A stretch of 64,000 nucleotides of DNA from Psammoneis japonica. Its lineage: Eukaryota. The position numbers and the translations under genes were made by a program. Positions 1-64,000 of this stretch are shown in pieces. The stretch lies in NCBI GenBank assembly GCA_008632985.1, contig QPGO01000091.1, forward strand, positions 1-64,000, written 5' to 3'. Positions within the stretch are counted from its first letter, which is position 1. The number at the start of each line of letters is the position of its first letter. The notes under the pieces were generated by a model. That model searched no databases and was not told where the DNA came from. It was given only the letters and a program-made list of their open reading frames with translations.

Positions 1-1104
1 CCCCTGGCTGATCATGCACGCACTTGGGGTGCAACAAAAAAAGATGATTGGCAGGACACACAAACGTGTTCTTGAGCGAAACGACAATGCACTGAGGAAG
101 AAGCAGCGTGATGCTGGTGTGACAGCATTCAACTCCGACGAAAAGTGGGAGCAGGTGTGTGCTCCACATGAATGCTTCAAGTGGCATCAAAGAATCTTGA
201 ACTCTGTTCATTGTGTTTGTGATTGCTGTCCCAAGGGAACAATCGCCTGGTCATTTGTGCACCACAGTCAAGTGGTGAACGCCATTTTTCAGTGTGATGG
301 GAGGGACAATTTTGCAAAGGATTCGCGATCGCTTCACTGTGGAATTCGGAAGTTTTTTCAGCATGTTTGCAACTCGGAAGAGACGCAGAATCCCACCAGA
401 GTCATGGAGGTGATTGAGCTCCTTGATCTGGTGGAGCAGAATCTGCGGCACCTGACGCCGGATGTCATTGGGGACGGGCACAATCCGGCAGACTTCTTGA
501 GTGAGAACGAGCTTTCAATGTTGGTGAACAACATGGACCACTCGTGTGAACATGCTGAAGTGCATCTCATGGCAGAGCTGGAACAGAATTGGGAGCTGTT
601 CGATGCTGCACACCTGGAGCAGTGCTGTTTTGGAAGGTGCTGTCTCTAGAGAATTGACGGCATGCACTTAGAACTGGCACCAGAGTGTCTGTGTTGTCCT
701 GCCATTGCATCAAATTGGCACTTTGTTCCGTGGTCGGGCCAAAAGGAGCAATTCAATGGCAAACTCTAGAAGGTTTTGGTGGTGGCACGAAATGGCACGT
801 GAACAAAAACATGCAAAAGCAGCACCGCGTGGCCCAAAAAGAACAACACAGTGTTTCCTCGTGGACAATTGTCGCTTGCTAGAGGAAGCATCATGGCAAA
901 GCAAGAGTGCTGCACTGTGCCGCACACTCTGGCCAGTGACACACAAAATTGGCCACTTTCAGTTTCACGCGTGGAAGCACGGCAAAAGTTTTTCTGCTTC
1001 GGGCAGTGCATTTCAATCTGATCTGCTTCCGACATGCGCACACAAGCAACAGTGTCAAAACCTCATCACCAGCATTGTTTTGCACACAAGTGCGAGCCAT
1101 TTCT

Positions 1105-1180
1105 CATTTCATTCAGCTCCTGGCCACAAATTGTTTGTGGCCATTTCATTCAGCTCCTGGCCACAAATTGTTTGTGGCCA
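1105..1180 (+). repeat. 2 x 37-bp tandem repeat, each unit with a hairpin TGGCCACAAA-ttg-TTTGTGGCCA
   Basis: Unit catttcattcagctcctggccacaaattgtttgtggc read twice. Confidence 0.9.
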
Positions 1181-2026
1181 ATTTTCCAAGCTGCTGGCTG
1201 GAGTGCCGGTGCACTCATTTGTCTTTCCTCATCATTGACCAAAAAGCATCAACGCTGACGCGATCTCTCTCACAATTGTGCATCATCAGACTGGCTCCTC
1301 TTGGACATGTGATCAAAGGTTTTCCTGCTTCAGTTCTCTCAGAAGAATCATTCTCCATGTCATCAACAAGCATCGGAAACACAATGTTCAAAAGCAGGGT
1401 CGTTGCTCATCTGCACACTCCCCTGGGCAATGCAGCTCCCATGGGTGTCAATGTCCACATTTCCACCAATGTTTGTGTCTGACAATTCCTTGCAGAGGCA
1501 AAATCATTCATTCCTGCCTCTGCATCTCTGCTCCATCCTCAATCTGTCCATCCTCTGCCGCATCGTGCACACCTCTGGCGATGTTTTTTGCATCTCTCAA
1601 CGGAGCTCCCAATTCTGATGCTGCGCCAATGCTTTCTGACCAAGGCTGTTGTTTTCCCAAATTCCATGACACTCACTTTCCATTTCTCTGAGTCACCTCC
1701 ATTGTTTGGAGCAGCCAGGGCTGGCTCGCCTTGCATGTCACTCACTGCAAGATTGACCAAATTTGCTCCAACAACAAGGGTGGCACTGATGACAGCCAAT
1801 GCGTTTCTTTCCTTTTGCACAATCCACCATGCAACAAGGAGAAAGCTGGTGAAAAATTTCCAGGAGTGCAGCAACAGATTGAAAATGCTTGCCAGCGGTG
1901 TTCCTCAAATGCCGTTTTTTGCTTCTGCTGGTTGCCCCCTGCAAAACAAGGAGCAATGAAAATTTTGATTTGTTCATCATGTTTTAGCGCACATGTTCAA
2001 TGCATCATCCATGAACCAACCATGGT

Positions 2027-2359
2027 TCAGGATGGATTCAGAACTCTGTCACTCTTGTTCTCATTGTCTTGTTTGTGTGACTCGCTCCTTGTGTGACCAT
2101 CAGGATCATCAGGCAAGGCACTCAAGACGAGCTTGAAATGCAATGAGTTGTTTCTTGCACCAGCAACCAATTGCAACAGTTCCATGTCTTGAGAGTGTGC
2201 AAGTCTCTGCTCAAGGTGTTTGTGGATGCTCGCGCATGAGAACAGAAACTCCACTGTCTCTGCCAATTTAATAGCAGCCCTCAAAGAAACAAAAAAAAAA
2301 TGTGCTTTTGTGTCATTCAGCCATCTTCCCTCCTCATGCTCTAAGGGACTCAACTGCAA
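2027..2359 (-). pseudogene. Possible Ulp1/C48 peptidase N-terminal fragment
   Basis: GRWLNDTKAHFF resembles the WLNDxxINFY motif; catalytic H-D-C not confidently found. Confidence 0.3.
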
Positions 2360-3633
2360 ACATTCTGATCACAGATCTGACAAGAACCCTTCCTCTGCTG
2401 GCAGATCACAACCCTTTTTACACAACAGCAAAATGGGGCTGCAACACTCAAGTTCAATGGACACACAACAAGAAGCAAAGTGCAGCAGCATCTTTCCTTC
2501 AATGTTGTGCGACCAAAAACATGTGGCTTTGTCATCATCATAAAAAAGCTTTTGGTTGCTGCCTTTTGTGCCTGTGTTTCAAACAATTTTGTTGATGTTT
2601 CGTTGCTGTCCCTGTCATCATCACTGCGCTTGCTGCGAAGCTGGCTGCAGTGGCTGGCTCCACCAATTTGATCAGACCTGAACCATCCAACAAAGAATGC
2701 ACCCATGCTTTGTCTTGAAGTCCAAACAAATGTGATGGACTGCCAAGGTCAGTGTTGGAATGTTCAGACCAAAGAAGTGTGTGCTGCATTGCAAGTTTCG
2801 TGAAACAATGCCACACAAAAAGGAGACGAGAGAGCATGGCATGCTCTTTGTTTTTCTGTAGAAATGAGATCTTCCTCCATGTTCCAAGTTTTCCTTGATC
2901 CTTTTTTGGCATGTCATCCAGGAGGGTGTCTCTGACCTTCGGTTAAAAAACAATCCAGGACCCTCGCTTTCTTGCAATGACAGGAGGCACCGGGGTGAGG
3001 CATTTGAGAAAGCACGTTCGTTTGTGCAGAGCATTTTTGAACCAGGCCTGTGGGGAGCATTGACCATTGTCTGTTCGTGTGTCGTTGCAGGTCGGTGCTG
3101 CACGGTGTGAATGCAGGGCCCTGCTGCACTTCGAAGTACGTGCAGTTGGCAATGGTGTTGTGCCGGTGCATGCTCGTGTGCCGTGCAGTGTGTGATGTTG
3201 TGTGGGCGGTGTGTGCGTGGGTTGTGTCGGTGGATGGTCAGACGGTTGTGACGTTGTGACCGTTGTCAACTGCAGATGGCGCCGAGCATGGTGACGTGGA
3301 TCGCCATTGTGCCAGATGTTTCATGTTGAGTTTGGGGCAGTGCCGCAGAACATTTTTGCTCGTGATTGATCATTGTGTGATGCACATGGTTGCATGTTGA
3401 ATGCAGATGCATTTCTGAAAAGCTGTCACGTTGGAGCCTGTTGCATCAAGCAAACCGGAGTCTGGATCTGGAAGGCAGTGTGACGTGTTTGCGTGTGGAA
3501 CAGCATGATTGAGGGCATGCAGATCCTGCTGGGTTTTCGTGGAACATCGACACAGTTTGTTGTTGTTGGCGGCAGACAGAGAATCTTCTGCATTGGGTGC
3601 ATTGTCATCATCGTAACCATGTCCAGTTGCGCA

Positions 3634-4060
3634 ATGGCTCGCGTCAAGCAAACCGCATGCAAAAATGCCACAGGTGTCGTCGGTCGCAAGAGGTTGCGCG
3701 GCAAAGCGGCAAAGGTTGATTCCAAGGCTGCCGGAAGGAAGAAACGTTGTCGCTTCCGCCCCGGAGTCGTCGCGTTGCGTGAGATCCGGAAGCATCAGAA
3801 GTCGACGGAGTTGTTGATCCAGAAGGCACCGTTTCAGCGGCTTGTTTGTCAAGTGGCTGGTGAAGTGACGAGTGAATTGGGAATGCAGGGGGTGAGATTC
3901 CAGTCGACGGCCATCTTGGCATTGCAGGAGGCTTTGGAAGCGCATCTGATTGGATTGCTTCATGACAGCAATCTTTGCGCTGTCCATGCGGGGCGTGTGA
4001 CCATCATGCCGAAGGATCTGATGTTGGCTTGACGCATTCATGGCAAACATTGCCAGGCAG
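3634..4060 (+). pseudogene. H3: Divergent histone H3-like gene, decayed (TGA at 4030 where canonical H3 has Arg)
   Basis: MARVKQTA.K...[32 protein letters not shown]...[17 protein letters not shown]...[26 protein letters not shown] aligns along the H3 histone fold. Confidence 0.93.
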
Positions 4061-4391
4061 AAGAGAGAGGTTGGTGGCCTCTGGTTGTTGGGAAGCGAGG
4101 AGGGACTTCTTGCGTGGTTGAGATGCAGGGATGTTGTTGCATGTTCGGATGCATTGCACAGTGTTTAAGTTGGCGGTGTGCCAGATTAGAGTGTGTGTTT
4201 GTCATTTGTTGTGTGTGTTTTACGGTGTTGCAGTTCCAGCAGTTCTGGCATTAAAAAGTTGCATGGATCGTTGCCAAGCAATGTGCAGCATTGTGCAGTT
4301 ATGATGAATGGAGAAATGGATGTGCGGAGAGGTGCAGGGTGGGCCGCGGGCCCGGCAAGAGTCCTTTCTGCGCAATGTCCAGAGTGAGTTG

Positions 4392-5230
4392 TCAATCATC
4401 GCAGGCTTCGAGGGTGTCTAGGACGCCCTGCTTCACCGGACTTGCACCATTGGAGGCTTTCTGTTTGCCATCCTTGTCGTCTTCGACTGCATGGCCAAAC
4501 TCGTGAAGGGCGGTGTTGACTTTGTTTGGGCCACAGTGCAGTTCCATGGTTTCTTGATCGGCGCAAATGTCATCTTGGGTGCTGTCCGGGAAGCTGCATT
4601 GCATGACATCCATCGTGTTGGCAAGGGTGAGGTGGTTTCCAAGGTGAGCGTCGCCTGGCCCATTGACAGGAGTGAGGTCGGACCCGACGTCGCAGGGATT
4701 GTTCCACTTGAAATCTCTCTTGACAACTTCGTTCAGGACGTCGCAGAGGCGCATCACCCATTTCCTGCATGGTTCTGGCATGTTCAACTTGGGGTCTTTC
4801 AGGACCCGGACCATGAGGGGCCAGGGCGTTTCGCACACCTGGCTTGGATCGGATTTGGATTTGCTCTCTGCCGACCACACACAGATCGGGTTGCAGGTGC
4901 TGACGAGATTTTTTACGAAGTGAATGCCTGCAATCGACAAAATCTTGGTGGTCTTCAAGGCATCCCACCATGGCTTGGCGAAAGGTGGCATCGTGGTGGA
5001 ACAGTTGCAACTGATGAGCCTTGCGATGATTTCTCCTGATCGAGTGCCGAAATGGTTGATGTGGTTTCTGCTTCTGGGTTTTTTTTGGTCGGAGATTCTT
5101 TGACATCGGTGGCCACCTTGAAGTTCTGTCTGCGTTTGAGCGGCCTGTGGGTCGGCGTCTCACTCTCGGAAGGTGATTTCGATTTAGCGGCCATTGACTT
5201 GGTGCTTCGCTTCTTCGGATCGTTCGGCAT
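4392..5230 (-). pseudogene. Hypothetical TE-associated ORF, frameshifted near 4980
   Basis: Lys/Ser-rich N-terminus (MPNDPKKRSTKS...) followed in another frame by a globular-looking region; no family recognised. Confidence 0.4.
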
Positions 5231-5309
5231 GGTGATGGTGGACGGGGCAGCATTGGGTGTGACTGTGGAAGCAGTGTTGCTGTGGCTTCTTTCGTTTTGT
5301 GGGAGGAGA

Positions 5310-5965
5310 AATGTGTGATCGAAGAAGGGAGGGTTCGCAAATGGTGAGGAGGAGGCGCAAATGGTTGTGTGGGGTGGTTTGTCCAAAGTGCAGAGGATTT
5401 GGAAAAGAGGCAATTGCGTTGATCGTGGCATGACTGGTTTGCAATGGGTGGTGGTTTGTCCGCAGGAGAGAGATTTCGCAATTTCGACAATGGCTTGATT
5501 GGCTCACAAGGGGTGGTTCATCCGATGGAAGTTGGGTTTGCATGCATGGGGTTTTGCAAGGGGTGGGTTGTCTGATGAATGGAAGGTTCTCAAAGGATGC
5601 AGGGGCAATTGTGGTTTGTTTGAAGAACAAAAAAGGCATGTGTTGCTTCCAAGCACAAATCTTGTGGTGTGTCCGAAGATCGGAGGGTTGGGCAAAAGTC
5701 AGTGAAAGGCACAAATGGGTCACAAGAGGTGGTTTGTCCGAAGAAGGGAGGGTTCGGAAATGAGGAAATTGTGATGACTCTGAAATGACTGTTCAGCAAG
5801 ATGTGGTTTGTCCAAAGAAGGGAGGGTTCGCAATTGAGTCAAAGGCACAACTGGTTTGTCGGGGTGGTTTGTCCGAACAATGATGGGTTTGAAATTGTGC
5901 GAGCAAAGGACAAGTGTCTTGCAAGGGGTGGTTTGTCCAAGGAACTGCAGGTTTTTCGCAAAAGA
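5310..5965 (+). repeat. Array of ~11 degenerate ~33-36 bp repeats (AAGGGGTGGTTTGTCCGAAGAAGGGAGGGTTCGCAA-like) with variable spacers
   Basis: Copies near 5317, 5371, 5450, 5510, 5560, 5610, 5664, 5724, 5798, 5861, 5923. Confidence 0.8.
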
Positions 5966-6389
5966 GTCACGGTCCACAATTGTTTCGCAGGGGGGGCGGT
6001 GTCTCGGCAGACAGCGCACCGGCAATTTTGTGCTGCACCTGCACAAGCACGGCAAATTTGCCGGTAACTGATTGTGTGTTGTCATGGTGCCGTGGGCCTT
6101 TACGGTGGTGCTGCAGGCACGGGCATGGTCGCACCGTTGGCAATTGGACTGGTGGCAATGTGGGTGTGTCGACACATGGGAGTGACAGTCGCAATGGCTG
6201 TCGAGTGGGGCATGCACGTGTGGCGTTGTGTGTGGGTGGGACAAGACGCCTTGCCGGAGGTGCTCAGTTGGAATGCAGGCTGGCATTTCGCTGAGGTTTT
6301 TGCACGCACACTTTAAAGACAGTGCAAAGTAAAACACGCAATGGTGAAAATAAAACGCAATTGTCACTGTGATTGAAGCGAAAATGTGT

Positions 6390-9300
6390 GCCCAGCTGAA
6401 TTGGATTTGCCAATCACCCTTGTGCGTTCCGTCGGGAGGTGCGGTGCGAACGAGTGAGTCAAGCCGTTGCCACTCGCCGTCCACTAAAATTTTGTGGTGG
6501 ATTTTTTTCTTGGACAGAACTCGGCACATGTTGGACGCCGCTTGCATTTGGTTTGCAACGAACACAAGGAACTCCCACTTGCAATCACTGCCTCTTGCCC
6601 GACCACAGCCGCACTGTTCGACATGTGATTTTTCCACGTGTGTCTGCTTGAGTTCGCGTGGCTCCGACATGACATCATCGAACTGGGCGCAGATCGTGAG
6701 TTCATTGCCATTGTCATCGTAGCAGGACGTCCTGCCGCACGTAAGAAACCAGCATCCAGGACCGCACGAAAGGTTCTCAGAGACAAATGCCTCCAGTGCA
6801 TGAGCAGGATTTGCCAGTCCGAACAGGGAGAAGAGCCGGATGAGGTCCATTGCCGTGAGGTGGCCCAATCCTTTCAATGTGCGACTTTGTACGATGGTTC
6901 GATGAACCTTGTCAGCTGTTTTGGGCACTGATCTGGTTCCCGAATGCAAGGTCCGTAGCAGCTCCTCTGCGCAATTTCCCATGGCCTCGATGACAGGTTT
7001 GTCTGTGCAAGATTGGACCGCCGGTGGTTGCAACGCGTGGTGGCGGGGGTGGGCACATCTTGGACAGCATCTGTCCCCCTTGCGGCTTGTTGGTTGTGTC
7101 AGTGAGAGTGGCTCGCCAAAGGACAGGCAGTGCAATTCCGCCGCACACAACATGCACAAATTGCGTTCGACATGGATGGCCGTGAAGAAGGCACCGGGTT
7201 GTCCATTGAAGCGGTTCTCCATGAAATTGTGCAGGACGGTGAGGATCAGCCACTGCCCCGGACATTCGCGTGCAACGAAAAGGCACAAAAACACCAAGTC
7301 CCTGGCAACCACCACTGTGGTGATGCATTCCGTGGTGTCGAGCCATCGGAGGAAGCGCAGGATGACGTCGACCGTGCTGGAGCACTTCAGCATTTTAGCA
7401 ATGCGCTCCAAAAGGAAGCACGTGTGTGCCATCATTCAGCTGTCGTGCTCTGCAAATGTCTGTCTGTTGGCGCGCCACTTGCTCAGCCGTTCCATCGTCG
7501 CTTGGGTTGGTCCTTTGTCATCGCAATCAAACAGGTTGACGTCCAACCAAGTTTCGTCCGTGAGGGCGGCGAGGAAGTCCGTGCAGACGCCGCTGGCCGC
7601 AATGGATCTTTCCAAGCTCATTGCTCTGGAGCAGACGACTTGTTTGTTGCAGAACATTGTGCCGAGGTTGATGATTCGGGATCGTGTGCCTGCGTTGAGG
7701 AGGGTCTTCTGTTGTGCCTTGCTGAAATGATTGGACATTTCCACTTTCAGATTGAGTCCCGTGGAATGACAGCACTTGTCCGTGGAAGAATCCCCGGCAT
7801 CAAGGTGCAACCCCGTTAAGTCCGTGACGTGGAATTGCGTGGCGTGGTGTTTCATGCCGGTGATGTCTTCCGCATTCATCTTCTGGCGGAGATGTTTCAG
7901 CATGAACTCTCGGTGTGGGCAGTGCAGAAAATGTTGTGACTCGTCACCGTGGAAGATCGCCGACACGACAAAATCGCGTGCCATGGACGACAGTTCTGCC
8001 ATCTCTCTCAAAAATTCCTTGCTGAGATGCTCTGTTTTTCTGCCGACACCGGGAAACATCACACCTTCATGCTTGCACATGACTTGTGCTTGCTGGTTGC
8101 TTGTCCCGACGTTCAGTGACATCAAATTCCGTTCGCAGTCCTTTTTGGCCGACTTGCAAAATTCGTCAAGGTGCAGGCGGATGATGCGGAACAGTTTGGC
8201 ACTGATGGGTTTCAGCAAATCGTGATGATTTGTTGCTGCAGGTTGGAGTGGATCGTTGGACGGAAAATGGTTCTTGTCATTGCGCAGTGGGATCACTTCC
8301 TGATTGCACTCCTCTTCTAGCTCGGGGATTTTCGCAATGGGTCCCACACCGTGGTGCGTGATGTTGAGAAGTTTGCTGAGCGTTAAATTCAAGGGAGTGC
8401 ATTGGACAGCGCAGATCTTGTCGACGTGTTTTTTTTCGGAGGAACTTCCAAGCGAGGCAGCCTCATTTGAAGTGAAGCATGGAAGTTGCTTTTTGCAACT
8501 TGGGAGCAAAATGGAAGAGACACCAGTCGCACATGTCGTCCATGGTGCATCGCGTTTCGTCCAGGGCGGTTTGTCGGAGTTCCATCATGAAATCCCACCA
8601 AGTCTGGTTTTCCCGGCAAGCTTCGAAGCGACGTTTGTTGCGCTGCGATTTCTTGGATTGTCGTTCGAGTTTCCATTTCTTGTGATCCAACTCATCTTGT
8701 AATTTCTTCGGAAGCCACAAATCGTCTGAACAGTTTGACAGATCGTCGTCGCAATCCATGACATCACAATCTTCTTCTCAGGAACTGTCATTGTCTTCAC
8801 TGTCCTTTGGATCCGGCGGCAGTGTGAAGTTGTAGACGTGCTGTTTGTCTGCGTTTGGTCGTGATTGCCTTTCATTGTGGCAGACGAGGCATCGATGCTT
8901 CTTGTCCGTAAGATCCTGACGAGTCGTGCATGTTGGACACGTCCATTTGCGTGTGACAGGAAGTTTCGAAGTTTCCTTGGGGTGCGTCGCTTTGTTTGGA
9001 ACAGTCTTGGTGATGTCAATGCCTTGCTTTTTTAACGAAGCAATCGCAAGTTTTTTCTTGCGGCATTTTGTCTTCTTGCGTTGGTGTCCTTTGTTGACAC
9101 AACATTTGCGAGTTGTGTGTCAGTGCTTCTCTTTGGGAGGCAGCAAGGATGGGTCAAACTTGGGGACTGGAGGACCGATGCCGTCCACGGAAGGCTTCAA
9201 ATGCCATCCGTTCGTGTGCAAGGCCAGAGTCATTGGCATGGATGGAATGGGCAACAACCTGTGGATCGGAGGACTCGTGCCGTCCATGGAGGGTTTGAAG

Positions 9301-9700
9301 TGCCACTCGTTTGTGTGCGAGGCCGGTGTCATTGGCACGGGCGGAATGTGCAACATGCTCTTCGGGAATGGTTGCATCGTCGCACTCCGAGTGAACTGCG
9401 AAAGGTGAGGCAACGGCGGCCATTTTGGCGCAAGGGGACATGGTCGAGGTGGGGTTGGCGTTAAATTGTTGAACTCTCCAGCTTTCATGTGGTGCCCATG
9501 TGACGTGTTTGCTCCAACTGCACTGGCATGGCATGTTTGAAATTGGTTTTGTGTGACAGGTGGCATCGGAGTTGCACTGTGTGGTTCTGTCTGGTTTGGA
9601 TTCGGAGGGTGCTTGGGGTTTGGCGAGAGTTTGTGCTGTTGATGTTTGGGCATGGCAGGGTCGATGCAGTCAAGGCAACGGTGTGTGGCACCTCAACAGT
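6390..9700 (-). pseudogene. Large uncharacterised protein, copy A: HxD (TET/JBP-like) motif plus HhH-like helical region
   Basis: Consecutive ORFs 8463-8759, 7436-8509 and 5720-7435; TGLHLDAGD (~7790-7815), LKGLGHLTAMDLIRLFSLFGL (~6816-6877), VEQCGC (~6605-6622); low-complexity N-terminus. Confidence 0.5.
9145..9350 (-). repeat. 2 x 99-bp (33-aa) coding tandem repeat
   Basis: IPPVPMTPASHTNEWHFKPSMDGTSPPIHRLLP / IPSMPMTLALHTNGWHLKPSVDGIGPPVPKFDP. Confidence 0.8.
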
Positions 9701-9958
9701 TCCAAGTCATTGGTGGCAGTGGCGGAGGGTGGTGGAGGACACAAGAGGGGCAACGGATGCACGTGCATGTGGCATCTCATGGCGTGGCATGTTGTTGCGG
9801 CGGGAATGTTCTGCATGACATTGTGAGAGATGATGTCATCACAATGTTCACATGTTAATTGTCCCATGTGCACTGCAAAAGTGGAAATGCTTCACACAAA
9901 GGAGGTTGCAAGAAAAGTTCAGCATTTGCCCTGACAATGAATTTGCTGACCAAATTCA

Positions 9959-10003
9959 TTTTTGATGACACGTGAAGGGTGCATTTAAGGAAAAGACAAA
10001 AAC
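9959..10003 (+). repeat. Left arm of inverted repeat (partner 13069-13113)
   Basis: tttttgatgacacgtgaagggtgcatttaaggaaaagacaaaaac vs reverse complement of partner tttttgatgatgcgagaagggtgcatttaaggaagagacaaaaac. Confidence 0.9.
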
Positions 10004-10537
10004 CGAATCACAGTTGTTGGTGTCGATTGTTTGGAAACTTGCTTTGTGTGCGTGCAGTTTTCACTGCAGTTGCAGCAATTGTTGGGGGCAACAAGACCAT
10101 CATCAGGGCTTCTCTCTGTGTCTTGCTGCAGAAAATTGCACTTCATGGCAGCTGCTGCAGCAACCACTGTACAGCACCGGTGCTGCAGTGCTGTGGTGCG
10201 GTGTCGCATGCATCCGCTGCAGTTTGCAGCACAGACCAGCAAGTGACAAGTGCCACCGAGACAACTGTTTTTGTTGGCGTCTTCGTGACAAGTCATTGCT
10301 GTCTGCATTGCAGTGTGGTGGTGGCACTGTGTTATGACAGGTGGTTTGCAGTGCAGTGCAACAATGGTTTGTGCGAGTCGCAAAGGGACCGCACAAGAAC
10401 TTCAAGAACCACATCCAGTTGGCAAGAATTGCCAACAAGACAATGCTCCGGCAAAGGTCATGAGGGCTTGTGAGGCATCTCGCAAATGCTTTCACAGACA
10501 CAGCAGGGGCCTGCCTTGATTGCGTTGCAAGAAAGGA

Positions 10538-11218
10538 ATGGCGTTGAAGCGATCAAAAAGGAAAGCATCTGAGCAAGCGCAACATGCCACAAGTGGTGCA
10601 GATGGCACAGAATGTGATTTGTTCAAAGACTTTCGAGTTGATCGCACGCATCCGGAAAAGGTAAAAAAACATGGAAGTCATTGTCAATGGACCTCAATGT
10701 TGCCTGTGGAGGTTGATGGTGTGTCACAGAAGGTCACCGTGAAACGACATGACAAGAACGCCACGCACAAGTTGTCCATTCTGTCCAAGAAGGGTGTCAT
10801 GGAAGATCACATCTTGGCAAAGTCCCTTCCTGTGAAGGACGTCATTGATGGTGACGCCCCTCACATGGTGGTTGCATTGCATCATTTTGAAAAGGGCAGC
10901 ACTGTGGGAGTGCATGTCGGAAAAGAACGGAGCGTGAACGCTTCTGAGTTGGAAAAAGCCTCGGTGTGTGTCCAAAAATGGCACCGGCACTTTTTGAAAC
11001 AGAAGGTGGTCAGAGATGTTGTGATGGGAATCGATGCAGCAGGAGGCATTGCATCTGGACGTCCCTTGCACCTTGGAGTGCATCTTGTCAACGACCCTGC
11101 TTTGTCTGGCGGGAAAGCGAGTGAAGCGAACTGTGAAGCAAAGACGGATGGCACCGTCGTCACTGCGAAAAGAGTCCATCCGGGACAAGAGTTGCTTTTC
11201 CATTGTGACTGGCAGTGA
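10538..11218 (+). pseudogene. SET-domain protein, decayed
   Basis: HLVNDP...ANCE...VVTAKRVHPGQELLFHCDW matches the SET NH..NC / GEELxxxY C-terminal motifs, with Y->C. Confidence 0.75.
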
Positions 11219-11219
11219 A

Positions 11220-11907
11220 CATGTTTTAAATTAAAGTGTGGTTGCAACGTCACACAGTGTGGCAATTGGCACTCCCGCCCACAAAAAGGACAACTTGGAG
11301 GTCCTTGAGAACTTCGCATCCAATGGCAGAGACAGCTTCGGTGGAAAGCATGAAGGCACACATGAGGCACAGCCACTTTGCAGTTGTCGTTGTCTTCCTT
11401 TTCGAAAGGCATTCTGCACATGCAGCATTCTTTGCCAGCGGCTCCCATGGTTGTCGGAAGGTTGCTGAAGCACTGATCTTCACAGACAATGCGTTTGATG
11501 CAATGAAGTTTGCTTGGATGAGTCTTCTTGCAAGGATCGCATCGGTTGATGGGGGGGATTCTCCGGAGACGCCTTGGTTCCGAAGTGTCAATTGGAGTGT
11601 GTTTGTTGCATGGAACCCAAGCATCTTCCTTGCAATCAACCCACCTTGTTTTTGTCCTCACGTCGTCTTTCCCGAATGCCTTGGGTCCTTGCAGTGCTTC
11701 AGCTTCATGTTTGATTTTTGCATTTCCGTGTTCTGCCAGGATCATTTTTCCGATGGGAGGCCGTTGAGACTTGAACGAAGCATGTTTGGTGGCAGCCCAA
11801 CAGACACGCTGCAGATGCGCTCCAGCCCCAGGTGGGAGCTCGTAGTGCTGATGTGTGACAACAATGACTTTTGTCATCCGTCGCATGTTTCGCACGCAGA
11901 TTTCCAC
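11220..11907 (-). pseudogene. RING-H2 finger protein, decayed
   Basis: CCMCRMPF...CLHAFHRSCLCHW...SCPFCG (C3H2C3 spacing) at ~11265-11435. Confidence 0.8.
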
Positions 11908-11998
11908 GTGTGATGTTTAAAAAAAATTGTCCAGACTCGCTGTTTTTGCGAAGCCCCAGACGTTTTACATGACAAATTTGCAGAAACAACAACGCGCT

Positions 11999-12031
11999 AG
12001 TTGCATTCTTCAATGTCTGAAGAATGCAACT
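11999..12031. other. Perfect 14-bp stem hairpin
   Basis: AGTTGCATTCTTCA-atgtc-TGAAGAATGCAACT. Confidence 0.9.
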
Positions 12032-13068
12032 GGCCAAGTAAAAAATGATGCACTTCAATCATGTGCGAGTTTGTGCGTTCGCAAAATTGCCTCATTTTCT
12101 GTTGGCGATCATTGACATTTTAATTGCCGCACAATTTCACTGCGGAGCTCGCACGCAGAAGTCTGCGGGCCCAATGTCACACGGATTCCCACCCACGTCT
12201 GGAACGCGTCTGCATCTCTGCCTTTTGTTTCTTTTGTTGTTCTTTTTTTTGAGCCGTTCCTGCTGCATGATGTCAGAACACGGAGTGGAACTTGACTCCC
12301 CATCAGTTGTTGTTTGTTTCACGACGTTGTGACGATGCTGTCATGTTGATGTGTCACAAGAAAGTGCAGCAGTCAGTGAGAGGTTTTAGGGTCGGTGGCG
12401 CTGTCATCCGTTCTCGTGCTTCCTGTCAGTGTGCTGCCATTGTGGAGTTGTGTCTGTCAAATGAGTTGGGGTGTCGTGAACGGGTGCACATCCATTTTGT
12501 GCGGTTCATCAGTCTTTGTCTGGGAGTCATCCGGCGGCAAAATGATGCTGGCAAGGAGTGCGCGAACAGGCGCTGTGACTGCATCACTGGAGGACAACCG
12601 CAGCCGTTGTCCAGTTGGCTTCATGTGAGTTTTACATCCGAGTGTAGTGCAATCAAACTTAGATTGTGTGCCATTGTCACCACGAGGAGAGCCCGCTCTC
12701 TGCCAGTGCCACAGCGTGTGAGAGAGTGGGCGCTGTGACTGTGTGTGCAGCATCACTGGAGCGCAACAATTGCAGCCGTTACACTGTTGGCTTCACATTG
12801 GTTTTAGCCATCCAGAGGGCTGACTCAAATTAGTTTGTGCTGTGTCGTCAACTGGCCAGCACTGCTTTGCTGCACTTGCAGTGCTGCATGTTTCTGATGT
12901 GAACGCTTCCAACTTGGCCATTGTTTTGCATGCTTCATTTGTTCAAAGTGCACCGTTGTGATCTTCAATGCCGTCATAGGATCGTTGTTGCGCAAGCCAC
13001 AATGTAGCACATGTCGGCTCAGTGCTGCAGTGCAATTTACAATGTTCAACACGAACAATTCTTGTGCT

Positions 13069-13113
13069 GTTTTTGTCTCTTCCTTAAATGCACCCTTCTC
13101 GCATCATCAAAAA
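13069..13113 (-). repeat. Right arm of inverted repeat (partner 9959-10003)
   Basis: Direct reverse-complement comparison. Confidence 0.9.
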
Positions 13114-13337
13114 CGATTTTGATTGGCCGGTTCATCTGTTAAAATGTCCATCGGGACGGCACTGTGCCAAGACAATCGAATCAACAAAGTTTGTCCGTAG
13201 CACGCATGTCTAAATGTCTCGAGTTGTGCTTTGACAACTTGGCGAATTTGCCAAATTATGGAGGGTGTCGTTCAGTGCTGTGTTGTGGTTGTGTGTCGAA
13301 CTGCACGACATTGTTTCACGCATCGTCCACAATGTTG

Positions 13338-16300
13338 TCAATTGCTCTGTTCTGTCAATTGTCTGCAATGACGGCAAGCTTTGTTCATGTCCCAACTGTC
13401 CTCTTTCCAGTTGTGGTCTTTCGATTGACTGAAGCCAGCAAAAAACGCTTCTGCAGATGCGTCAGGCTTCAGATCTGACACACGCTGAATGGATTCCCAT
13501 TTTTGCATTTCAAAGCAACCTGTCAAAAGCAATTGCCTGTTTTCTGGCAATTTAACTCTGCTGCTTCCCACATGCAGTTTGGCACAAGTGCAATTGGCGA
13601 CTTGTCGATGTGACATTGCGAGTGTCTCATGGTCCAAAGTCTGTCCCTTGGCTTTGTTCGCGGTCACGGCGAATCCCATTTCTAAAGGAAATCAAGGCGC
13701 AACGATGCATCGCGATGGAAGACATCCTGGTCCACCTGGAATCGGAGCGGGTTTCGGTTCCTTGGTTCGCATTGGAGAAACCGGCATCACCACCTCCCTT
13801 TTTACGATGGATTTGTCTCTCAGCAATCGCAATGTTTCACTGTCAAAATCTTCGGGATCCAGTTCGATGTTTGCCATGACGGGTGGCTCGGACAGTGTGA
13901 CGACGGTGCCAGCCGCACCATTCTGCTCAGTGTAAAAGTCGACAAGGTCCACATCAAGTGGATTGCTGATCGTCGAAGAATGGCACTTGAACTTTCTCCC
14001 GTTTGCCATCTTGAGATGTGCGCCAATCTTGCCGGCAATGCACCCGGGACCACCAGCAACAAAGTGCTCATGGAATGCCATGTCCTCCATGGCCTGTGCT
14101 TCACAAGCCTGGGCAGGTTTCTGTTCCCATTTCATTGGTTTGGCAGCCAACCATCGAAAGACAATGGCACCTGTGTGCCGTGCAAATCGAACCGCTGCCT
14201 TGTGGTTCAACGTGTGACGTTCATGATTGGCAACGACAATTGTCGGAGCCGTCAACCATGGACTGTTTGGCTTTGCAAAATCATCTTCCGAGAGCAATGG
14301 AATCGATTTGCAGCAATCAGGATCAATCCGTTCATGATGATGGAATTTAGACAACAGCTCCGTGTGATGTGGATCCTCACAGTGCAGTTGTTGTTCGAAT
14401 TCGATCCATTTGACCGATGCGAATGTCTCACACCCAACGCGATGCGGAGAACCTTCTTGCAATCGCGCCTTCTGCTCTTTGGTCCACTTCTTCACTCTTT
14501 TGTTGCTGCGAACCTTGCCCGCTCTCTTCCATTTGTTCCCGTTGCCCGTGAAGAGGAGTGTTCACCCGGATGTTTCCAACATTTCTGCATCTCAAACCCA
14601 ATTCCGTCTTTCCCTTTCCATTTCTTGATGGTGTTTGTAAGCCGCCACTTCCATTGAGGCACTGGTTGACAAAGGTCCAGCCACAATCGGTCCATTTTGG
14701 TCCAGATCCCCAGCAAATGAGACAGGAATGCCTCCAAAAGGCATGTCGATGTTTCCAGTGAATTGCTGCAAAGTCCAGCTCAATTGCGCAAGATGCCACA
14801 GAGCCTGATTTCCGACTTCGTCTACAAAGAGCAATGTTGGATCCTTCAACAATGACTTTAATTTGTTCAGTTGATTTGCGGTGAGATCAACAAACTCTTT
14901 CATTCTCATTGCCGTGTTTTGGCCCAGAAAGATCAAACAAGCTGTTGTCGGTCCGCCGATGTCAGTCGCATTCATCCCATTGAAAGCCGTCCAAGGAATG
15001 TTCCTGGATTCAAGAATGGACAGATCAACAGCATTTTTGAGACAAAGGCTTTTGCCTGTGCCTGCCGCGCCGTGCACCAACACCATTGCCGGCACACTGT
15101 TGTTGGGATCTTCAGGCACTTTTGCCCATGCCGAATGAAGGTTGAACACTTCCCAGTGTGCAGGCGCAAACAATTCCTCTCGGCTTTTCATTGTCTTCTT
15201 TGTCGCTTTGTGCTCTGTGTTCCGCTTTCCAGGCATTGTGCCAAGGCCACCTTCATTCGATGGGTGTTTGACGGAAGTGTTTGTGTTGTTGTCTGGCTTG
15301 CAATCTCTTGTGTCTTTGCTCATTTTCTGACACCATTTGATCGAGTTGTCTGCGGTGTCATTGTGAAACACCAGTGGCTTGTTCCGGCTGTTGTGGTGCA
15401 TGGGAACAAGTCGGGCGTTGTGGTTGCCACGCCAAGGGTTCGTGGTGTGACACACAGACACCATGTTGCGTCTGTCTTCCAATGCTTGCAGGATGCTCTG
15501 GTGACTCTTCTCTGACAGCTTGCGATTGACGGTTTCGAACACCATCTCATCAGTTTCGTTTCGCTCTCGGTTTTTTAAAAATTGTTCGATTGCAAAATCC
15601 GTGGACCATCGTTGCTTTTGTTCTTCGGTCCAAAGCATCTGATTGCGTCCACGACACTGAGCCAGCATCCACTCATTTAAAAAGCTCATGTGAAGCCCTT
15701 GCATTCTAGTGTGCATGGCAAAGAGTCTCGTTTTAGACACAACAGACTGGTCGGTTCGCAGTTCTTCTGTCCATTTCGCTGATGCAGCCCAATCATGTTC
15801 ACAATGGTTCACGTGAGACGACTCATGGCATTCCGTTTCTGGATGGCACTCGCACAAATGGAATCGTGCAAACTTGTCAGCTTTTGCTTTCCACTGGCGG
15901 CATTGCATGCTGGTGCGAAGTTCATCACACGGTTCCTTGCCCGGATGGGGGGGGATGTTTTTCTGTCAAGATGACCGTCTTCTGCTTCTTGTCCAGCACT
16001 TGAGCACACTGACTTGCGACAGGAAAACTCGGCGCAAAGGCGAAATTTTCGTCCGTGGTCCTCCCTTCTCCTTGACGGACACAAACACTTTGCACTCATT
16101 GCGGTTCAACATGCGCAGCTCTGTGCCATGATTCCCGTAAAACGCCGCTTTTGGAATCAGATGTTTTGTTTCCAAAGTGTCGCCATTGGGTGGCTTCTCT
16201 TTCAACGTGAACAAACGGACGGTGCCCAGGTTTGCCTGCATCAAATCGTCTTCATTGCACTGATCCGCGTCATCTTCCTTTTTGTCTTCCGCATCTTCTG

Positions 16301-19300
16301 CCGATTCCTTCTTGTCTCCTTCTGTCTCGTCTTCTTCATCACTGTCTTCACACCCGTTGCACAAATTGTCAATGAACATGCTGTCTTCCAAGTCGCGTCT
16401 CTCTCTTTGTTCCAACAGCCGTTCAAACAGTCGTTCCATGCGCTGTTTGCCATCTTCCTCCATTTGGATTAGAGTGCTGTGAGCCCGGTCGCAAGCCGGA
16501 TTGCTGCAAACAAATTTCTCCAAAGCAATGATGCTCGGCAGACCCAGCAAGTCGGCACACATCTGGCAATCGGACAACTCCATTTGCAAGTTCATCTTGT
16601 TCATCACATGTTGGAGGACTTGTTTCACACTGCATCCGGAGGTTCCTGCATCGTCTGCCTTGCTGGCGCACTGCTTGGCGTGACTGATGGCTTCTCGAAA
16701 CAACACCATGCAATGTTGCAAGGGATGCTTGCGTTTGCCCATGCACAGGCATGTGCAGAAGATGGCTCCTTTTGCTTGTCCAGTGCTTCCCAACAACTGA
16801 CAGTTGTCATGAGAGCCGGCGCAGCAGGAGATGACGACATTGAACATGGAAACATTGCCATTGCCCTCCTTTACAAAGTCAAGGAGTTCCAAACAAAATT
16901 CAGTCAGCTTCTCCTCCATCAGTTTGTCGAGAGCCATCCACAAAGATTCACGATTGCGACACGTGTCCGAGACGCCATCTCGCAACGATGCCAGCATTTC
17001 ATCTTTGGACATTTCTCCACCGTTCAACCGATGCTCAATGTCATCCAATTGCACACGCGGTCTTTTTGTCTCCCACGCTGTCACAGAATCTTCCATCTTT
17101 CTTTCCAAAATGTCAATGGTCTCGTGCCGTTCCGGTTCGTTGTTCCATTCCATCTCTTCTGCATCACACAGATTGCAGTCTTCCTTTTCTTCTTTTTGCA
17201 CCACACCTGCTGTTTGACTTTCCTCAGCCCGACTGCCATCGTCTTCTTCTCTTTCAAGCACCTCTTTCTTTGGCACCAAACGCACTGCTCCAGTCTCTTC
17301 TACAAGGCCGGCTGGTTGGGACAAGCGACAACCACTGCTGCCCATTGCACCTTGGTGGCAAGTCAGCATGTGATCGTGCATTTGTTGTTGGCCTCCTTGC
17401 CCAGAAGTTTTTTCTTGCACTCATTCATGCTGCACGTGTCCTTCTGGTTCCATCACTTCTAACGGATTCAATCTTTCTGGCAATGGATTTCGATTCACCC
17501 GTCCAAGACATTCTTTGGAAAACCTGCAATCGTCTCTCTTCTTTTCGACAATCTGCTGCATGCCACAATCGAAAAGCACTGGCCTTTGCAAAGAGGATTG
17601 ATGCATTTGATCCAGTGTCTCTGACAACGCTTTGCAAACTTCCTTCAAATGTGCAAAACGCTGCATTGCATGTGGATCAATCCCACCGTGAAACAACAGG
17701 TGGCAATGCAGAGTTCATTTTTTGTGATCTTCCACAACAGCGATGTGCCCAAGACAATGGCCAAAAATGCCCTTGTTTGTGATTTAAAAATGTCAAGTCT
17801 TTCGACGTGACTCACTCATGTGTCGAGAAAAGAAGTTGTCCAGCGGCATTCCCAAAAGCAATGCACAGACATCGTTGATCAACGACTGACTCTCCGCCAC
17901 AAACACGACGGGGTCTTCAATTCCTTTAGAGGCACGATCCTGTCTGGACAAACCAGGCAAATTGATGACTCCTGCGCCAACTTCCGCAGACGCACATCTC
18001 ATGTTCTCCATGAACTCTTCTCCACTGCGACCGCACCCCGAACTCTCATCAAAGACCACCGGAAACGTCTTGTTGTTGACAGTTCGGAAAGTCATCTGAA
18101 TGGCATGAGGATTCCCACAGTCGTCAAATGACAATGTCATGAAACAAGACAGAAGGCCCATTCTTTTTGACATTTCAAGAGTCATCGATGTCAACTTGCT
18201 GGATTCATTGCAACCATGTGACGTGTCCTTTCCCATGGGTCGAAGATGTCCCAGATGTTTCTGCTGAAAGTCTTTTGCTGCTTTTCCACCTGGATTTGCC
18301 ACCACTTCATCAAGCTTCTTCAATTCGGTTTCGTCTCTGAGCAGGCTTCTGATCATTGCAGCAGACTGTTTGCTGTTTCGGACGTGAGAATTCACTTGAA
18401 AAATTGCTTCGAACCGTTTCTTGCTGTCGAAACAGCAAGCCAACAACCTCCTGTCCAACGAAGGCACTCAAGTGAACTGTCGCAAAAGATGGTTTCGTTC
18501 AATGCAGTTCAGTTTTCCCAGTGCTTTGTCGCACATGCGTCCAAACATAAACACGTTGGGGAACGTGGTCGCCACCACAAAATCACTTGCAGCAAATTCA
18601 TTGATCGGATCACTCTCCCGGCAGGAAGCGATGGCATTGACATGTCATTGCAATCATTGCACGGTTTTATGTCATCCAAAGGAGAGTGGTCTTCCACGGC
18701 ATCATTGTCTTTGTCACTTTCCGACATGACATCCTCCTTTTCACTGTCATGAACGTTTGCAGGGTCAGGCTTGCAATCTGAATCTGCCAAACACTTTCCG
18801 TCCGCATCCTCGCCCTCTTTCCTGCTTGACGATTCCAACTCTGATGCGGAACTTCTGGAATCGTTGTTGCCGCTGCTGCCGACAGACCAATCAGAATCGT
18901 CAGAATGTTCCCCATCGCTTTTAGCACTCACGTTCTCTTCTGCTTTTTGTCCCTTGTGCCGACATGCTGACTGTTTAAAAGATCGAAGACAAGCCGTTCT
19001 CATTGTGATTTTGTCTTGATGAGTTGATCCCGCACTGTCCGCAATGCAGAAAAATCTCATGCTGTCACTGGGTTTTTGTGTCTCCACTTCGTCCCGTTCT
19101 TCTTCATCGGCGTTGTCAGTGTTCAAAATTTCTTCTGATTGTGCTTTTGCAACATCAGAGCTGATGGCATCTTCATCTTGTAAAATGGCTTTGTCCTTCA
19201 CGCGACAAGCTGAATCTTTTATGTGCTGCACAGCGATGCCTGCATTGTGCTGCACTTTGGCACAAGACACGCCAATGGAGCAATTGCCTTTTCCCCACAA

Positions 19301-22006
19301 AATGGCATTTAACGCCGTTGCCCATCCACACAGATTCCAAGCACGTCCAAAAATGTCATTGCGTCCGAAAGCTTCCTTTGCCAGTGTGTCAAATCTGCCT
19401 TCAGGGTCCAAGAAATAGAGCCGTGACACCGACTTCATAAAATTAGGATGAAACATGTCTTTCACACTCAAAATCTCTCGGATCGTTTCTGGAGCATCAT
19501 GGGCAAACAAAATGCAATTGCATTTCAAACAGCTGTGATTGAAATTTACATGGCCACGGCGATTCGAGGAAATCTTGATCGTTGATGCAAACAACCGATT
19601 GCGTGATAAAATGAGCTGTTCATGCAAGTTCAATGGCTCCAAATCCAACCGTCTGAAATCCCCGCGGCTGTCAACAGTTTTGGTTGTTCGGCCTTTTCTT
19701 CTAAACACTCATGGCACGTGGGACACAAGTGAGTGAACTCCTTTCCGGCATCATCTGTGTCTGCCAATTCCAGATGAAGATGGTGCCATTCACCAACAGA
19801 TTCTTGGGACTCGTACATGGAGTGCCCTTTTGTCAAATCAATCGTTTTGAATTTGCCATTTCCATCTGCCAGAATTGCCACATGACCCAACTGTTTCCAC
19901 CATTCCAACTTCTGCATGTCTTCGTCCGCACAAAATCGCAAGGGCCCCAAGATTCCATTCTTCAACCACACCCTGGTGCACTTGATTTTGGGTTCCGCAG
20001 GTCTTTCCAACATCCGAATCCCGCATGCTCCACAAGCAATCATGCACCCGTTCGTGTGTGTGAATGACACAGAAAAAAACGTTGCAGCATGCTTGCCAAT
20101 TCTTCCTCACTCATTCCCTCTTTCGAAATGTCACTCACAATTCTCTCGACATCCACCTCTTTTCCGTCACATTTCTTGTCATGTTCTCCATGACGATCAA
20201 ACTGAAGACAGCCTGAATTTACATGATGCAACAACAACAACCTCAGAACATCTTTGTCGAAATGCTCAAAGAAACCATTTGTCTTCAGGATGTTCTTCCA
20301 TTTCTCGCAATTTTTCCATCAAAAATGCTTCAGACACGTGGTCCGAATCCAAGCCTCGAATCTCCTTTTCGGCTTCATTCAATTCATCCTGTCGTCATTG
20401 CAATGCCTGTGCGGCTTCACGCTGCAATCTCTCCTGATGTTCCTCCTCCGACTCCTTGCTTCGCAGATCTGTTTTGTGCGCCGCCTCCCGTTGCAACCTC
20501 TCCTCACGTTGGTCCTCTGACTCCGTGTTCCGCCGGTTCACTTTCTGCGCCGCCTCTCGTTGCAGCCTTTCCCGATGTTCGACCTCCGACTCTTTTCTCT
20601 GCCGATCCGCTTTGTGTGCCGCCTCCCATCGCAGCCTCTCCTCACGTTTGTCCTCCGACTCTGTGTTCCGCCGGTCCGCTTTCTGTGCCACTTCTCGTTG
20701 CAGCCTCACCCGACGTTGGACCTCCGACTCTTTGTGGAGCTGACCCGCTTTGTGTGCCACCTCCCGTCGCAGCCTCTCCTCACGTTGGTCCTCCGATTCT
20801 GTGTTTCGCCGGTCCGCTTTCTGCGCCGCCTTGCATTGCAGCCTTTTCCAACACTGGACCTCCGACTCTTTGTGGAGTCGATCCGTTTTCTGTGCCGCCT
20901 CCCGTCGCAGCCTCTCCTCACGTTGGTCCTCTGACTCTGTGTTCCTCCGGTCCGCTTTCTGCACCGCCTCTCGTTGCAACCTTTCCCAACGTTGGACCTC
21001 CGACTCTTTGTGGAGCCGATCCGTTTTCTGTGCTGCCTCACGTCGCAGCCTCTCCTCACGTTGGTCCTCCGACTCTGCGTTCCGCCAGTCCGCTTTCTGC
21101 ACCGCCTCTTGTTGCAACCTTTCCCGACGTTGGACCTCCGACTCTTTGTGGAGCCGATCCGTTTTCTGTGCCGCCTCCCATCGCAGCCTCTCCTCACGTT
21201 GGTCCTCCGACTCTGCATTCCGCCGGTCCGCTTTCTGCACCGCCTCTCATTGCAACCTTTCCCGACGTTGGACCTCCGACTCTTTGTGGAGCCAATCCGT
21301 TTTCTGTGCCGCCTCCCATCGCAGCCTCTCCTCACGTTGGTCCTCCAACTCTGCGTTCCGCCGGTCCGCTTTCTGCACTGCCTCTCGTTGCAACCTTTCC
21401 CGACGTTGGACCTCCGACTCTTTGTGGAGCTGATCCACTTTCTGTGCCGCCTTCCGTTGCAGCCTCTCGTGACGTTGGTCCTCCGACTCTGTGTTCCACC
21501 GATCCGTTTTCTGCGCCGCCTCTCATTGCAACCTTTCCCGACGTTGGACCTCCAACTCTTTGTGGAGCCAATCCACTTTCTGTGCCGCCTCCCGTTGCAG
21601 CCTCTCGCGACGTTGGTCCTCCGACTCTGCGTTCCGCCGATCCGTTTTCTGCGCCACCTCTCGTTGCAACCTTTCCCGCCGTTGGACCTCCGACTCTTTG
21701 TGGAGTCGATCCACTTTCTGTGCCGCCTCCCGTTGCAGCCTCTCGCGACGTTGGTCCTCCGACTCTGCGTTCCGCCGATCCGTTTTCTGCGCCGCCTCTC
21801 ATTGCAACCTTTCCCGCATTGGACCTCCGACTCTTTGCTCTGCAGATCTGATTTCCGTGCCGCCTCCAGTTGCAGCCTCTCTCGACATTGGTCTTCCGAT
21901 TCCTTTTTGCGGCATTCTCTGCGTTCGTCAGCTCCTTTCTTTTTTTCCACTGTTTTCTTGCTGCCAGTCTCTTAGACTCCTTCGCCTTCTCTCTGCCCAG
22001 ACCCAT
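13338..22006 (-). mobile_element. Helitron RepHel gene, decayed (STPR repeats, DUF6570-like region, HUH Rep, PIF1 helicase)
   Basis: Rep: GLLSCFMTLSFDD, GIFGHCLGHIAVVEDHKK*TLHCHLL (17682-17771), HDHMLTC..CRL, AIFCTCLCMGK. PIF1: HGAAGTGKS (~15050-15075), LLFVDEVG, PFGGIPVSFAGDLDQ, MGFAVTANKAKGQTLD, KLHVGSSRV. Several stops and frameshifts. Confidence 0.9.
20400..21950 (-). repeat. ~21-22 tandem 69-bp units encoding 23-aa STPR-like repeats, with 138-bp higher-order alternation
   Basis: QREERLRREAAQKTDRLHKESEV alternating with QRRERLQREAVQKADRRNAESED. Confidence 0.88.
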
Positions 22007-22153
22007 GTTTCACAATTCAAACTGCCTGAAGCAATTCTTGCAACGTTCATGCACAATGGAGCCATTGTGCGCTGGCCTTCAAGTCATTTTATCTCGCACG
22101 GTCACGCCCACCACAAACAATCAGGCACACAAGTCACAACATCGTCAAACACG

Positions 22154-22232
22154 ACAGACACCAGATGGCCATTGCTTTTTATGACTCAGACACAACAGAC
22201 ACCAGATGGCCGTTACATTCTATGACTCAGAC
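22154..22232 (+). repeat. 2 x 41-bp tandem repeat upstream of RepHel
   Basis: acagacaccagatggcc...atgactcagac repeated at 22154 and 22195. Confidence 0.85.
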
Positions 22233-22702
22233 CGTTTTTGATGCACAGGGCCGGCTGGCGTTGCTCACTGTACGAGCAGCGACAGGGAAAAGCATGCACA
22301 GCACGGCAGATGCCACATCTGGGGCTGCATCGAGGTGCACGGACACTCTTTTTTTCCCAATTTACCACCAAAATGGCGCATCACACAAAAGCACTTGTTG
22401 TTCAACATGTTTTTTACAATGTGCGACTGTCTCGTAGAATTCACAACTGATTGTGTCTGTTCAAACTTGAGTGAAGTTTTTAACATGCCACGCCAGCAAT
22501 TCCAATTTTAAAGCACTTTCGAGCTCTCCCGAAAAAAACCGTTCCACACACCCGTCGTAAGGAATTTGTCAATTTTTTAGGATGTCCCCACGACCTCTCA
22601 TGTCCTCAATGATCATTCTACGAATCCGAAGAATTCATCTGTGCCAAACAACCCACCCCGTTCTAAAATCTGAGGGACACACTTTCAAATTCAGACGGAC
22701 AA

Positions 22703-22751
22703 CCCGACTGCCCGACTGCCCGACCCCCGACTGCCCGACTGCCAGACCGAC
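22703..22751 (+). repeat. (CCCGACTG)n short tandem repeat
   Basis: cccgactgcccgactgcccgacccccgactgcccgactgcc. Confidence 0.85.
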
Positions 22752-23016
22752 ACGAAAAAGTCTGCAATCACCAACCACTGAGTGGTCAATGAAATTTGAG
22801 TGGTTGGCAGTTGGCAGGCGCGCATGATGACGTTGCCACGAACACAATGGAGTCGTCGCTCGTCGCTCGTTGCCTCTTGCCATTGCATGCTGCGGGGATG
22901 TTGTGTGTTTCGCAATGACTGCACTTGCCGGCTGCCGGCGTCAATGCATGACCATGCTGTCTTGATGACTGCAACAAGTCTTGAGCGACGAAACCTGTGA
23001 GAAATCTCAAAAAGCA

Positions 23017-24162
23017 ATGGCAAAGATCGCCGAACGGGAGAGTGCCCGCTGCCACCAAGATGAAGAGATTGCCTCCCTCCTTCCCGTTGATTCTGATGAA
23101 CTTCTGGATGATGGTGATGACAGTTTTGCTTTGGGAGTGACAACAGCCCGGCAAAAGGGAAGCATTGGAAGGAAAAAGCAGCTTTCATCCATCCTTCTGC
23201 TGCTCTCGATTGCATTCATTGTACATTTGGGTGGGCCGGCTGCGGAAGCATTGAACCGTCTCGTTGTTGTGACATTCCGGACCGTCATTGCACCTTTGGC
23301 ACGTCCCAGGTGTCTCCCCCAGGGTGCATTGCCACCAAATGAATCCAACTTGAGTTTTGCATTGACAACCACATTCATCCCTCGTGATGGACCCAAGGAT
23401 TGGACGACGGACATGAGAGAAATGCTTGCTGTTTCGGAAACAAACAAGTTGAAATGTTGTTTCAAAAACAGCTGCAGCTGCTGCAATGGCACGAAATGGG
23501 CAGAACAAAATCACCAGCATGGAGGTTTGTTGACCAAAGTCCGCGGCACACAGAGAGGTGTTTGGTTCAAGCCTTTGCACATTAGAGAGCTGCTTCACAA
23601 CTCGTCACTGTTGGAGTCGGCCACGGCTGGACCAAAAGATGTAGATTGGATCTTGTGCATGGATGTCGATTCAATGATTGTCAATCATGGTTTTGATCTG
23701 ACAAGCCTTCCAAGGGGCACAAGTCCACAAGATGCCGTCATCATCAGCCAAGACGCCATGGGGGCAAATGCTGGTGTTTTCATGATTCGCAACAATGTTC
23801 TGGGGAGAACTGTTGTGGATGCCTGGGTGGATGATTTTGAAGCAATGAGCAGAATGAATGACCAAGATCATCTGAAGGAACTTTTTGGGAATGATGGGTG
23901 CCCCAAGAGCAAGCACCTGCCACCACGAGACAAGAAGAACAACAACGCAAGTTGCCCTCGATTTGGGACATTGCGGCAACATGCGCTGCAATCTGGAGGT
24001 CTTGAGAGTCGGGCTGGCAGCAAGATGCCTTGTTTTGAGGGGGCACATGCAAGAGGAGATTTTGCCGTGCACTTTTTCGGGTGGCCAGACAAGCTAAAGC
24101 AGATGAAGACAGTCGAAAGCGGATCGCTGGGTTTCTGGTCGCGATGGGGAGTGGTTCCATGA
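23017..24162 (+). CDS. GT34 (GMA12/MNN10-like) glycosyltransferase, probably eroding
   Basis: N-terminal TM; WFKPLHI, DWILCMDVD (DxD), NAGVFMIRN, NDQ, GDFAVHFFG; the translated ORF has no Tyr, consistent with Tyr->Cys/His. Confidence 0.8.
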   Translation: MAKIAERESARCHQDEEIASLLPVDSDELLDDGDDSFALGVTTARQKGSIGRKKQLSSILLLLSIAFIVHLGGPAAEALNRLVVVTFRTVIAPLARPRCLPQGALPPNESNLSFALTTTFIPRDGPKDWTTDMREMLAVSETNKLKCCFKNSCSCCNGTKWAEQNHQHGGLLTKVRGTQRGVWFKPLHIRELLHNSSLLESATAGPKDVDWILCMDVDSMIVNHGFDLTSLPRGTSPQDAVIISQDAMGANAGVFMIRNNVLGRTVVDAWVDDFEAMSRMNDQDHLKELFGNDGCPKSKHLPPRDKKNNNASCPRFGTLRQHALQSGGLESRAGSKMPCFEGAHARGDFAVHFFGWPDKLKQMKTVESGSLGFWSRWGVVP

Positions 24163-24860
24163 AGTGAAACTTTGAGGAGTCGTCCTTCGTCTCGAATCCG
24201 CTGCATGAAAACCACAAACTGAAAGGGTTGGTAGAGCATCATCCTCCACCATCATGCCTGCTTGAGGTCGGCTGAGGGAGCTCTTCTTGGTCAGTGGCTG
24301 AATCTTCGAGACGATCTGATGGAATGGATGGACTCAAAGGCCAAAGGCCCGATCGATCGCAGAAGGCTTGAGTCGTCCTGAGAGAAGACGACAGGACCCA
24401 CTCTAAGCGTCTTCAGCTGTGGTGATTGGGATTTAGCCGTCGGCACTTGATGTGGTTTCTTTTCCCCTGTCACAAAGAGAGTTTCTCTATTTCACCTTTC
24501 CCTTCACGTTCACTCTCTAGCTAAAATAGGTAAGGGCCCTGCCGGCGTACCGTGCGGTATGGCCTGTACGTACTGTAAGTGGAAGTCATAAGTCATCCAT
24601 AAAAATGACCAAATCCGAATAAAAAACAATGCTAATTGCGAACTGCGAAATTCCAAAAAGAAGACTTCGAGAAAATGAATCAACCTAAAATCGATCCAAA
24701 ATTCCAAAAATTATCGCACAATCGCTTCAAACCGCTTAACTGTAGGGCCTACATATTTCACTCTCTCTACATAGAGCCCTACTACCGGTACTTGTGTACC
24801 GGTAGGGCTATTGTTGTTATTTGAACAACATCAGCCAAAATCATGCCGTAGGAGAGCATC

Positions 24861-25526
24861 ATGATCGTCACAATGGTTCATCCTGTAACTTCCATGGCCC
24901 GTGAAGCAGTCGCTCCAGCGGTTGGATTTGTATCTGCTAATGCTGCTCAGTTTGTGGACGTGTCAACGTCATCCGTCGTCGCCCCGCTGCTATTGCTGAG
25001 AGGAGGAGGAGGTGCCGACTCTACTACCGCATTGGATATTGCACGCGTCAGACTACGACTGGATGGGTTGCATGCGTACGCCGTCATATCAACCCTCTTG
25101 TTGAACGCATCGCTTCGACTCTTTTCGAGTACACCGAAAAAGTTTGCTGATAACGACACGCGACAAGATCGAATAGCAAAGATTCTATTTGCTATTGCCA
25201 TTGGAACGTCGATTGCAGCTGGAGCCTACACAACTGTTGTGTTTAGCTTGTGTGGTCTCTATTCGAAAAGTGCACTTGGACTGGAAAAAGATATCGAGTA
25301 TGTCAAATTCTTTGACGCAACACAGAGATACCGGAATTCTGCTTTTGATAGCTTTGTCTTGAGCTTGCTCTGCATCAATGCTTCCTTTGTGCTTTCCTTG
25401 TTTTTGAACTATGACGGGAAAATGAGATGGTGGACAGCGGGAATTGCTCTTGCGTTTGCTATGGGCAGCGTAATGAGTTGGTCTAGTATCATGATTATCG
25501 CAGGAAAGCTCCTTTATAGCAAATGA
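24861..25526 (+). CDS. Multi-pass membrane protein of unknown function
   Basis: Intact ORF, normal TA content, about four hydrophobic segments. Confidence 0.75.
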   Translation: MIVTMVHPVTSMAREAVAPAVGFVSANAAQFVDVSTSSVVAPLLLLRGGGGADSTTALDIARVRLRLDGLHAYAVISTLLLNASLRLFSSTPKKFADNDTRQDRIAKILFAIAIGTSIAAGAYTTVVFSLCGLYSKSALGLEKDIEYVKFFDATQRYRNSAFDSFVLSLLCINASFVLSLFLNYDGKMRWWTAGIALAFAMGSVMSWSSIMIIAGKLLYSK

Positions 25527-25701
25527 TAATTGACCAAAGCATTTTATCGCAACCTTGCGCTGGTGTTCTCCGTCTCGCCGCCATTGAGTAGCCGTTTTGT
25601 TTTCTTGTCGACTCTTGATGAGCCTTACACGTTCAATGAACTCATGACATTTCAGACTTGCTGTTAGAACAATCTAAATTCATGGCCAAATAGTTTTTCT
25701 T

Positions 25702-26481
25702 CTATTTGAGGATCGAGGGGTGGTTGCCATCATAAAACTTCCAAAACTGACTTTTGGCGGTTTCAAGAAAGCAATCGATAATTGCTACCAACAGGCTCAT
25801 CATTGCAGGATCTGTACCCGCGCAAAACAGTGCCCGAAAGCATGAAAGCTTTGCCATGCCTCGCACCTGCTGCACAGCTGCACACACTACTTGTTTCTTT
25901 TTTATAATCCAAACCTTTTTGTTGAGTTGCTTCATTGTGTAGAGTGGAGCATCACCTTTTCCTTGACCAGCAACATGAATGTTGCAAACTTTGGCTTTCA
26001 AGTCAAACACAACATTGGCGTAGAAGTACATGTCTTTGCTGTTTGCCGGCCCTTGAAACTTTACGGGATTCTGCCCGTTTCTTACTGGTTTAGGACTTAA
26101 AATGAGAAAGTAATTGAGACCTTTGGGAACATTTTTGATTGCAAAGGCAAGTGGGGTGTCGTTACTTTCGTAATGCAAATAAAGTAAATCTTCGAGCCGA
26201 CTCTTGACGCCAAATCCTGGTTTAGCTGGATGAATCTGAAGACCATGAAACAAAGTGTCCTCCATGGTGTCAACTTGGAACGTATCACCCTTATTGGAAG
26301 TACCAATCTTTCGAATAATCGTCATGAGCGCTTCGTCCGATGTGTAGTTGTCTTCTTTTGAGGTGAGCTCCGGTTCGCCGTCGAGTAGGTCTATTCTTGT
26401 CTCAACGAGACTCTTGTATTTGGGGATTGCGTCAGGCAGCTCTTCTTCTTTGATCGCCTGGGTTGACGCTACGCACCCCAT
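25702..26481 (-). CDS. Tubby-C/LURP1-scramblase-like protein with predicted N-myristoyl/palmitoyl start
   Basis: Starts MGCVAS; C-terminal AGTDPAMMSLLVAIID resembles the LURP1/Tubby-C terminal helix. Confidence 0.6.
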   Translation of the reverse strand: MGCVASTQAIKEEELPDAIPKYKSLVETRIDLLDGEPELTSKEDNYTSDEALMTIIRKIGTSNKGDTFQVDTMEDTLFHGLQIHPAKPGFGVKSRLEDLLYLHYESNDTPLAFAIKNVPKGLNYFLILSPKPVRNGQNPVKFQGPANSKDMYFYANVVFDLKAKVCNIHVAGQGKGDAPLYTMKQLNKKVWIIKKKQVVCAAVQQVRGMAKLSCFRALFCAGTDPAMMSLLVAIIDCFLETAKSQFWKFYDGNHPSILK

Positions 26482-27088
26482 AATATTTATTCAGAGACTT
26501 TTCTTTTAACCAAGCCGAGCAACACTGTGTCCGCATCTCAGAATGCTCCAACCCCGTCTTTTTGCAAGCCATCGCCGATACTGTCTACTGCGAGTGGATC
26601 CAGGATGTGAGAAAAAGAGAAAAGTGAGAGAAGATTAGAAGATTCGATGAGATTCGTCAGTCGTATGATTCAAATCACGGATCAAAGAAACAAAGAAAAT
26701 AAGCTTTCGACCTCTACTCTAGCTACCGGTAGTAGAGTCTAGTAGAGGGAGCCCTACCAGTACGGTATTCTTTTTGTAGTCTCCAGTCTCCAGGCCGATG
26801 CTGTTTCTGATTTTCGAAGAGAGTGTCAAAGAGCGGGTAGACTATTTATAGTGTATGGTAGAAGTACCGTATGTAGGGACCTGAATCAATCGGCCACGAC
26901 ACGTAGATCTGCTTCAAATCGACGCTGTAATGATGTGCTCCTATCCGCCATGTTTAAGTTGCAGTAATGAGAAACAATAACTTTTACGTAATAGGTAACT
27001 TGCAATGTGGCCTTGAAAGGATACGGAGCTGTGGCGTATGAAGCTTGTTAAGCTCGCATGTCCTACCGAGGCGAAACACGCGTGTCTA

Positions 27089-27568
27089 TTATTTCTTGCC
27101 ACATTTCAATAGCCCCGACATGGACAAGCTCAAGCCAACAAATGCAAAGATCGTTCGCGCATGGTGACGAAAGCAGAACCGATTGGTGGCGTCCTTGACA
27201 TTCAACGCCTCTTCATCTCGAAGCGCTTCGATGTCTTTGCCCAAAACCAACTTTGTGTATGGCGCAATGCTAAAGATACACGCCGCAGATAATGCCCACA
27301 GACTATCTTTTGTAGCGTTCCAGGCCGCCGCGTTGGCAATCGTTGTGGAAAGAACAAGGGGTATCATAAAGTCTCTGCCGCACGGCCACCAGACCTGAAA
27401 ATGCTTCTTGATGGTGTCATCGTTGCCATCGGGTGCTGCGCTGGCGTGCTGCTGGAAGCTCCTGACATCGACGGCAGATACAAATGCCATACTCCCAGCG
27501 ACAGTACCGGCTAAACCGGCAGAAAATAACGCAATCCATTCGTTTACTGAAGCCTTTGCCGTCGCCAT
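27089..27568 (-). CDS. DUF1772/anthrone oxygenase-like membrane protein
   Basis: AGSMAFVSAVD...WW..G..M.P...IAPYT...RHHARTI; four hydrophobic helices. Confidence 0.7.
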   Translation of the reverse strand: MATAKASVNEWIALFSAGLAGTVAGSMAFVSAVDVRSFQQHASAAPDGNDDTIKKHFQVWWPCGRDFMIPLVLSTTIANAAAWNATKDSLWALSAACIFSIAPYTKLVLGKDIEALRDEEALNVKDATNRFCFRHHARTIFAFVGLSLSMSGLLKCGKK

Positions 27569-27929
27569 GGTGAATAGGTGATCTTCAATCTGTGTTCGCT
27601 CTGTGCTCTACTGTGCGCTTTCGACATCGCCAGCCTGGCACACACACAACATTAACATACAGCCAAACTGACAAACAAAGATACCGTCGTGCCGCGCATG
27701 CACCGAAAGCACGCACGCGACTGGCTGTCAAAGTGGTGCTGCTGCTCCATCCAACGCCAAAAGGGCAATCGTTCAGCTAGTCTACGTAGGCAGCTCTTTC
27801 GTAAACGGTGTAGGCCCATGCACCAGGGTTTGTGCAGAATTTGACAACAACAGCAATTCCATTTTTTGATGGCAACAAGTGGAAATCTGCACAGATTTCA
27901 GCTGGGCGCAAATTTGATGGTGGTGATGC

Positions 27930-28418
27930 AACAGACGGAGTCATCAATGAACATGCCAATCACTGTGTCATTCGCTCAATTGTCTCAACACAATGACATC
28001 ACCAATGGTGCTGTCAGAAGCAAACAATTCTTTGGTGCCACACCCACCTTCACAGAAACAACATCCTCAAATGAAGATGCACCCCGCCATCAGGTCGCCC
28101 ACATTGAACCAAGTTCAGCAGCATGGAATCCAAGTGGAGGATGAGTCATCATTGGATCCAGCAAGCCTGCATCATCTGTCACACACTGTGCCAGATCCAT
28201 GTGCAAGAAGACCAGAGGCAGAGCAGCAGAGACAGCGCTCAAATGAAGAGAGATGGGTGCCGCCCCATCAGCTCAATTGAGTCAAATTCAGCACCAGCAA
28301 GGAATCCAAGTGGAGGAGGAGCAGCCATTGGAGCCAGCAAACCCAAGCCACCTGCCATGCACTGCACCAAATCCATGTGCATGGTGGAGGTCAGCATGGA
28401 GAGCATTGGCCATGGCAG
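27930..28418 (+). repeat. ~490-bp direct repeat, copy 1 (copy 2 at 43233-43711)
   Basis: Colinear alignment, e.g. ttgtctcaacacaatgacatcaccaatgg and caaattcagcaccagcaaggaatccaagtggagga; internal duplication within the unit. Confidence 0.92.
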
Positions 28419-28657
28419 TTGATTTTTTGTCGAAGACCTCTCTCCTCAATGGACCAGCGCTGATGTGGGCCGCATCAGAGCGGGGAACAATTTGCCCGGG
28501 GGCAATTGAACAATTTGGGCTGCCTTTGATCTTTAATTTGGAGCTCGACTGCATTGTGATGAATGAGGCAACACCCACGTGCTCAGTTTTTAATTTGTTT
28601 CCTTCACTCCGTTGATTCCACCAGCAGCTTTCAATTTGCCAGTTTGTTGCCAAATGT

Positions 28658-29448
28658 TCAAACTGCTGCCTGTTGTGGCGGGCCCACCACCCACAAATCC
28701 ATGTCTTTGATGTTCTCCTCTTCTTCATCATCTCCTGCTTCCAACTGCTTGCTGTTGTCATCTTGGGTCTGTTCTGTCCCATCCACGTGCTCCCAGAGCT
28801 GTCTCGACCAAACCTCGTCGCACTCGTCTGCGTCTTTGCTCAATCTCTTTTGGTTGATCACGCTTCCCAATTTTTTGCATCTGTCCAGTCCCTTCTTGTT
28901 CCAACCCTGTTGACCCTTTTGCACTTGATTCATTTGATTGCCCTGCTTCTTGCTGCCTTTGCTGCACTTTGCCTCCGGGGTGCACCCCGCCTTCTTTTCC
29001 ACCTTCAACTCCTCCTTTGTTTTGCCGTGCATGTGCACCCACTTGCCCCAATTGTTCTCCAACACCAGCAGGCCAAATGCTTCATTGCTTGCAGATGCCA
29101 ACCTGTTCAAGCAATGTCTTAATTTGAGCTGATGCTTCCACATCATCTTTCCCACCACTGGTGGCAGGAAGTGCAGGGTGAAGCAGCTGTGGGCGTCCAT
29201 GTCATCTCTCCCCTTTAGCATGTCACCCAGCAACGGCATCTTGGTGCTTTCATTGGCTTGTGCGTTTCTCTTTTTGTGATCAACACACCCTGTTCACTCA
29301 TGCAACTCAAAGCAACAATGTGCAAGCATTGTTGCTCCATTGCAACGCCACCTCTGCAACCAGTTTTGATGCAGCACTTGTGGAGGAACTCTTTCTTAAG
29401 TTCCCCACACATGTTGTTCCTCTTTCTTGTTGTCTGCCCCTTTGACAA
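28658..29448 (-). pseudogene. TE-associated hypothetical ORF
   Basis: SNEAFGLLVLENNWGKW ... GWNKKGLDR motifs, recalled from diatom TE accessory ORFs; function unknown. Confidence 0.45.
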
Positions 29449-29699
29449 TTTCCAGAATGGAGCTCATTTTTCTTGGGGCACATTGATTTTGAAGAGCACA
29501 ATGTCAGCTGCTCTGCCATTGCAATTTTTCACTGCCTTTTTGTTCAGGAATTTGCGCTGTCGGAACAATGCATTCTTGCAGCAGTTCTCCAAAACAATCT
29601 TGTCCCTGTCATCAATTTGTTCATTGCATTGCTTCTTCCTTCTTTTCTTGCCAAGAAAAGAAGGAAGAAGGGTTCACCGAGCCATCTCCGCCAATCCAT

Positions 29700-30409
29700 G
29701 GACAACAAACAAGTCGGATCACAAAATGCGTGCGGCGGGCGATGCGGCCAATCACCACCTGGGTGGTTCCTCGTGCGTGTTGAAGCACAATGCTTCAAAC
29801 AAGGCTGTTTTGTTCCTGTGGAAGGGAAAACAAAAGCAGTGCCAGGTGCACCCTGTTCTCCTGAAATTTGCAGGGAAAAAGTGGAAGGAATGTGTTGGTG
29901 ACGGAGAGAACCAGACAAAAAGCATTCTTTGCAAAACTGAGTGTTGCAACAAAAATGGCATTGACACTTGCCGCGCACACCCGGACTGCAACAGTGAAGG
30001 CGCCATTCATGACTGGGCAAATGTAAACTTTGGAACTCGGTGCGGTGATTTGTTCTTCCCTTCACGACTTCATTCTTTCTTTCAAAGAAAGAGCGATGGT
30101 GAGTCATTTGCAACTGTGCATCCTTGCACTTGCCAGGCGGACAAGCGCACCATGGTGGAACGCATGCAACACACCGACCTTGTCAGTTGATGGCAATTGG
30201 ATCAAGTGAAAAACCAAGATTTGTCCACACGCGACAAAGCCGTGCATGCTCCAAAACTGCACTTGGTTCCAATTGAGGCGGTCGGTGAAAAATTGCAGGT
30301 GTGCGAGGAACAACCGGGAATTGCAGAGTCACACGAGAAGACAAAGCACGTTTGGGCAGTTCAAGACAGGAGAAAAACATGGGCGGCCAAGTTTCACAAT
30401 GGCCGTTGA
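29700..30409 (+). pseudogene. C-terminal fragment of a Plavaka/CMC-like transposase
   Basis: CRAHPDCNSEGAIHDWANVNF...FPSRLHSFF resembles (Y)RAHPxYxxxGxWYDW with Y->C/H. Confidence 0.5.
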
Positions 30410-30585
30410 TGGGCACAATCGAAAATTGGTGACTGCAAACAGTGCTTCACAATTCGAAACAGTGCCAGAGCCTGCCATTGTGGGAACATGCGCAATTTCG
30501 GAAACAGATGACACAACCAGGACAACCCTCAGCACTCACCTAATTCATGCAGTTGACAATGCACTTGGAATTGAATGAGTCAGCT

Positions 30586-31437
30586 TCATTCGTTGATGTG
30601 CGGGTCCAGAAACCACCGGGGCCACGGGTCAAGGTGAGTCTGCCAATTTGGCATGCTTCTTTTGAACGAAAAAAACTTCCATGGATTTTTTGGATCACAA
30701 CTTGGAACTTCTCTCATGAAGTCTGAGTCTGCGTCCCTTTCTGTTTCTGGAAGTGTTTCCCAAATTTCCTGTTCCATGACTCCCAAATGCATGGCTTCCT
30801 GGTCGGATGGTTTTCCCAGCCAATCCCCCCTGTCTTGTTCTGCGATTTCGAGTGACGTTTGGTGTGTCGTAATTTCGTCCATCACCGTTTCGTGAGTCAT
30901 CAATTGAATCAGCGCATGTTCTTCTGTGTGCTCCAAGTTGCACACGACTTGGGAGAGGGACCACAGGTTGCACGGGGCTGTGATGCGACACCTTTCAAAC
31001 TTGGGATGCAACAAGGACAGCAACATCTCTTTTGGGTTTTCGCGGAAGAAGCGATTGCCGAAAGACGTCATGTTCCACCTGCTGCATTGCATCCAGCAAT
31101 GGTCCATGCAAATCTGGATGAATCCACTGTTCTTAAAATCAATTTCACCGCCGAATCGTGACTTCACATGACACACAAAATCCTTTGCAGAAATGTTGCA
31201 ATTGAGGTGGTGCACGGCACTTCCATCCTGCAGAGAGATGGTGCGCACCTCAACGCTGGCGTTCGTGTGTGGGTTTTCCGCAACTTGACACCTTGCCTTG
31301 TCTCTTCGATGCTGAGTGTTTGCCACGGCCTGCACCCCACGGTCAGAACAAAGCTCGTTGAAGGACAGCTGTCCGGCATTTGCAGGCCTGGTCATGCACA
31401 GCCACAAAATTTTGGCACTGCTGTCACGACTGTGCAT
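30586..31437 (-). pseudogene. Hypothetical TE-associated ORF
   Basis: 283-aa Tyr-free ORF downstream of copy B; no family recognised. Confidence 0.3.
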
Positions 31438-34400
31438 TGTTAAAAAGCAGGGCAGAAAGAGTCACACATGAGCCACAACAGCAATTGACACTCAAGTCGC
31501 AAAGGAGAAGGTGCAAGACTTGTGCTGAAGTTGCCTCCACGCATTCATCCACATCCACAGTGGGATTTTGTGAAAGGTCGGGTGGATTTGCACGGGCGTC
31601 GGTGGCATTGACAGAAACTGCCTCATCCTCAAGAGTGACGACATGTGCGCCGCATTCCGAAACACTGTCTTTGTCATCAGAGGATTCATCATGCAAGGAG
31701 CCAAGTTCGTTGTCTGCCACAACTCCGTCTGGTGTCAATGATTCGTTCTTGTCTGATGCACCAGAAAATGATCCTGCACTTTCTTCGTTATCGGAGGATT
31801 CATCAGGCAAGGAGCTAAGTTCGTTGTCTGCCACAACTCCGTCCAGTGCCAACAATTTGTTGTTGTCCGATGCGCCAGAAATTGATCCCGCACTGTCTTT
31901 GTCGGAGGAGGATTTTTCTGGCAAGGAGTTCATTTCATTGTCTGCCACAACTCCGTCATTTTGCATGGATTCGTCCTTGTCAGATGATCCCAACAATGAG
32001 TTCAATTCATTGTCAGCAGCCACTCTATCATGCAACAAGGATTCATCGCTGAGGTCAGCCACAATTCCATCGCAAACTGTCGCATCTTTTTTGTCGTAAA
32101 GGTTGGGGTCTGAGTCAACGCACTCCACAATTTGACATTCCACTGATCCACAGGGTTTGCGCAAACACTTGCCTGATGGAGAAAATGTGAAGAGATCTTG
32201 TCCGGAACAAGGACCATGGAACACACAATCAAACATGCAGGTGCAGCGATTGTCCAAGTTCTCACAAAGTTTGTGCTCTGTGCCATTCCAACCATGCTCT
32301 TTGGTCCCGGTCTCCAATGACATCTGTTGGTGCATGAGCGGTCGTTCATCTGGGTCAATGTGGGCCAGTTGAGCGGCAGCTCTGGAATTGAACACAGGAT
32401 GCACCATGTCGTTCAGACGTGGGTGGTCCTTCACCACAACACCGGACAGATCGAGACAATGCAGCACTGACATGAGATGAATCTCGCTAAAATCTGCTCC
32501 CCTGTGTGCCCAAATGTTGCAGGCAGCCTTGCAGCATTGTTCCATTAAATTGGGACAAAACTCATTGGTGATGACATTGTCGTTGAGCCAAAGCAGCACT
32601 GCATGGATTTCATCAACCATCAGGTCGACTGGGTCATCAGTGGTGCCAATGTGCCTGTCGTCAATTAAAACCTCAGCGAACTCATCGCAGGTCAAATTGG
32701 CAGGGCCAATCCCACCTGCCTGTGGATCACCAAACAAAACGCCAAACTCATTCATCAAGCAATCGGCGAATTGTAGAAATGGGTCAATGCCTTGGCAACA
32801 TGGCTCAGGCAGGCACTTGTCACCAACACAGCAGAATCGGTGATGCCCAGTCGGATGATCAGCGTGAATGGCCAACCACATGACTTGCTTCGGATCTGGC
32901 CCAGATCTGCACACAATGTTCTTGAAACAGAACAGAGCTGTGCTTGGGGCGGACAGGTGAAAGTCCCTCACTGGGAATGTGGGGAACTTCCCGTGTCACC
33001 GCCTCCACCGATGACAACATTGTTCCATGGCCGGCTGTCATCCAGCGAGAGTTTTTTGAATGTGCGTGCAGTCAGAACAGAGTCAGGATGGGTGGGACCA
33101 TCATGTTGGAGATCCATGTCTTCAAGCACAAAGTCAAGCTGAGCTCGGTTGTGGTGCATCCGAGTCAACATCGGGTTCATGTCGCACTCATCGTCACAGC
33201 ATTGACCAATGGGACTTCTGCTGTTGGTGACTGCCTTGAATGACCATGTGTCGCCAAAGGCATCCATGACAAAGAAACAACCAGTGGCTGTTTTCCGATG
33301 TCAAAGCCAGGTGCAGTTTTTTTCGTCGCGGTGTCCATCAAAAAATTGACCACGGGACATGCACAATCCCTGCAGGGTGACGTCCTCATGACGGAAACAC
33401 AGACAACCCATTTCATCACAAAATGTTTTCGAGTGCTCTTCATGCCAAAGCGACCAGTTGAACGGTGGGGGATTGCCAAGCTTCCAAAGCTCGACCTCGT
33501 TTTCGCAAAGCTGAACCGAGTCGAGAATGTCAGCGACCATGGCCTTGATTTTGGAAGACTCTTTCGCGTCAAAGTTTTCGTCAGGATCAAAAACATGAAG
33601 ACCGCATGTGGCCTTGGGTTTGGCTGATTTTGCAGAGCCGGGCTCCTTTGGATGATGTGACCGACCAGCACAGCCAATCTTGATCCTTCGTCTGTCTTCC
33701 TTGTCAACTGCAAGCGATCCGTCGCGTTTGAGATCTGACTCTCCCTTCAACAAAATGAAAAGCAAAAGGGCAGGAATGCACGCACGAAGGCAACCAAAGT
33801 GCCCTTTGTAAAGAGAGTTTGCATGACGGGCAACGGAGAGTTCGTCTGAGCAGTGATCGAGGTCAGGAGGATGCTCAGCTCTGACACGAGATGTGGCAGT
33901 TGGGTCGCTGACAGGGGTTTTGTTAGAAAAGATGTGCCAGTTTTCCCTGAGGTTGTTGGCAAGGTGAAAGTTGGCAGCGGAATGGCGAAGCACATGCTCT
34001 GTGTCGGTTGCCTTGTCAATGAGGTGAAGGCATGACACATGAGCAGCAACTTCATCTGAGGCAACAGATTGACACTTGGATGGGTCAAAGCGCTGTCGGA
34101 GTGTAGACTTGTCCAACCACGACATGTCGTTGGGGTCCAGTGGGGGAGACGATGCAACCGGGCCTTTCGTGGTGCCAGCCGGCGGAGAGGCTGGTAGCTG
34201 GGAGGGAGGACCTTCCAGTGAAGAGGAAGGTTTGTGGGAATCCATGGTTTCCAACAAAGTGGGAAGGTCGGCGGTGAGAGTGCGGTTTGCCTCCCGTGAC
34301 GCCGACGGCAGGTCGCCAGATGAGAAGGAGGACGTGCCTTGGTGGAGTGTGATGCAGTCTTTGACTTCTTGTTGGGGACAGTCAAGGAAGGCTCTTGCGC

Positions 34401-35592
34401 AGCAAACACACACAAGAGGATGAAATGTGGATGTGTGAGAAGACGGATGCACACAAAACATGCAGCAACAAGGGGGGGGGCACATGCTGTCGCACAAACA
34501 GTTGCCGTCTTTGCGGGTCCTCCTGGTTTTGCGTTTGGTTTTGGATTGATGCTCTTGTTTGTTGTCATCATCCAAGCAGTCGGCCCTCTGATCATGCACT
34601 CTGCATCGAAGGATTGTGAGCAACTTGCTGCACTTGGGTCGCACACCAGGTTGTTCCTCAGGACAGCACTTCCCAAATTCGTGGTTCAACATGGAATTTG
34701 TTTTTTCTTTGTACGCCTCCCAACGGGCAAGGGAATCACCAGCCATCATCACTTTGTTCTTTGTGTTGCCGATTTGGTCCAGAGCAAGGCATTCGTTGAC
34801 ATTGTCTGCCTGGGAGCCTGGGTCATTAGAATCGCATGACACTGGAAAGCTGTTGACAAACAGGCACCACTCCTTTTGCATTTTGACATGGCGAAAAATC
34901 TGCATGAACCAGCAGTCGAAGTCATTTTGTGTGCGCTGAATGTGACGCATTGCAATTTCAGTGACACAAAATGCACCATGAAGGTCTTGTGCACGGTCGT
35001 CGATCAATGATTTAAGATGGTCGCACTTTAGAAAATGGAAACAAGGTTTGCCGGAAACGGGATCATTCAGGTCGTCACCGGTGACAATCGCACAGACAAA
35101 TTCTGCCATGGCTTTGATGTTGTGGTGAAGATGCATGCGGTGCTCCTCTTCTTTAACTGTCTCTCCGGGTGTTTTGCAGAAATGGAGAGCTTCATCCAAA
35201 TTTCGACAACAAAGGTGGCATTGATCTTTCAGCGAGCGGGATTTCTTCAGGGACCAACCACGAGTCTTGATGCAAGACCAAACGTCAGGGTGTCCAAGAG
35301 TTTTCCTGACGACATTGTTGGTGCGGACAACTTCCATGATGTGTGGAATTTGATGCAACTTTGGCTTGCGGCAAAGGAAGGGAAGAGCAAGAAATTGCGG
35401 AGAGGGAGTCCATTTCGTCGTTTTTTTGGATGCAGGCATTGAAATTGTGCTTTTGAGCTTGGGACCAAACAATTCCATTCCAAAACCATTGGCAAAATGT
35501 TCCACGTCATCAAAATCACATTCATCAGGAAATTGGAAGGAAGGATCGGGGTCGACCTCGTCATGGGATGGGGTGAAGTCGTTGACCGCCAT
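31424..35592 (-). pseudogene. Large uncharacterised protein, copy B: HxD..N motif plus helical region with EHxLCE
   Basis: ORFs 33301-35592, 32968-33267 and 31424-32971; FFDGHRDEKNC (His codon 33331-33333), DFSEIHLMSVLHCLDLSGV, TEHKLCEN (EHKLCE 32261-32278), FD..F...GQDLF. Confidence 0.5.
31640..32080 (-). repeat. Acidic 38-aa (114-bp) coding tandem repeats
   Basis: DGVVADNELSSLPDESSDNEESAGSFSGASDKNESLTP about three times, plus partial units. Confidence 0.85.
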
Positions 35593-36649
35593 GGCAAGAG
35601 GTCAGTTGTGATTTGCGTAGAAAGCACATGGATGACAACAGCACATGCTCAGGTTGAGTGCAGCTTGGGGAGAGGATGCACTGTCATGAAATGCGCAGAC
35701 AATTGCGCACGTGGAATGAGTGCTCGAAGCCGGGTGGAGAGCCATGCACAGAAATTCCAGGAGGTGCTGGAAAAATGACACTGGAAATGTGTGTGGGGGG
35801 AGACTGGAGCGCACCGAACAGCAGAGGATGCACCAGTCAACACGGTGGGGTGTGCATGATGTGGAGCTGTTAAAAACCAAAATCAAAGACATCGGTTCAA
35901 CAAAAATGTGACAATGAGATCAAATGGAAATTGTGTGCAAAATCCAATGAAAGAGAAAATCAAATTAAATTGTTGAGAATGATCAAACACAAACAGGTGA
36001 CAAATGTCGGCATGGAATGGATTTGACAAATTCAGTGTGTTGTTTTAATTTACATGCAAAAATCACAATCAAAGGCACAACAAAGTTGACATCAATTGGC
36101 GACATTTGTGTGTAGAAAATTGAAAACACCACTGCATTGCCACCTCTGATGTGCTGGACTCATGTCATCTTCCATGCCAGACAAGGTCAGAGTCCCACCC
36201 GTCACAACTGATCCACCTCCTCCCATCTGCTTGTCACAATTCTCACCGGCACATCCTCCTGTGTTGCAGCCAGCCCATCCTGTCCCTGTTCCCACCACGA
36301 CAAGCAACAATTTTGTTGAGTCATCCGCAATTGCCACTTGTGTCGCTCCAATGTCTCTTGCCTCATTTCGCTGTGGGCTTTGGAATGGTGCTCTTGCTTC
36401 ACTCAGGCTCGGCATGGTGGAACGTGCATTTTGACAGTTTGCAGAAAAGTGACATTGTTCACCTGCTGCACTGCGAATCATCCAGCACTGCGTCTGCCCT
36501 GCGTGCACCTGTTTCCATGCATTCCCATGTCTGCCTTCTCTGTTCAAAATTCTGGTGTGGTTTCTCATTGGTCAGATTCATCGAAATTTTTTGCAGGTTC
36601 ACAGGAGTGCATGTGTGATGCATGTGGTTTGCGAGACGACTCGCTCAAA

Positions 36650-38109
36650 TCTCTCCCAGCATCTGTCCCACCCTCCTCACCATGGTGTGTCTGCATTGGC
36701 CCCCACCAAAAAACATGAACTGTGCATGTGACAGCTGTTGCATTCCCAATTTGCCCTCTGCGCCAGAGCCAATGTCCACACATGTGCAGCAAACACACCA
36801 ACACACAATGCCGTCTTCTGTCAGATCCTGTTCACCATCCAGGATCAACTTGATTTGTGGAGTGGGATGGAAGACCACAACCTCCACATGCCCTTCGAGC
36901 CATTCCCATGCCCTTCATTCCATTTCTGGGACAGGTTGCCTGCAACACCAACGTGTCCACTCTCTCACTGTTTTTGCATGCGACCAGTCTCCCTCTTTGT
37001 GTCTTGGCCTTGCTTGATGCATTTGGTGCTTTGTCTCCAATTCTTCTTGGTTGAATTGTCCGCAATGACAGATGCCAGGGTGAGAAAGGATGCAATCATC
37101 GTCCCCTCCCCAAAAGAGATGCACCATGTCACCCCACTCCTTTCCCCATTTTGTGCAGTCATCAACCACATGTTCTCCTTTTTTTGCACATGGAGAACAT
37201 CCTTGTCGAAAAACTGGTGATGTCTCAAGACTGGGTGCATGAAGTTTGTGAACACTCTGAATGGATGACCCAGCACAAAATGAGAGTGCAACATTCCAGG
37301 AACAATTCATGCAAATGTTCCAGGTTGGTCATTGAAAATAGATTTCCATGGTGACTGACAACAAAGTTTGTCTTCTGCCTCATGAAAGCAACAGAGCAAC
37401 CACCTGTTTTGCCTCCCCAGTGCCGGCACAGTGCAGCCAAATGAAGGGAAGGAACACAACAACGATCGGTTGTTTTGTTGCCTTTCTTTGTGTTGATGTC
37501 TGAAGGGTCATTGTGGCCAAACAAAATTTGTCCAGGGGTGAACCAAGGGATGTTGCAAACTTGCTTGATGTGTTCAGAAACAGCGACAAACCCAGAAATC
37601 ATGACAGGATCATTGACAGGCCAGACATGGCCAATCAGCACACCATTGTGTGAATTCTTCTTTCCCGTGCATTGACTGGATGTGAAGCCACAGTCCGCAA
37701 ACATGCCAAGCATCTGGCAAACAGCAGTGCAAGAAGAGGAAGAGCTGGTGGTGGGAGTTTTGCCGGCTTTCTTGGAGAGGGCCTTGAAATCCGTTAGATC
37801 AAGGATGGGGTGGCCCTCATTGACGATGTGAAGGCAGTTGTTGCGGTGGCTCTGGCTTGGAAGACAGACTTCAAATTGGATGGCACCATTGTTGCGGAAC
37901 TGTGCAGCAGCCCAGTGCATGTCTGAGTGTGCCATCATGCAATGACAGTGCTTCCCATCGGCACAAACAGATGCCTGACCCCTGTCTAGATTGGGCAGCA
38001 CAAAGTGAGTGCAAGTGGCGTGTGTCCAACGAACATGGCTGGCCCACCAAAGCTTGCAAAGTGCAGAAGCTCTCTTCCAACAGGATTGTTTGGGCTCCTT
38101 GCAGACCAT
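36650..38109 (-). pseudogene. Heavily decayed possible copy C of the HxD/helical family
   Basis: ADCGFTSSQ, ILFGHNDPSD (His codon 37513-37515), SVAFMRQ, FGEGTMIASFLTLASVI in the same order as copies A and B. Confidence 0.3.
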
Positions 38110-38499
38110 GCCAATGTCCTCGAGTCCTCTCCATTGTCTGGGAACAGAGCGTGGGACAGTGGATGACTGTCAAGTGTCAACGGGAGGGGGTGGCCCCACA
38201 TTGTCCAGAAGTTCCGGGCCATGCGCACTCCATTCATTTGTGGTTGCATCAGTTGAGGAAGTGCTTGTCGACGACACATCTGGTGACACAGCAACGGGAG
38301 GCAAAGACGCTGCTGCAACATTGGAGGGGGGGACCTGGGTTCAACATGTGGGAACATTTGCCAAAGAGCAGGGGGGAAGTGGCAGAAGACAAACCTGTGT
38401 GTCGGTCAATGGAGTCAACAAAACCAAGATCAACACCGTTGCAAATGCTGCCTGAGGCAGCATCATGGCAATCGACCATGCTCAGAATGTGACAGCCTC

Positions 38500-38805
38500 C
38501 AAAAGCTGCACCCCTGCAAAAGGCAGGGGCCATGGGATGAACCCTGGCAGCACACTCTCCGGCTCGCAAGCCAAGAAAGTGAGATCTGGCGGCTGCACCC
38601 CCCCCAAGTGAGGAGGGAGCTGGGGATGCAAACTGACAAAATCAGTGCAGGGAGCATCCACAGACATGGCTGCACCCCCAATCAGAGTGGGAGCCATTGG
38701 ATGAACCCTGGCAGCAACGTCAGACAAGCCACTGAACAGAACAGGATGTCCGGCTGCACCCCCAACAACAATGGGGGCCATGGGATGAACACCCTGGTGG
38801 CAGCA
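38500..38805 (+). repeat. Three dispersed ~50-bp repeats
   Basis: gctgcacccc...ggggccatgggatgaaccctggcagca-like units near 38505, 38668 and 38751. Confidence 0.8.
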
Positions 38806-39708
38806 CAGTGGGCATCTCTGGTGCCATCCAAGCAAGGCAGCACTGCATAAATCTGAGCAGACAAAGACAGTTCTTGATCCAGCAACTTCACTTCCCAATC
38901 CTCAGCTGCACTGTCATGATGCTTCTTTGACAAACGAGATGTTGGCGGACACCCCGCCTTGCCTTTGAGGAGCCTGATTGGGAGGAGCAGCAACCCATGG
39001 CACCAGTGAGGATGTGTTGTTTGAATGGCAAAATGAAGCTGGACGGCAACAACATGGGAGCTGGTGCAAAAAATTGTGAACAAAAATTTCATGACAAGGA
39101 TGCAAGCAAGCAAACAAAAAATTTGGAGCAAACAAACTTGTGGGTTGAGCAAATGGGACATTGACACAATCAAAGGCTGAAGGCTGGAATTTTTGCAATC
39201 GTTGGAAAATGGAAAATGGCTTCACCATGGGGAAATGAGAGGTGGGAGATTGCACAAAAAATTAGAGCATCAGACAAACAGAGAAGAAGAAATTTGCATG
39301 GGCAGCCCATGCAGAGAACATGCAGGAAGGAAGCCCTCTGGGAAACATTGGGTGAGTGTGTTTGCTTTGAGCGGATGAGACAAATCAAATCAAGCAAATG
39401 TCAATTAAGTTTGTCTGGGGTTCTGGGGTCAGGCGGGCACAGCTGGAATCATGAGGGGTGGTGTGAAAACAATGAAGGCTGGCTAAATCAAATGAACTTG
39501 ACCCCTCATTTGAGGAACCAAACCCCCCCCAGCAGAACAATTTGACCCCCTCGTTGGACCCGCCTCTTGTGCGGACATTGTTGTTGATTGTTGTCCCAGT
39601 GTTTGTGGATCTTGGTCATCCTCTCTTTGTTCTGCTGTTCTGGTCCTCTTTTTTTCAGATGTTCTCTTTCTTTCTTGATGAGCAATTCATTGCACATCGG
39701 GGGAGAGT

Positions 39709-39862
39709 GACAGACATCCAACAAGACGGGGAGCACACTCCCTTGTGTCAGACAGACTGGCACAGAGAGACTGGAGAGATCCGATGATCTCTCCTTTGCT
39801 CACTTTCTTTCTTCTCCGGCACATGATTGCCATCTGTCCCAGATGTCATTGGATTGTCCCAA
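39709..39862 (+). repeat. ~155-bp inverted repeat, left arm (partner 43061-43212)
   Basis: tgacagacatccaa...ggggagcacactcccttgtgt...tgtcccagatgtcattggattgtcccaa is the reverse complement of the partner. Confidence 0.9.
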
Positions 39863-42800
39863 GCCTGCAGTTCACAAAAATGCATGCGACAACAAGGCAT
39901 GAAAACTCCCTGCCCCTTGACATTTTCCAGAAACATTTTCTGGCGCGAGGCAAGCAAAGCCAAAATTGCTGATGTGCGTGTGACATCTGTTCAAGCACAG
40001 CTTTGTTGTTTGACTTGTCTCTTCAAGAGCCTCGTCAGCCAACAAATCCCAAGACATCCTTGTCTTCTGCTGTGCTTGACATGTTTTGCGCTGCATTTCT
40101 GGGATTTGATTGGCTTGCTCATTCTCTGACAAACACTCCAAGTGATCACAACTCAGAACAAAGCATGCAACAACAAGGCACAAAGACTCCCAACCTCCCT
40201 GCACTTTCTAGAGACATTTTGTGGCAAGTCAAGTGAAATCTGGGTTGCAAGGCAACAGTGACACCACACACAAAAAATGTGCAGCAGCAACATGCTGAGT
40301 GCATTGCCCACAGTGCACAGTCACAGAAGCCGTGCAACTTTTCCTGCCACAAATGCCCAATGTTTGCAGCATGTCAGCTTCAACAAGACAGTTGAACTTG
40401 GGGCTTTTTTGCTTTTGGGGAGGAACATCCTCTGTGTGTCCACTGCAAGATTTGAGCCATCACCCTGACTCGGCAAGCAAAAAGAACGACAGGCCTGAAT
40501 TGGCGCGCATTGTGTGCAACACATGCAATTCAGGGAGCAAGATTGCCAGAGACAGACTTGACATCTTTTTTGTGCATGAACTTGCACTGGCAATGCCCCC
40601 AAATGCACTGACAGGCAGACATCTTTCAGCCAGCATCTGGCCAGCCAACGCTGGAGACATTGCCCAGAAAGGCCAGCACTCATCACATTTGGTGTCAAAC
40701 AATGTCAACTGTGCCTGAGTCAGTCAAGGTGGGGCCAGTTGGTCATGCACATTTGGGTTTGATGCGATGTGCAACCAGCCATGCCCTGGAAAAAAGCTGT
40801 TGGCATGAGCAGAAGTGTGAGATGCACACAAAACACTGTGAGTCCTTGTTTCAATGCAACAAACATGGAATGGGTCAAAATGTTGTAAAATGACCCAACA
40901 ACAAGCAATGACAAGAATCCCAATTTCACCCAGGAATGAAGCACATTGAACAACTGCCACTTTGATCGTCTCATCTGGAAATTCAAAATGCCTGCTCACA
41001 GATCCACATGAGAACTTGCTTGTCATGCTGCCATTTGCATGGAGGGGGGGGGGGGGGGTGTTGTTTTGCCAACAGCAACTCTGTTTTGGTGATGATGACA
41101 GATGAAAATGTTCACCTCCACCAAAAAACTGTTGGCAGCCATCACATGTGTCACCAATCATTGGCAGCTGTGTCAGCAGCAATCAAGGTGGGAAGAGACT
41201 AAGTCCCTCAATTGTTCACAGGTGTCATCAATGCTGGGTTGCCTTCAAAATGTTTTTGACCTCACTGCAGTCCCCACCACTGTGAACAAAGCAAATGTCT
41301 GCCACCTGCTGGTTGCATTCATTCATGACAACCATGCAGACTGAATCATGTGCTCTCACACTCAATGCAGAAGTGGTCATGACAAATGCAAACTTGACGA
41401 CCTTGTGTGACTTGTTGCTGCAACGAATCTTCCCCAACACCATTTCAAGACATCTCTCAAACTGTGGCAGCTTTGAACTTGTGCAATTCACAAAGAACCT
41501 TTGGAGAAGCTGTCTGGATGGAGGATTGTGTTTGATTGCCACTTCAAACTCAGTCATCACAGCTGCTTCAAAAGCCAGTTTCTGGCCTGCACACTCTGCT
41601 GCATCACACCTTGCAATTTTGGGTTGAAGCACTTGGCTTGAAATGACCGCTCCTTCATTTCAAAAAGTTGTTCTTCTGCTTTGCAACAAGCTTGTTGTGC
41701 ACAGCATTGAAGCTTCTCTTTGCAGATGCTGATTGAAAAAGTGGTTGGACAGCTGCGCCACACAAGAGAAGGAATGGCAGTGTCACACATCCAAAGCCAA
41801 CGACAGCCAAGGAACCAAAAATCCAAGCTTGAATCAACTTGGCAACCAACAAAGCATTGGCGGGGGTGTCCATGAGCAATGGACGATGGTGGTGCACAGG
41901 TGGCAAGCAACTCAGTCTAGTGCAACATTGTTGATGACAGCGGGCAGTCCACAACGGGGGTGAACATGGCCATCTTTGCATGGAACAACAGAGCAGCCAG
42001 AAACAAAAAACTTTGTGGTCTTGAGCAGGCAGGTGTGGACATTGGTGGGATGCACCGCTGACTTGGTGGGAAGTTGAAGGGATCCAGCATCAACATCTGC
42101 AGGTGGCTCACCCGCAGGTGCCACAACAGACAGAGTGGACTTGACATGCAACGTGGCATCATCATCCAAAGGATCCATCCCCCAGCATCAACAGCAAGTG
42201 CATCTTTGACATGAGAATTTTCATTCTTCCTGGCAGTCTTGGTGGCAGGAGCCACATCTTGAACCACAGATGCAACAGACAAATCAGAGCCTCCAGGAGA
42301 AAGAGAACGCTCATCAATGCATTGGCCACAGCTTGCTCATGCTCTTTTTTGGACCATGCAAATGAGCAGCTGAGGCCCTGGCAAATCTTCAGCGGCCAGT
42401 TAAACCTGCAGCAGCCGGTGGAGATGAAGAACTTGATGGGGCACAAGAAGATTTTGGGTGTGGAGCATCAGACATGTCATCCCAACATTCACAAGACTCA
42501 AAACCAGATCAAAAATGGAGACAGATGGTCTCAACACATGTCGTTGTGGCACCCTGATCATCTCCACAAAGAGAGGAACACCTTGTCCATGATTGGTCCA
42601 ATCCGTTTGAGGTTTTCAGTCATGGCAGCTTGGGGGTGACAAGATTTTGAACAATTTTGTGACGGAGAGTTGCGGCGGCATTGCTCTTGAGGCTTGGCGG
42701 AGCAAATCCATCATCCAGACAATCTTTGGGAGGAGCAGGCATCTTGTTTGAATGAAGGGTGTTCAGGCAATGATGGGAGTCAGGCAAGCAATTGTGTGTT

Positions 42801-43060
42801 TTGAGTTCAACCAGTGTTGACTTGATCTTGGTCAAATTGATGGCATTTGTGTTCTTGTTGACCGTGGCTGCATGGGAGAAAAATCAAACTCCGGCAGCAC
42901 AATGGGTGCAATGATCACAAATCTAGAGAGAGAAATGGCTGTGACAAAGATGATGGTTTCAACAGAGAAATGTTGCCAAGTCACACAATGGGCATTGAAG
43001 TGCAGTTGTTTTGAGGAAGACAAACCTGCACTGTGGCTCACAACCTTGTGGACTGCTGGC

Positions 43061-43212
43061 ATTGGGACAATCTAATGACATCTGGGACAATGGCAATCAT
43101 GCACTAGAGAAGAGAGAAAGTGAGCAAAGGAGAGATCATCAGATCTCACCAGTGCATCTGTGCCAGTCTGTTCAACACAAGGGAGTGTGCTCCCCTTCTT
43201 GGATGTCTGTCA
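43061..43212 (-). repeat. ~155-bp inverted repeat, right arm
   Basis: Reverse-complement match to 39709-39862; both arms translate to EK.ESEQRRDH.ISPV.LCQSV. Confidence 0.9.
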
Positions 43213-43232
43213 AAATTTGTCAGCAGCAACGC

Positions 43233-43711
43233 CACAGACGGAATCATCAATGAAGGCGCCAATCATTGCACCATTCGCTTGTTTGTCTCAACACAATGAC
43301 ATCACCAATGGGGTCATCAGAAGCAAACATTTCTTTGGCGCCACACCCACTTTCACAGAAACAATCCTCAAATGAAGAGACACTGCCACCAGCTCCACAT
43401 TGAACCAAGTTCAGCAGCATGGAATCTACGTGGGGGGGATGAGTCATCATTGGAGCCAGAAAGCCTGCATCATCTGCTGCACACTGTGCCAAATCCATGC
43501 ACAAGAAGACCAGAGGCAGAACAGCAGAGACAGTGCTCAAATGAAGAGTTGCCACCATCAGCTTGATTGAATCAAATTCAGCACCAGCAAGGAATCCAAG
43601 TGGAGGACAAGCAGTCATTGGAGCCAGCAAAAAAACCTGTGCTGCCTGCCATGTGCTGCACCAAATCCATGTGCAAGGCAAAGGTCAACATGGAAAGCAT
43701 TGGCCATGGCA
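43233..43711 (+). repeat. ~490-bp direct repeat, copy 2
   Basis: Matches 27930-28418. Confidence 0.92.
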
Positions 43712-45063
43712 GAGTCCACAAGTGCCAAGGCTGGTTGAGGCTTTGGTGTGCAGCATTGAAGCAAACCAGAAAGTTGTGAGTGTTTGATTTTTGAACAGGC
43801 AAGATGCGTCATCCAACATGTTGTTGATGGGGCCCGGCACAGGCAGCTCTTGAGGGCCAGACAGTGGTGGCATCATCAATGCAGGGTGCTCATGTGCAGG
43901 ACAGCTGCAGCGGGCTTGAACATGGTGGTTGACCCCCCTTGCAATGCCAGCACATGGTGTTGAGATCATCTGTGTTGCCCTCTCGGTGGTGCGCTCATGG
44001 ATGTCAAAACAGCGAGCATTGGTGTTTTGGTGCAGCAGCTTGCCAATGATTTCAAGGTCAGAATTGGCAATCATCTCACATGTGGTTGGACCTCATGGCC
44101 TCATGGTGAGCACACAGCAGACAGATGCTGGGAACGGATGTCACCACACAATGGGGGCTGGGGTTGTGGGCGCCGTTGTGGACATGTCGCCATTGTGGAT
44201 TTTCTGGTGCAGTGAGACGGTCACATCGCGGGTCACAGCGGATTCATTGGGAAGCCACACACCCCCTGCCCCCAATCTGGGAGCGTCATGGGAGCCTGCA
44301 AGGACCAGTTCGAGTGGCACAAGCTTGCGGGCAGGAGGTGCGTTGGGGGGTGTGAGGCGAGGCCAGCACAGTGCAGCCATCGGAAGTCGGGCAGTGCTTG
44401 GTGGACTCAATCGTGGAGGCAGAGACAGTTGTTTTTTTTTGGCATGTCATGGCTTGCAGGCCACTGGAGCACAGTTCTCCCAATGTGCTGCGCCACTTGT
44501 TGAGGGACAACAGTTTCTGAGAGGGTGGAATGGAGGCCATGATCGGAGCGGATGTCAGCGATTTTGGCTGGGCGATCCTGCGAATTTCGCGTGGCCAAAA
44601 CCCTCAAGCAAACGCACTGATTGACAGACTTTTTCAGTACAAATTCTACACAAGATCTTCGGGCAGCAGCTGGCTGGAGATAATAGTCTAGTCCCCCTGC
44701 AGCCAGGTCGGATCGGATGAAGCAAAGAAAAGCTTTCGACTGCTACAGCATTATCTTCTGGTGTTCTTGTTGTCTTCTGGCCGATGCCTACTGTTTCGGA
44801 TTTTTGGAGAGAGTGACAAAGAACGGGTAGATTATTTTTAACTATGCTCATTGCGGGATGCAAACTGGATTGATTTGCACTCTATGATAAGACGAAGACT
44901 TCGAGTGTGACTCGGTTGCAGTGTACGAGTACACCGTGTAATTTATCGAGTACATCGGCCACGATGGTGACTCCCTCCGTGGCGGCTACCCAGAGCTCAC
45001 AGCCGTTGTTGTTTGGTTGGTTCAATCCCGTGTTGAGTAATCTTGAAGCGGCCAAGATTGAAG

Positions 45064-46461
45064 ATGCTAAAATCGGATGAATGTCGTGCCCTTGTCCAGA
45101 CGGGGGAGGAGGAGGAGGAGGAGGAGGAGGAAAAAGATGAAATCGAAACCCGACAAGCTGCGCAGCCAGGGTATCGTCGCAAATTTGGCGCAAGGCTCGC
45201 GTTTGTTTATCTTCTGCTTTTTGCCTTGTTCATAACTATGCTGGTGATGATGGGAAATGAGAAGAAACTGCCGCAAGTCAAAAAAATCTTCACGGGAAAC
45301 ACTGCACTCGAGAGCAAAAGCGCCAACATCACTACTGCAGGAGGGAACGTGACAGCTGATGTGAATGCGCTTAGCCTGATTGATACATCTTCTAGCTACA
45401 AAGGTGAATTCCCACCTTCGTGGTCGAATTTTCCGAGAACGAGATTTACTAACCGCGTCCTTGGCATTATCGGTAGTTGGAACATGAGCTGGAATCCAAC
45501 AGACTGTTTCTACTCCCTGTCGATCATTGTCCCAACCCCATACAGCACACCAGTAGTCGAATGCCCCGATGGCATTGACCCGACGAAGATTCGTTGCGAC
45601 TTCATGACTCACATCTTTCAGTCGAGAGTCATGGCTTACAATGTGACCATTGGATTCGAAATTGGAGATGAAACTTCGGAAGAAAAAGCGAACTCAGCTT
45701 GCTTCGTCAGCTCCAGCCCCGGAGGAAAGCATGGAATGACGGATTCTTGTGCAATGGAGCAAATGAATGGCAGATATGATCAATATCATGACAGCACGGA
45801 GTGGCGTTCTTCGATATTCTATGCGGATAAACCATGGGAGGAGCGCAGTTCGACGCCAGTGTTTCGAGGATCGGCTTGGCAAATTTTCGGAAATCGACTA
45901 GATCAACTTTGCAACGATCCGAATGCAACTTTTGAACAAATTCTGGCTGAACTACCAGAGCGTTACCGTGCCGTTGACTTTTCTTACAACCACCCTGATC
46001 TCTTGGACGCCAAGTTCAGTTCTGGAGGCACATTTGATTGCAAGGAACACAATGACAGCATTTCTCACCTTGCTACTGCTGATAGTATCAGAAAAAATGA
46101 GTATTACAGCAATTATCAGGTGGCGTTGGTCCTGAAGGGTCTTGGAGCAGCATTTCGTTTGCAAGATCACTTGATGACAAGGACTGCTGTAGTTCTGCAA
46201 GATTATGGAAAGGTGCTGTGGTACACTCCATATTTGAAACCATATGTACACTACATACCGCTTTCAGAAGATCTACATGATTTGGAGGAGGTACTCCTTT
46301 GGGTCCGAGACAATCCAGAAAAGGTCAAGGAAATCGCGGACAACGGTCGAGCTTTCTATGATAAATACTTGACGTACCAACAAAATGAGGAGCACTTCTA
46401 CGAACTTGCCTATCGTCTCTCCGAGTATTTTCATTTCAAGAAGGCTGATCCTGAGGATTAG
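45064..46461 (+). CDS. Glycosyltransferase family 90 (CAP10 domain), type II membrane protein
   Basis: N-terminal TM; PVFRGS; LKPYVHYIPLSEDLHDLEEVLLWVRDNPEKVKEIADNGR. Confidence 0.88.
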   Translation: MLKSDECRALVQTGEEEEEEEEEKDEIETRQAAQPGYRRKFGARLAFVYLLLFALFITMLVMMGNEKKLPQVKKIFTGNTALESKSANITTAGGNVTADVNALSLIDTSSSYKGEFPPSWSNFPRTRFTNRVLGIIGSWNMSWNPTDCFYSLSIIVPTPYSTPVVECPDGIDPTKIRCDFMTHIFQSRVMAYNVTIGFEIGDETSEEKANSACFVSSSPGGKHGMTDSCAMEQMNGRYDQYHDSTEWRSSIFYADKPWEERSSTPVFRGSAWQIFGNRLDQLCNDPNATFEQILAELPERYRAVDFSYNHPDLLDAKFSSGGTFDCKEHNDSISHLATADSIRKNEYYSNYQVALVLKGLGAAFRLQDHLMTRTAVVLQDYGKVLWYTPYLKPYVHYIPLSEDLHDLEEVLLWVRDNPEKVKEIADNGRAFYDKYLTYQQNEEHFYELAYRLSEYFHFKKADPED

Positions 46462-46659
46462 TTGCATAGAAGTTAAGCCAAGAATTTTGCATGGGTTTTG
46501 TTCGTGAATAACACGGAAGGTGGATCAGTGCGGATATGTTATGTGTTCTACGACTGCCCTTTGAATTATTTAGGCCGAATTTGATCGGAAGGTGTAACGG
46601 TTGTAGGGTTTCAATTTCAATGTGACATGATGAAGAGGGAGTGATTATTGCAACTATTA

Positions 46660-46951
46660 GCTTCTGTGATCTTTGCTGCGATCACTTTGCATGTCCTTGC
46701 TTGTTAGAAATCCACAATGTTCAGCCATGCCACCATTGGTCATGCAACACAATGACTGCCGCTGGGGATCAACTTTGCCCTTTGCCATGTTTTGCATCCA
46801 ACACACAGCTGCCAAACTCACCACCATCATCACAGTGACAGTCCTTGCACTCATTGCTCCATTGTGTCAAACTCATGACCAAGCATCATTGTCATCATCC
46901 ACGAGCCATGACTGAACTGTCTCCTGAGTGGGATCAACATGATCAGAGAGA

Positions 46952-47003
<52 letters not shown>

Positions 47004-48200
47004 ATGCACCATTGATCACCATTTCAGATCAGAGACCAGATCAGAGACCAGCTCTGATCCTCTCACAATGTCCAAAACATCTCTTTGTGCAGCACGGCAC
47101 CAACTTTCTTTGGCCAATTTCAGCTTGTCTCACCTGTCAGCATGAGATATGATCACACCTCAGTGCCCATCAGGCAAGACCTGCTTTGTTCTTTTTCTTC
47201 ATCCTCTTGGTTGCAACACCTCTGTGTTTCGGGCTTTTTCCACTTCTGAGGCTCTTTTGGCTCACAAGGGGCATGTGACTCTGTGTTTCTTTTAAGCAGC
47301 TCTGCCCAGGCCCATGGTTGGACAGCCATTGCTGCCAACAAGGCCACCGCCCATGATTTCCATCACAATCAAGATGCTGGAGGAAGAACACCCAGCCAGC
47401 CAGGAGCACACCTGGTGTTTTGCACTTGGCACACAAAAGACACCTGTGCTCATGACATGAATCCCTGTGCATGCACACAAGCTTCTTCACTGGGGCTGTT
47501 GCACTGAGAGGTTGTGATGGAATGCCACACTGCTGGGGACATGCAGTGGCCAAACAATTGAGTTTTCAGCACACAATGCCCATTTTTTGAACGTCACAAT
47601 GGCCCCATCAAACCAGCTCAACAACCCAGCTCTTGCAAATTCACTTCCCCCACCAATGCCAAGATGGATCTTGTGAGTTGTTTCACTCAAAACAAGGAAA
47701 CCTCATGTCAACTCTTTGGAGACAACACTCACATCTCATGTGGTCACAAGGACAAAAAATTGGGCTTCTTGCCTTGTTGACGACATTTCTTTGCCGCTGG
47801 GTGCAAGGGCGATGGAGATGATGCCCCCACGGTTTGACCTGTCCCACTTGCTTGCTCTCAGGAAGATTGGACCAATGAAATGAAAAAAAGCCAGTGTTGA
47901 AAAATCTTCAAGTTCTCTCACCGCATCATGGTCACACCCTTTGCCCCATGCAACAGTTTGGCTCGTTGTCGAAGCTTTTGTCCATCGGTCAACTTTGACA
48001 AAACTTGCATGCAGTCAGGATCTCATTCTTCTCAGATGTCTCTGTGCTCTTGGCCATGGAGAAACACTGGACAATGGCATTCCAGTGCTCGGAGCACTGA
48101 AAAAACAGTCCAAAGTGTGGGATGAGCATTTTATTGAGGGCATCTTCGTCACTGCGCTGCGGTGCTTTTTTGCAGTGCCACGACGAAGTCCAGACGGAAC
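46660..48200. mobile_element. Small TpA-depleted TE remnant between host genes
   Basis: TA-poor island flanked by TA-normal genes; no family recognised. Confidence 0.55.
46955..47001 (+). repeat. (CT)n microsatellite
   Basis: About 23 CT units. Confidence 0.98.
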
Positions 48201-48303
48201 CGGCGCCGCAACGATCATAACGCATAACGCAACGACCACCCCGCCCTATTCAATGCACATTGTCAATTGGGCACGGCACTGCTGGGCAATCAAGTTGAAG
48301 AGA

Positions 48304-49479
48304 ATGGGTGACAAAAGCAATGGAAAGAATAGGCCGAAATCAGAGACGGGTCCGAGCGCGAGAAACAGTCGATCTCAAGTGTCTCTGGTGTTTGTGCTTG
48401 GCACACTGTTTGGGCCGTGTTTGTTCATCTTTGGCGGTGTCTATTACAAATACGGCCCTACGTTTTTCTTTGGCAAGGGTTTTTATGATTTAAAACACAC
48501 CCCAAAAGAATGGGTATCACTTTTACAAGGCAAGACTATTCTTCTTATTGGAGGACCGCATCGAGCAGGGACGACCGTGTTGTGGGAAGTCATCAAGCAA
48601 CACCCACACGTTTCTGGCTTTGGAGGTACTTTTGAAACCGGCAGTGATTTTTCCGAGGGTATTTTGATTCAAGACGTGTATCCTTCCTTTGGTGTTGGGA
48701 TGGAAAAACTAATGGCCAGTGGACGAACGAATACTCAAAACAGAGGCGCCGGCAGATATGCGCTCATGGACGAAGCACAGGTTCACATGACGGAAAATCA
48801 CAGACTAGTGACAGGGGAGAATTTTGCCAAAGTACTGAATCGATTTGGTCAGCACTGGAATTTGACGGCTCCTGTACTAGTGGAGAAAAGTCCCCCAACT
48901 GCCGTCATGAGTCGATTTCTCCAAGCACTGTACAATGTTCCCGTCGATGGCATCGATGATGCTTCAATAACACCCACGCACAAGACAAAGTTTCTATTCA
49001 TTACGCGACACCCCATTCCAAATGCATATGCACATCACCACTTGTTAGGCGGTTCCCATGCTGTTTCGTTTCAGGCCCTCATGGACAATTACATTCAGTT
49101 ACACAACTATCTCATGACGGACATGCCGTTTCTCCAACACGATCCCATGTTGATTCGATTGGAGGATTTCGTCGCGGATCCTTCCACTGTTCTCGCCAAC
49201 CTGTTTGAATGGCTTGGTGTTGATCACTCCAAGGAAGTAGTACAAGATGTTTTGGTAGACATACCAATCAAGGACGACATTAATGAAAAATACTTTCAAA
49301 AGTGGTGCATGCTCCCCGCCACGTCCCGTGACCAATTTGCCAAAGCATATCAGCCCAAGTTGGACAGAATAGGCATGGATTATCAACTTTCTGGGAATTG
49401 CAAAGACGATAGCAAAGTGATTCCCTCTACTAGAATAAAATCAGGAGAAGCGGGGTCGGGCGATGACGGGGAGCTTTAA
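48304..49479 (+). CDS. Membrane-anchored sulfotransferase
   Basis: TM; IGGPHRAGTT (5'-PSB loop), EKSPP, FITRHP (3'-PB), IRLEDFVADP. Confidence 0.85.
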   Translation: MGDKSNGKNRPKSETGPSARNSRSQVSLVFVLGTLFGPCLFIFGGVYYKYGPTFFFGKGFYDLKHTPKEWVSLLQGKTILLIGGPHRAGTTVLWEVIKQHPHVSGFGGTFETGSDFSEGILIQDVYPSFGVGMEKLMASGRTNTQNRGAGRYALMDEAQVHMTENHRLVTGENFAKVLNRFGQHWNLTAPVLVEKSPPTAVMSRFLQALYNVPVDGIDDASITPTHKTKFLFITRHPIPNAYAHHHLLGGSHAVSFQALMDNYIQLHNYLMTDMPFLQHDPMLIRLEDFVADPSTVLANLFEWLGVDHSKEVVQDVLVDIPIKDDINEKYFQKWCMLPATSRDQFAKAYQPKLDRIGMDYQLSGNCKDDSKVIPSTRIKSGEAGSGDDGEL

Positions 49480-49819
49480 CTAGTAGGGCTACTGCAAAAC
49501 GATCGATCGGACGGAGTGCCAAATCGCATACTTTTTAGCACCGCGTTAGATCTCCGTAGCTCATTTTCTGATAGAACATGCTCATGTCTCTGCTCTCTGC
49601 GTAGTTAGTTGGAAGAACTCATCATAAAAGGCATTGAGCATACCACATAGCAGAACTCCCGATCGCCTGCCATGATGACCCGACGCAGACAAACTGACAC
49701 AACAGTTCTGCGAGCTTCTTCGTCACAAATCGATCGAGCTCGCGACACACCGACACGTGTTACGGTTTGTTGCTGGTTGCTGAACATACTATCATTCGAA
49801 TTCTTGATCAAGAAACACC

Positions 49820-51598
49820 ATGACGATGATTTCCGGATGTAACCGACGGTGTATTGCGGTTGTTGCTAATGCTGTGATTGCCTTGTCGTTTGCAAAGAAT
49901 GGGAGCCTGGCGTTTCAGCCTCCGCGAACGGTGATTCAGCCCCGCTCCATGCATCTTCAGCCACTCACCGTCATGGCCAGCAGCAGCAACAGCAGTCCTC
50001 GGGAGCAATTGATGGAGAAACTTCCTTCGCAGTCGGTTGTAAAAGCGGTAGAGAAACTCAATGGAAGTGGTATCATTGCATCCGACGTGGCGGCGACTGC
50101 GGGTATTTCGTTATCCAAGGCCAAACAGGAACTCACGACGCTTGCTGCGGTTTCTCAGGCAGATCTCGCCGTATCGAACGAGGGAGAAATCCTGTACAAA
50201 TTCCCAAAGAACTTGAACGGAGTCTTGACGCAAAACTCAGCCAAATACAAAACGATTCAAACCTTTCGAAAGCTCTGGCCGGGCATATTCTGGGGACTAC
50301 GCGTATCCTTTGGTGTGGCCCTGTTTGCTTCGTTGGTGGCTATTTTTAGCACAATTATGTTTATTCAAACGTCGGCTTCCACGAGCGATGACGACCGACG
50401 ACGTGATGATCGTGGATTTGGTGGTGGCGGTGGTGGTGGATTCGGAAGAGGCATGAGCTGGTATTGGGGACCGAGTCCGTTTGATTTCTTTTATTATCGT
50501 CCATATGGAACGTACGGGTATTATGGTGCAAACACTCGAAGTGATCCAGACGAAATGGGACTGTTGGAATCCATCTTTAGTTATGTCTTTGGCGATGGTA
50601 ATCCCAACACTGGTTTGGAGGAACGGCGCTTGAAGATTGTCTCTGACATGATTCGACAGAATGAAGGCGCAGTCACGGCTGAACAGCTTGCACCCTTTGT
50701 TGACGACGCACCATCACCAGACACCAGTTCCGATTATGTCGATGAGAGTTATGTTTTGCCAATCGTCTCGAGTCTGGGTGGGGAGCCCATTGTCACTGAG
50801 GATGGTGAGATTGTCTATGTCTTTCCGGAACTACTTCAAACTTCAGCCCTACCTGCTTACTCGTCGTCAAGGCCTAGTTTGACGACCGCACGAGATGCCA
50901 TGATTTTGCGCAAGGCAGGCTTGAAACCAACCGCAAAGCCGGGAGACATTATCAGACTCTTGAATTACAACGGGATCTCTACTGGTGGGGTGGTGGAGAA
51001 GCGAGAATTGATGGCAATGCTCGAGGAGGCTCTACCTGCCACGAGTGAAGCCGAAGAAGCCGAGTTGATGTCGTCAGATCCTACGGTTCTGCAAGAACGA
51101 GAGTACAAGTTCAGTTTGGCTCCTGGCTTTAACAAGTTCCTTGCCGGTGGATTAGGGGCCGTAAATCTTGGTGGAGCCCTGTATCTGGGTAACTTGCTCG
51201 GCCAGTACGCGGCATATGGTGTTCGACTTCCGGCTTACTTTGGAACAGTTCAAGCGTTGTATCCGTTGCTATTGGGTTATGCAGTCTTGTACAATGCCGT
51301 TCCTTTTGTTAGGAACTTGTGGATTGGAGCTGAAAACGAAAAAATAAGGCAACGCAACAAGAGGAGGAGGTTTTGGCAGAATGCTTTGGACAAGGCGCGA
51401 GACGGCAATACTAGGTTAGCGGCGAAGCTCAAGGCTGCGTCCAGATTCAGGAGGAAAGGCAAGAAGCTCAGTACCGCTGATTCCAACATTGTATACGACA
51501 CAAGCAAATCTATGGAAGTGAACGAAGAAAAAAGGCAGAAGCAGGATCTTGATGACTTTGACAAACTCCTCGAAGCGGACGATGCTCCATTTCAGTGA
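49820..51598 (+). CDS. Plastid-targeted At5g03900-like conserved membrane protein
   Basis: Signal peptide plus SLAFQPP (ASAFAP-type); LESIFSYVFGDGNPN, N.GAVTAEQLAP motifs. Confidence 0.8.
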   Translation: MTMISGCNRRCIAVVANAVIALSFAKNGSLAFQPPRTVIQPRSMHLQPLTVMASSSNSSPREQLMEKLPSQSVVKAVEKLNGSGIIASDVAATAGISLSKAKQELTTLAAVSQADLAVSNEGEILYKFPKNLNGVLTQNSAKYKTIQTFRKLWPGIFWGLRVSFGVALFASLVAIFSTIMFIQTSASTSDDDRRRDDRGFGGGGGGGFGRGMSWYWGPSPFDFFYYRPYGTYGYYGANTRSDPDEMGLLESIFSYVFGDGNPNTGLEERRLKIVSDMIRQNEGAVTAEQLAPFVDDAPSPDTSSDYVDESYVLPIVSSLGGEPIVTEDGEIVYVFPELLQTSALPAYSSSRPSLTTARDAMILRKAGLKPTAKPGDIIRLLNYNGISTGGVVEKRELMAMLEEALPATSEAEEAELMSSDPTVLQEREYKFSLAPGFNKFLAGGLGAVNLGGALYLGNLLGQYAAYGVRLPAYFGTVQALYPLLLGYAVLYNAVPFVRNLWIGAENEKIRQRNKRRRFWQNALDKARDGNTRLAAKLKAASRFRRKGKKLSTADSNIVYDTSKSMEVNEEKRQKQDLDDFDKLLEADDAPFQ

Positions 51599-52010
51599 AA
51601 GTTCCATTGACTTTCTAAGGTTTTAACATTTAGTTGAACAGTTTTAACGCCATCATCATCGGTTTACCTACAGGAGGTGGTCATTATTTGTGCTCCTCTA
51701 TTCGAGGGGGGTTTTCACGCGACATGTTGCAATGGCCGCAAGTTTCGAGTTCCGAAAATTTAGCCCGTGAAATTTGTATTGACGCTACATACGTAGCTCA
51801 TACTGACACTCGTAGTATGACAGATCTGAAACCGAAGCACTTGCCTAAATCTTTTTTTATTCGTGGATGATAATAGCATTCTTTTTCGAAAATTTGAGGA
51901 GGAACGACCTCCGATTTTCTTTTCGAATAACACCCCCAAAGGTTCGCTCTGAAAGATGAGCGGCATTGGACCAGCGCATAGCTTTACCAAACCTCCTAAA
52001 AATCTTCGAC

Positions 52011-53426
52011 ATGAAGCAAAAGACAATTACTTCGACTGGAATACGAATCTTGTTCGTGACCGCAGTGCTCGTTGCAACACGTCTCTTCTTTCTTCTGCAG
52101 CCTTGTGAACAGGTCGAAAACGAAGAAAAAGTGGCGCTCGATTCATCCACCACAACGACAGCAGCGACAGTGACCACTCCCACCAACAAGGTTCCATATC
52201 TTAGACATAACGATGAAAAGATTAGTGAGGATGAAGATTCAGTCTCAAAAGCTAGAACAGACATGGTGAAGTCGAAGGACAAACAGGCCGATAAGCCGTT
52301 GTTCGTACTCCATATCGGACCAAGAAAGACAGGAACCTCTACAATTCAACAAGTTGCTGCTGCCCACCAAAAAGTACTACAAGAAAACGACTTCTACTAT
52401 CTAGGGCATTTTGGTAAATCGCAGGAGACTAACCTGCATGCGTTGTCAGATGACTGTCTGGGACGATGCAGCCAGAAGAAGAAAAAGAAGAACAAACCAC
52501 GGAATTGCGACTGTGAGGGAAAATGGGCGGAATTTGCAACAAAAATAAAAGACCATCGCCAGAAAGGACATAACGTTTTCCTCTCCGACGAGACATTCAA
52601 TCGATTTCTTGTTGTGAAGGACAAGGAAGCGTTTTTGTGGGACCAATTGCTCTCAATTCTCGACGGTTGGAACGTCCGTGTAGTCTTCACCTACAGAAAA
52701 TACCATAGCTGGATCCCTTCGTCTTATATTCAATCATTTTATCCGAGTGGAGGGCTTACTGACAAACGACAAAGATGGCCCGACGATGGAGGAAGGATCA
52801 TTCCTTCCTTCCCTGAATACTTCGAACGATTTGTAGTACAAGAAGAGAAACAACCCATGACCATCTTGAACAAATGGAAAGAAAAGCTTCCCAGTGCTAC
52901 TTTCTTTGTTGCCAACATGCATCAGACTAGCGGTACATTCGTAACAAACTTTTTCTGTCAAGCCATGCCAGAAGCACGCAGAATCTGCGACCAACTCAAG
53001 AAGGAAGAGAAGGAAATATCCAGCACGAGTTTCAATTCTGCTTCGACCAAGGATGCCTTGCATTTTGATATGATTGCCACTGCCGCTTATATGGACGGCT
53101 TGTTAGGAAAGGAGTCTTCAAGGCCTCTTGTATCTCATGCCATTGAAGAGCATGCGACAAACACACTAGGGCTGAAGTCCCTCGTAGACTTTCCTTATCT
53201 CGAGTGTTTGTCTTCAGAACAGAGCGAACTGCTTTTCAACATGTCTGTAGCTTTGGAATCTGAGTTGTTGCCTGACTTATACAGCCAAGAAGAAATGAAA
53301 GAGTCGTTCAAGAATGCAACATCGAAGGGTTCGTTTTGCTCCGTCGATTCTCAACGCACTATAAGAGACCCAAAGTGGAGAGAATTCTTTCAAAAGCAAA
53401 AGAACACTGTAACCGATGGATCTTGA
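52011..53426 (+). CDS. Sulfotransferase-like P-loop protein, type II membrane
   Basis: LHIGPRKTGTSTIQ, LSDE, VVFTYRKYHSWIPSSY. Confidence 0.8.
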   Translation: MKQKTITSTGIRILFVTAVLVATRLFFLLQPCEQVENEEKVALDSSTTTTAATVTTPTNKVPYLRHNDEKISEDEDSVSKARTDMVKSKDKQADKPLFVLHIGPRKTGTSTIQQVAAAHQKVLQENDFYYLGHFGKSQETNLHALSDDCLGRCSQKKKKKNKPRNCDCEGKWAEFATKIKDHRQKGHNVFLSDETFNRFLVVKDKEAFLWDQLLSILDGWNVRVVFTYRKYHSWIPSSYIQSFYPSGGLTDKRQRWPDDGGRIIPSFPEYFERFVVQEEKQPMTILNKWKEKLPSATFFVANMHQTSGTFVTNFFCQAMPEARRICDQLKKEEKEISSTSFNSASTKDALHFDMIATAAYMDGLLGKESSRPLVSHAIEEHATNTLGLKSLVDFPYLECLSSEQSELLFNMSVALESELLPDLYSQEEMKESFKNATSKGSFCSVDSQRTIRDPKWREFFQKQKNTVTDGS

Positions 53427-54015
53427 AAGCTCCTCAAAAGCAGAAGTATTGTCCAAAAGCTTTGGCTACTACCAATCTTATTGGTTCAGGGGATCAGTTA
53501 TTGAACGGATGAATAACTTCATTCCAAAATAACGGATTCCAGCGTTGCTAGTAAAGCTATAACATGTAGTTCTCCGCGCGATGACGACTCGTTTCGTCTC
53601 TCTAAATCAGCTCTGTGTTTGCCTGCTAATGCTAATGCGATTGCTTTCGAGCATGCGATGTGTATCTAGGGTGTTTTTAGAAGTATCAAGCGAGATCACT
53701 GCATGGGGCGAGGATACGCGAAAAGTAAATTGTTTCATCGAACTTCGACTTCGATCCGAGTATTTATGCTGAAACCCCGCAGGGATCAACACCATGCAAG
53801 CGAGCTCATGGCTAGGGGACGATCGGTGGTACTACCATTGTTACTACAAAGTAGTAAAAGGAAATGTAAAAACAATAAATCTATGGCTTACTTGATTTTG
53901 CTGCCGAAATCTCGCCACCGAATGGCTGAAGCAAAAGCTAGCAATTCTCTTGACTATATTCTCTCTAGAGAGTTCGAGAGAGGGAGAGTGACTGCCAGAC
54001 ATTACTGGCTTCCTC

Positions 54016-55332
54016 CTAAGTTAGGTTTCTAAAGAATTTCTTCCATCTCGCGTCGAGCAAAGTAGCATTGGCATCAATCGAGCAAAATGCTCCCTTTTTC
54101 GTCTGATCTTCAAAATCAGAACGTAGGTCATCTGCCCCCTTGTTTGACCCAAGCATAATTGCTTGTGTTTCCAGGGCAATTTTCAATAGTTTTTCAGATT
54201 GGTCTTTGCTGAGGCATACCTGTGGAAAATCTGATATCGACTTCATGCCCAGCTCTAAAGCGAATTCTTCGGCTTTCGCGGATACCTCCTTTCTTGACAA
54301 CGACTTTTTCACCAATCCTTGCTGGTATGCCGTCACAACCAGCATGTCAAAATGAAGAACATCCTTGTTGTCTTTCGTATTCATCAAAAAGTTCGATCCT
54401 TCCTGTTTTAGTCTCTGACAAAAATGTTTTGCCTCGGGCATCATTGTGCAAAAAAAGTTGGTCAACATATCATCGGTGTCATGCATGTTGAAAACCTGAA
54501 CCTTTCCTGGGAATTTCTCTTCCCACTTGGATTTCACCCAATCGGGCTGTTTTGCGCTTTGTTGTGAAAACCGCATCAAGTATTCCGGGAAAGTCGGAAT
54601 TACCCAGCCCCCTCTATCCGGCCAACTTTCTCTTGCTTTCCGGTTGTGACTGCCTCTCGGATGATAGGACTGGTGATATGAGCTTGGAATCCAAGAGTGG
54701 TAGTGACGATACGTGAAGACAATGCGTAGCCGCCAACCGCGAAGAATAGGGAGAAGGTGATCCCACAACATGTCGTCTTTGTCCTCCAAGAAGAACCGAT
54801 TTAAGGTTTCATCAGATATCATCACATTATGACCCTGAGCAAAGTGCTCACTCACGGTGAGATTGAAGTCTTGCCACCGTTTCTCGCAGTTGCAGTCTCC
54901 ACCGGATTGACATTGGAGGCAAAAGTCCGACAGGAAGTGGAAGTTGGTTTCGTAGTGCTTGCCATAATGCCCCAGATAGTGAAAGTTCGCTCGTTCCAGC
55001 TCATCCTCGTTTGCTTGCGCAAACTTTTGAACAGCCGAAGTACCTGTCTTTCTTGGGCCAACGTGCAGGACCATCAATGGCGATCCAACTCTGGCTGAGC
55101 CAGACTCATCAGGGAGCACGGGTATTCGATCATCCTCATTTTTCTGTTCATTCTCAGTTCCGACAACCTCGCTCATGTTTTGCCCTTTTAAGACGACATC
55201 TAATCTCGCTCGCAGCAACACATTCTCATGGTGTAGCACTCTTATATTGTCCAACAATCTAAAAGTGGCAGTTGCCATAAAGGTGGCCACCGCAACTAGC
55301 ATCCATCGGAGCACCATGTTGGGGGCAACCAT
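54016..55332 (-). CDS. Sulfotransferase-like P-loop protein, paralog of 52011-53426
   Basis: LHVGPRKTGTSAVQ, ISDE, IVFTYRHYHSWIPSSY, NFFCTMMPEA, LHFDM. Confidence 0.8.
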   Translation of the reverse strand: MVAPNMVLRWMLVAVATFMATATFRLLDNIRVLHHENVLLRARLDVVLKGQNMSEVVGTENEQKNEDDRIPVLPDESGSARVGSPLMVLHVGPRKTGTSAVQKFAQANEDELERANFHYLGHYGKHYETNFHFLSDFCLQCQSGGDCNCEKRWQDFNLTVSEHFAQGHNVMISDETLNRFFLEDKDDMLWDHLLPILRGWRLRIVFTYRHYHSWIPSSYHQSYHPRGSHNRKARESWPDRGGWVIPTFPEYLMRFSQQSAKQPDWVKSKWEEKFPGKVQVFNMHDTDDMLTNFFCTMMPEAKHFCQRLKQEGSNFLMNTKDNKDVLHFDMLVVTAYQQGLVKKSLSRKEVSAKAEEFALELGMKSISDFPQVCLSKDQSEKLLKIALETQAIMLGSNKGADDLRSDFEDQTKKGAFCSIDANATLLDARWKKFFRNLT

Positions 55333-55808
55333 GCACGTAATAGTAACTCTCGTCAATTGAAGCGACGCATGACGAAAAGTGACGAAAGAGCCCGGTTGTT
55401 GCCGTTTTTGCGGTTGTTTACAGCTTCTCGTTTAGTCTGTCTTGCGCCGTTTCCAAAATTTATTTAACGTACGCTCCGTCCGAAGACATTGGGGTATTTA
55501 TATAGACATTTATTATATATACACATACCAATAAGGTTATATTTCAAAACACAATGGGATCGGACTTCTGCCAAAAACATGCCATGTCCCCCGCCCTCCT
55601 CTGCTTCGAGCAGACACACTTCCTGGGTTTCAACACGTAAAACGGATTGGGCACCACCAGAACGTCGTTTAGACGGACACTGAGACAACAAACGCAAGAC
55701 TGCGAACTGCGAGAGCGCGAAACATGACACATTGACCATGCTGCGGCTGAAGGGTGAAACGTTATCGTCGGCTTTCGCATACGGTAGCTGAGTTGTAATA
55801 ATTGAAGT

Positions 55809-57024
55809 ATGGCTCATCGCAGACGAGGAGTCGGTGTAGGCCGATCTTCAGGTCCAAAGTAAGCACGGAAAATTCCTGTTGTATCGAAAGCCTCAGAAAT
55901 CTCGCATCCTACGCCGCTAACTACATCCTGGATGATGACGACCTAGCGCTATACCTTATGAATCTTTTGTTCCATGAAGATTGCGTTTATAACCTTTGTA
56001 TTCGTACTGTCTGACAGTTTCTGGTTGCTGATAGAAAGAAGCAAGATTGTGCTGAAATACGATCTTGCGCTCACTTTTTCTCGATTTTGATTGTTACAAA
56101 CTTTAACAGATTTTCAAAGAAGGCAGAAGAAATGAAATCCATGTCAATGCAATCTGCCATGGAGACAGTTGAAAAGGTATTTGGCTCGTTGTCTCTCTGT
56201 CTATAGTGCATCCCAAGAAGATTATCATGCCTCATCTTTCGTTTCTCGAATCCTCAGCTCGAAGTAAAACTGACCCAGTTTGCCAAAAAGCACAAGAATG
56301 AAATCCAGCAGGATCCAGCGTTTCGACAAAAGTTTTTAGAAATGTGTGGTCCACTCGGAGTCGATCCGTTGCTGTCCAAGAAGTCCTTTTGGTCGAATTT
56401 GTTGGGAGATATGAGTGACTTTTACTACGAACTAGCGGTCAAAGTTGCAGAGGTTTGTGTTGCAACCAGAAGTCGAAACGGTGGCATTATATCCGTTGGT
56501 GAGGTGAGCGAGATTCTTGCCAAGCGTGGGACAAAATTCAAAATGGCACAAGGTAGTGATCGGAAATCTTCATCAAAGAAAAAGAAAAAGGAGCTTCTGT
56601 ACAGCACAAACGACATTGAAACAGCCATTAAGAAACTCAGCGCTTTGGGTGGTGGGTTTCGCACCATTCAAGTCGGATCATCCACAATGATTGTCTCTGT
56701 TCCAACCGAACTTGACAATGATCACATGGAAATCATGACTCTTGCCCAAGAGCGCGAAGGCCAGGTGTCGCTGGAAGAAGTCCAGAATGCAACGAAATGG
56801 AGTGAAGAAAGATCAAAACGAGCGTTGGATTTGTTGTTGGGACAAGGAATGGCATGGATAGATGAATACCGGGGTCAAGAGCTGTATTGGTTTCCAAGGT
56901 TTGTGTTGCTCCTTCCAACGCCTGTATTATTCTCCGTGTCGTGTGGCTTTGTTTTTTATCTCACACCCCTTCTTCCAATTTTCTTTCCAGTGTCTGGAAA
57001 GAAGGCTTTAGCATCGAGAGCTAG
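55809..57024 (+). CDS. SNF8: ESCRT-II subunit Vps22/SNF8; exons 55809-55858, 56110-56176, 56258-56898, 56991-57024
   Basis: MAHRRRGVGVG; FAKKHKNEIQQDPAFRQKFLEMCGPLGVDPL; DFYYELAV; GMAWID..YWFPS; three GT-AG introns keep the frame. Confidence 0.93.
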
Positions 57025-57782
57025 AAATCTGATGTAGTGTGTTTAGTAGGATTTGCTTGTCTATGAAGGTGGACGCATCAGGAACAATTGAACTGTCCCC
57101 AAAACGAGCCCAAGTTAGTCCACTCGAACCCCTACACAGTTTCGTATCGAACGTCTGAAGTACCAAACCGAGTAACCTGCACATACCGTATGGCTCAGTA
57201 ATATTCCTGTTTGTGGCGCGACCAATAGCTCTTTTGGTACTTCTTGGAACAAAGATTGTACTCCGGACTCATGAGCTTGCAGTTGTCGCACTTTTTTACT
57301 GCGTTTGCGCCGATTATGAAATTCGTTTCCCGCATACTCTTCAATTCACACTCTCCATCTCGAAGTCAATAATGGACGCTGTAGAGTGTGTTTTCAAAGT
57401 CAACGAAGCCAAAAATTTAAGAATGGGAATCCCCGTCGCCGCCATGAGAGCGTCTCTTTGCGGGAGAATTTTCAAAGTGAACGATACGACTACTTGGACT
57501 GAGTCATTCAGTCGGTCAGGCGTCCGTTTTTCCCGCCAAAACTCGCGTAGATTCTACGTGACTTCAGTAGAGAAAAAAACTTTCGTATATTCTCCCGTAG
57601 CATTCTACGAATGACGCCTGTCCATCCCACCGCTCGAAGAATCGCCCTCACAAATCTTCACCCGCAACGCCTCGCAAAATGAGCACAAGACACAAGAGCT
57701 TTGTGCTAAGGACGACAACGACGACAAATCTGAAGATTAGAAAGGTCTTTGACTCTATTTTGTTGTTATACAAAGCATCAAG

Positions 57783-59785
57783 ATGAATTTAGAACTGTTG
57801 GATCCCTTTCGTCGTCAAATTCCCGACCGGGTGGATTCAACCTTGGCTCGCCCTGAAGTTCTGAGTTCAAGTGCTAGCAAAAAGAGCGGAGACGAAGAAG
57901 ATAAGCAAGAAAGGGCAAGGATTCGTCAAAGAAGGACGTCGAAGATGTAGATAAGGGCGCATATCATGTTGCGTTTAATCGTCGTGGAACGTACTTGGCG
58001 GTTGGTTATGCTGGAGGAACTGTAGCCGTTCATGACTTTATGAGCCGGACGCTCTCGGCTCTGTATCGCCCACCCGATGCCACCATGATTTCGAGTAGTG
58101 CCTCGATGATAATGACGATGACGACGAGGATGAGGAGCAAAAGGACACGCCGGATGCACCAGTCACATTTCCATACGGAGTAACATCGGTGACGTGGTCG
58201 CGTCGTTCCAAGACGCTCCTGGCTGGTGCCGTGGGCGATTCACAAATTCGGCTCTTTGATACAACACACCCGTTGGGACCTGACGATTGTTTTTCACCTA
58301 CTACTCAGCCAAATGAGGATACTGATGCTCAAAAGGGAAGCGGAGATGACGCTGCGCCGCCTACAAGTAGTAAAAAGAAGCTCCATCACCATCAGCCATT
58401 ACATCCGTTATCAACGACAATGAAGATTCTGAAAAGGAAATTGCCAAAGCCAAGAAGAATTACGTAGTCTCGTCTCGCGTGGCGACGAAATGATGAGACA
58501 GCCACGCGTGCTGCATAACGTACAAGAGGTAACTTTTTCGCCCAATCCGAGTAGTGGTCCAGTGATATGGATGTTGACAATTCCGCTGCAGCAATGCGAG
58601 AACGTCACGAGGCTGCACTTCAAAAAATGAGGGAGGCAGACGCTAGATCAGCGACACCGCACAGACTCAAGAGATTTGCAACGTTACTGTGGAAGATGAA
58701 GGAGCCTCTCGGAGGTTCCCTTCAGGTTCATCCTCGACGGAGCACCTGTGGACTAGCCGTAATGCAAAGTGGGGCACTCGTCGTGTTTTACGTCCCACCC
58801 ACGGCTTGGGAATCATTCTTTGCTCTTTGGAAACCAAGCCAATTGTCAAATTTGCCACTCTCTACAATGACGAGGAACACAAGGTGACGTGTGCCGCCTT
58901 CGATCCGAACGGCGAAAAGATTTATGCAGCCACCAAGGATGGAATTATGATTGGTTTTGAAAACATGTCAAGGTTGTTCAAAGACCTTGAGCACAATGCC
59001 AGTCAAATGAAACCCATCCATCCAAAGTTTGAAATTGGTATTCCATCCAATGCCGCAACCGTTTGGCACTTGCAGGTATCAAGGAATGGCAAGTTTGTTT
59101 TGCTGAATTGTGCAGACTCGGCTTTGCGCCTATACGATACATCCGAATGCTGGTCGCAGAGCCAGAAGCGTCCAAACGTCAAGCCGACATTTTGCTTTCA
59201 AGATGTGGTTTCCAAGGTGCCCTTTGCTAGTTGCGACTTTTCGGGTGATGGGGAATACGTCGTGGGAGGATGCAATGGCAGCCGGGATGACAAGTATGAG
59301 TTGTATATATGGAACACGGCAACGGGTACGCTCATGGACCGCCTCATGGGTGCACAAGTATCGCTGTACAGCGTCACGTGGCATCCCACACGATCCTTTT
59401 TGGCTGTAGCCACGTCGGATGGTCTTATCGATATATGGGGACCACGAATGGATTGGACGGCTTTTGCACCCGACTTTCAAGCTTTGCCAATGAATGTGGA
59501 GTACGTCGAGGAAGAGGACGAGTTTGATAATGTTGTTCAAGACAACCTGTTTCGGCTGAAGAAACTACGGATATTGACGTGATGCAGCAAGATCAGCCCA
59601 TGGATGAGAGTGACGAAGTGGATGTTGTGACTGTCGAACCTGTACCTGTATTTGCTTCAGACAGCGAAAGCGAATCAGAAGTATTCTATTTTGGCACCAA
59701 AATCAAAGCGACAATGGTTGCAAGAGGACGTCCTAGCGGTTTGAGTTCTGGCAAAGCTGCAGTCGTCGAAGACAAGGAACCTTAG
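57783..59785 (+). CDS. RBBP5: RBBP5/Swd1 WD40 subunit of COMPASS, with several apparent 1-nt deletions
   Basis: MNLELLDPF, FNRRGTYLAVG, WHPTRSFLA, WTAFAPDFQALPMNVEYVEEEDEFD; spread over successive frames. Confidence 0.88.
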
Positions 59786-60045
59786 TTAAGGATTGAGAGC
59801 TATAACCAGTACGGGTATGTGGGGTTAAATTGCATGGTATGTTAGTCTGGTGCTATCCTGAATAGTTGCTCCATGAAGTCAATGTGCGGTAACTTAAGAG
59901 ACAAGCCCAACGCACTGTGGTGAAGTGACAAGACCTGCTCTGCTCGACAGCCACAGTAGTTTAGACGGTCCGCAAGAACTCTCCGACGCACGCGATCCTC
60001 ATGCAGTAAGACTTGCCCATCTAAAACATACCGACACAGCCCACA

Positions 60046-60774
60046 TCAAGCAGACGCCAAGCAACCAAAGAAGTGATAGACTTCATCGTCCATATTCAAC
60101 GCTGCCACTTGAGTTTGACAATTGTTGCAATACACAGAATAGTAAGTTCTTCTGTTGGTTTGTGATTATGATCGACAATGTAGTTACGTTGTCGGTCTTC
60201 TTCACGTTGATGCACACTGGTTTGCTTTGGTATAAGCTGCCCATCTTGTTCTGAATAGACATACTGTTGATCCCAATTGACACCGATATTCATGACAAAC
60301 ATGGCACGATACTGATTTTCGTACCGTTCGTGCTGTTGACAGTCCATACATACCGTTTGGAAACAACAAGGGCAGTTCAAAACAGCATCCGAATTTCGTG
60401 GTTTTAACACTTTCATTTGATGTGTCGTTTCTTGACTTTTGCTTTGTTGTTGCCATCATGGCTTGATGAGGGCGCAGGCTGCTGCTTTTTTACTACAGAG
60501 ATCGTCTCTTGCACGCCACCCCGCATGTGCTTGTACACCCACGCTTCATCTTCTTGATCTAAATTTTCGCCGTACAACTCATCTGGTGGCTTAGTTGTTG
60601 ATTCATTCTTTCGTTATCATGGTTACTCTCCAAGGAAGTGTCGTCGTCGTCGTGATGCACAGACGATTCTTCTTCTTCTTCGGCGCCTGAAACAATTGCG
60701 GGTCGAGCGGTGTCAGCCCGACGAACCTGAACTGCAGCGGCAGCTTCGTTGTTGTTCTCCTGATTCTGATCCAT
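60046..60774 (-). CDS. EAPP: E2F-associated phosphoprotein (Eapp_C domain), frameshifted in this sequence
   Basis: LDQEDEAWV, SDAVLNCPCCFQTVCMDCQQHERYENQYRAMFVMN, CNNCQTQVA...DEVYHFF. Confidence 0.88.
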
Positions 60775-61158
60775 TGAAAGCAAAAAAATACCGCAGTGTT
60801 CTATGGATAATAATAGTCTTGGACGTGTCGCAATAAGGCACACTGCTCTCTCTTGCGGTACCATAGGTGCTACTAGGTGGTAGGTGCCGTTCGTGTTCTT
60901 GTCTGTCTCATCCGCCCGTCACACATACCTAGGTACCGGTAGACCTTCCTTCATTTCAAGATTTTTGCCTGGGTACGGACAGACTGTACGTCAAGCGGAA
61001 ATTGGGCAGAATTTTTTGTTGGAACTCTCCCTGCGTCCGCCATGAAATCGCGTGACACTAGCAGCAATGGACATCAACAACACATCTATCTCGAAGACCA
61101 ATCACCGCCTTGCCACAGAACACATTTCACACAACACGTCTTTGTGTGTTGCAAAAGA

Positions 61159-63552
61159 ATGAGCATTGTCAACTTCAGCTCCGTTGGGTCTCGCGCAGAG
61201 CTGGCAAAAGCTCTTGGTGTGCCTGAAGGTGCACTGGACTTGGTGTCATTCAGCGAGTCCCCTTGCAAGGGCACGAGAGGCGACAGCAATTGCATTCACC
61301 TGGCAGTCTGTCAAAATCAGGGATGCTGTGTTGTTCATGGCTATTCTTGGTGTCCTCGTTTGACCGACAGGAAAGGAAAGCCGAAAGAAAAGAGGGGCGA
61401 CGCGGCCATCTGCTTCTTGGGCTCAAGTTCCTGCCACGACACAACAGCCAATCTGTGCCCGCCGCTTGCTGCTGTGAGAACCCAATCTGTGAGGGCATTG
61501 GGTGCTCTCATTTTGGTGTGTTTCGTCTTCCCGCCGGCCTTGCAGACAAAAAGCCATTCTTGCGAAAGATGGGAGTTTCAAATGAAACCATCAAAAAGTT
61601 GCTGGAGAATGCAGATGCGTTGCGACATGCCCCTTGGCACCTACACTGCCACAACCGGTGTCGTGGAGAAGATGGGAGATGGAAGATTCAGGACCGTAAA
61701 GAATGTCGAGATGGAGACAAATTTGTGCATCCGTTCCCGCCTCCAAATTGCAGTCCGCAAGAATGCATCAACGAAGTGAGGAACCATCACTCGGTCATGG
61801 AAGGAGTTGCGCTGCCACAGGCAATGCATTGCCGGGTTGGGCATCCAAGATGGCAGCCATGCAAGCAGGAAATGGGCAGCCACTCCGTGCAATTAATGGC
61901 GCCAAAAGTTGGGATTCAAAACGAACTCCAACAACCGGCAACGACAACCAACTGCACAAACGTCAGGCGGTTGACCCGGAAGAGCATGAGCGCATCAAGG
62001 AGGAACTCCGTCTTGTAAAGGCAAAGCTTGAAAGTGCATTAACAAGGAACAAGGAGGCAGAAGCTGTGATGGAGATCAAGTGTGGTGAACTCCGAATTGC
62101 ACTCGAAACATCAGACAAGGAGAAAGAGAAACACAAGAAGCAAGCCATCCAGAACATGGAGAATCTCATGGCGACAAAAACAATTCTCTCTCATGATGAT
62201 CTAAAGCCTGGAGGCTTGTTGGGGGGGTTTGTTGGGGACTGCACCTGCTTTCCTGCATTTAAATGCAACGAAGCCTTCCTGGACTTTCTTGGTCATGGCG
62301 AAGCATGCGATCCCGCGACGGCTTGTGTGAGAACATCAGACGGCACTCCAGGGTCAGCTGGGAAGAAAGGAACGGCAAATCGTGAGAGAGACAGAGCAGT
62401 GCAGGAGAGTGGCAATGAGTCAGATTTCTGTGTGCCGCTGGATGATTCAATGGGCGATGGTGAAAATTTTGAGAACTTGACCGAGGATGAAAATGTGGAC
62501 CCGAAGCATGGCGGCAGCCGCGAGGGCAGTGGGAAGAAATGGCTCTTGTCTTGGAAGATGGAGTGGCTTGTCTACAATGTGCGCGCTCATTGCGGATTTA
62601 CCATGCGACAAATTTGTCCTTTGTTTGGCATGGGGGCACCGGGTCTAGTCTCTGACATGGCACATGGTTGGGCGAACCTGTTGAACGATGCACTCGCTCG
62701 CCTCTTTCCAACACCAACACGGAGTCAAATGTTGCGAGCACATCCTGTGAGTGTGATTCGCAAATTTGGTCATGCCCTCATCTTCATGCTTCTAGACGCA
62801 ACTGAAGAAGGTGCCCAAAATGCATCAATGAAAACAATGAACTCTGCGTTGTTTTCGGCATGCAAGCATGGATCAACTGTAAAGTGGCTAGTGGGTTCAG
62901 ATCCAATTGGAACAACATGGCACAAGTCGACACCAAGAGGACACCCTGGTGGCATCAGTGACCCGGCACAGACAATGGTGACAAAGATTCTTGATCAAGT
63001 TCCGTTTGGGCATGCAGTTGAAGTCGACAAAGGATTCCTGACAGACAACGACTGTGCCATGAAAGGCATCATTTGCACTCGTCCTCAGAAGAAACTGGAC
63101 AACCAAATGCAGCAATCGAAGGCGGACACGGCTTTGACGCAGAAAGTTGGCAAAACAAGAATCCCAACAGAACAAGCCAATGGACAAATGAAACAGTCCA
63201 CTCATTTTTCAACGACAAGATGAAGTTGCTGCAACTTGGATTGGCGGACGTCATGTTCCGTGTCGGATGTCTCGCGCAGAACTTCAAGGTTGGTTTCATT
63301 CAGGAGCAGGATGGAAGGAACGACCAAGAGACTGGGAGGCCTTGTTGTGCAGAGATTCGACATTGCGGAGGGGAAGACAGTGGATCAGTGGACGTGAGAC
63401 CCAATGTTGAGCTTCGGGGAACGGAAAAGGAGATCGAGCGGTGGCAAGAGATTCGAGAAAAAAATGAGGAAATGACCGATCTGGAAGTGTCCGAGAAAGT
63501 TCTAGCTGAGGATTGGCCAGCAAAGCTCAAGGGTGAACTAGACTCACTGTAA
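61159..63552 (+). mobile_element. PIF/Harbinger-ISL2EU-type DDE transposase with possible THAP-like N-terminus, decayed
   Basis: LLDATE, FSACKHGSTVKWLVG, GGISD, VDKGF, RIPTEQANGQMK (DDE_Tnp_4 pattern with Y->C/H); upstream CxxxxC..FRLP..H. Confidence 0.85.
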
Positions 63553-64000
63553 TGTTTGTGATGGTGTGACATTTAGTTCTCCGAATCGGCACCCAGATGT
63601 CGCGACGATCCCGCAGTTGTGCGCCAAAATCCCAGCGCGTTTTGCTCAAGCAGGTGTCACTTCAAAAAGATTTAAAATTATGACACAATCAACAGCTGGA
63701 ACATCATCTACAGAACAAGAGCTTTCTGATGATGTTGCTTTTATTTCCATGCCCCCAACAGATCCGAATTCTCATCCACATGTCCTGCCGACCCCGCACT
63801 TGCGCGCCACAAAATCCCAGTGCGTTTTGCTCGAGCAGGCATTGCTTCAGCAAAAACTGGAATTACAGCACAATCAATGGCAATGACATCATCTGAGGAA
63901 ATGACTGATCTGGAAGTGTCCGAGAAAGTTCTAGCTGAGGATTGGCCGGCAAAGCTCAAGGGTGAACTGGACTCACTGTGATGTTCATGATGGCGCAACA
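63465..64000 (+). repeat. 107-bp direct duplication (63465-63571 / 63894-64000, cut by the window end)
   Basis: Exact alignment apart from 7 dinucleotide sites. Confidence 0.95.

Follow-up and report, generated by a model that had tools for sequence, protein, structure and literature searches.

Hypermutation of TpA to TpG or CpA would be a barely known kind of mutational genome defence, reported once before, in an unrelated alga: in Bigelowiella natans it strikes NCLDV and virophage sequences that have integrated (Mettrop et al., bioRxiv 10.64898/2026.01.13.699255, 2026). According to that preprint, the mutations recorded in these integrated regions in mutation-accumulation lines were A to G or T to C in 210 of 211 and in 20 of 20 cases, all of these at TpA, and DDE and RT domains are over-represented in the TpA-depleted clusters (bioRxiv 10.64898/2026.01.13.699255). 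Fungal RIP resembles the process described here in being a DNA-level transition hypermutation of specific dinucleotides, confined to repeats, that ruins the coding sequences of TEs and leaves sharp compositional domains. It is carried out before meiosis by a C5-methyltransferase-like machinery and follows a duplication-length rule. Its polarity is reversed: under RIP, CpA/TpG are changed to TpA and the DNA becomes AT-rich and stop-rich (as described in parts of PMC2621366 and PMC7882544), whereas here TpA becomes CpA/TpG, GC stays at ∼ 0.49–0.51, and TAA and TAG stops vanish. Dinoflagellate 5hmU, produced by TET/JBP, is similar in being a repeat-directed pyrimidine modification of a SAR alga with a reported TA/TC preference and a role in TE silencing, but it is an epigenetic mark not shown to be mutagenic (PMC11572971). 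ADAR/APOBEC hyper-editing of animal retroelements also consists of deaminase-driven clustered transitions in selfish elements, and ADAR prefers a 5' U; however, its substrates are RNA or intermediates of reverse transcription, each event involves a single strand, and APOBEC gives C to T, whereas the process here hits DNA transposons and leaves its mark on both strands.

In the window (the whole 64,000-bp stretch analysed here, part of the nuclear genome of a diatom-like stramenopile), ∼ 95% of TA in repeated, transposon-derived DNA has been converted to TG or CA and the adjacent genes are untouched. We consider it likely that repeat and transposon DNA was driven close to saturation by in-place TpA to TpG/CpA hypermutation that stops at the domain edges and is independent of CpG decay. 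The five low-TpA blocks (Table 1; the first counted as 5–22089) have TpA observed/expected ratios (o/e) of 0.04–0.10 each, and the three gene islands of 0.56–0.68; in 1-kb windows the ratio is 0.01–0.22 over 1–24, 28–44, 47–48 and 61–64 kb and 0.32–0.76 in the gene islands. The low blocks contain 176 TA in 44,602 bp, against a chance level of 2783.5 (sd 41, minimum 2677) in 200 mononucleotide shuffles of the same blocks. An earlier note on this DNA had described almost no TA in these blocks, and its estimate of about 22 for the first 5.2 kb proved exact when the TA positions were listed.

The borders, given in Table 1 as the end of one segment and the start of the next, were placed with a two-state HMM on P(A|T) and are almost identical to the sharp ones that the note had drawn. 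The switch between low and normal TpA takes ∼ 30 bp or less, and TA spacing jumps at single positions from several hundred bp in the blocks to 10–30 bp in the islands. Six contigs of run X1 leave the window sequence at 44649, 11–15 bp from the border 44634/44638, so the repeat edge there matches the compositional one.

Table 1. Features of the window (TA o/e and CG o/e, observed/expected ratios).
Feature	Position	Strand	Remarks
TpA-depleted domain 1	1–22089	.	TA o/e 0.078, CG o/e 0.75; H3 pseudogene, RING ORF, Helitron-like remnants, tandem array
Histone H3 pseudogene	3631–4029	+	Y to H twice, R to C/Q, TGA at an H3 Arg
ORF, weak RING-finger match below Pfam cutoff	10885–11916	-	Tyr 0.3%, Cys 8.1%
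Helitron-like Rep/helicase remnant	13695–19708	-	Interrupted by in-frame stops and one or more frameshifts
PIF1 part of Helitron-like remnant	14595–15965	-	
Weak DUF6570 match in Helitron-like remnant	18512–19708	-	
Tandem array, 138 bp × 10.6	20445–21899	.	TA-free consensus; CpG to TG/CA variants between units
Short intermediate segment	22090–22664	.	TA o/e 0.32
TpA-depleted domain 2	22669–24402	.	TA o/e 0.049
GT34-like ORF in domain 2	22969–24159	+	Tyr 0%
Normal island	24404–27811	.	TA o/e 0.68, CG o/e 0.99
TpA-depleted domain 3	27819–44634	.	TA o/e 0.046, CG o/e 0.42; no Pfam match
Direct-repeat pair, left copy	27928–28418	+	84% identity; differences mostly TG/CA
Direct-repeat pair, right copy	43231–43712	+	Partner of 27928–28418
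Normal island	44638–46658	.	GT90-family gene (45037–46461, +)
TpA-depleted domain 4	46662–48215	.	TA o/e 0.039, CG o/e 0.29; one contig bridges left border exactly
Normal gene island	48218–61087	.	TA o/e 0.56, CG o/e 0.98; sulfotransferase, VPS22 (56207–57037, +) and WD40 genes
TpA-depleted domain 5	61089–63501	.	TA o/e 0.097
Dead Harbinger (DDE_Tnp_4) transposase ORF in domain 5	61700–63220	+	
Intermediate segment with second Harbinger C-terminal fragment	63503–64000	.	TA o/e 0.30

The process at this locus is probably of the same kind as that measured directly in B. natans. Going by the preprint, the two share the dinucleotide target and products, the restriction to foreign or selfish DNA in normal surroundings, TpA depletion with CpA and TpG enrichment across runs of 1-kb windows, and DDE-transposase sequences in the depleted set; both thresholds of the preprint are passed by 34 of the 64 one-kb windows here. 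The differences are that B. natans is a rhizarian and the organism studied here a diatom-like stramenopile; that de novo mutations were measured there and a fixed footprint is seen here; that Rho is 0.45 in the NCLDV region there, whereas o/e values of 0.04–0.10 here are near saturation; that the sequences seen to be hit here comprise DNA transposons and unclassified repeats together with embedded pseudogenes; and that co-extensive CpG decay and sparing of TTAA are described here, neither being found in the parts of the preprint considered. The earlier note had known of no described mechanism, a statement superseded by the mutation-accumulation lines, which have the same spectrum (bioRxiv 10.64898/2026.01.13.699255). 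For diatoms, a literature search found no report of TpA to TpG/CpA hypermutation. We read this as a second lineage for this kind of process, a stramenopile, in which it is saturating and acts on DNA transposons and repeats.

Among the depleted targets no viral genes were recognised, and an ORF domain search found no RT or integrase domain in any low block. No TE protein domain is recognisable in the 27.8–44.6 kb block, and its status as a repeat is based on copy number in the sample's contigs: some parts are highly repeated, others look low-copy at 82% likeness or more and are equally depleted. Host-type genes within the blocks (H3, GT34-like, RING) are depleted as well. Thus, the loss that the note had called repeat-restricted is indeed confined to repeat/TE domains, but within them it extends to apparently low-copy parts of the 27.8–44.6 kb block and to host-type genes. 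A terminal Tyr to Cys change in a SET domain, also claimed there, was not confirmed: when the low blocks were translated from stop to stop, none of the resulting 221 ORFs (≥ 90 aa) gave a SET match at E ≤ 0.01.

The missing TA is recovered as TG and CA. TA makes up 0.39% of dinucleotides in the blocks vs 4.18% in host DNA, CG 3.77% vs 5.21%, and TG+CA 20.12% vs 14.45%; the TA+CG deficit of 5.23 points is close to the TG+CA excess of 5.67, which argues for conversion rather than mere absence. Across the 64 one-kb windows, TG+CA = 0.239 - 1.14(±0.12)TA - 0.87(±0.12)CG (R2 0.78), and TG is overall about as frequent as CA. On both strands together, TAA, TAG and TGA number 171, 94 and 1919 in the low blocks and 321, 347 and 689 in host DNA. 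Six-frame translations of the low blocks contain 0.10% Tyr (2.35% in host DNA), 4.8% His (3.2%) and 5.6% Cys (3.6%), with 17.9 ORFs of at least 150 aa per 10 kb (8.2), in agreement with the proposal that loss of TAA/TAG produced a flood of Cys/His-rich six-frame ORFs. Selection against TA in repeats, imposed by a TA-cutting nuclease or by avoidance of TA-targeting insertions, could draw on the mild under-representation of TpA in most genomes, seen also in the host islands (0.56–0.68). We regard it as scarcely credible: the pseudogenes are dead, per-site selection cannot strip ∼ 95% of TA across all frames and non-coding DNA, and the TA loss is matched one-for-one by TG/CA gain.

The direction of change was read against distant homologues, as opposed to the copies' own family consensus, and of 14 conserved Tyr in the H3, Harbinger and PIF1 copies, 7 now appear as His and 2 as Cys, with 1 kept. 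In Harbinger, compared with 64 diatom and metagenome homologues at ≤ 62% identity (best tblastn segment), the 8 conserved Tyr columns retain Tyr once and otherwise have 3 H, 1 C, 1 G, 1 R and 1 F, vs 155 of 194 other conserved columns kept, and 5 of 10 conserved Ile are unchanged, the rest being 3 T, 1 M and 1 V; Tyr content is 0.2%, vs 1.7–4.1% in all 64 homologues. The PIF1 ORF, set against 102 homologue segments of at most ∼ 48% identity, retains none of 4 conserved Tyr (2 H, 1 C, 1 F) vs 49 of 63 other columns, and has 0.2% Tyr vs 1.2–6.6%. In H3, both aligned Tyr are His. Of the individual replacements listed in the earlier note, those in H3 and Harbinger are present: RKYQKST reads RKHQKST and EAY reads EAH in H3, where R to C, R to Q and R to a TGA stop also bear out its CG to TG/CA changes, and Harbinger SAYK reads SACK. 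The coding effects are Tyr to His/Cys, ATA Ile to Thr/Met and loss of TAA/TAG stops, and the elements are inactivated as by fungal RIP with the polarity reversed. The Harbinger family is not inherently TA-poor: TA o/e is 0.47–0.96 in 30 of 30 confirmed metagenome loci (from 112 pattern matches), the lowest 1-kb window being 0.33.

Among 12 paralogous pairs within the window, 26 of 110 adjacent double mismatches are CA/TG, with at most 5 in any other class; single mismatches comprise 6 of TA/TG plus TA/CA and 26 of CG/TG plus CG/CA. The 26:6 ratio of doubles to singles is consistent with roughly 95% saturation at TA. CpG decay can also produce TG/CA mismatches, and the two sources were split by a rough calculation. 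By this hand calculation, CpG decay at f ∼ 0.4–0.55 would yield only ∼ 4–8 of the 26 doubles. In the pair 63465–63564/63894–63993 (94% identity), all differences lie at TA- or CG-derived sites, including CTAG/CTGG and GTAA/GTGA. Copies have reached independent outcomes at the same sites.

These observations bear on the improbable alternative that the repeats were TA-poor at insertion, through an evolved TA-free consensus or a TA-poor source, so that the borders simply mark the ends of the insertions and these copies were never hypermutated in place. Coincidence of the borders with repeat ends fits that account, as does the TA-free consensus of the 138-bp array, although a TA-free consensus makes the array uninformative on TA mutation. 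It is contradicted by paralogues holding TG vs CA at one site, some still TA vs TG, by depletion common to unrelated Harbinger, Helitron, H3, GT34-like and unclassified repeats, and by relatives elsewhere with normal TA. Further, having lost conserved Tyr and carrying stops in their ORFs, these copies cannot have been active source elements. Minus-strand frames of the array match Pfam STPRs.

The same domains show CpG decay, with CG o/e of 0.29–0.75 in blocks vs 0.90–0.99 in host DNA, and CG/TG and CG/CA variants among array units and paralogues. Decay by 5mC deamination has identical TG/CA products and affects the same domains here, but it is incapable of removing TpA and is uneven across blocks: CG o/e in 1-kb windows varies from 0.16 to 1.13 between blocks while TpA loss is uniform; the two processes are separate. 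The note's claim of a second, TpA-specific process apart from CpG decay is thus upheld by the mass balance, the polarity against homologues, the paralogue differences and the relatives with normal TpA.

Could repeat-confined base modification have made a base-caller read TA as TG/CA? Modified bases do cause systematic miscalls in long reads, and the runs containing the stretch (X1–X3) represent one sample, possibly the source of the assembly, so exact contigs from them are not independent confirmation. Such an artefact of sequencing or assembly is nevertheless very improbable. X1 k-mer contigs match the TA-free sequence exactly at a depth of ∼ 27–37 (36021–37413, 39802–40757, 41059–41986, 41963–43147, 43872–44474), and an exact contig at 46431–46942 (depth 60.2) spans the border 46658/46662; exact contigs of kb length suggest accurate reads. 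Also, at a palindromic site miscalls on the two strands would conflict and not settle on TG or CA, and the proteins show ordinary decay too (CpG-type stops, a frameshift).

The loss extends to DNA transposons, to non-coding DNA and to pseudogenes of host type (Harbinger, Helitron/PIF1, H3 and the GT34-like ORF), and TG and CA are about equal, which argues for action on DNA and on both strands. An RNA-level route, in which repeat transcripts undergo ADAR-like A to I editing and are then reverse-transcribed and reinserted, is already disfavoured and has hardly any likelihood. In its favour, ADAR prefers a U 5' of the edited A, as noted by the B. natans authors (bioRxiv 10.64898/2026.01.13.699255). 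ADARs, however, are known as metazoan proteins. Moreover, the affected set includes a cut-and-paste DNA transposon (Harbinger) and a rolling-circle one (Helitron), as well as a tandem array, non-coding sequence and pseudogenes of host type; no RT or integrase domain was found in any block, neither TG nor CA prevails on either strand, and post-duplication copies differ at the same site. In-place hypermutation would instead consist of A:T to G:C transitions that may fall on the T or on the A of the palindromic TpA, made enzymatically on the DNA after insertion or duplication, and may serve genome defence. Targeting is probably by the TE-silencing state, because the same domains bear the CpG-decay footprint of 5mC.

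As its chemistry we tentatively prefer adenine deamination, in which a TadA/ADAT-like enzyme would produce hypoxanthine, at slightly less than even chances. In the natural tRNA substrate of TadA/ADAT, a U lies directly 5' of the target A, and such an enzyme would thereby explain the TpA specificity. Thymine oxidation is unlikely, and some other chemistry takes the remainder. Under thymine oxidation a TET/JBP-type dioxygenase would mark T at TpA in silenced repeats as 5hmU, which can be taken on to 5fU, and mispairing or error-prone repair would give T to C, read as TA to CA on one strand and TA to TG on the other. 5fU pairs with G; 5hmU:A pairs are not known to be strongly mutagenic. Coding-strand T to C exceeds A to G at Tyr (the 7 His and 2 Cys), but overall TG and CA counts are symmetric. 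In the part of PMC11572971 considered here, a dinoflagellate TET/JBP homologue makes 5hmU, which is enriched at repeats, its blocking de-represses TEs, the enzyme is reported to prefer ssDNA, and T in TA and TC is cited as preferentially replaced in C. cohnii.

Survival of TA depends on its neighbours. The base 3' of A (both strands) is A in 171, G in 94, C in 66 and T in 21 cases among surviving TA, and A in 322, G in 351, C in 444 and T in 419 among host TA. A simple reading in which the 3' neighbour of the target A decides survival does not fit the 7:2 ratio of His to Cys at conserved Tyr, although the numbers are small. Tetranucleotide products compared with host DNA gave correlations of 0.38 (context model) and 0.11 (50/50 split), the noise of the background being equal in size to the signal. 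Survivor contexts fit adenine deamination and thymine oxidation equally. TTAA accounts for 43 of 176 survivors vs 25 of 762 host TA (Fisher p = 3e-17), and such dependence of survival on flanking bases is expected of an enzyme.

TpA is depleted deeply and in discrete stretches of the window. In a scan of 1-kb windows, the observed/expected (o/e) ratio of TpA was 0.01–0.22 at 1–24, 28–44, 47–48 and 61–64 kb, where TG and CA stood at 1.2–2.1, versus 0.32–0.76 in the gene-bearing islands. Segmentation with a two-state HMM (low-TA versus normal) gave the borders listed below, and the low-TA domains hold 176 TA compared with 2783 ± 41 in shuffled sequences (n = 200). The scan, the HMM domains and the shuffles agree on the depletion, which an earlier note on this DNA had claimed. 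At the borders, the spacing of TA falls from hundreds of bp to 10–30 bp at a single position without a gradient into host DNA, and the switch from a low-TA domain to an island (TA o/e 0.56–0.68) is complete within ∼30 bp. The GC content of the low-TA blocks is 0.49–0.51.

Segments of the window by TA content, with borders from the two-state HMM
Segment	Positions	TA o/e
Low-TA domain	5–22089	0.078
Short intermediate piece	22090–22664	0.32
Low-TA domain	22669–24402	0.049
Normal island	24404–27811	0.68
Low-TA domain	27819–44634	0.046
Normal island	44638–46658	0.57
Low-TA domain	46662–48215	0.039
Normal island	48218–61087	0.56
Low-TA domain	61089–63501	0.097
Short intermediate piece	63503–63991	0.30

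As read from fixed differences, the change is A→G/T→C at TpA. Relative to host DNA, the blocks have lost 3.79 points of TA and 1.44 of CG and have gained 5.67 of TG + CA, and a regression of TG + CA over the 64 windows gave slopes of −1.14 ± 0.12 on TA and −0.87 ± 0.12 on CG (R2 = 0.78). The polarity, from TA to TG/CA, follows from the encoded proteins, because their conserved tyrosines read as His or Cys in the window copies: among 14 conserved Tyr columns of histone H3, a Harbinger transposase and a PIF1 helicase, seven are His, two are Cys and one is retained. The H3 copy (3631–4029) aligns with a solved H3 at E ∼1e−40 and has His in place of both aligned tyrosines (RKYQKST to RKHQKST, EAY to EAH); R→C and R→Q changes of the CpG type and a TGA at an H3 Arg position are found as well, so that the substitutions noted earlier in this pseudogene are all present. 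The Harbinger ORF keeps one of its eight conserved Tyr (the others being three H and one each of C, G, R and F) compared with 155 of 194 other conserved columns, and its conserved Ile has become Thr three times and Met once; Tyr makes up 0.2% of this ORF versus 1.7–4.1% across all 64 homologues. Likewise, the PIF1 ORF of a Helitron-like remnant keeps none of four conserved Tyr (two H, one C, one F) and 49 of 63 other columns, with 0.2% Tyr versus 1.2–6.6% in 102 homologue segments. The Harbinger family is not TA-poor outside the window: 112 stretches matched the Harbinger alignment in a scan of metagenomes, and the 30 of them that encode relatives all have a TA o/e of 0.47–0.96 (lowest 1-kb window, 0.33).

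Paralogous copies record separate outcomes of this conversion. The copies at 27928–28418 and 43231–43712, which are 84% identical, differ by 13 TG↔CA adjacent double mismatches in 494 aligned columns, and also at five CG↔TG sites and one TA↔CA site. Across 12 intra-window paralogous pairs, 26 of the 110 adjacent double mismatches are CA/TG, every other class contributing at most five, and 26 single differences are of the CG/TG or CG/CA type. By arithmetic from these counts, CpG decay at the observed degree would yield ∼4–8 CA/TG doubles; the remaining ones form the pattern predicted by independent, near-complete TA→TG or TA→CA decisions. In an intermediate segment, the pair 63465–63564/63894–63993 (94% identical) differs solely at TA- or CG-derived sites and shows CTAG/CTGG and GTAA/GTGA, which is TA conversion caught midway. 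Other genomic copies are represented among the k-mer contigs of X1, a sequencing run containing this stretch, and have adjacent CA→TG or TG→CA differences at 29786/7, 33912/3 and 35340/1; transitions account for 1402 of the 1886 differences of the listed kinds between X1 contigs and the window. An LTR reading of the copies at 27928–28418 and 43231–43712 could not be established, as RT and integrase are absent between them and 39.7 and 43.2 kb are linked by an inverted duplication. This duplication (39652–39877/43046–43212) is 87% identical and recurs in X1 contigs as joints between opposite strands. The 27.8–44.6 kb block is internally rearranged or nested.

CpG decay runs alongside, as had also been suggested from the sequence. 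The CG o/e is 0.29–0.75 in the low-TA domains versus 0.90–0.99 in the islands, and CG/TG and CG/CA variants are found among copies; with their lower CG o/e, the low-TA domains thus bear the mark that cytosine methylation usually leaves. However, CpG loss is uneven among the sub-blocks (CG o/e of 0.16–1.13 per kb) whereas TpA loss is uniform, and the latter is therefore separate and either faster or more complete. CpG decay is thus a co-occurring second process that is unable to account for the loss of TA. It is still under way in the units of a 138-bp × 10.6 tandem array (20445–21899), which is C/T-rich, has a CG o/e of ∼1.1, a consensus without TA and many CG→TG/CA variants among its units, and is informative on CpG decay only. 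The minus-strand frames of this array match Pfam STPRs, a 23-aa DNA-binding repeat (E = 5.7e−17).

The surviving TA sites point to an effect of flanking bases. TTAA makes up 43 of 176 surviving TA versus 25 of 762 in host DNA (Fisher P = 3e−17), while ATAT survives once (46 in host DNA) and ATAC/GTAT not at all (118 in host DNA). Survival of NTAN fits the product of two per-strand terms, T < C < G << A 3′ of A or, equivalently, A < G < C << T 5′ of T; the survivors fit either side equally, and in a product test against host tetranucleotides the noise was too strong to choose. The 7:2 ratio of His to Cys in the Tyr columns runs contrary to the simplest version of this rule, and the excess of His may point to a further strand or context rule. 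Strand asymmetry, (TG−CA)/(TG+CA), lies between −0.10 and +0.27, does not follow gene orientation in any consistent way and partly reflects intrinsic G/T skew.

The recognisable content of the low-TA domains comprises the Harbinger element (DDE_Tnp_4), the Helitron-like Rep/PIF1 remnant with in-frame stops and a frameshift, the H3 pseudogene, a GT34-like ORF, a weak RING ORF and the 138-bp array. A Pfam scan of 221 low-domain ORFs found no RT or integrase, nor the SET domain that the earlier note had listed. Host-type genes lie inside TA-free domains as well: the GT34-like galactosyltransferase (22969–24159, + strand), H3 (+ strand) and the weak RING ORF (10885–11916, − strand) have 0–0.3% Tyr, so that duplicated or captured cellular genes are affected as strongly as transposase genes. 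In a second batch of 91 ORFs from the 27.8–44.6 kb block and later blocks, the former gave no Pfam match beyond one sub-threshold chance match. None of 3304 candidates reached E ≤ 0.001 against the longest ORF (33304–35601, 766 aa), which, with stops nearly absent, is probably spurious or mutated past recognition. A perfect (CT)23.5 microsatellite at 46955–47001 lies within the small TA-free domain, and contigs break there.

Confinement to repeats, as proposed earlier, holds in part. The region 27.8–47.8 kb carries 3256 X1 contig pieces at a likeness of at least 82%, and the summed word depth is ∼3500 at 35 kb versus ∼110 over a host gene; a large part of the 27.8–44.6 kb block is accordingly present in many copies. 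Of the sharp borders, one coincides with a repeat end, six X1 contigs departing from the window sequence at 44649, 11–15 bp off the compositional border. On the other hand, the bins at 36.5–37.1, 41.1–41.8 and 43.8–44.5 kb have X1 depth at or below host level, yet are equally TA-free. It looks as if the affected unit is the domain and not the single repeat copy, or else the low-depth parts are old repeats too diverged to detect.

Sequencing error or misassembly would be an alternative source of such a pattern. X1 contigs are identical to the TA-free sequence over several kb at a depth of ∼27–37, and one exact contig (depth 60.2) spans the 46658/46662 border. Both observations speak for accurate reads and against a chimeric join, but X1–X3 are one sample from one study, possibly the assembly's own data, and so do not count as independent confirmation; the listed runs with this stretch include none of RNA. 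A modified base miscalled at a palindromic site would be expected to make the two strands disagree instead of yielding clean TG or CA. RNA hyper-editing of the ADAR type, fixed by retrotransposition, is disfavoured: Harbinger and Helitron, both affected here, are DNA transposons, RT and integrase were found in none of the 221 ORFs, and TG roughly equals CA.

The earlier note knew of no described mechanism, but such a process was reported in 2026 from a rhizarian, Bigelowiella natans (Mettrop et al., bioRxiv 10.64898/2026.01.13.699255). According to this preprint, two integrated viral regions in mutation-accumulation lines mutate ∼1000-fold faster than the rest, by A→G/T→C changes all at TpA (210 of 211 and 20 of 20 mutations) and in some lines only; the genome has 124 TpA-poor, CpA + TpG-rich clusters, DDE and RT domains are enriched in TpA-depleted coding sequences, and the authors propose an ADAT2-like adenine deaminase. 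The window shares with that system A→G/T→C at TpA, restriction to selfish DNA and normal flanking host DNA, and 34 of its 64 windows pass the preprint's window criteria, in runs of 5, 6, 5 and 10. It contributes a stramenopile example in which the depletion is saturating and directed at TEs, has sharp borders, coincides in extent with CpG decay and depends on flanking bases. We found no report in the literature of TpA hypermutation in diatoms, and the word 'diatom' does not occur in the preprint. Fungal RIP changes C to T at CpA or other CpN, creating TpA and AT-rich DNA, whereas here TpA is lost and the blocks keep a GC content of 0.49–0.51. RIP acts on duplications and stops near their edge; here the borders are sharp and one lies at a repeat end, and the low-copy parts of the 27.8–44.6 kb block are depleted like the rest.

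Taken together, these data make it probable that a real, in-place process of TpA→TpG/CpA hypermutation has acted on this DNA, and the sequence evidence lends good support to the core of the earlier proposal, a putative second, TpA-specific mutator confined to repeats. If such a process has acted, adenine deamination is the preferred, still tentative, choice for its chemistry, and our best guess at the enzyme would be a TadA/ADAT-like adenine deaminase, a natural 'adenine base editor'. Thymine oxidation is an unlikely one; in dinoflagellates, a TET/JBP enzyme is described as making 5hmU at repeats, with silencing of TEs, and an older observation cited there is of a preference for TA and TC in the replacement of T by 5hmU (PMC11572971). 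At rates like those given in the preprint for B. natans (6–9e−7 per site per generation; bioRxiv 10.64898/2026.01.13.699255), a 95% loss would take in the order of a million generations, which would be a short span on an evolutionary scale.

The preprint is the sole report that we found of such a process, and it concerns one chlorarachniophyte. With a saturating footprint in a diatom-like stramenopile, the process would be no single-species quirk, its targets would extend beyond integrated giant viruses to ordinary transposons, and it would be able to erase nearly every TpA of a domain with the adjoining gene untouched. It is conceivable, although we hold it to be rather doubtful, that TpA-directed DNA hypermutation is a widespread genome defence of SAR algae (diatoms and chlorarachniophytes), a mirror of fungal RIP that would find repeats almost to the base pair, outrun CpG decay, spare TTAA and be the work of a putative enzyme acting on DNA. 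How repeats can be recognised so exactly becomes a testable question, and so do the independent origin of RIP-like defences with opposite chemistry and the existence in eukaryotes of a DNA adenine deaminase of natural origin or of a thymine modification that is mutagenic.

The loss of TA also has consequences for annotation. Stops in the low-TA domains are TGA (1919), TAA (171) and TAG (94), and six-frame Tyr is 0.10% versus 2.35% in host DNA. Because stops there are nearly all TGA, long ORFs are about twice as frequent (17.9 ORFs of at least 150 aa per 10 kb versus 8.2 in host DNA), which bears out the idea that loss of TAA and TAG underlies the ORF excess. In DNA with almost no TAA or TAG, spurious long ORFs therefore abound and gene models reach too far, and gene callers will probably stretch models that adjoin TA-free domains; TpA mutations also conceal TE proteins from homology searches. 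The sulfotransferase ORF (47884–49479, + strand) extends ∼330 nt upstream into the TA-free block, where no TAA or TAG stop closes it.

Genes of the islands are intron-poor and eukaryotic: a GT90 glycosyltransferase, the sulfotransferase, the ESCRT-II subunit VPS22/EAP30 and a WD40 protein. The VPS22 ORF has 763 relatives, the best at 66–70% identity, and the named ones among the 120 listed are all from diatoms (Seminavis, Epithemia, Trieres, Cyclotella, Pseudo-nitzschia and Thalassiosira; 55–63%). Diatom proteins from Extubocellulus, Attheya, Thalassiosira and Cyclotella are also among the matches of the Harbinger transposase. These matches point to a diatom-like stramenopile as the host, one that lacks a close sequenced relative in the collections searched. 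Three ORFs in a normal island, 49808–51598 (+), 51960–53426 (+) and 54016–55431 (−), of 596, 488 and 471 aa, had no Pfam match. Over the start of the GT90 gene (44791–45293), a contig from the sequencing run X2 departs from the window by 50 mismatches and 24 gapped positions within ∼500 nt; the sample contains a paralogue or a second, diverged haplotype.

Follow-up and report, generated by a model that had tools for sequence, protein, structure and literature searches.

A Helitron2-type element of Psammoneis japonica carrying histone H3, TET-like, SET and RING-H2 genes

Structure and boundaries of the element

The window, a stretch of 64,000 nucleotides from Psammoneis japonica (contig QPGO01000091.1), contains one rolling-circle element of autonomous Helitron2 type. 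Five accessory genes (RING-H2, SET, TET-like, an anonymous ORF and histone H3), all located between RepHel and the 3' end, were moved with it as one unit. Features of the element and its surroundings were as follows:

3042..22792, minus strand: whole Helitron2-type element, 19,751 bp, inserted between TT and TT without target duplication; each end ambiguous to the extent of the flanking T's
22768..22792, minus strand: 5' terminus, with T, 11-bp asymmetric terminal inverted repeat (ATIR) and hairpin with 11-bp stem
22310..22792, minus strand: 5' segment common to a non-autonomous (HINE-like) family of about 650 bp
13338..22009, minus strand: RepHel, broken, with STPR repeats, DUF6570, HUH/Y2 Rep region and PIF1 helicase
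11809..12209, no strand: nested MITE, 401 bp, very high copy, 5-bp target duplication, missing from the C203 copy
11231..11808, minus strand: RING-H2 gene, its 3' end overlapping the 3' end of the SET gene
10520..11218, plus strand: SET-domain gene, each of the three copies having a degenerate motif I (GxG)
6449..9692, minus strand: zinc-finger/TET-like/HhH-like gene, about 1,080 codons
4392..5503, minus strand: anonymous ORF, frameshifted, present only in the three family copies
3634..4062, plus strand: histone H3, full-length, divergent, premature TGA at 4030
3042..3069, minus strand: 3' terminus, with subterminal ATIR copy (1-nt deletion in the window copy) and 8-bp palindrome
2650..3041 and 22793..22834, no strand: left and right halves of a host repeat outside the element, split by the insertion

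Both termini and the empty site were located by comparing copies. Homology with a second insertion (C203) and with the non-autonomous copies stops at the 5' terminus. The 11-bp ATIR lies 1 bp from the end in its 5' copy and 27 to 16 bp from the end in its 3' copy. The 5'-terminal hairpin, which involves the ATIR, folded at -4.3 kcal/mol, and 20 of 200 shuffled sequences folded equally well; at the subterminal 3' position, folding gave no stable hairpin and only the 8-bp palindrome was present, which is conserved across the short copies and the window, C177, C203 and C9. At five paralogous empty sites the two flanks directly adjoin, base-exact between TT and TT, and the right flank at 22800-24300 matched only itself.

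The predicted RepHel was present, on the minus strand, with Pfam matches to PIF1 (E 3.9e-10), STPR repeats (E 5.7e-17) and DUF6570 (E 0.0026). Helitron_like_N was matched only at E 0.19, on the C203 copy of RepHel, and a HUH-like motif is visible in translation. The three ORFs after the helicase gave no match to a C-terminal (APE) endonuclease, which decay may hide. Helitron2 elements are defined as having ATIRs of 8-15 bp, placed 0-2 bp from the 5' end and some 20-30 bp from the 3' end (PMC3627910). The assignment was made from termini, target site and RepHel domains: the ATIRs have the appropriate size and spacing, the 5' hairpin includes the ATIR, the site is T-rich without duplication, and HUH Rep is joined to a PIF1 helicase.

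Copies and relatives in the genome

The family is low-copy, occupying three places of which two are probably one insertion. C203 is an independent insertion with different flanks; its termini match those of the window copy, the genes between them follow in the same order and orientation, and it has three nested insertions of its own. C177 was rejected as an independent insertion, having its left flank and several premature stops in common with the window copy. The termini, the empty site and the independent colinear copy together unite the genes in one Helitron. Unrelated insertions nested beside a Helitron, as an account of the genes, has a practically negligible probability: that description is true of the 401-bp MITE (bin depth 70,982 versus about 100) and of the three C203 insertions, but the same order and orientation recur between the same termini in a differently flanked insertion and the empty site is base-exact. 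It was accordingly ruled out for H3, the anonymous ORF, the TET-like gene, SET and RING.

The original prediction had joined these five genes and an Ulp1-like fragment to RepHel in one element, to be refuted if the genes occurred independently of RepHel; such independence was checked and not found for the five. The Ulp1-like piece falls away: its ORF (2027-2368, minus strand) belongs to the repeat into which the element inserted, some 670 bp beyond the 3' terminus, and it matched nothing in Pfam at E<=1 or in PDB at E<=10. Only a short motif in it resembles Ulp1. The predicted size of more than 20 kb became 19.75 kb on measurement, and the true 5' end at 22792 lies beyond the predicted limit of 22006.

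In a search for the family of about 650 bp, 40 of 147 candidates were scored and gave 47 matches, and both termini were within 900 bp of each other at 25 of 28 loci. A sister element, C9, is 1.6 kb long, retains both termini and holds an H3 in the same orientation (dN/dS about 0.2). An unrelated GIY-YIG rolling-circle block, C201, contains the same TET-like gene as well as an H3. No RepHel match was found near the H3 at C10 or the TET-like relics at C19, C59 and C169 in the stretches examined. Another SET-bearing Helitron family, multi-copy and far more numerous than the window family, encodes a SET homologous to that of the window (32-41% identity), which for 10 of 21 helicase matches lies 10-16 kb upstream on the RepHel strand; the two copies of it that were examined gave no H3, RING or TET-HhH match.

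Histone H3 gene

The predicted H3-like gene was borne out as a full fold with a tail (Pfam Histone E 1.3e-29), 59 of 92 fold residues being identical to host H3 and loop 1 being longer by 5 residues. K4, K9, K36 and K37 are retained, T3V, S10N and K14V are substituted, and the K27 ARKS motif is gone. This motif is present in none of three H3 lineages (the window family, its sister C9 and the C201 block), where position 27 is V, E and N; K4 is kept in all three, K36 in most copies, and K9 in the window family. The lysine at 26 is also retained, and an alternative gap placement turns it into K27. Since transposon H3 tails are identical to the host at only 16-22 of 39-40 residues, the loss of one lysine could be due to chance.

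Between the window H3 and that of the sister family, dS was 1.59 and dN 0.32 (ratio 0.20, 77 codons), so that divergence between sister elements with common termini is mostly synonymous; against host H3 the ratio was 0.18. Within the family, dN/dS was 0.40-0.53 for cargo and Rep alike, values that were not used as evidence because context mutators confound them. The evidence as a whole supports the view that the accessory genes were intact and that selection maintained H3 and the TET-like gene while they were inside transposons.

TET-like gene

The gene at 6449..9692 consists of a Pro-rich N-terminus with RanBP2-type zinc finger, an HxD 2OG-Fe(II) (TET/JBP-like) domain and a C-terminal region with an HhH-like motif. 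The HxD ORF (7436-8584) and the HhH-motif ORF (5720-7435) are one gene, interrupted by a TGA where both other copies have CGA. The HxD/HhH protein of the original prediction is in this respect upheld, and the second copy that it implied was not found among 999 six-frame segments of the window. HxD is present in the window, C203, C59, P0004 and P0001, and HxN in C201. Downstream of HxD, where the distal His of the facial triad usually lies, there is no conserved His; an HG motif upstream of HxD, present in all seven rows covering that region, could supply the His by permutation. The motif G-[LF]-G-H-L is conserved in 5 of 5 in-frame rows of the C-terminal region, and the HhH label, which applies to the motif only, follows from its resemblance to the HhH consensus.

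Pfam gave no match to the dioxygenase, and PDB sequence searches returned RanBP2-type fingers only, or nothing. Fold comparison was carried out with a model of a homologue as query (mean pLDDT 46) and all Z scores were under 8: TET2 ranked first (Z 7.3, rmsd 4.5, 193 aligned), followed by NgTET1 (6.5, 4.5, 175) and CcTET (6.1, 5.5, 203), with FTO (5.9) and AlkB (5.8) close behind the TETs. Foldseek with this model returned nothing at E<=0.001, and the low-confidence model of the C-terminal region had no informative match from which to identify a fold.

All seven genome places matching the intact homologue P0004 lie within TpA-depleted repeat blocks. The window gene and its C201 counterpart have 33-38% protein identity, saturated synonymous sites and no blastn match. 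A search with P0004 retrieved only itself among 8000 scored candidates, its loci were absent from the metagenome (0 of 41 pattern matches confirmed) and from viral contigs, and a word-index search with the window's HxD ORF gave 0 of 1300 candidates. P0002, P0005 and P0006 were dropped as homologues, their matches being repeat-driven or unrelated. An Atlas search was likewise rejected (top 0.90, an unnamed cluster; KDZ-transposase clusters at 0.87-0.88 with low recognition), and a second gave no match.

SET and RING-H2 genes

Direct Pfam search gave no match for the window SET gene, and the predicted identity was recovered through P0012, to which it is 35% identical over 109 aa and which itself matches Pfam SET at 27.1 bits (cutoff 22.4). 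Four of four related SET copies match Pfam SET at E 0.01-0.09. The GxG of motif I (SAM binding) is found in P0012 and in six copies of the other SET family and is missing in the window, C177 and C203; because this motif is degenerate, the SET protein may be catalytically dead. The RING gene, also as predicted, has C3H2C3 ligand spacing in translation, with Pfam zf-RING_2 at E about 1e-4 to 1.5e-4 (1.5e-4 for the window gene), below cutoff. Chromatin- or ubiquitin-related domains occur in 4 of the 5 accessory genes.

Relation to known elements and proposed function

The element resembles the Helitron2 group as described by Bao and Jurka (2013, PMC3627910) in its 5' T, short ATIRs, 5' hairpin, T-rich target without duplication and non-autonomous partners of about 650 bp, but differs in having five accessory genes and a 3' hairpin reduced to an 8-bp palindrome. 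Rolling-circle elements that encode a TET-like HxD dioxygenase, interpreted there as an anti-silencing factor, have been described as fungal TET/JBP Helitron1/Helitron2 (Kojima 2025, PMC12730594) and as Chlamydomonas Helitron2-2/2-3_cRei (bioRxiv 10.1101/2022.06.16.496473); compared with these as described, the dioxygenase here is fused to a RanBP2-type finger and HhH-like region, lacks a Pfam match and an evident distal His, and travels with H3, SET and RING. Within the Helentron group, proto-Helentron-Pi of Phytophthora contains a SET gene and Helentron-Cq-32A of Culex contains histone sequence (Thomas et al. 2014, PMC4067079). The latter is described as H4 and H15-family fragments of 244 and 87 bp with stops or frameshifts, 83-84% identical to host genes, whereas H3 here is whole, long diverged and apparently under selection. 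TET genes, SET genes and histone fragments have all been published in Helitrons before. In the literature outside subscription journals, Repbase Reports and the supplements of PMC4067079 and PMC12730594, searches showed no Helitron described as having a whole H3 gene under selection.

The best explanation overall, which we hold narrowly to be probable, is a Helitron2 that moved as a unit, bore a selected cargo acting as a counter-silencing kit, and was later killed in place. The chromatin self-manipulation of the original prediction keeps support as far as selection on the cargo proteins goes; beyond that, we infer a mechanism in which the active element would have expressed the kit. The H3 variant, without K27 ARKS and with altered K9 context, would form nucleosomes poorly marked by silencing methyltransferases; methylated bases on element DNA would be oxidised by the TET/JBP-like dioxygenase, and the HhH-like region might bind or excise them; a histone mark would be written or shielded by the SET protein; and ubiquitination by the RING-H2 ligase would be aimed at chromatin or silencing factors, so that RepHel would stay transcribed. 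Transposable elements of Phaeodactylum are marked by H3K27me3 and H3K9me2/3 (PMC4504042), and TET-bearing Helitrons have been proposed to escape silencing (PMC12730594). Against the kit count the low-confidence TET fold, the lack of a conserved distal His, the degenerate motif I of SET, the possible chance loss of K27, and the low copy number of the family beside the far more numerous SET-bearing one, two copies of which gave no H3 match. A bolder version, which we regard as doubtful, is that the lineage encodes a 'silencing-proof' H3, acquired at least twice, along with a rearranged TET-like dioxygenase fused to an HhH base-excision module, so that a single chain would both oxidise and excise, plus a SET reader/writer and an E3 ligase, and rebuilds the chromatin of its own copies.

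The SET, which has relatives of 32-41% identity in another Helitron family, and the TET-like gene found with an H3 in a third, could instead reflect a pool of accessory genes, possibly from large viruses, that are swapped among mobile elements, selected otherwise or before capture, and hitchhike without concerted chromatin action. TET gene swapping between transposon superfamilies has been described (PMC12730594 section 3.4), and a possibly dead SET would fit. We consider such a pool unlikely, given the mostly synonymous H3 divergence between sister elements (ratio 0.20) and the chromatin or ubiquitin theme of most of the cargo; whole-gene capture has, moreover, been called exceptionally rare for Helitrons (PMC6431247). 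It is quite unlikely that the cargo serves transposition itself, by packaging or stabilising a circular intermediate or opening target chromatin, with H3 as packaging or decoy histone. Circular intermediates have been described (PMC6431247), and H3 is full length, under apparent selection and widely different in loop 1 and tail, beyond the silencing sites; yet the family of about 650 bp reached many sites while having no cargo in cis, and a TET-like enzyme is better suited to removing marks than to packaging.

Single epigenetic enzymes (TET or SET) were already known from transposons, and countering silencing at the nucleosome level is better known from viruses. If the counter-silencing explanation is true, the combination of histone variant, base oxidase, SET and E3 ligase would mean mobile elements countering silencing at the nucleosome itself, and an H3 without the K27 motif should resist PRC2, in a diatom with H3K27me3-marked transposons.

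Hypermutation of the element

The mutated block of the original prediction was recovered as TpA depletion throughout 1-24000, with observed/expected TpA of 0.01-0.22 per kb versus 0.4-0.76 in most host-gene bins. The window element is dead, killed in place by TpA>CpA/TpG and CpG>TpG/CpA mutation. Wherever its H3, TET-like and SET genes have an in-frame internal stop, the stop is TGA and one or more of the other copies have CGA instead. The accessory kit gave these copies no protection from either mutator. In Bigelowiella natans, foreign DNA is described as undergoing TpA hypermutation, in which T/A>C/G transitions occur only at TpA and for which an adenosine deaminase is proposed (bioRxiv 10.64898/2026.01.13.699255); the same TpA-confined transitions here fall on transposons and are accompanied by CpG decay.

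The dioxygenase might, alternatively, act on adenine or thymine at TpA, for example in 6mA removal, and counter the TpA mutator instead of 5mC silencing. Both 6mA and 5mC are oxidised by CcTET (PMC12730594 section 3.4) and AlkB-family folds score almost as high as TETs, but all copies of the window family are heavily TpA-mutated and the TpA process has no known link to a base mark, an adenosine deaminase being proposed for it in B. natans; we consider this role very unlikely. Across 14 non-autonomous copies, 238 of 336 ancestral TpA sites were changed versus 95 of 546 CpG sites, an excess which that role would also fit, and the element with its short partners offers a clean measure of the direction and rate of the TpA mutator.

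Extent and termini of the element

TpA observed/expected ratios across window positions 1-24,000 were 0.01-0.22 per kb, against 0.4-0.76 in most host-gene bins. Three genomic places were recovered with the window's H3 region as DNA query: the window itself and contigs C177 and C203 of the same assembly. C177 aligned at 96% identity across window 1-20,902, ending at its contig end, and because its left flank and several premature stops are common to the window, it was taken as the same insertion (a haplotype or duplicate). C203 aligned in blocks at 79-92% identity across window 3039-22,792 with different flanks, and this copy carries internal deletions (the helicase among them) and three insertions.

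The element's 5' 480 bp were also found in a roughly 650-bp family of non-autonomous relatives (47 matches; 40 scored of 147 candidates), both termini lying <900 bp apart in 25 of 28 loci, with two locus pairs overlapping. The 3' motif of this family corresponds to window 3042-3069, the same point where C203 homology ends, and five paralogues of the flanking repeat join left flank directly to right flank at a TT|TT empty site without duplication. Defining the ends by multi-copy alignment and an empty site, as the original prediction had proposed, thus placed the element at window 3042-22,792. The proposal that RING, SET, HxD/HhH, ORF and H3 genes lie in one Helitron was borne out by the termini, the empty site and the C203 copy; element and cargo are real and now bounded. 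The element has 11-bp asymmetric inverted repeats, a 5' hairpin and a T-rich target, and these features fit the Helitron2 definition (PMC3627910). By folding prediction, the 5' stem alone was no stronger than chance and no stable 3' hairpin was obtained.

Domain content

A Pfam scan of 30 ORFs returned PIF1 (E 3.9e-10), STPR repeats, DUF6570, histone H3 (E 1.3e-29) and RING-H2 (E 1.5e-4), and gave no match for the SET, HxD or Ulp1 candidates. The SET assignment was confirmed via a database homologue (P0012), with motif I degenerate in all three copies (window, C177, C203), and the predicted RING gene has intact RING-H2 spacing. ORF 4392-5503 is present only in the three family copies. Elsewhere in the genome the SET gene had 33 more matches, and for 10 of them there was a partnering helicase match from a second Helitron family that is itself multi-copy. 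In one SET-bearing Helitron of the multi-copy kind (C41:284199-286940, L160-L161), an HxD-containing ORF lies head to head with a methyltransferase-like ORF; this HxD ORF did not match the profile of the element's TET-like gene.

Histone H3 variant

The histone variant is the element's most unusual part. A full-length protein, it matches host H3 at 59 of 92 fold residues and retains K4, K9, K18, K23, K36 and K37. Its changes include S10N, K14V, loss of the ARKS motif at K27 and a lengthened loop 1. The C203 copy additionally carries K36N. Eleven H3 matches were found in the genome, five of them host genes in normal DNA and six in TpA-depleted DNA. Position 27 is V in the window family, E in C9 and N in C201, and alone among the eight lysine positions of the tail it differs in all three lineages. 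The tails have, however, diverged at about half their length, two of the lineages are related to each other, and position 26 is still lysine in two of the three.

A 1.6-kb non-autonomous sister element (C9:451149-452750, L114) has both termini; it matches the window element at 25 of 26 bases of the 3' terminus, at 69% identity in the 5' region and at 66% in an H3 fragment, in the same orientation. The two transposon-borne H3 sequences gave dS 1.59 and dN 0.32 over 77 codons, a simple Nei-Gojobori estimate on a short alignment. For every in-frame internal stop of the window's H3, TET-like and SET genes, one or more of the other copies has CGA; the frames were therefore open in their common ancestor.

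TET-like gene

The predicted HxD and HhH ORFs proved real, as one gene of ~1,080 codons, their join being spanned in C203 by a 716-codon open frame; the HhH-like motif is conserved, and its fold was not confirmed. Searching 1.84 billion representatives gave six hits, three of them credible. Of these, P0004 (921 aa) is a homologue that is colinear and unmutated and has a RanBP2-type finger; its best match in the genome is the window gene (E 4.9e-32), and its genomic matches fell in TpA-depleted blocks at 7 of 7 places.

P0004 was modelled with AlphaFold (mean pLDDT 46, with many blocks between residues 241 and 470 scoring 65-90), and the model was compared with 48,161 chains, the top being TET2 (Z 7.3), NgTET1 (6.5) and CcTET (6.1), then FTO, CMD1 and AlkB; Foldseek with the same model returned no significant match. 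The product is likely a 2OG-Fe(II) dioxygenase; TET/JBP is the favoured subtype but is unproven. In the HxD protein alignment no distal His stands at the usual place, for which an HG motif conserved further upstream may substitute.

A 16.5-kb TpA-depleted block on C201 holds its own divergent H3 (K9R, K27N, long loop 1), a TET-like/HhH gene 33-38% identical to the window's, and a RepHel-like ORF with a GIY-YIG end that gave no tblastn match to the window RepHel. C201:69000-86219 (L096-L098) is a second rolling-circle-like element, with 3.7 kb at 86% in common with C59 and a gene order in common with a relic on C169.

Mutational decay

Decay was counted in 14 short copies against 6 TpA-rich copies (20 of 28 loci), leaving out five loci that were in tandem or overlapped and three in which the two termini were not both present. 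TpA had become CpA or TpG at 238 of 336 sites and CpG had become TpG or CpA at 95 of 546, with 139 changes at 6,945 other sites. The element's H3, SET and RING retain no tyrosine. The signature matches Bigelowiella TpA hypermutation as described in bioRxiv 10.64898/2026.01.13.699255. Six short copies (L042, L043, L052, L054, L061, L064) are nearly unmutated, which argues for recent mobilisation; no intact RepHel of the element's family was found in the assembly, from which a partner may be missing.

Interpretation and prior art

The cargo would best be read as a counter-silencing kit. Modest fold evidence, the low copy number of the family and the mutation of all copies regardless weigh against a functional reading, as does a SET that may be inactive. 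Published work describes Phaeodactylum transposons marked by H3K27me3 and H3K9me2/3 (PMC4504042), TET-bearing Helitron1 and Helitron2 in fungi (PMC12730594), TET-bearing Helitrons in Chlamydomonas (bioRxiv 10.1101/2022.06.16.496473), and both SET genes in proto-Helentrons of oomycetes and, in a Helentron from Culex, broken fragments of H4 and the H15 family (PMC4067079); whole-gene capture by Helitrons is rated exceptionally rare in a review (PMC6431247). Searches of open-access text turned up no Helitron with a complete H3 under selection, and none that combines these four genes. The element adds a histone variant to the known class of epigenetic-enzyme-bearing Helitrons.

Neighbouring and nested sequences

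The ORF predicted as possible Ulp1 lies outside the element, has no Pfam or PDB match and is confined to the window and C177; the assignment is unsupported. A 401-bp MITE at the 5' end of the RING gene is a later insertion. Other features were as follows.

Window 1-2650 and C177:126050-126803: TpA-depleted repeat left of the element, with ~750 bp more in C177, then host genes
Window 11809-12209; C203:21698-22104 and 22504-22895: ~400-bp MITE family, very high copy
C203:13254-14233: insertion of 980 bp that has terminal repeats, located at this copy's Rep catalytic region
Window 22969-24162 (+): TpA-depleted single-copy ORF, Glyco_transf_34 match (E 4.2e-8), adjoining the element's 5' end
Window 27800-44400: second long TpA-depleted block
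Window 61700-63220 (+): TpA-depleted DDE_Tnp_4 (Harbinger-type) transposase ORF (E 9e-11)

Long ORFs at 31427-32995 and 33304-35601 in the second depleted block had no Pfam match. ORF 22969-24162 is either a host-type gene struck by the mutator or another element's cargo. The MITE copy at C203:21698 retains TpA sites (o/e 0.73) and was therefore inserted after most of the mutation.

Follow-up and report, generated by a model that had tools for sequence, protein, structure and literature searches.

Two described systems come closest to the locus reported here. In Dothideomycete fungi, a hAT transposon captured histone H3, and RIP later inactivated the resulting copies (Dhillon et al. 2019, PMC6710886). 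There the carrier transposon is defined, tens to hundreds of copies are reported, the gene that was captured began as the housekeeping H3 of the host, and the mutation process creates TpA. In Bigelowiella natans, integrated viruses and TE-like genes are subject to a hypermutation that affects only TpA (A-to-G/T-to-C); the preprint describes the process as seen experimentally and gives a TpA observed/expected ratio (o/e) of 0.45 for a viral region (Mettrop et al., bioRxiv 10.64898/2026.01.13.699255). A third group for comparison is formed by the H3s encoded on giant-virus contigs (L001-L053), which are full-length H3s on non-host DNA and in which K27 and S28 are often replaced.

The locus described here lies near the start of a 64,000-nucleotide stretch of the diatom Psammoneis japonica (assembly GCA_008632985.1, contig QPGO01000091.1, positions 1 to 64,000, forward strand; hereafter the window). 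Like the fungal copies as reported, it is an H3 coding sequence in a repeat compartment that was apparently killed by repeat-directed point mutation; as in B. natans, TpA was turned into TpG and CpA on probable foreign or repeat DNA. It differs from the fungal case as described in that no carrier can be delimited, the copy number looks low, the H3 was far from canonical before decay (at most 66% identity), and the mutation signature removes TpA instead of creating it. Compared with the B. natans report, the host is a diatom, a stramenopile, and not a chlorarachniophyte, the TpA depletion is far deeper (o/e 0.01-0.19), and the process is known here as a sequence footprint alone. In contrast to this copy, the giant-virus H3s are intact, have an 11-residue loop-1 stretch in 45 of 48 cases, and are at most 64% identical to it.

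In our reading, the locus holds an H3 variant that had diverged strongly, was once functional, and now survives as a dead, hypermutated copy in a repeat or foreign-DNA compartment; we assign this reading a probability of about 0.6. The original gene would have encoded an H3 of 139 residues with its fold under selection; its tail would have lost T3, S10, K14, K27, and S28, its fold K79, and its loop 1 would have been longer by five residues. Either through duplication or as part of it, this gene would have come to lie in DNA treated by the host as repeat or foreign, possibly a mobile element, although the bounds of such an element could not be drawn. Repeat-directed mutation of TpA to CpA/TpG, together with ordinary CpG decay, would then have killed the copy, in a process that resembles the one reported from experiments with B. 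natans. The features of the H3 locus are as follows.

3634..4029, + strand: H3-like frame (translation, Pfam, PDB matches, and an alignment with other H3s, A1).
3703..3726, + strand: tail segment KAAKVDSK, against KAARKSAP elsewhere (R26K, K27V, S28D, from the alignments); none of the three changes can be reached by a CpG or TpA transition.
3847..3894, + strand: residues 72-87, where helix alpha-1 ends and loop 1 follows, with 16 residues from RLV to RFQS against 11.
4030..4032, + strand: in-frame TGA in place of Arg128; a single CpG transition separates it from CGA.
4033..4056, + strand: rest of the old frame, RIHGKHC, against RIRGER plus one residue (alignment); R131H, E133K, and R134H are each one YpR transition.

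Translated, the open reading frame (ORF) begins with a canonical MAR and spans 132 codons up to the premature stop. It matched the Pfam Histone family (PF00125) with an E-value of 4.9e-30 and 104.7 bits (cut-off 26.4). Among PDB sequences, the top matches were H3.1, H3.2, and H3.3 (E about 4e-41), and the best 60 were all H3 types. The N-terminus can be aligned with other H3s from residue 1 in alignment A1; the frame belongs to the H3 histones by its fold, which scores above the curated cut-off, and by its ARTKQTARKS-like N-terminus of H3 type.

The change of CGA to TGA at R128 has put a stop into the frame and left the locus a pseudogene. The TGA replaces this residue of LARRIRGER, and the next seven codons still align with the C-terminus of H3. 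Behind the last aligned codon, where other H3s have their stop, stands CAG, possibly a former TAG. The first-pass annotation had found the start of the H3 but let the feature run to 4060, past the in-frame TGA. The 139 residues that can be read from the locus (132 before and seven behind the stop) include no tyrosine, and TA is absent from its 426 bases, although the TpA level of the genic blocks predicts about 12 (Poisson P about 8e-6). With no tyrosine, no TpA, and a TGA behind which the homology continues, the copy must be regarded as dead. It has a single stop and no frameshift. The frame is not open through helix alpha-3, and invariant DNA-contact and core residues have been replaced; because of the stop and these losses, this copy itself could not act as a decoy.

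We used a script to ask, for each of the 50 columns in which the copy differs from the consensus of the 12 other H3s in alignment A1, whether the consensus residue is recovered by reversing a transition at TG or CA. Twelve of the 50 differences were single-step transitions at CpG or TpA; the other 38 and the insert in loop 1 were not. The CpG steps include R8C, R63Q, R72C, R128stop, R131H, E133K, and R134H, and the TpA steps include Y54H and Y99H. The cysteine at residue 8, which the first reading of the sequence had guessed to be a decayed arginine, is encoded by TGC, one CpG transition from an Arg codon. The residues of H3 are nearly invariant, and this makes the copy a ruler: changes of Tyr to His and of Arg to Cys, Gln, His, or stop reveal the direction of mutation without an outgroup. 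The directions read in this way are TpA to CpA/TpG and CpG to TpG/CpA; since invariant Tyr codons now read as His, the change at TpA went from T to C. The CpG o/e within the ORF is 1.02, so CpG decay there has been modest.

The TpA-free mosaic to which the copy belongs is more striking than the H3 locus itself. The following features are needed for its description.

1..24500, no strand: TpA-free, TpG/CpA-rich block that has the H3 copy well inside it, with 0-9 TA per 500 bases against 14-36 at 24501-28000; its left end is cut by the window.
5720..8584, - strand: pseudogene neighbouring the H3 copy; its frame of 954 codons is interrupted by a single in-frame stop, at 7436-7438 (phmmer hits P0241-P0244).
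14592..19708, - strand: Helitron-like remnant of a PIF1-family helicase gene, the sole TE-type gene of the block; a weak DUF6570 match lies upstream of it on this strand.
61700-63223: DDE_Tnp_4 gene in a TpA-free block.

The TpA-poor blocks extend over approximately 1-24500, 28000-44500, 47000-48000, and 61000-63500 and contain 0-9 TA per 500 bases; their TpA o/e is mostly 0.01-0.19, and their TpG and CpA o/e lie between 1.2 and 2.1. The intervening genic blocks contain 9-36 TA per 500 bases with a TpA o/e of 0.5-0.6, against which the H3 ORF has a value of 0.00, and one kind of block gives way to the other abruptly. The helicase remnant and the DDE_Tnp_4 gene, both in TpA-free blocks, are the only TE-type genes in the window. 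A 592-residue ORF in the gene-rich half had its best named matches in Nitzschia, Cylindrotheca, and Mayamaea (54-57% identity), which gives the genome a raphid-pennate-diatom-like character. TAA and TAG cannot occur in the TpA-free blocks, and the long ORFs found there in all six frames are therefore artefacts. Between the window and further X1 contigs, 38 differences were listed, and 32 of these were transitions at YpR (CG, TG/CA, TA); X1 is the one DNA run in which the sequence was seen (share 0.65), next to two more runs from that sample, and no RNA run was listed. The composition of the blocks fits a repeat- or foreign-DNA-directed hypermutation of TpA to CpA/TpG. A search of the literature yielded no report of TpA loss in diatom repeats.

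To place the variant, the copy was aligned using MAFFT with 111 other H3s (48 viral and 63 cellular or metagenomic rows). The tail retains K4, K9, K18, and K23, and K36 is likewise kept; T3 is replaced by V, S10 by N, K14 by V, R26 by K, K27 by V, S28 by D, and K79 by T. The HMMER alignment also sets V opposite K27, and both programs place a gap of one residue after the motif, so the ARKS motif is lost under either gapping. In the region of loop 1, eight of the nine residues at 73-81 are changed, and an in-frame insert of five residues, GMQGV (15 bases, 3880-3894), follows. The stretch between RLV and RFQS has 11 residues in 46 of the 63 cellular or metagenomic rows and in 45 of the 48 viral rows. 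The 16 residues of the copy are also reached in 3 of the 63, which have canonical tails and unrelated loop sequences, and 14 more of the 63 have 12-15; the length of the loop alone is thus not unique. The cluster entries of the longer-loop H3s carried neither names nor taxa. The description of the tail in the first-pass annotation (T3V, S10N, K14V, and K27V/S28D, with K4, K9, K18, and K23 kept) agrees with the MAFFT alignment and with alignment A1, and the motif is lost irrespective of the gap. Its count of 16 against 11 residues was borne out, with the qualification that the greater length recurs in those three other H3s.

A protein search against 5.8 billion protein clusters scored the 8000 candidates that shared most words with the copy, of which the best 120 were considered. 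These had BLASTP identities of 41-67% to the H3 copy, and the 12 H3s aligned in A1 were at most 66% identical to it; no close relative was found among the matches listed. None of six proteins of the window had an exact match in the protein collection. A degenerate DNA pattern for ten residues of the loop retrieved one chance match from metagenome contigs, in a high-GC bacterial ORF, and a search of viral contigs with the single H3 protein gave nine pattern matches, none of them related. We calculated a maximum-likelihood tree of 100 rows, comprising the copy, the 63 hits that were 130-145 residues long, and 36 viral loci out of 53, with partial matches and duplicates omitted. The end branch of the copy measured 0.79 against a median of 0.077, and the copy formed no supported clade with either viral or cellular rows. 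With no close relative among the listed clusters, no supported clade, and a chance match only in the metagenomes, the variant is, as judged from its sequence, an orphan.

The first-pass annotation had described the H3 as associated with a transposable element (TE) and had suggested an anti-silencing or decoy histone. The corresponding explanation is that a Helitron-like or unnamed element carried an H3 lacking K27 and the phosphorylation sites, which blunted H3K27me3-type silencing as a decoy, and that one inactivated copy is seen here. We consider this unlikely, with evidence on both sides. The copy shares its TpA-free block with the PIF1 helicase remnant, the gene is whole from start to stop, and K27, S28, and K79 were removed while K4, K9, and K36 were kept; the capture of H3 by a TE is known from fungi (PMC6710886). 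However, the helicase match (14592-15965, - strand, E 3.9e-10, above the cut-off) starts 10.5 kb from the H3 copy, the DUF6570 match is below the cut-off (E 0.0026), and the helicase remnant had no match to Helitron_like_N. No TE domain or transposase was found near the copy in 1-9.7 kb, and the 175 ORFs of at least 40 residues in 1-14 kb contained no TE domain, H4, or other histone. Self-comparison and repeat searches of the window revealed no terminal, direct, inverted, or long repeats flanking the H3 copy, and with them no TIRs or LTRs; target-site duplications or TE boundaries around it were not found either. The copy has the repeat-type mutation signature of a TE-captured H3 and lacks the defined termini and the transposase. 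A histone also works in trans, which makes it hard to see how it would protect its own element.

The evidence for further copies is of the same mixed kind. The summed depth of X1 contigs at 80% likeness was 137 over 3336-4002, against about 48-61 for the near-identical contigs of the window (approximately 2-2.7x), a quantity that according to the tool's own warning is a poor measure of copy number. Contigs diverged by about 10% cover parts of the neighbouring gene in the same run. Depth and diverged contigs are hints of one to three further copies, the summed depth being no copy number in itself. A tblastn search of the window detected no second H3 beyond 3634-4029, and neither the listed cluster matches nor the loop pattern in metagenome contigs produced a relative. 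The literature searched contained no report of a TE-encoded H3 in diatoms. What stands of the proposed TE association is the position of the copy in a hypermutated repeat compartment; a transposase, termini, and a high copy number did not emerge.

The copy might instead be a relic of an integrated giant virus, or of a similar viral element, with an H3 of its own, an explanation to which we give little credence. Stand-alone H3 genes are common on giant-virus contigs of IMG/VR (53 loci), and in the MAFFT alignment a residue other than K stands at K27 in 13 of the 48 viral rows, compared with 6 of the 63 cellular ones; V at T3 occurs in 2 of the 48. The genes next to the copy are orphans, the block contains a glycosyltransferase and a RING ORF, and TpA-specific hypermutation has been described on integrated viral DNA in B. 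natans (bioRxiv 10.64898/2026.01.13.699255). Against a viral source, none of the 31 ORFs of at least 200 residues in the window has a Pfam domain of a capsid protein, a packaging ATPase, or a polymerase. The identity of the copy to the 53 viral H3s (47-64%) is not above that to cellular H3s (59-66%), and the tree gave no supported grouping with the 36 viral rows.

In a separate observation on the viral proteins, three of the IMG/VR loci (L005, L011, and L038) have Met at K27 when inspected by eye (ARM for ARK); the MAFFT column counts Met in 2 of 48 rows. Met at this position is the residue of the PRC2-inhibiting K27M histone.

A bolder interpretation would be that diatoms, or mobile or foreign DNA within them, once had a dedicated H3 that could not be marked at K27, K14, and K79 or phosphorylated at T3, S10, and S28, that kept K4, K9, and K36 and had a longer loop 1, and that served to evade or dilute the Polycomb-type silencing of repeats; in answer, the host would have killed this copy through TpA-directed hypermutation. 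We regard this scenario as very doubtful. If it were true, intact members of the family should exist elsewhere in the same genome or in relatives. An anti-PRC2 or decoy role of the variant is conjecture, and as a pseudogene the locus says nothing about anti-silencing. Should a live copy exist, the function of a variant that retained K4, K9, and K36 without K27, S28, and K79 and whose loop 1 was longer would be of interest. The destruction of H3 copies in repeats by genome-defence mutation is known from fungi (PMC6710886); the present locus would be a first look at such a fate of H3 in a diatom, with a different mutation signature.

Our preferred reading, a working variant that was later killed, holds that the divergence is older than the decay. 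A drifting pseudogene is expected to change uniformly along its length. Differences beyond hypermutation were found at 17 of 40 tail positions and at 18 of 87 fold positions (Fisher p 0.018), a contrast that compares one sequence to the consensus of 12 other H3s. Within the fold, eight of these differences fall in residues 73-81 beside the insert, and the remaining ten are spread over the other 78 positions. Seventeen differences of the copy are residues that other working H3s carry in the same column. Because the 38 differences and the in-frame insert lie beyond YpR transitions, they are older than the decay, as the first-pass annotation had claimed for the unusual changes. The changes crowd in the tail and loop 1 and spare the fold, which suggests that a working variant existed before the damage; we infer that selection kept the fold while tail and loop 1 diverged, before inactivation.

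The same numbers bear on another alternative, that this is an ordinary H3 pseudogene in which every oddity arose through neutral decay and no special variant ever existed. The copy is certainly a pseudogene within a mutating block, and its end branch is ten times the median. However, 38 of its 50 differences call for changes other than the dominant YpR transitions, the spread is uneven (17 among 40 tail positions, but 10 among the 78 fold positions beyond residues 73-81), the 15-base insert preserves the frame, and there is a single stop with no frameshift; the 17 residues shared with working H3s in the same columns would also be unexpected. Purely neutral decay is highly improbable on these grounds.

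CenH3s are recognised by an N-terminal tail that cannot be aligned with that of H3, a longer loop 1, the loss of the conserved Gln of helix alpha-1, and greater similarity to CENP-A than to H3. That the locus is the centromeric H3 of the host, or another single-copy host variant that still works, is almost certainly wrong: the copy does share a loop 1 longer than that of H3 with CenH3/CENP-A, but its tail is H3-like, with an alignment to H3 that starts at residue 1 and shows K4 and K9 unchanged, the motifs PFQRLV and RFQS and the residues Q68 and F84 are retained, the best PDB matches are H3.1, H3.2, and H3.3 with no CENP-A among the best 60 solved sequences, and the premature stop removes the end of helix alpha-3 in a protein that has also lost the invariant R63, R72, Y54, and Y99. 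The first-pass annotation had named grouping with CenH3 as an outcome that would speak against its proposal; the copy is not a CenH3.

The pseudogene at 5720-8584 belongs to an unnamed family of about 920 residues that is known from a few metagenome proteins (P0241-P0247). BLASTP aligned it to P0241 across the stop, with 25% identity over 679 residues (E 2e-37). Tyrosine accounts for 3 of its 954 codons, and it has no Pfam domain; P0241 contains a weak RanBP-type zinc ribbon near the N-terminus. The AlphaFold model for the family had a mean pLDDT of 49, which is too poor for a fold search, and P0241 gave no usable match in the ESM Atlas. Searches of the neighbouring ORFs against PDB sequences returned nothing or matches with E above 0.5, and the 382-residue upstream ORF had no match in the 5.8 billion clusters. 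Rfam and tRNA scans of the window returned nothing.

Several repeats were seen elsewhere in the window. At about 11870-12210, the summed X1 depth is huge (12,000-59,000 in the bins at 11340-12673, whereas the surroundings have about 100), and joints and loose ends are numerous; this is probably a very high-copy short element, and since it retains several TA it may be a younger insertion. An inverted repeat with 90-base arms (9937-10026 and 13046-13135, 78% complementary, 3 kb apart) encloses this stretch together with a RING-finger-like ORF at 10882-11916 on the - strand (zf-RING_2, E 1.5e-4, below the cut-off); the arms may be the ends of a DNA element. Two direct repeats of about 490 bases (27928-28418 and 43231-43712, 84% alike) bracket the second TpA-free block, of about 15.8 kb, and look like LTRs; the five long ORFs scanned between them (211-766 residues) contain no reverse transcriptase, integrase, or Pfam match. 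At 20445-21899, a 138-base unit is repeated 10.6 times in tandem (89% matching); the array lies within a 544-codon frame of the TpA-free block. Downstream of the H3 copy, at 5304-5963, ten degenerate copies of a 42-base motif are spaced at 50-101 bases.
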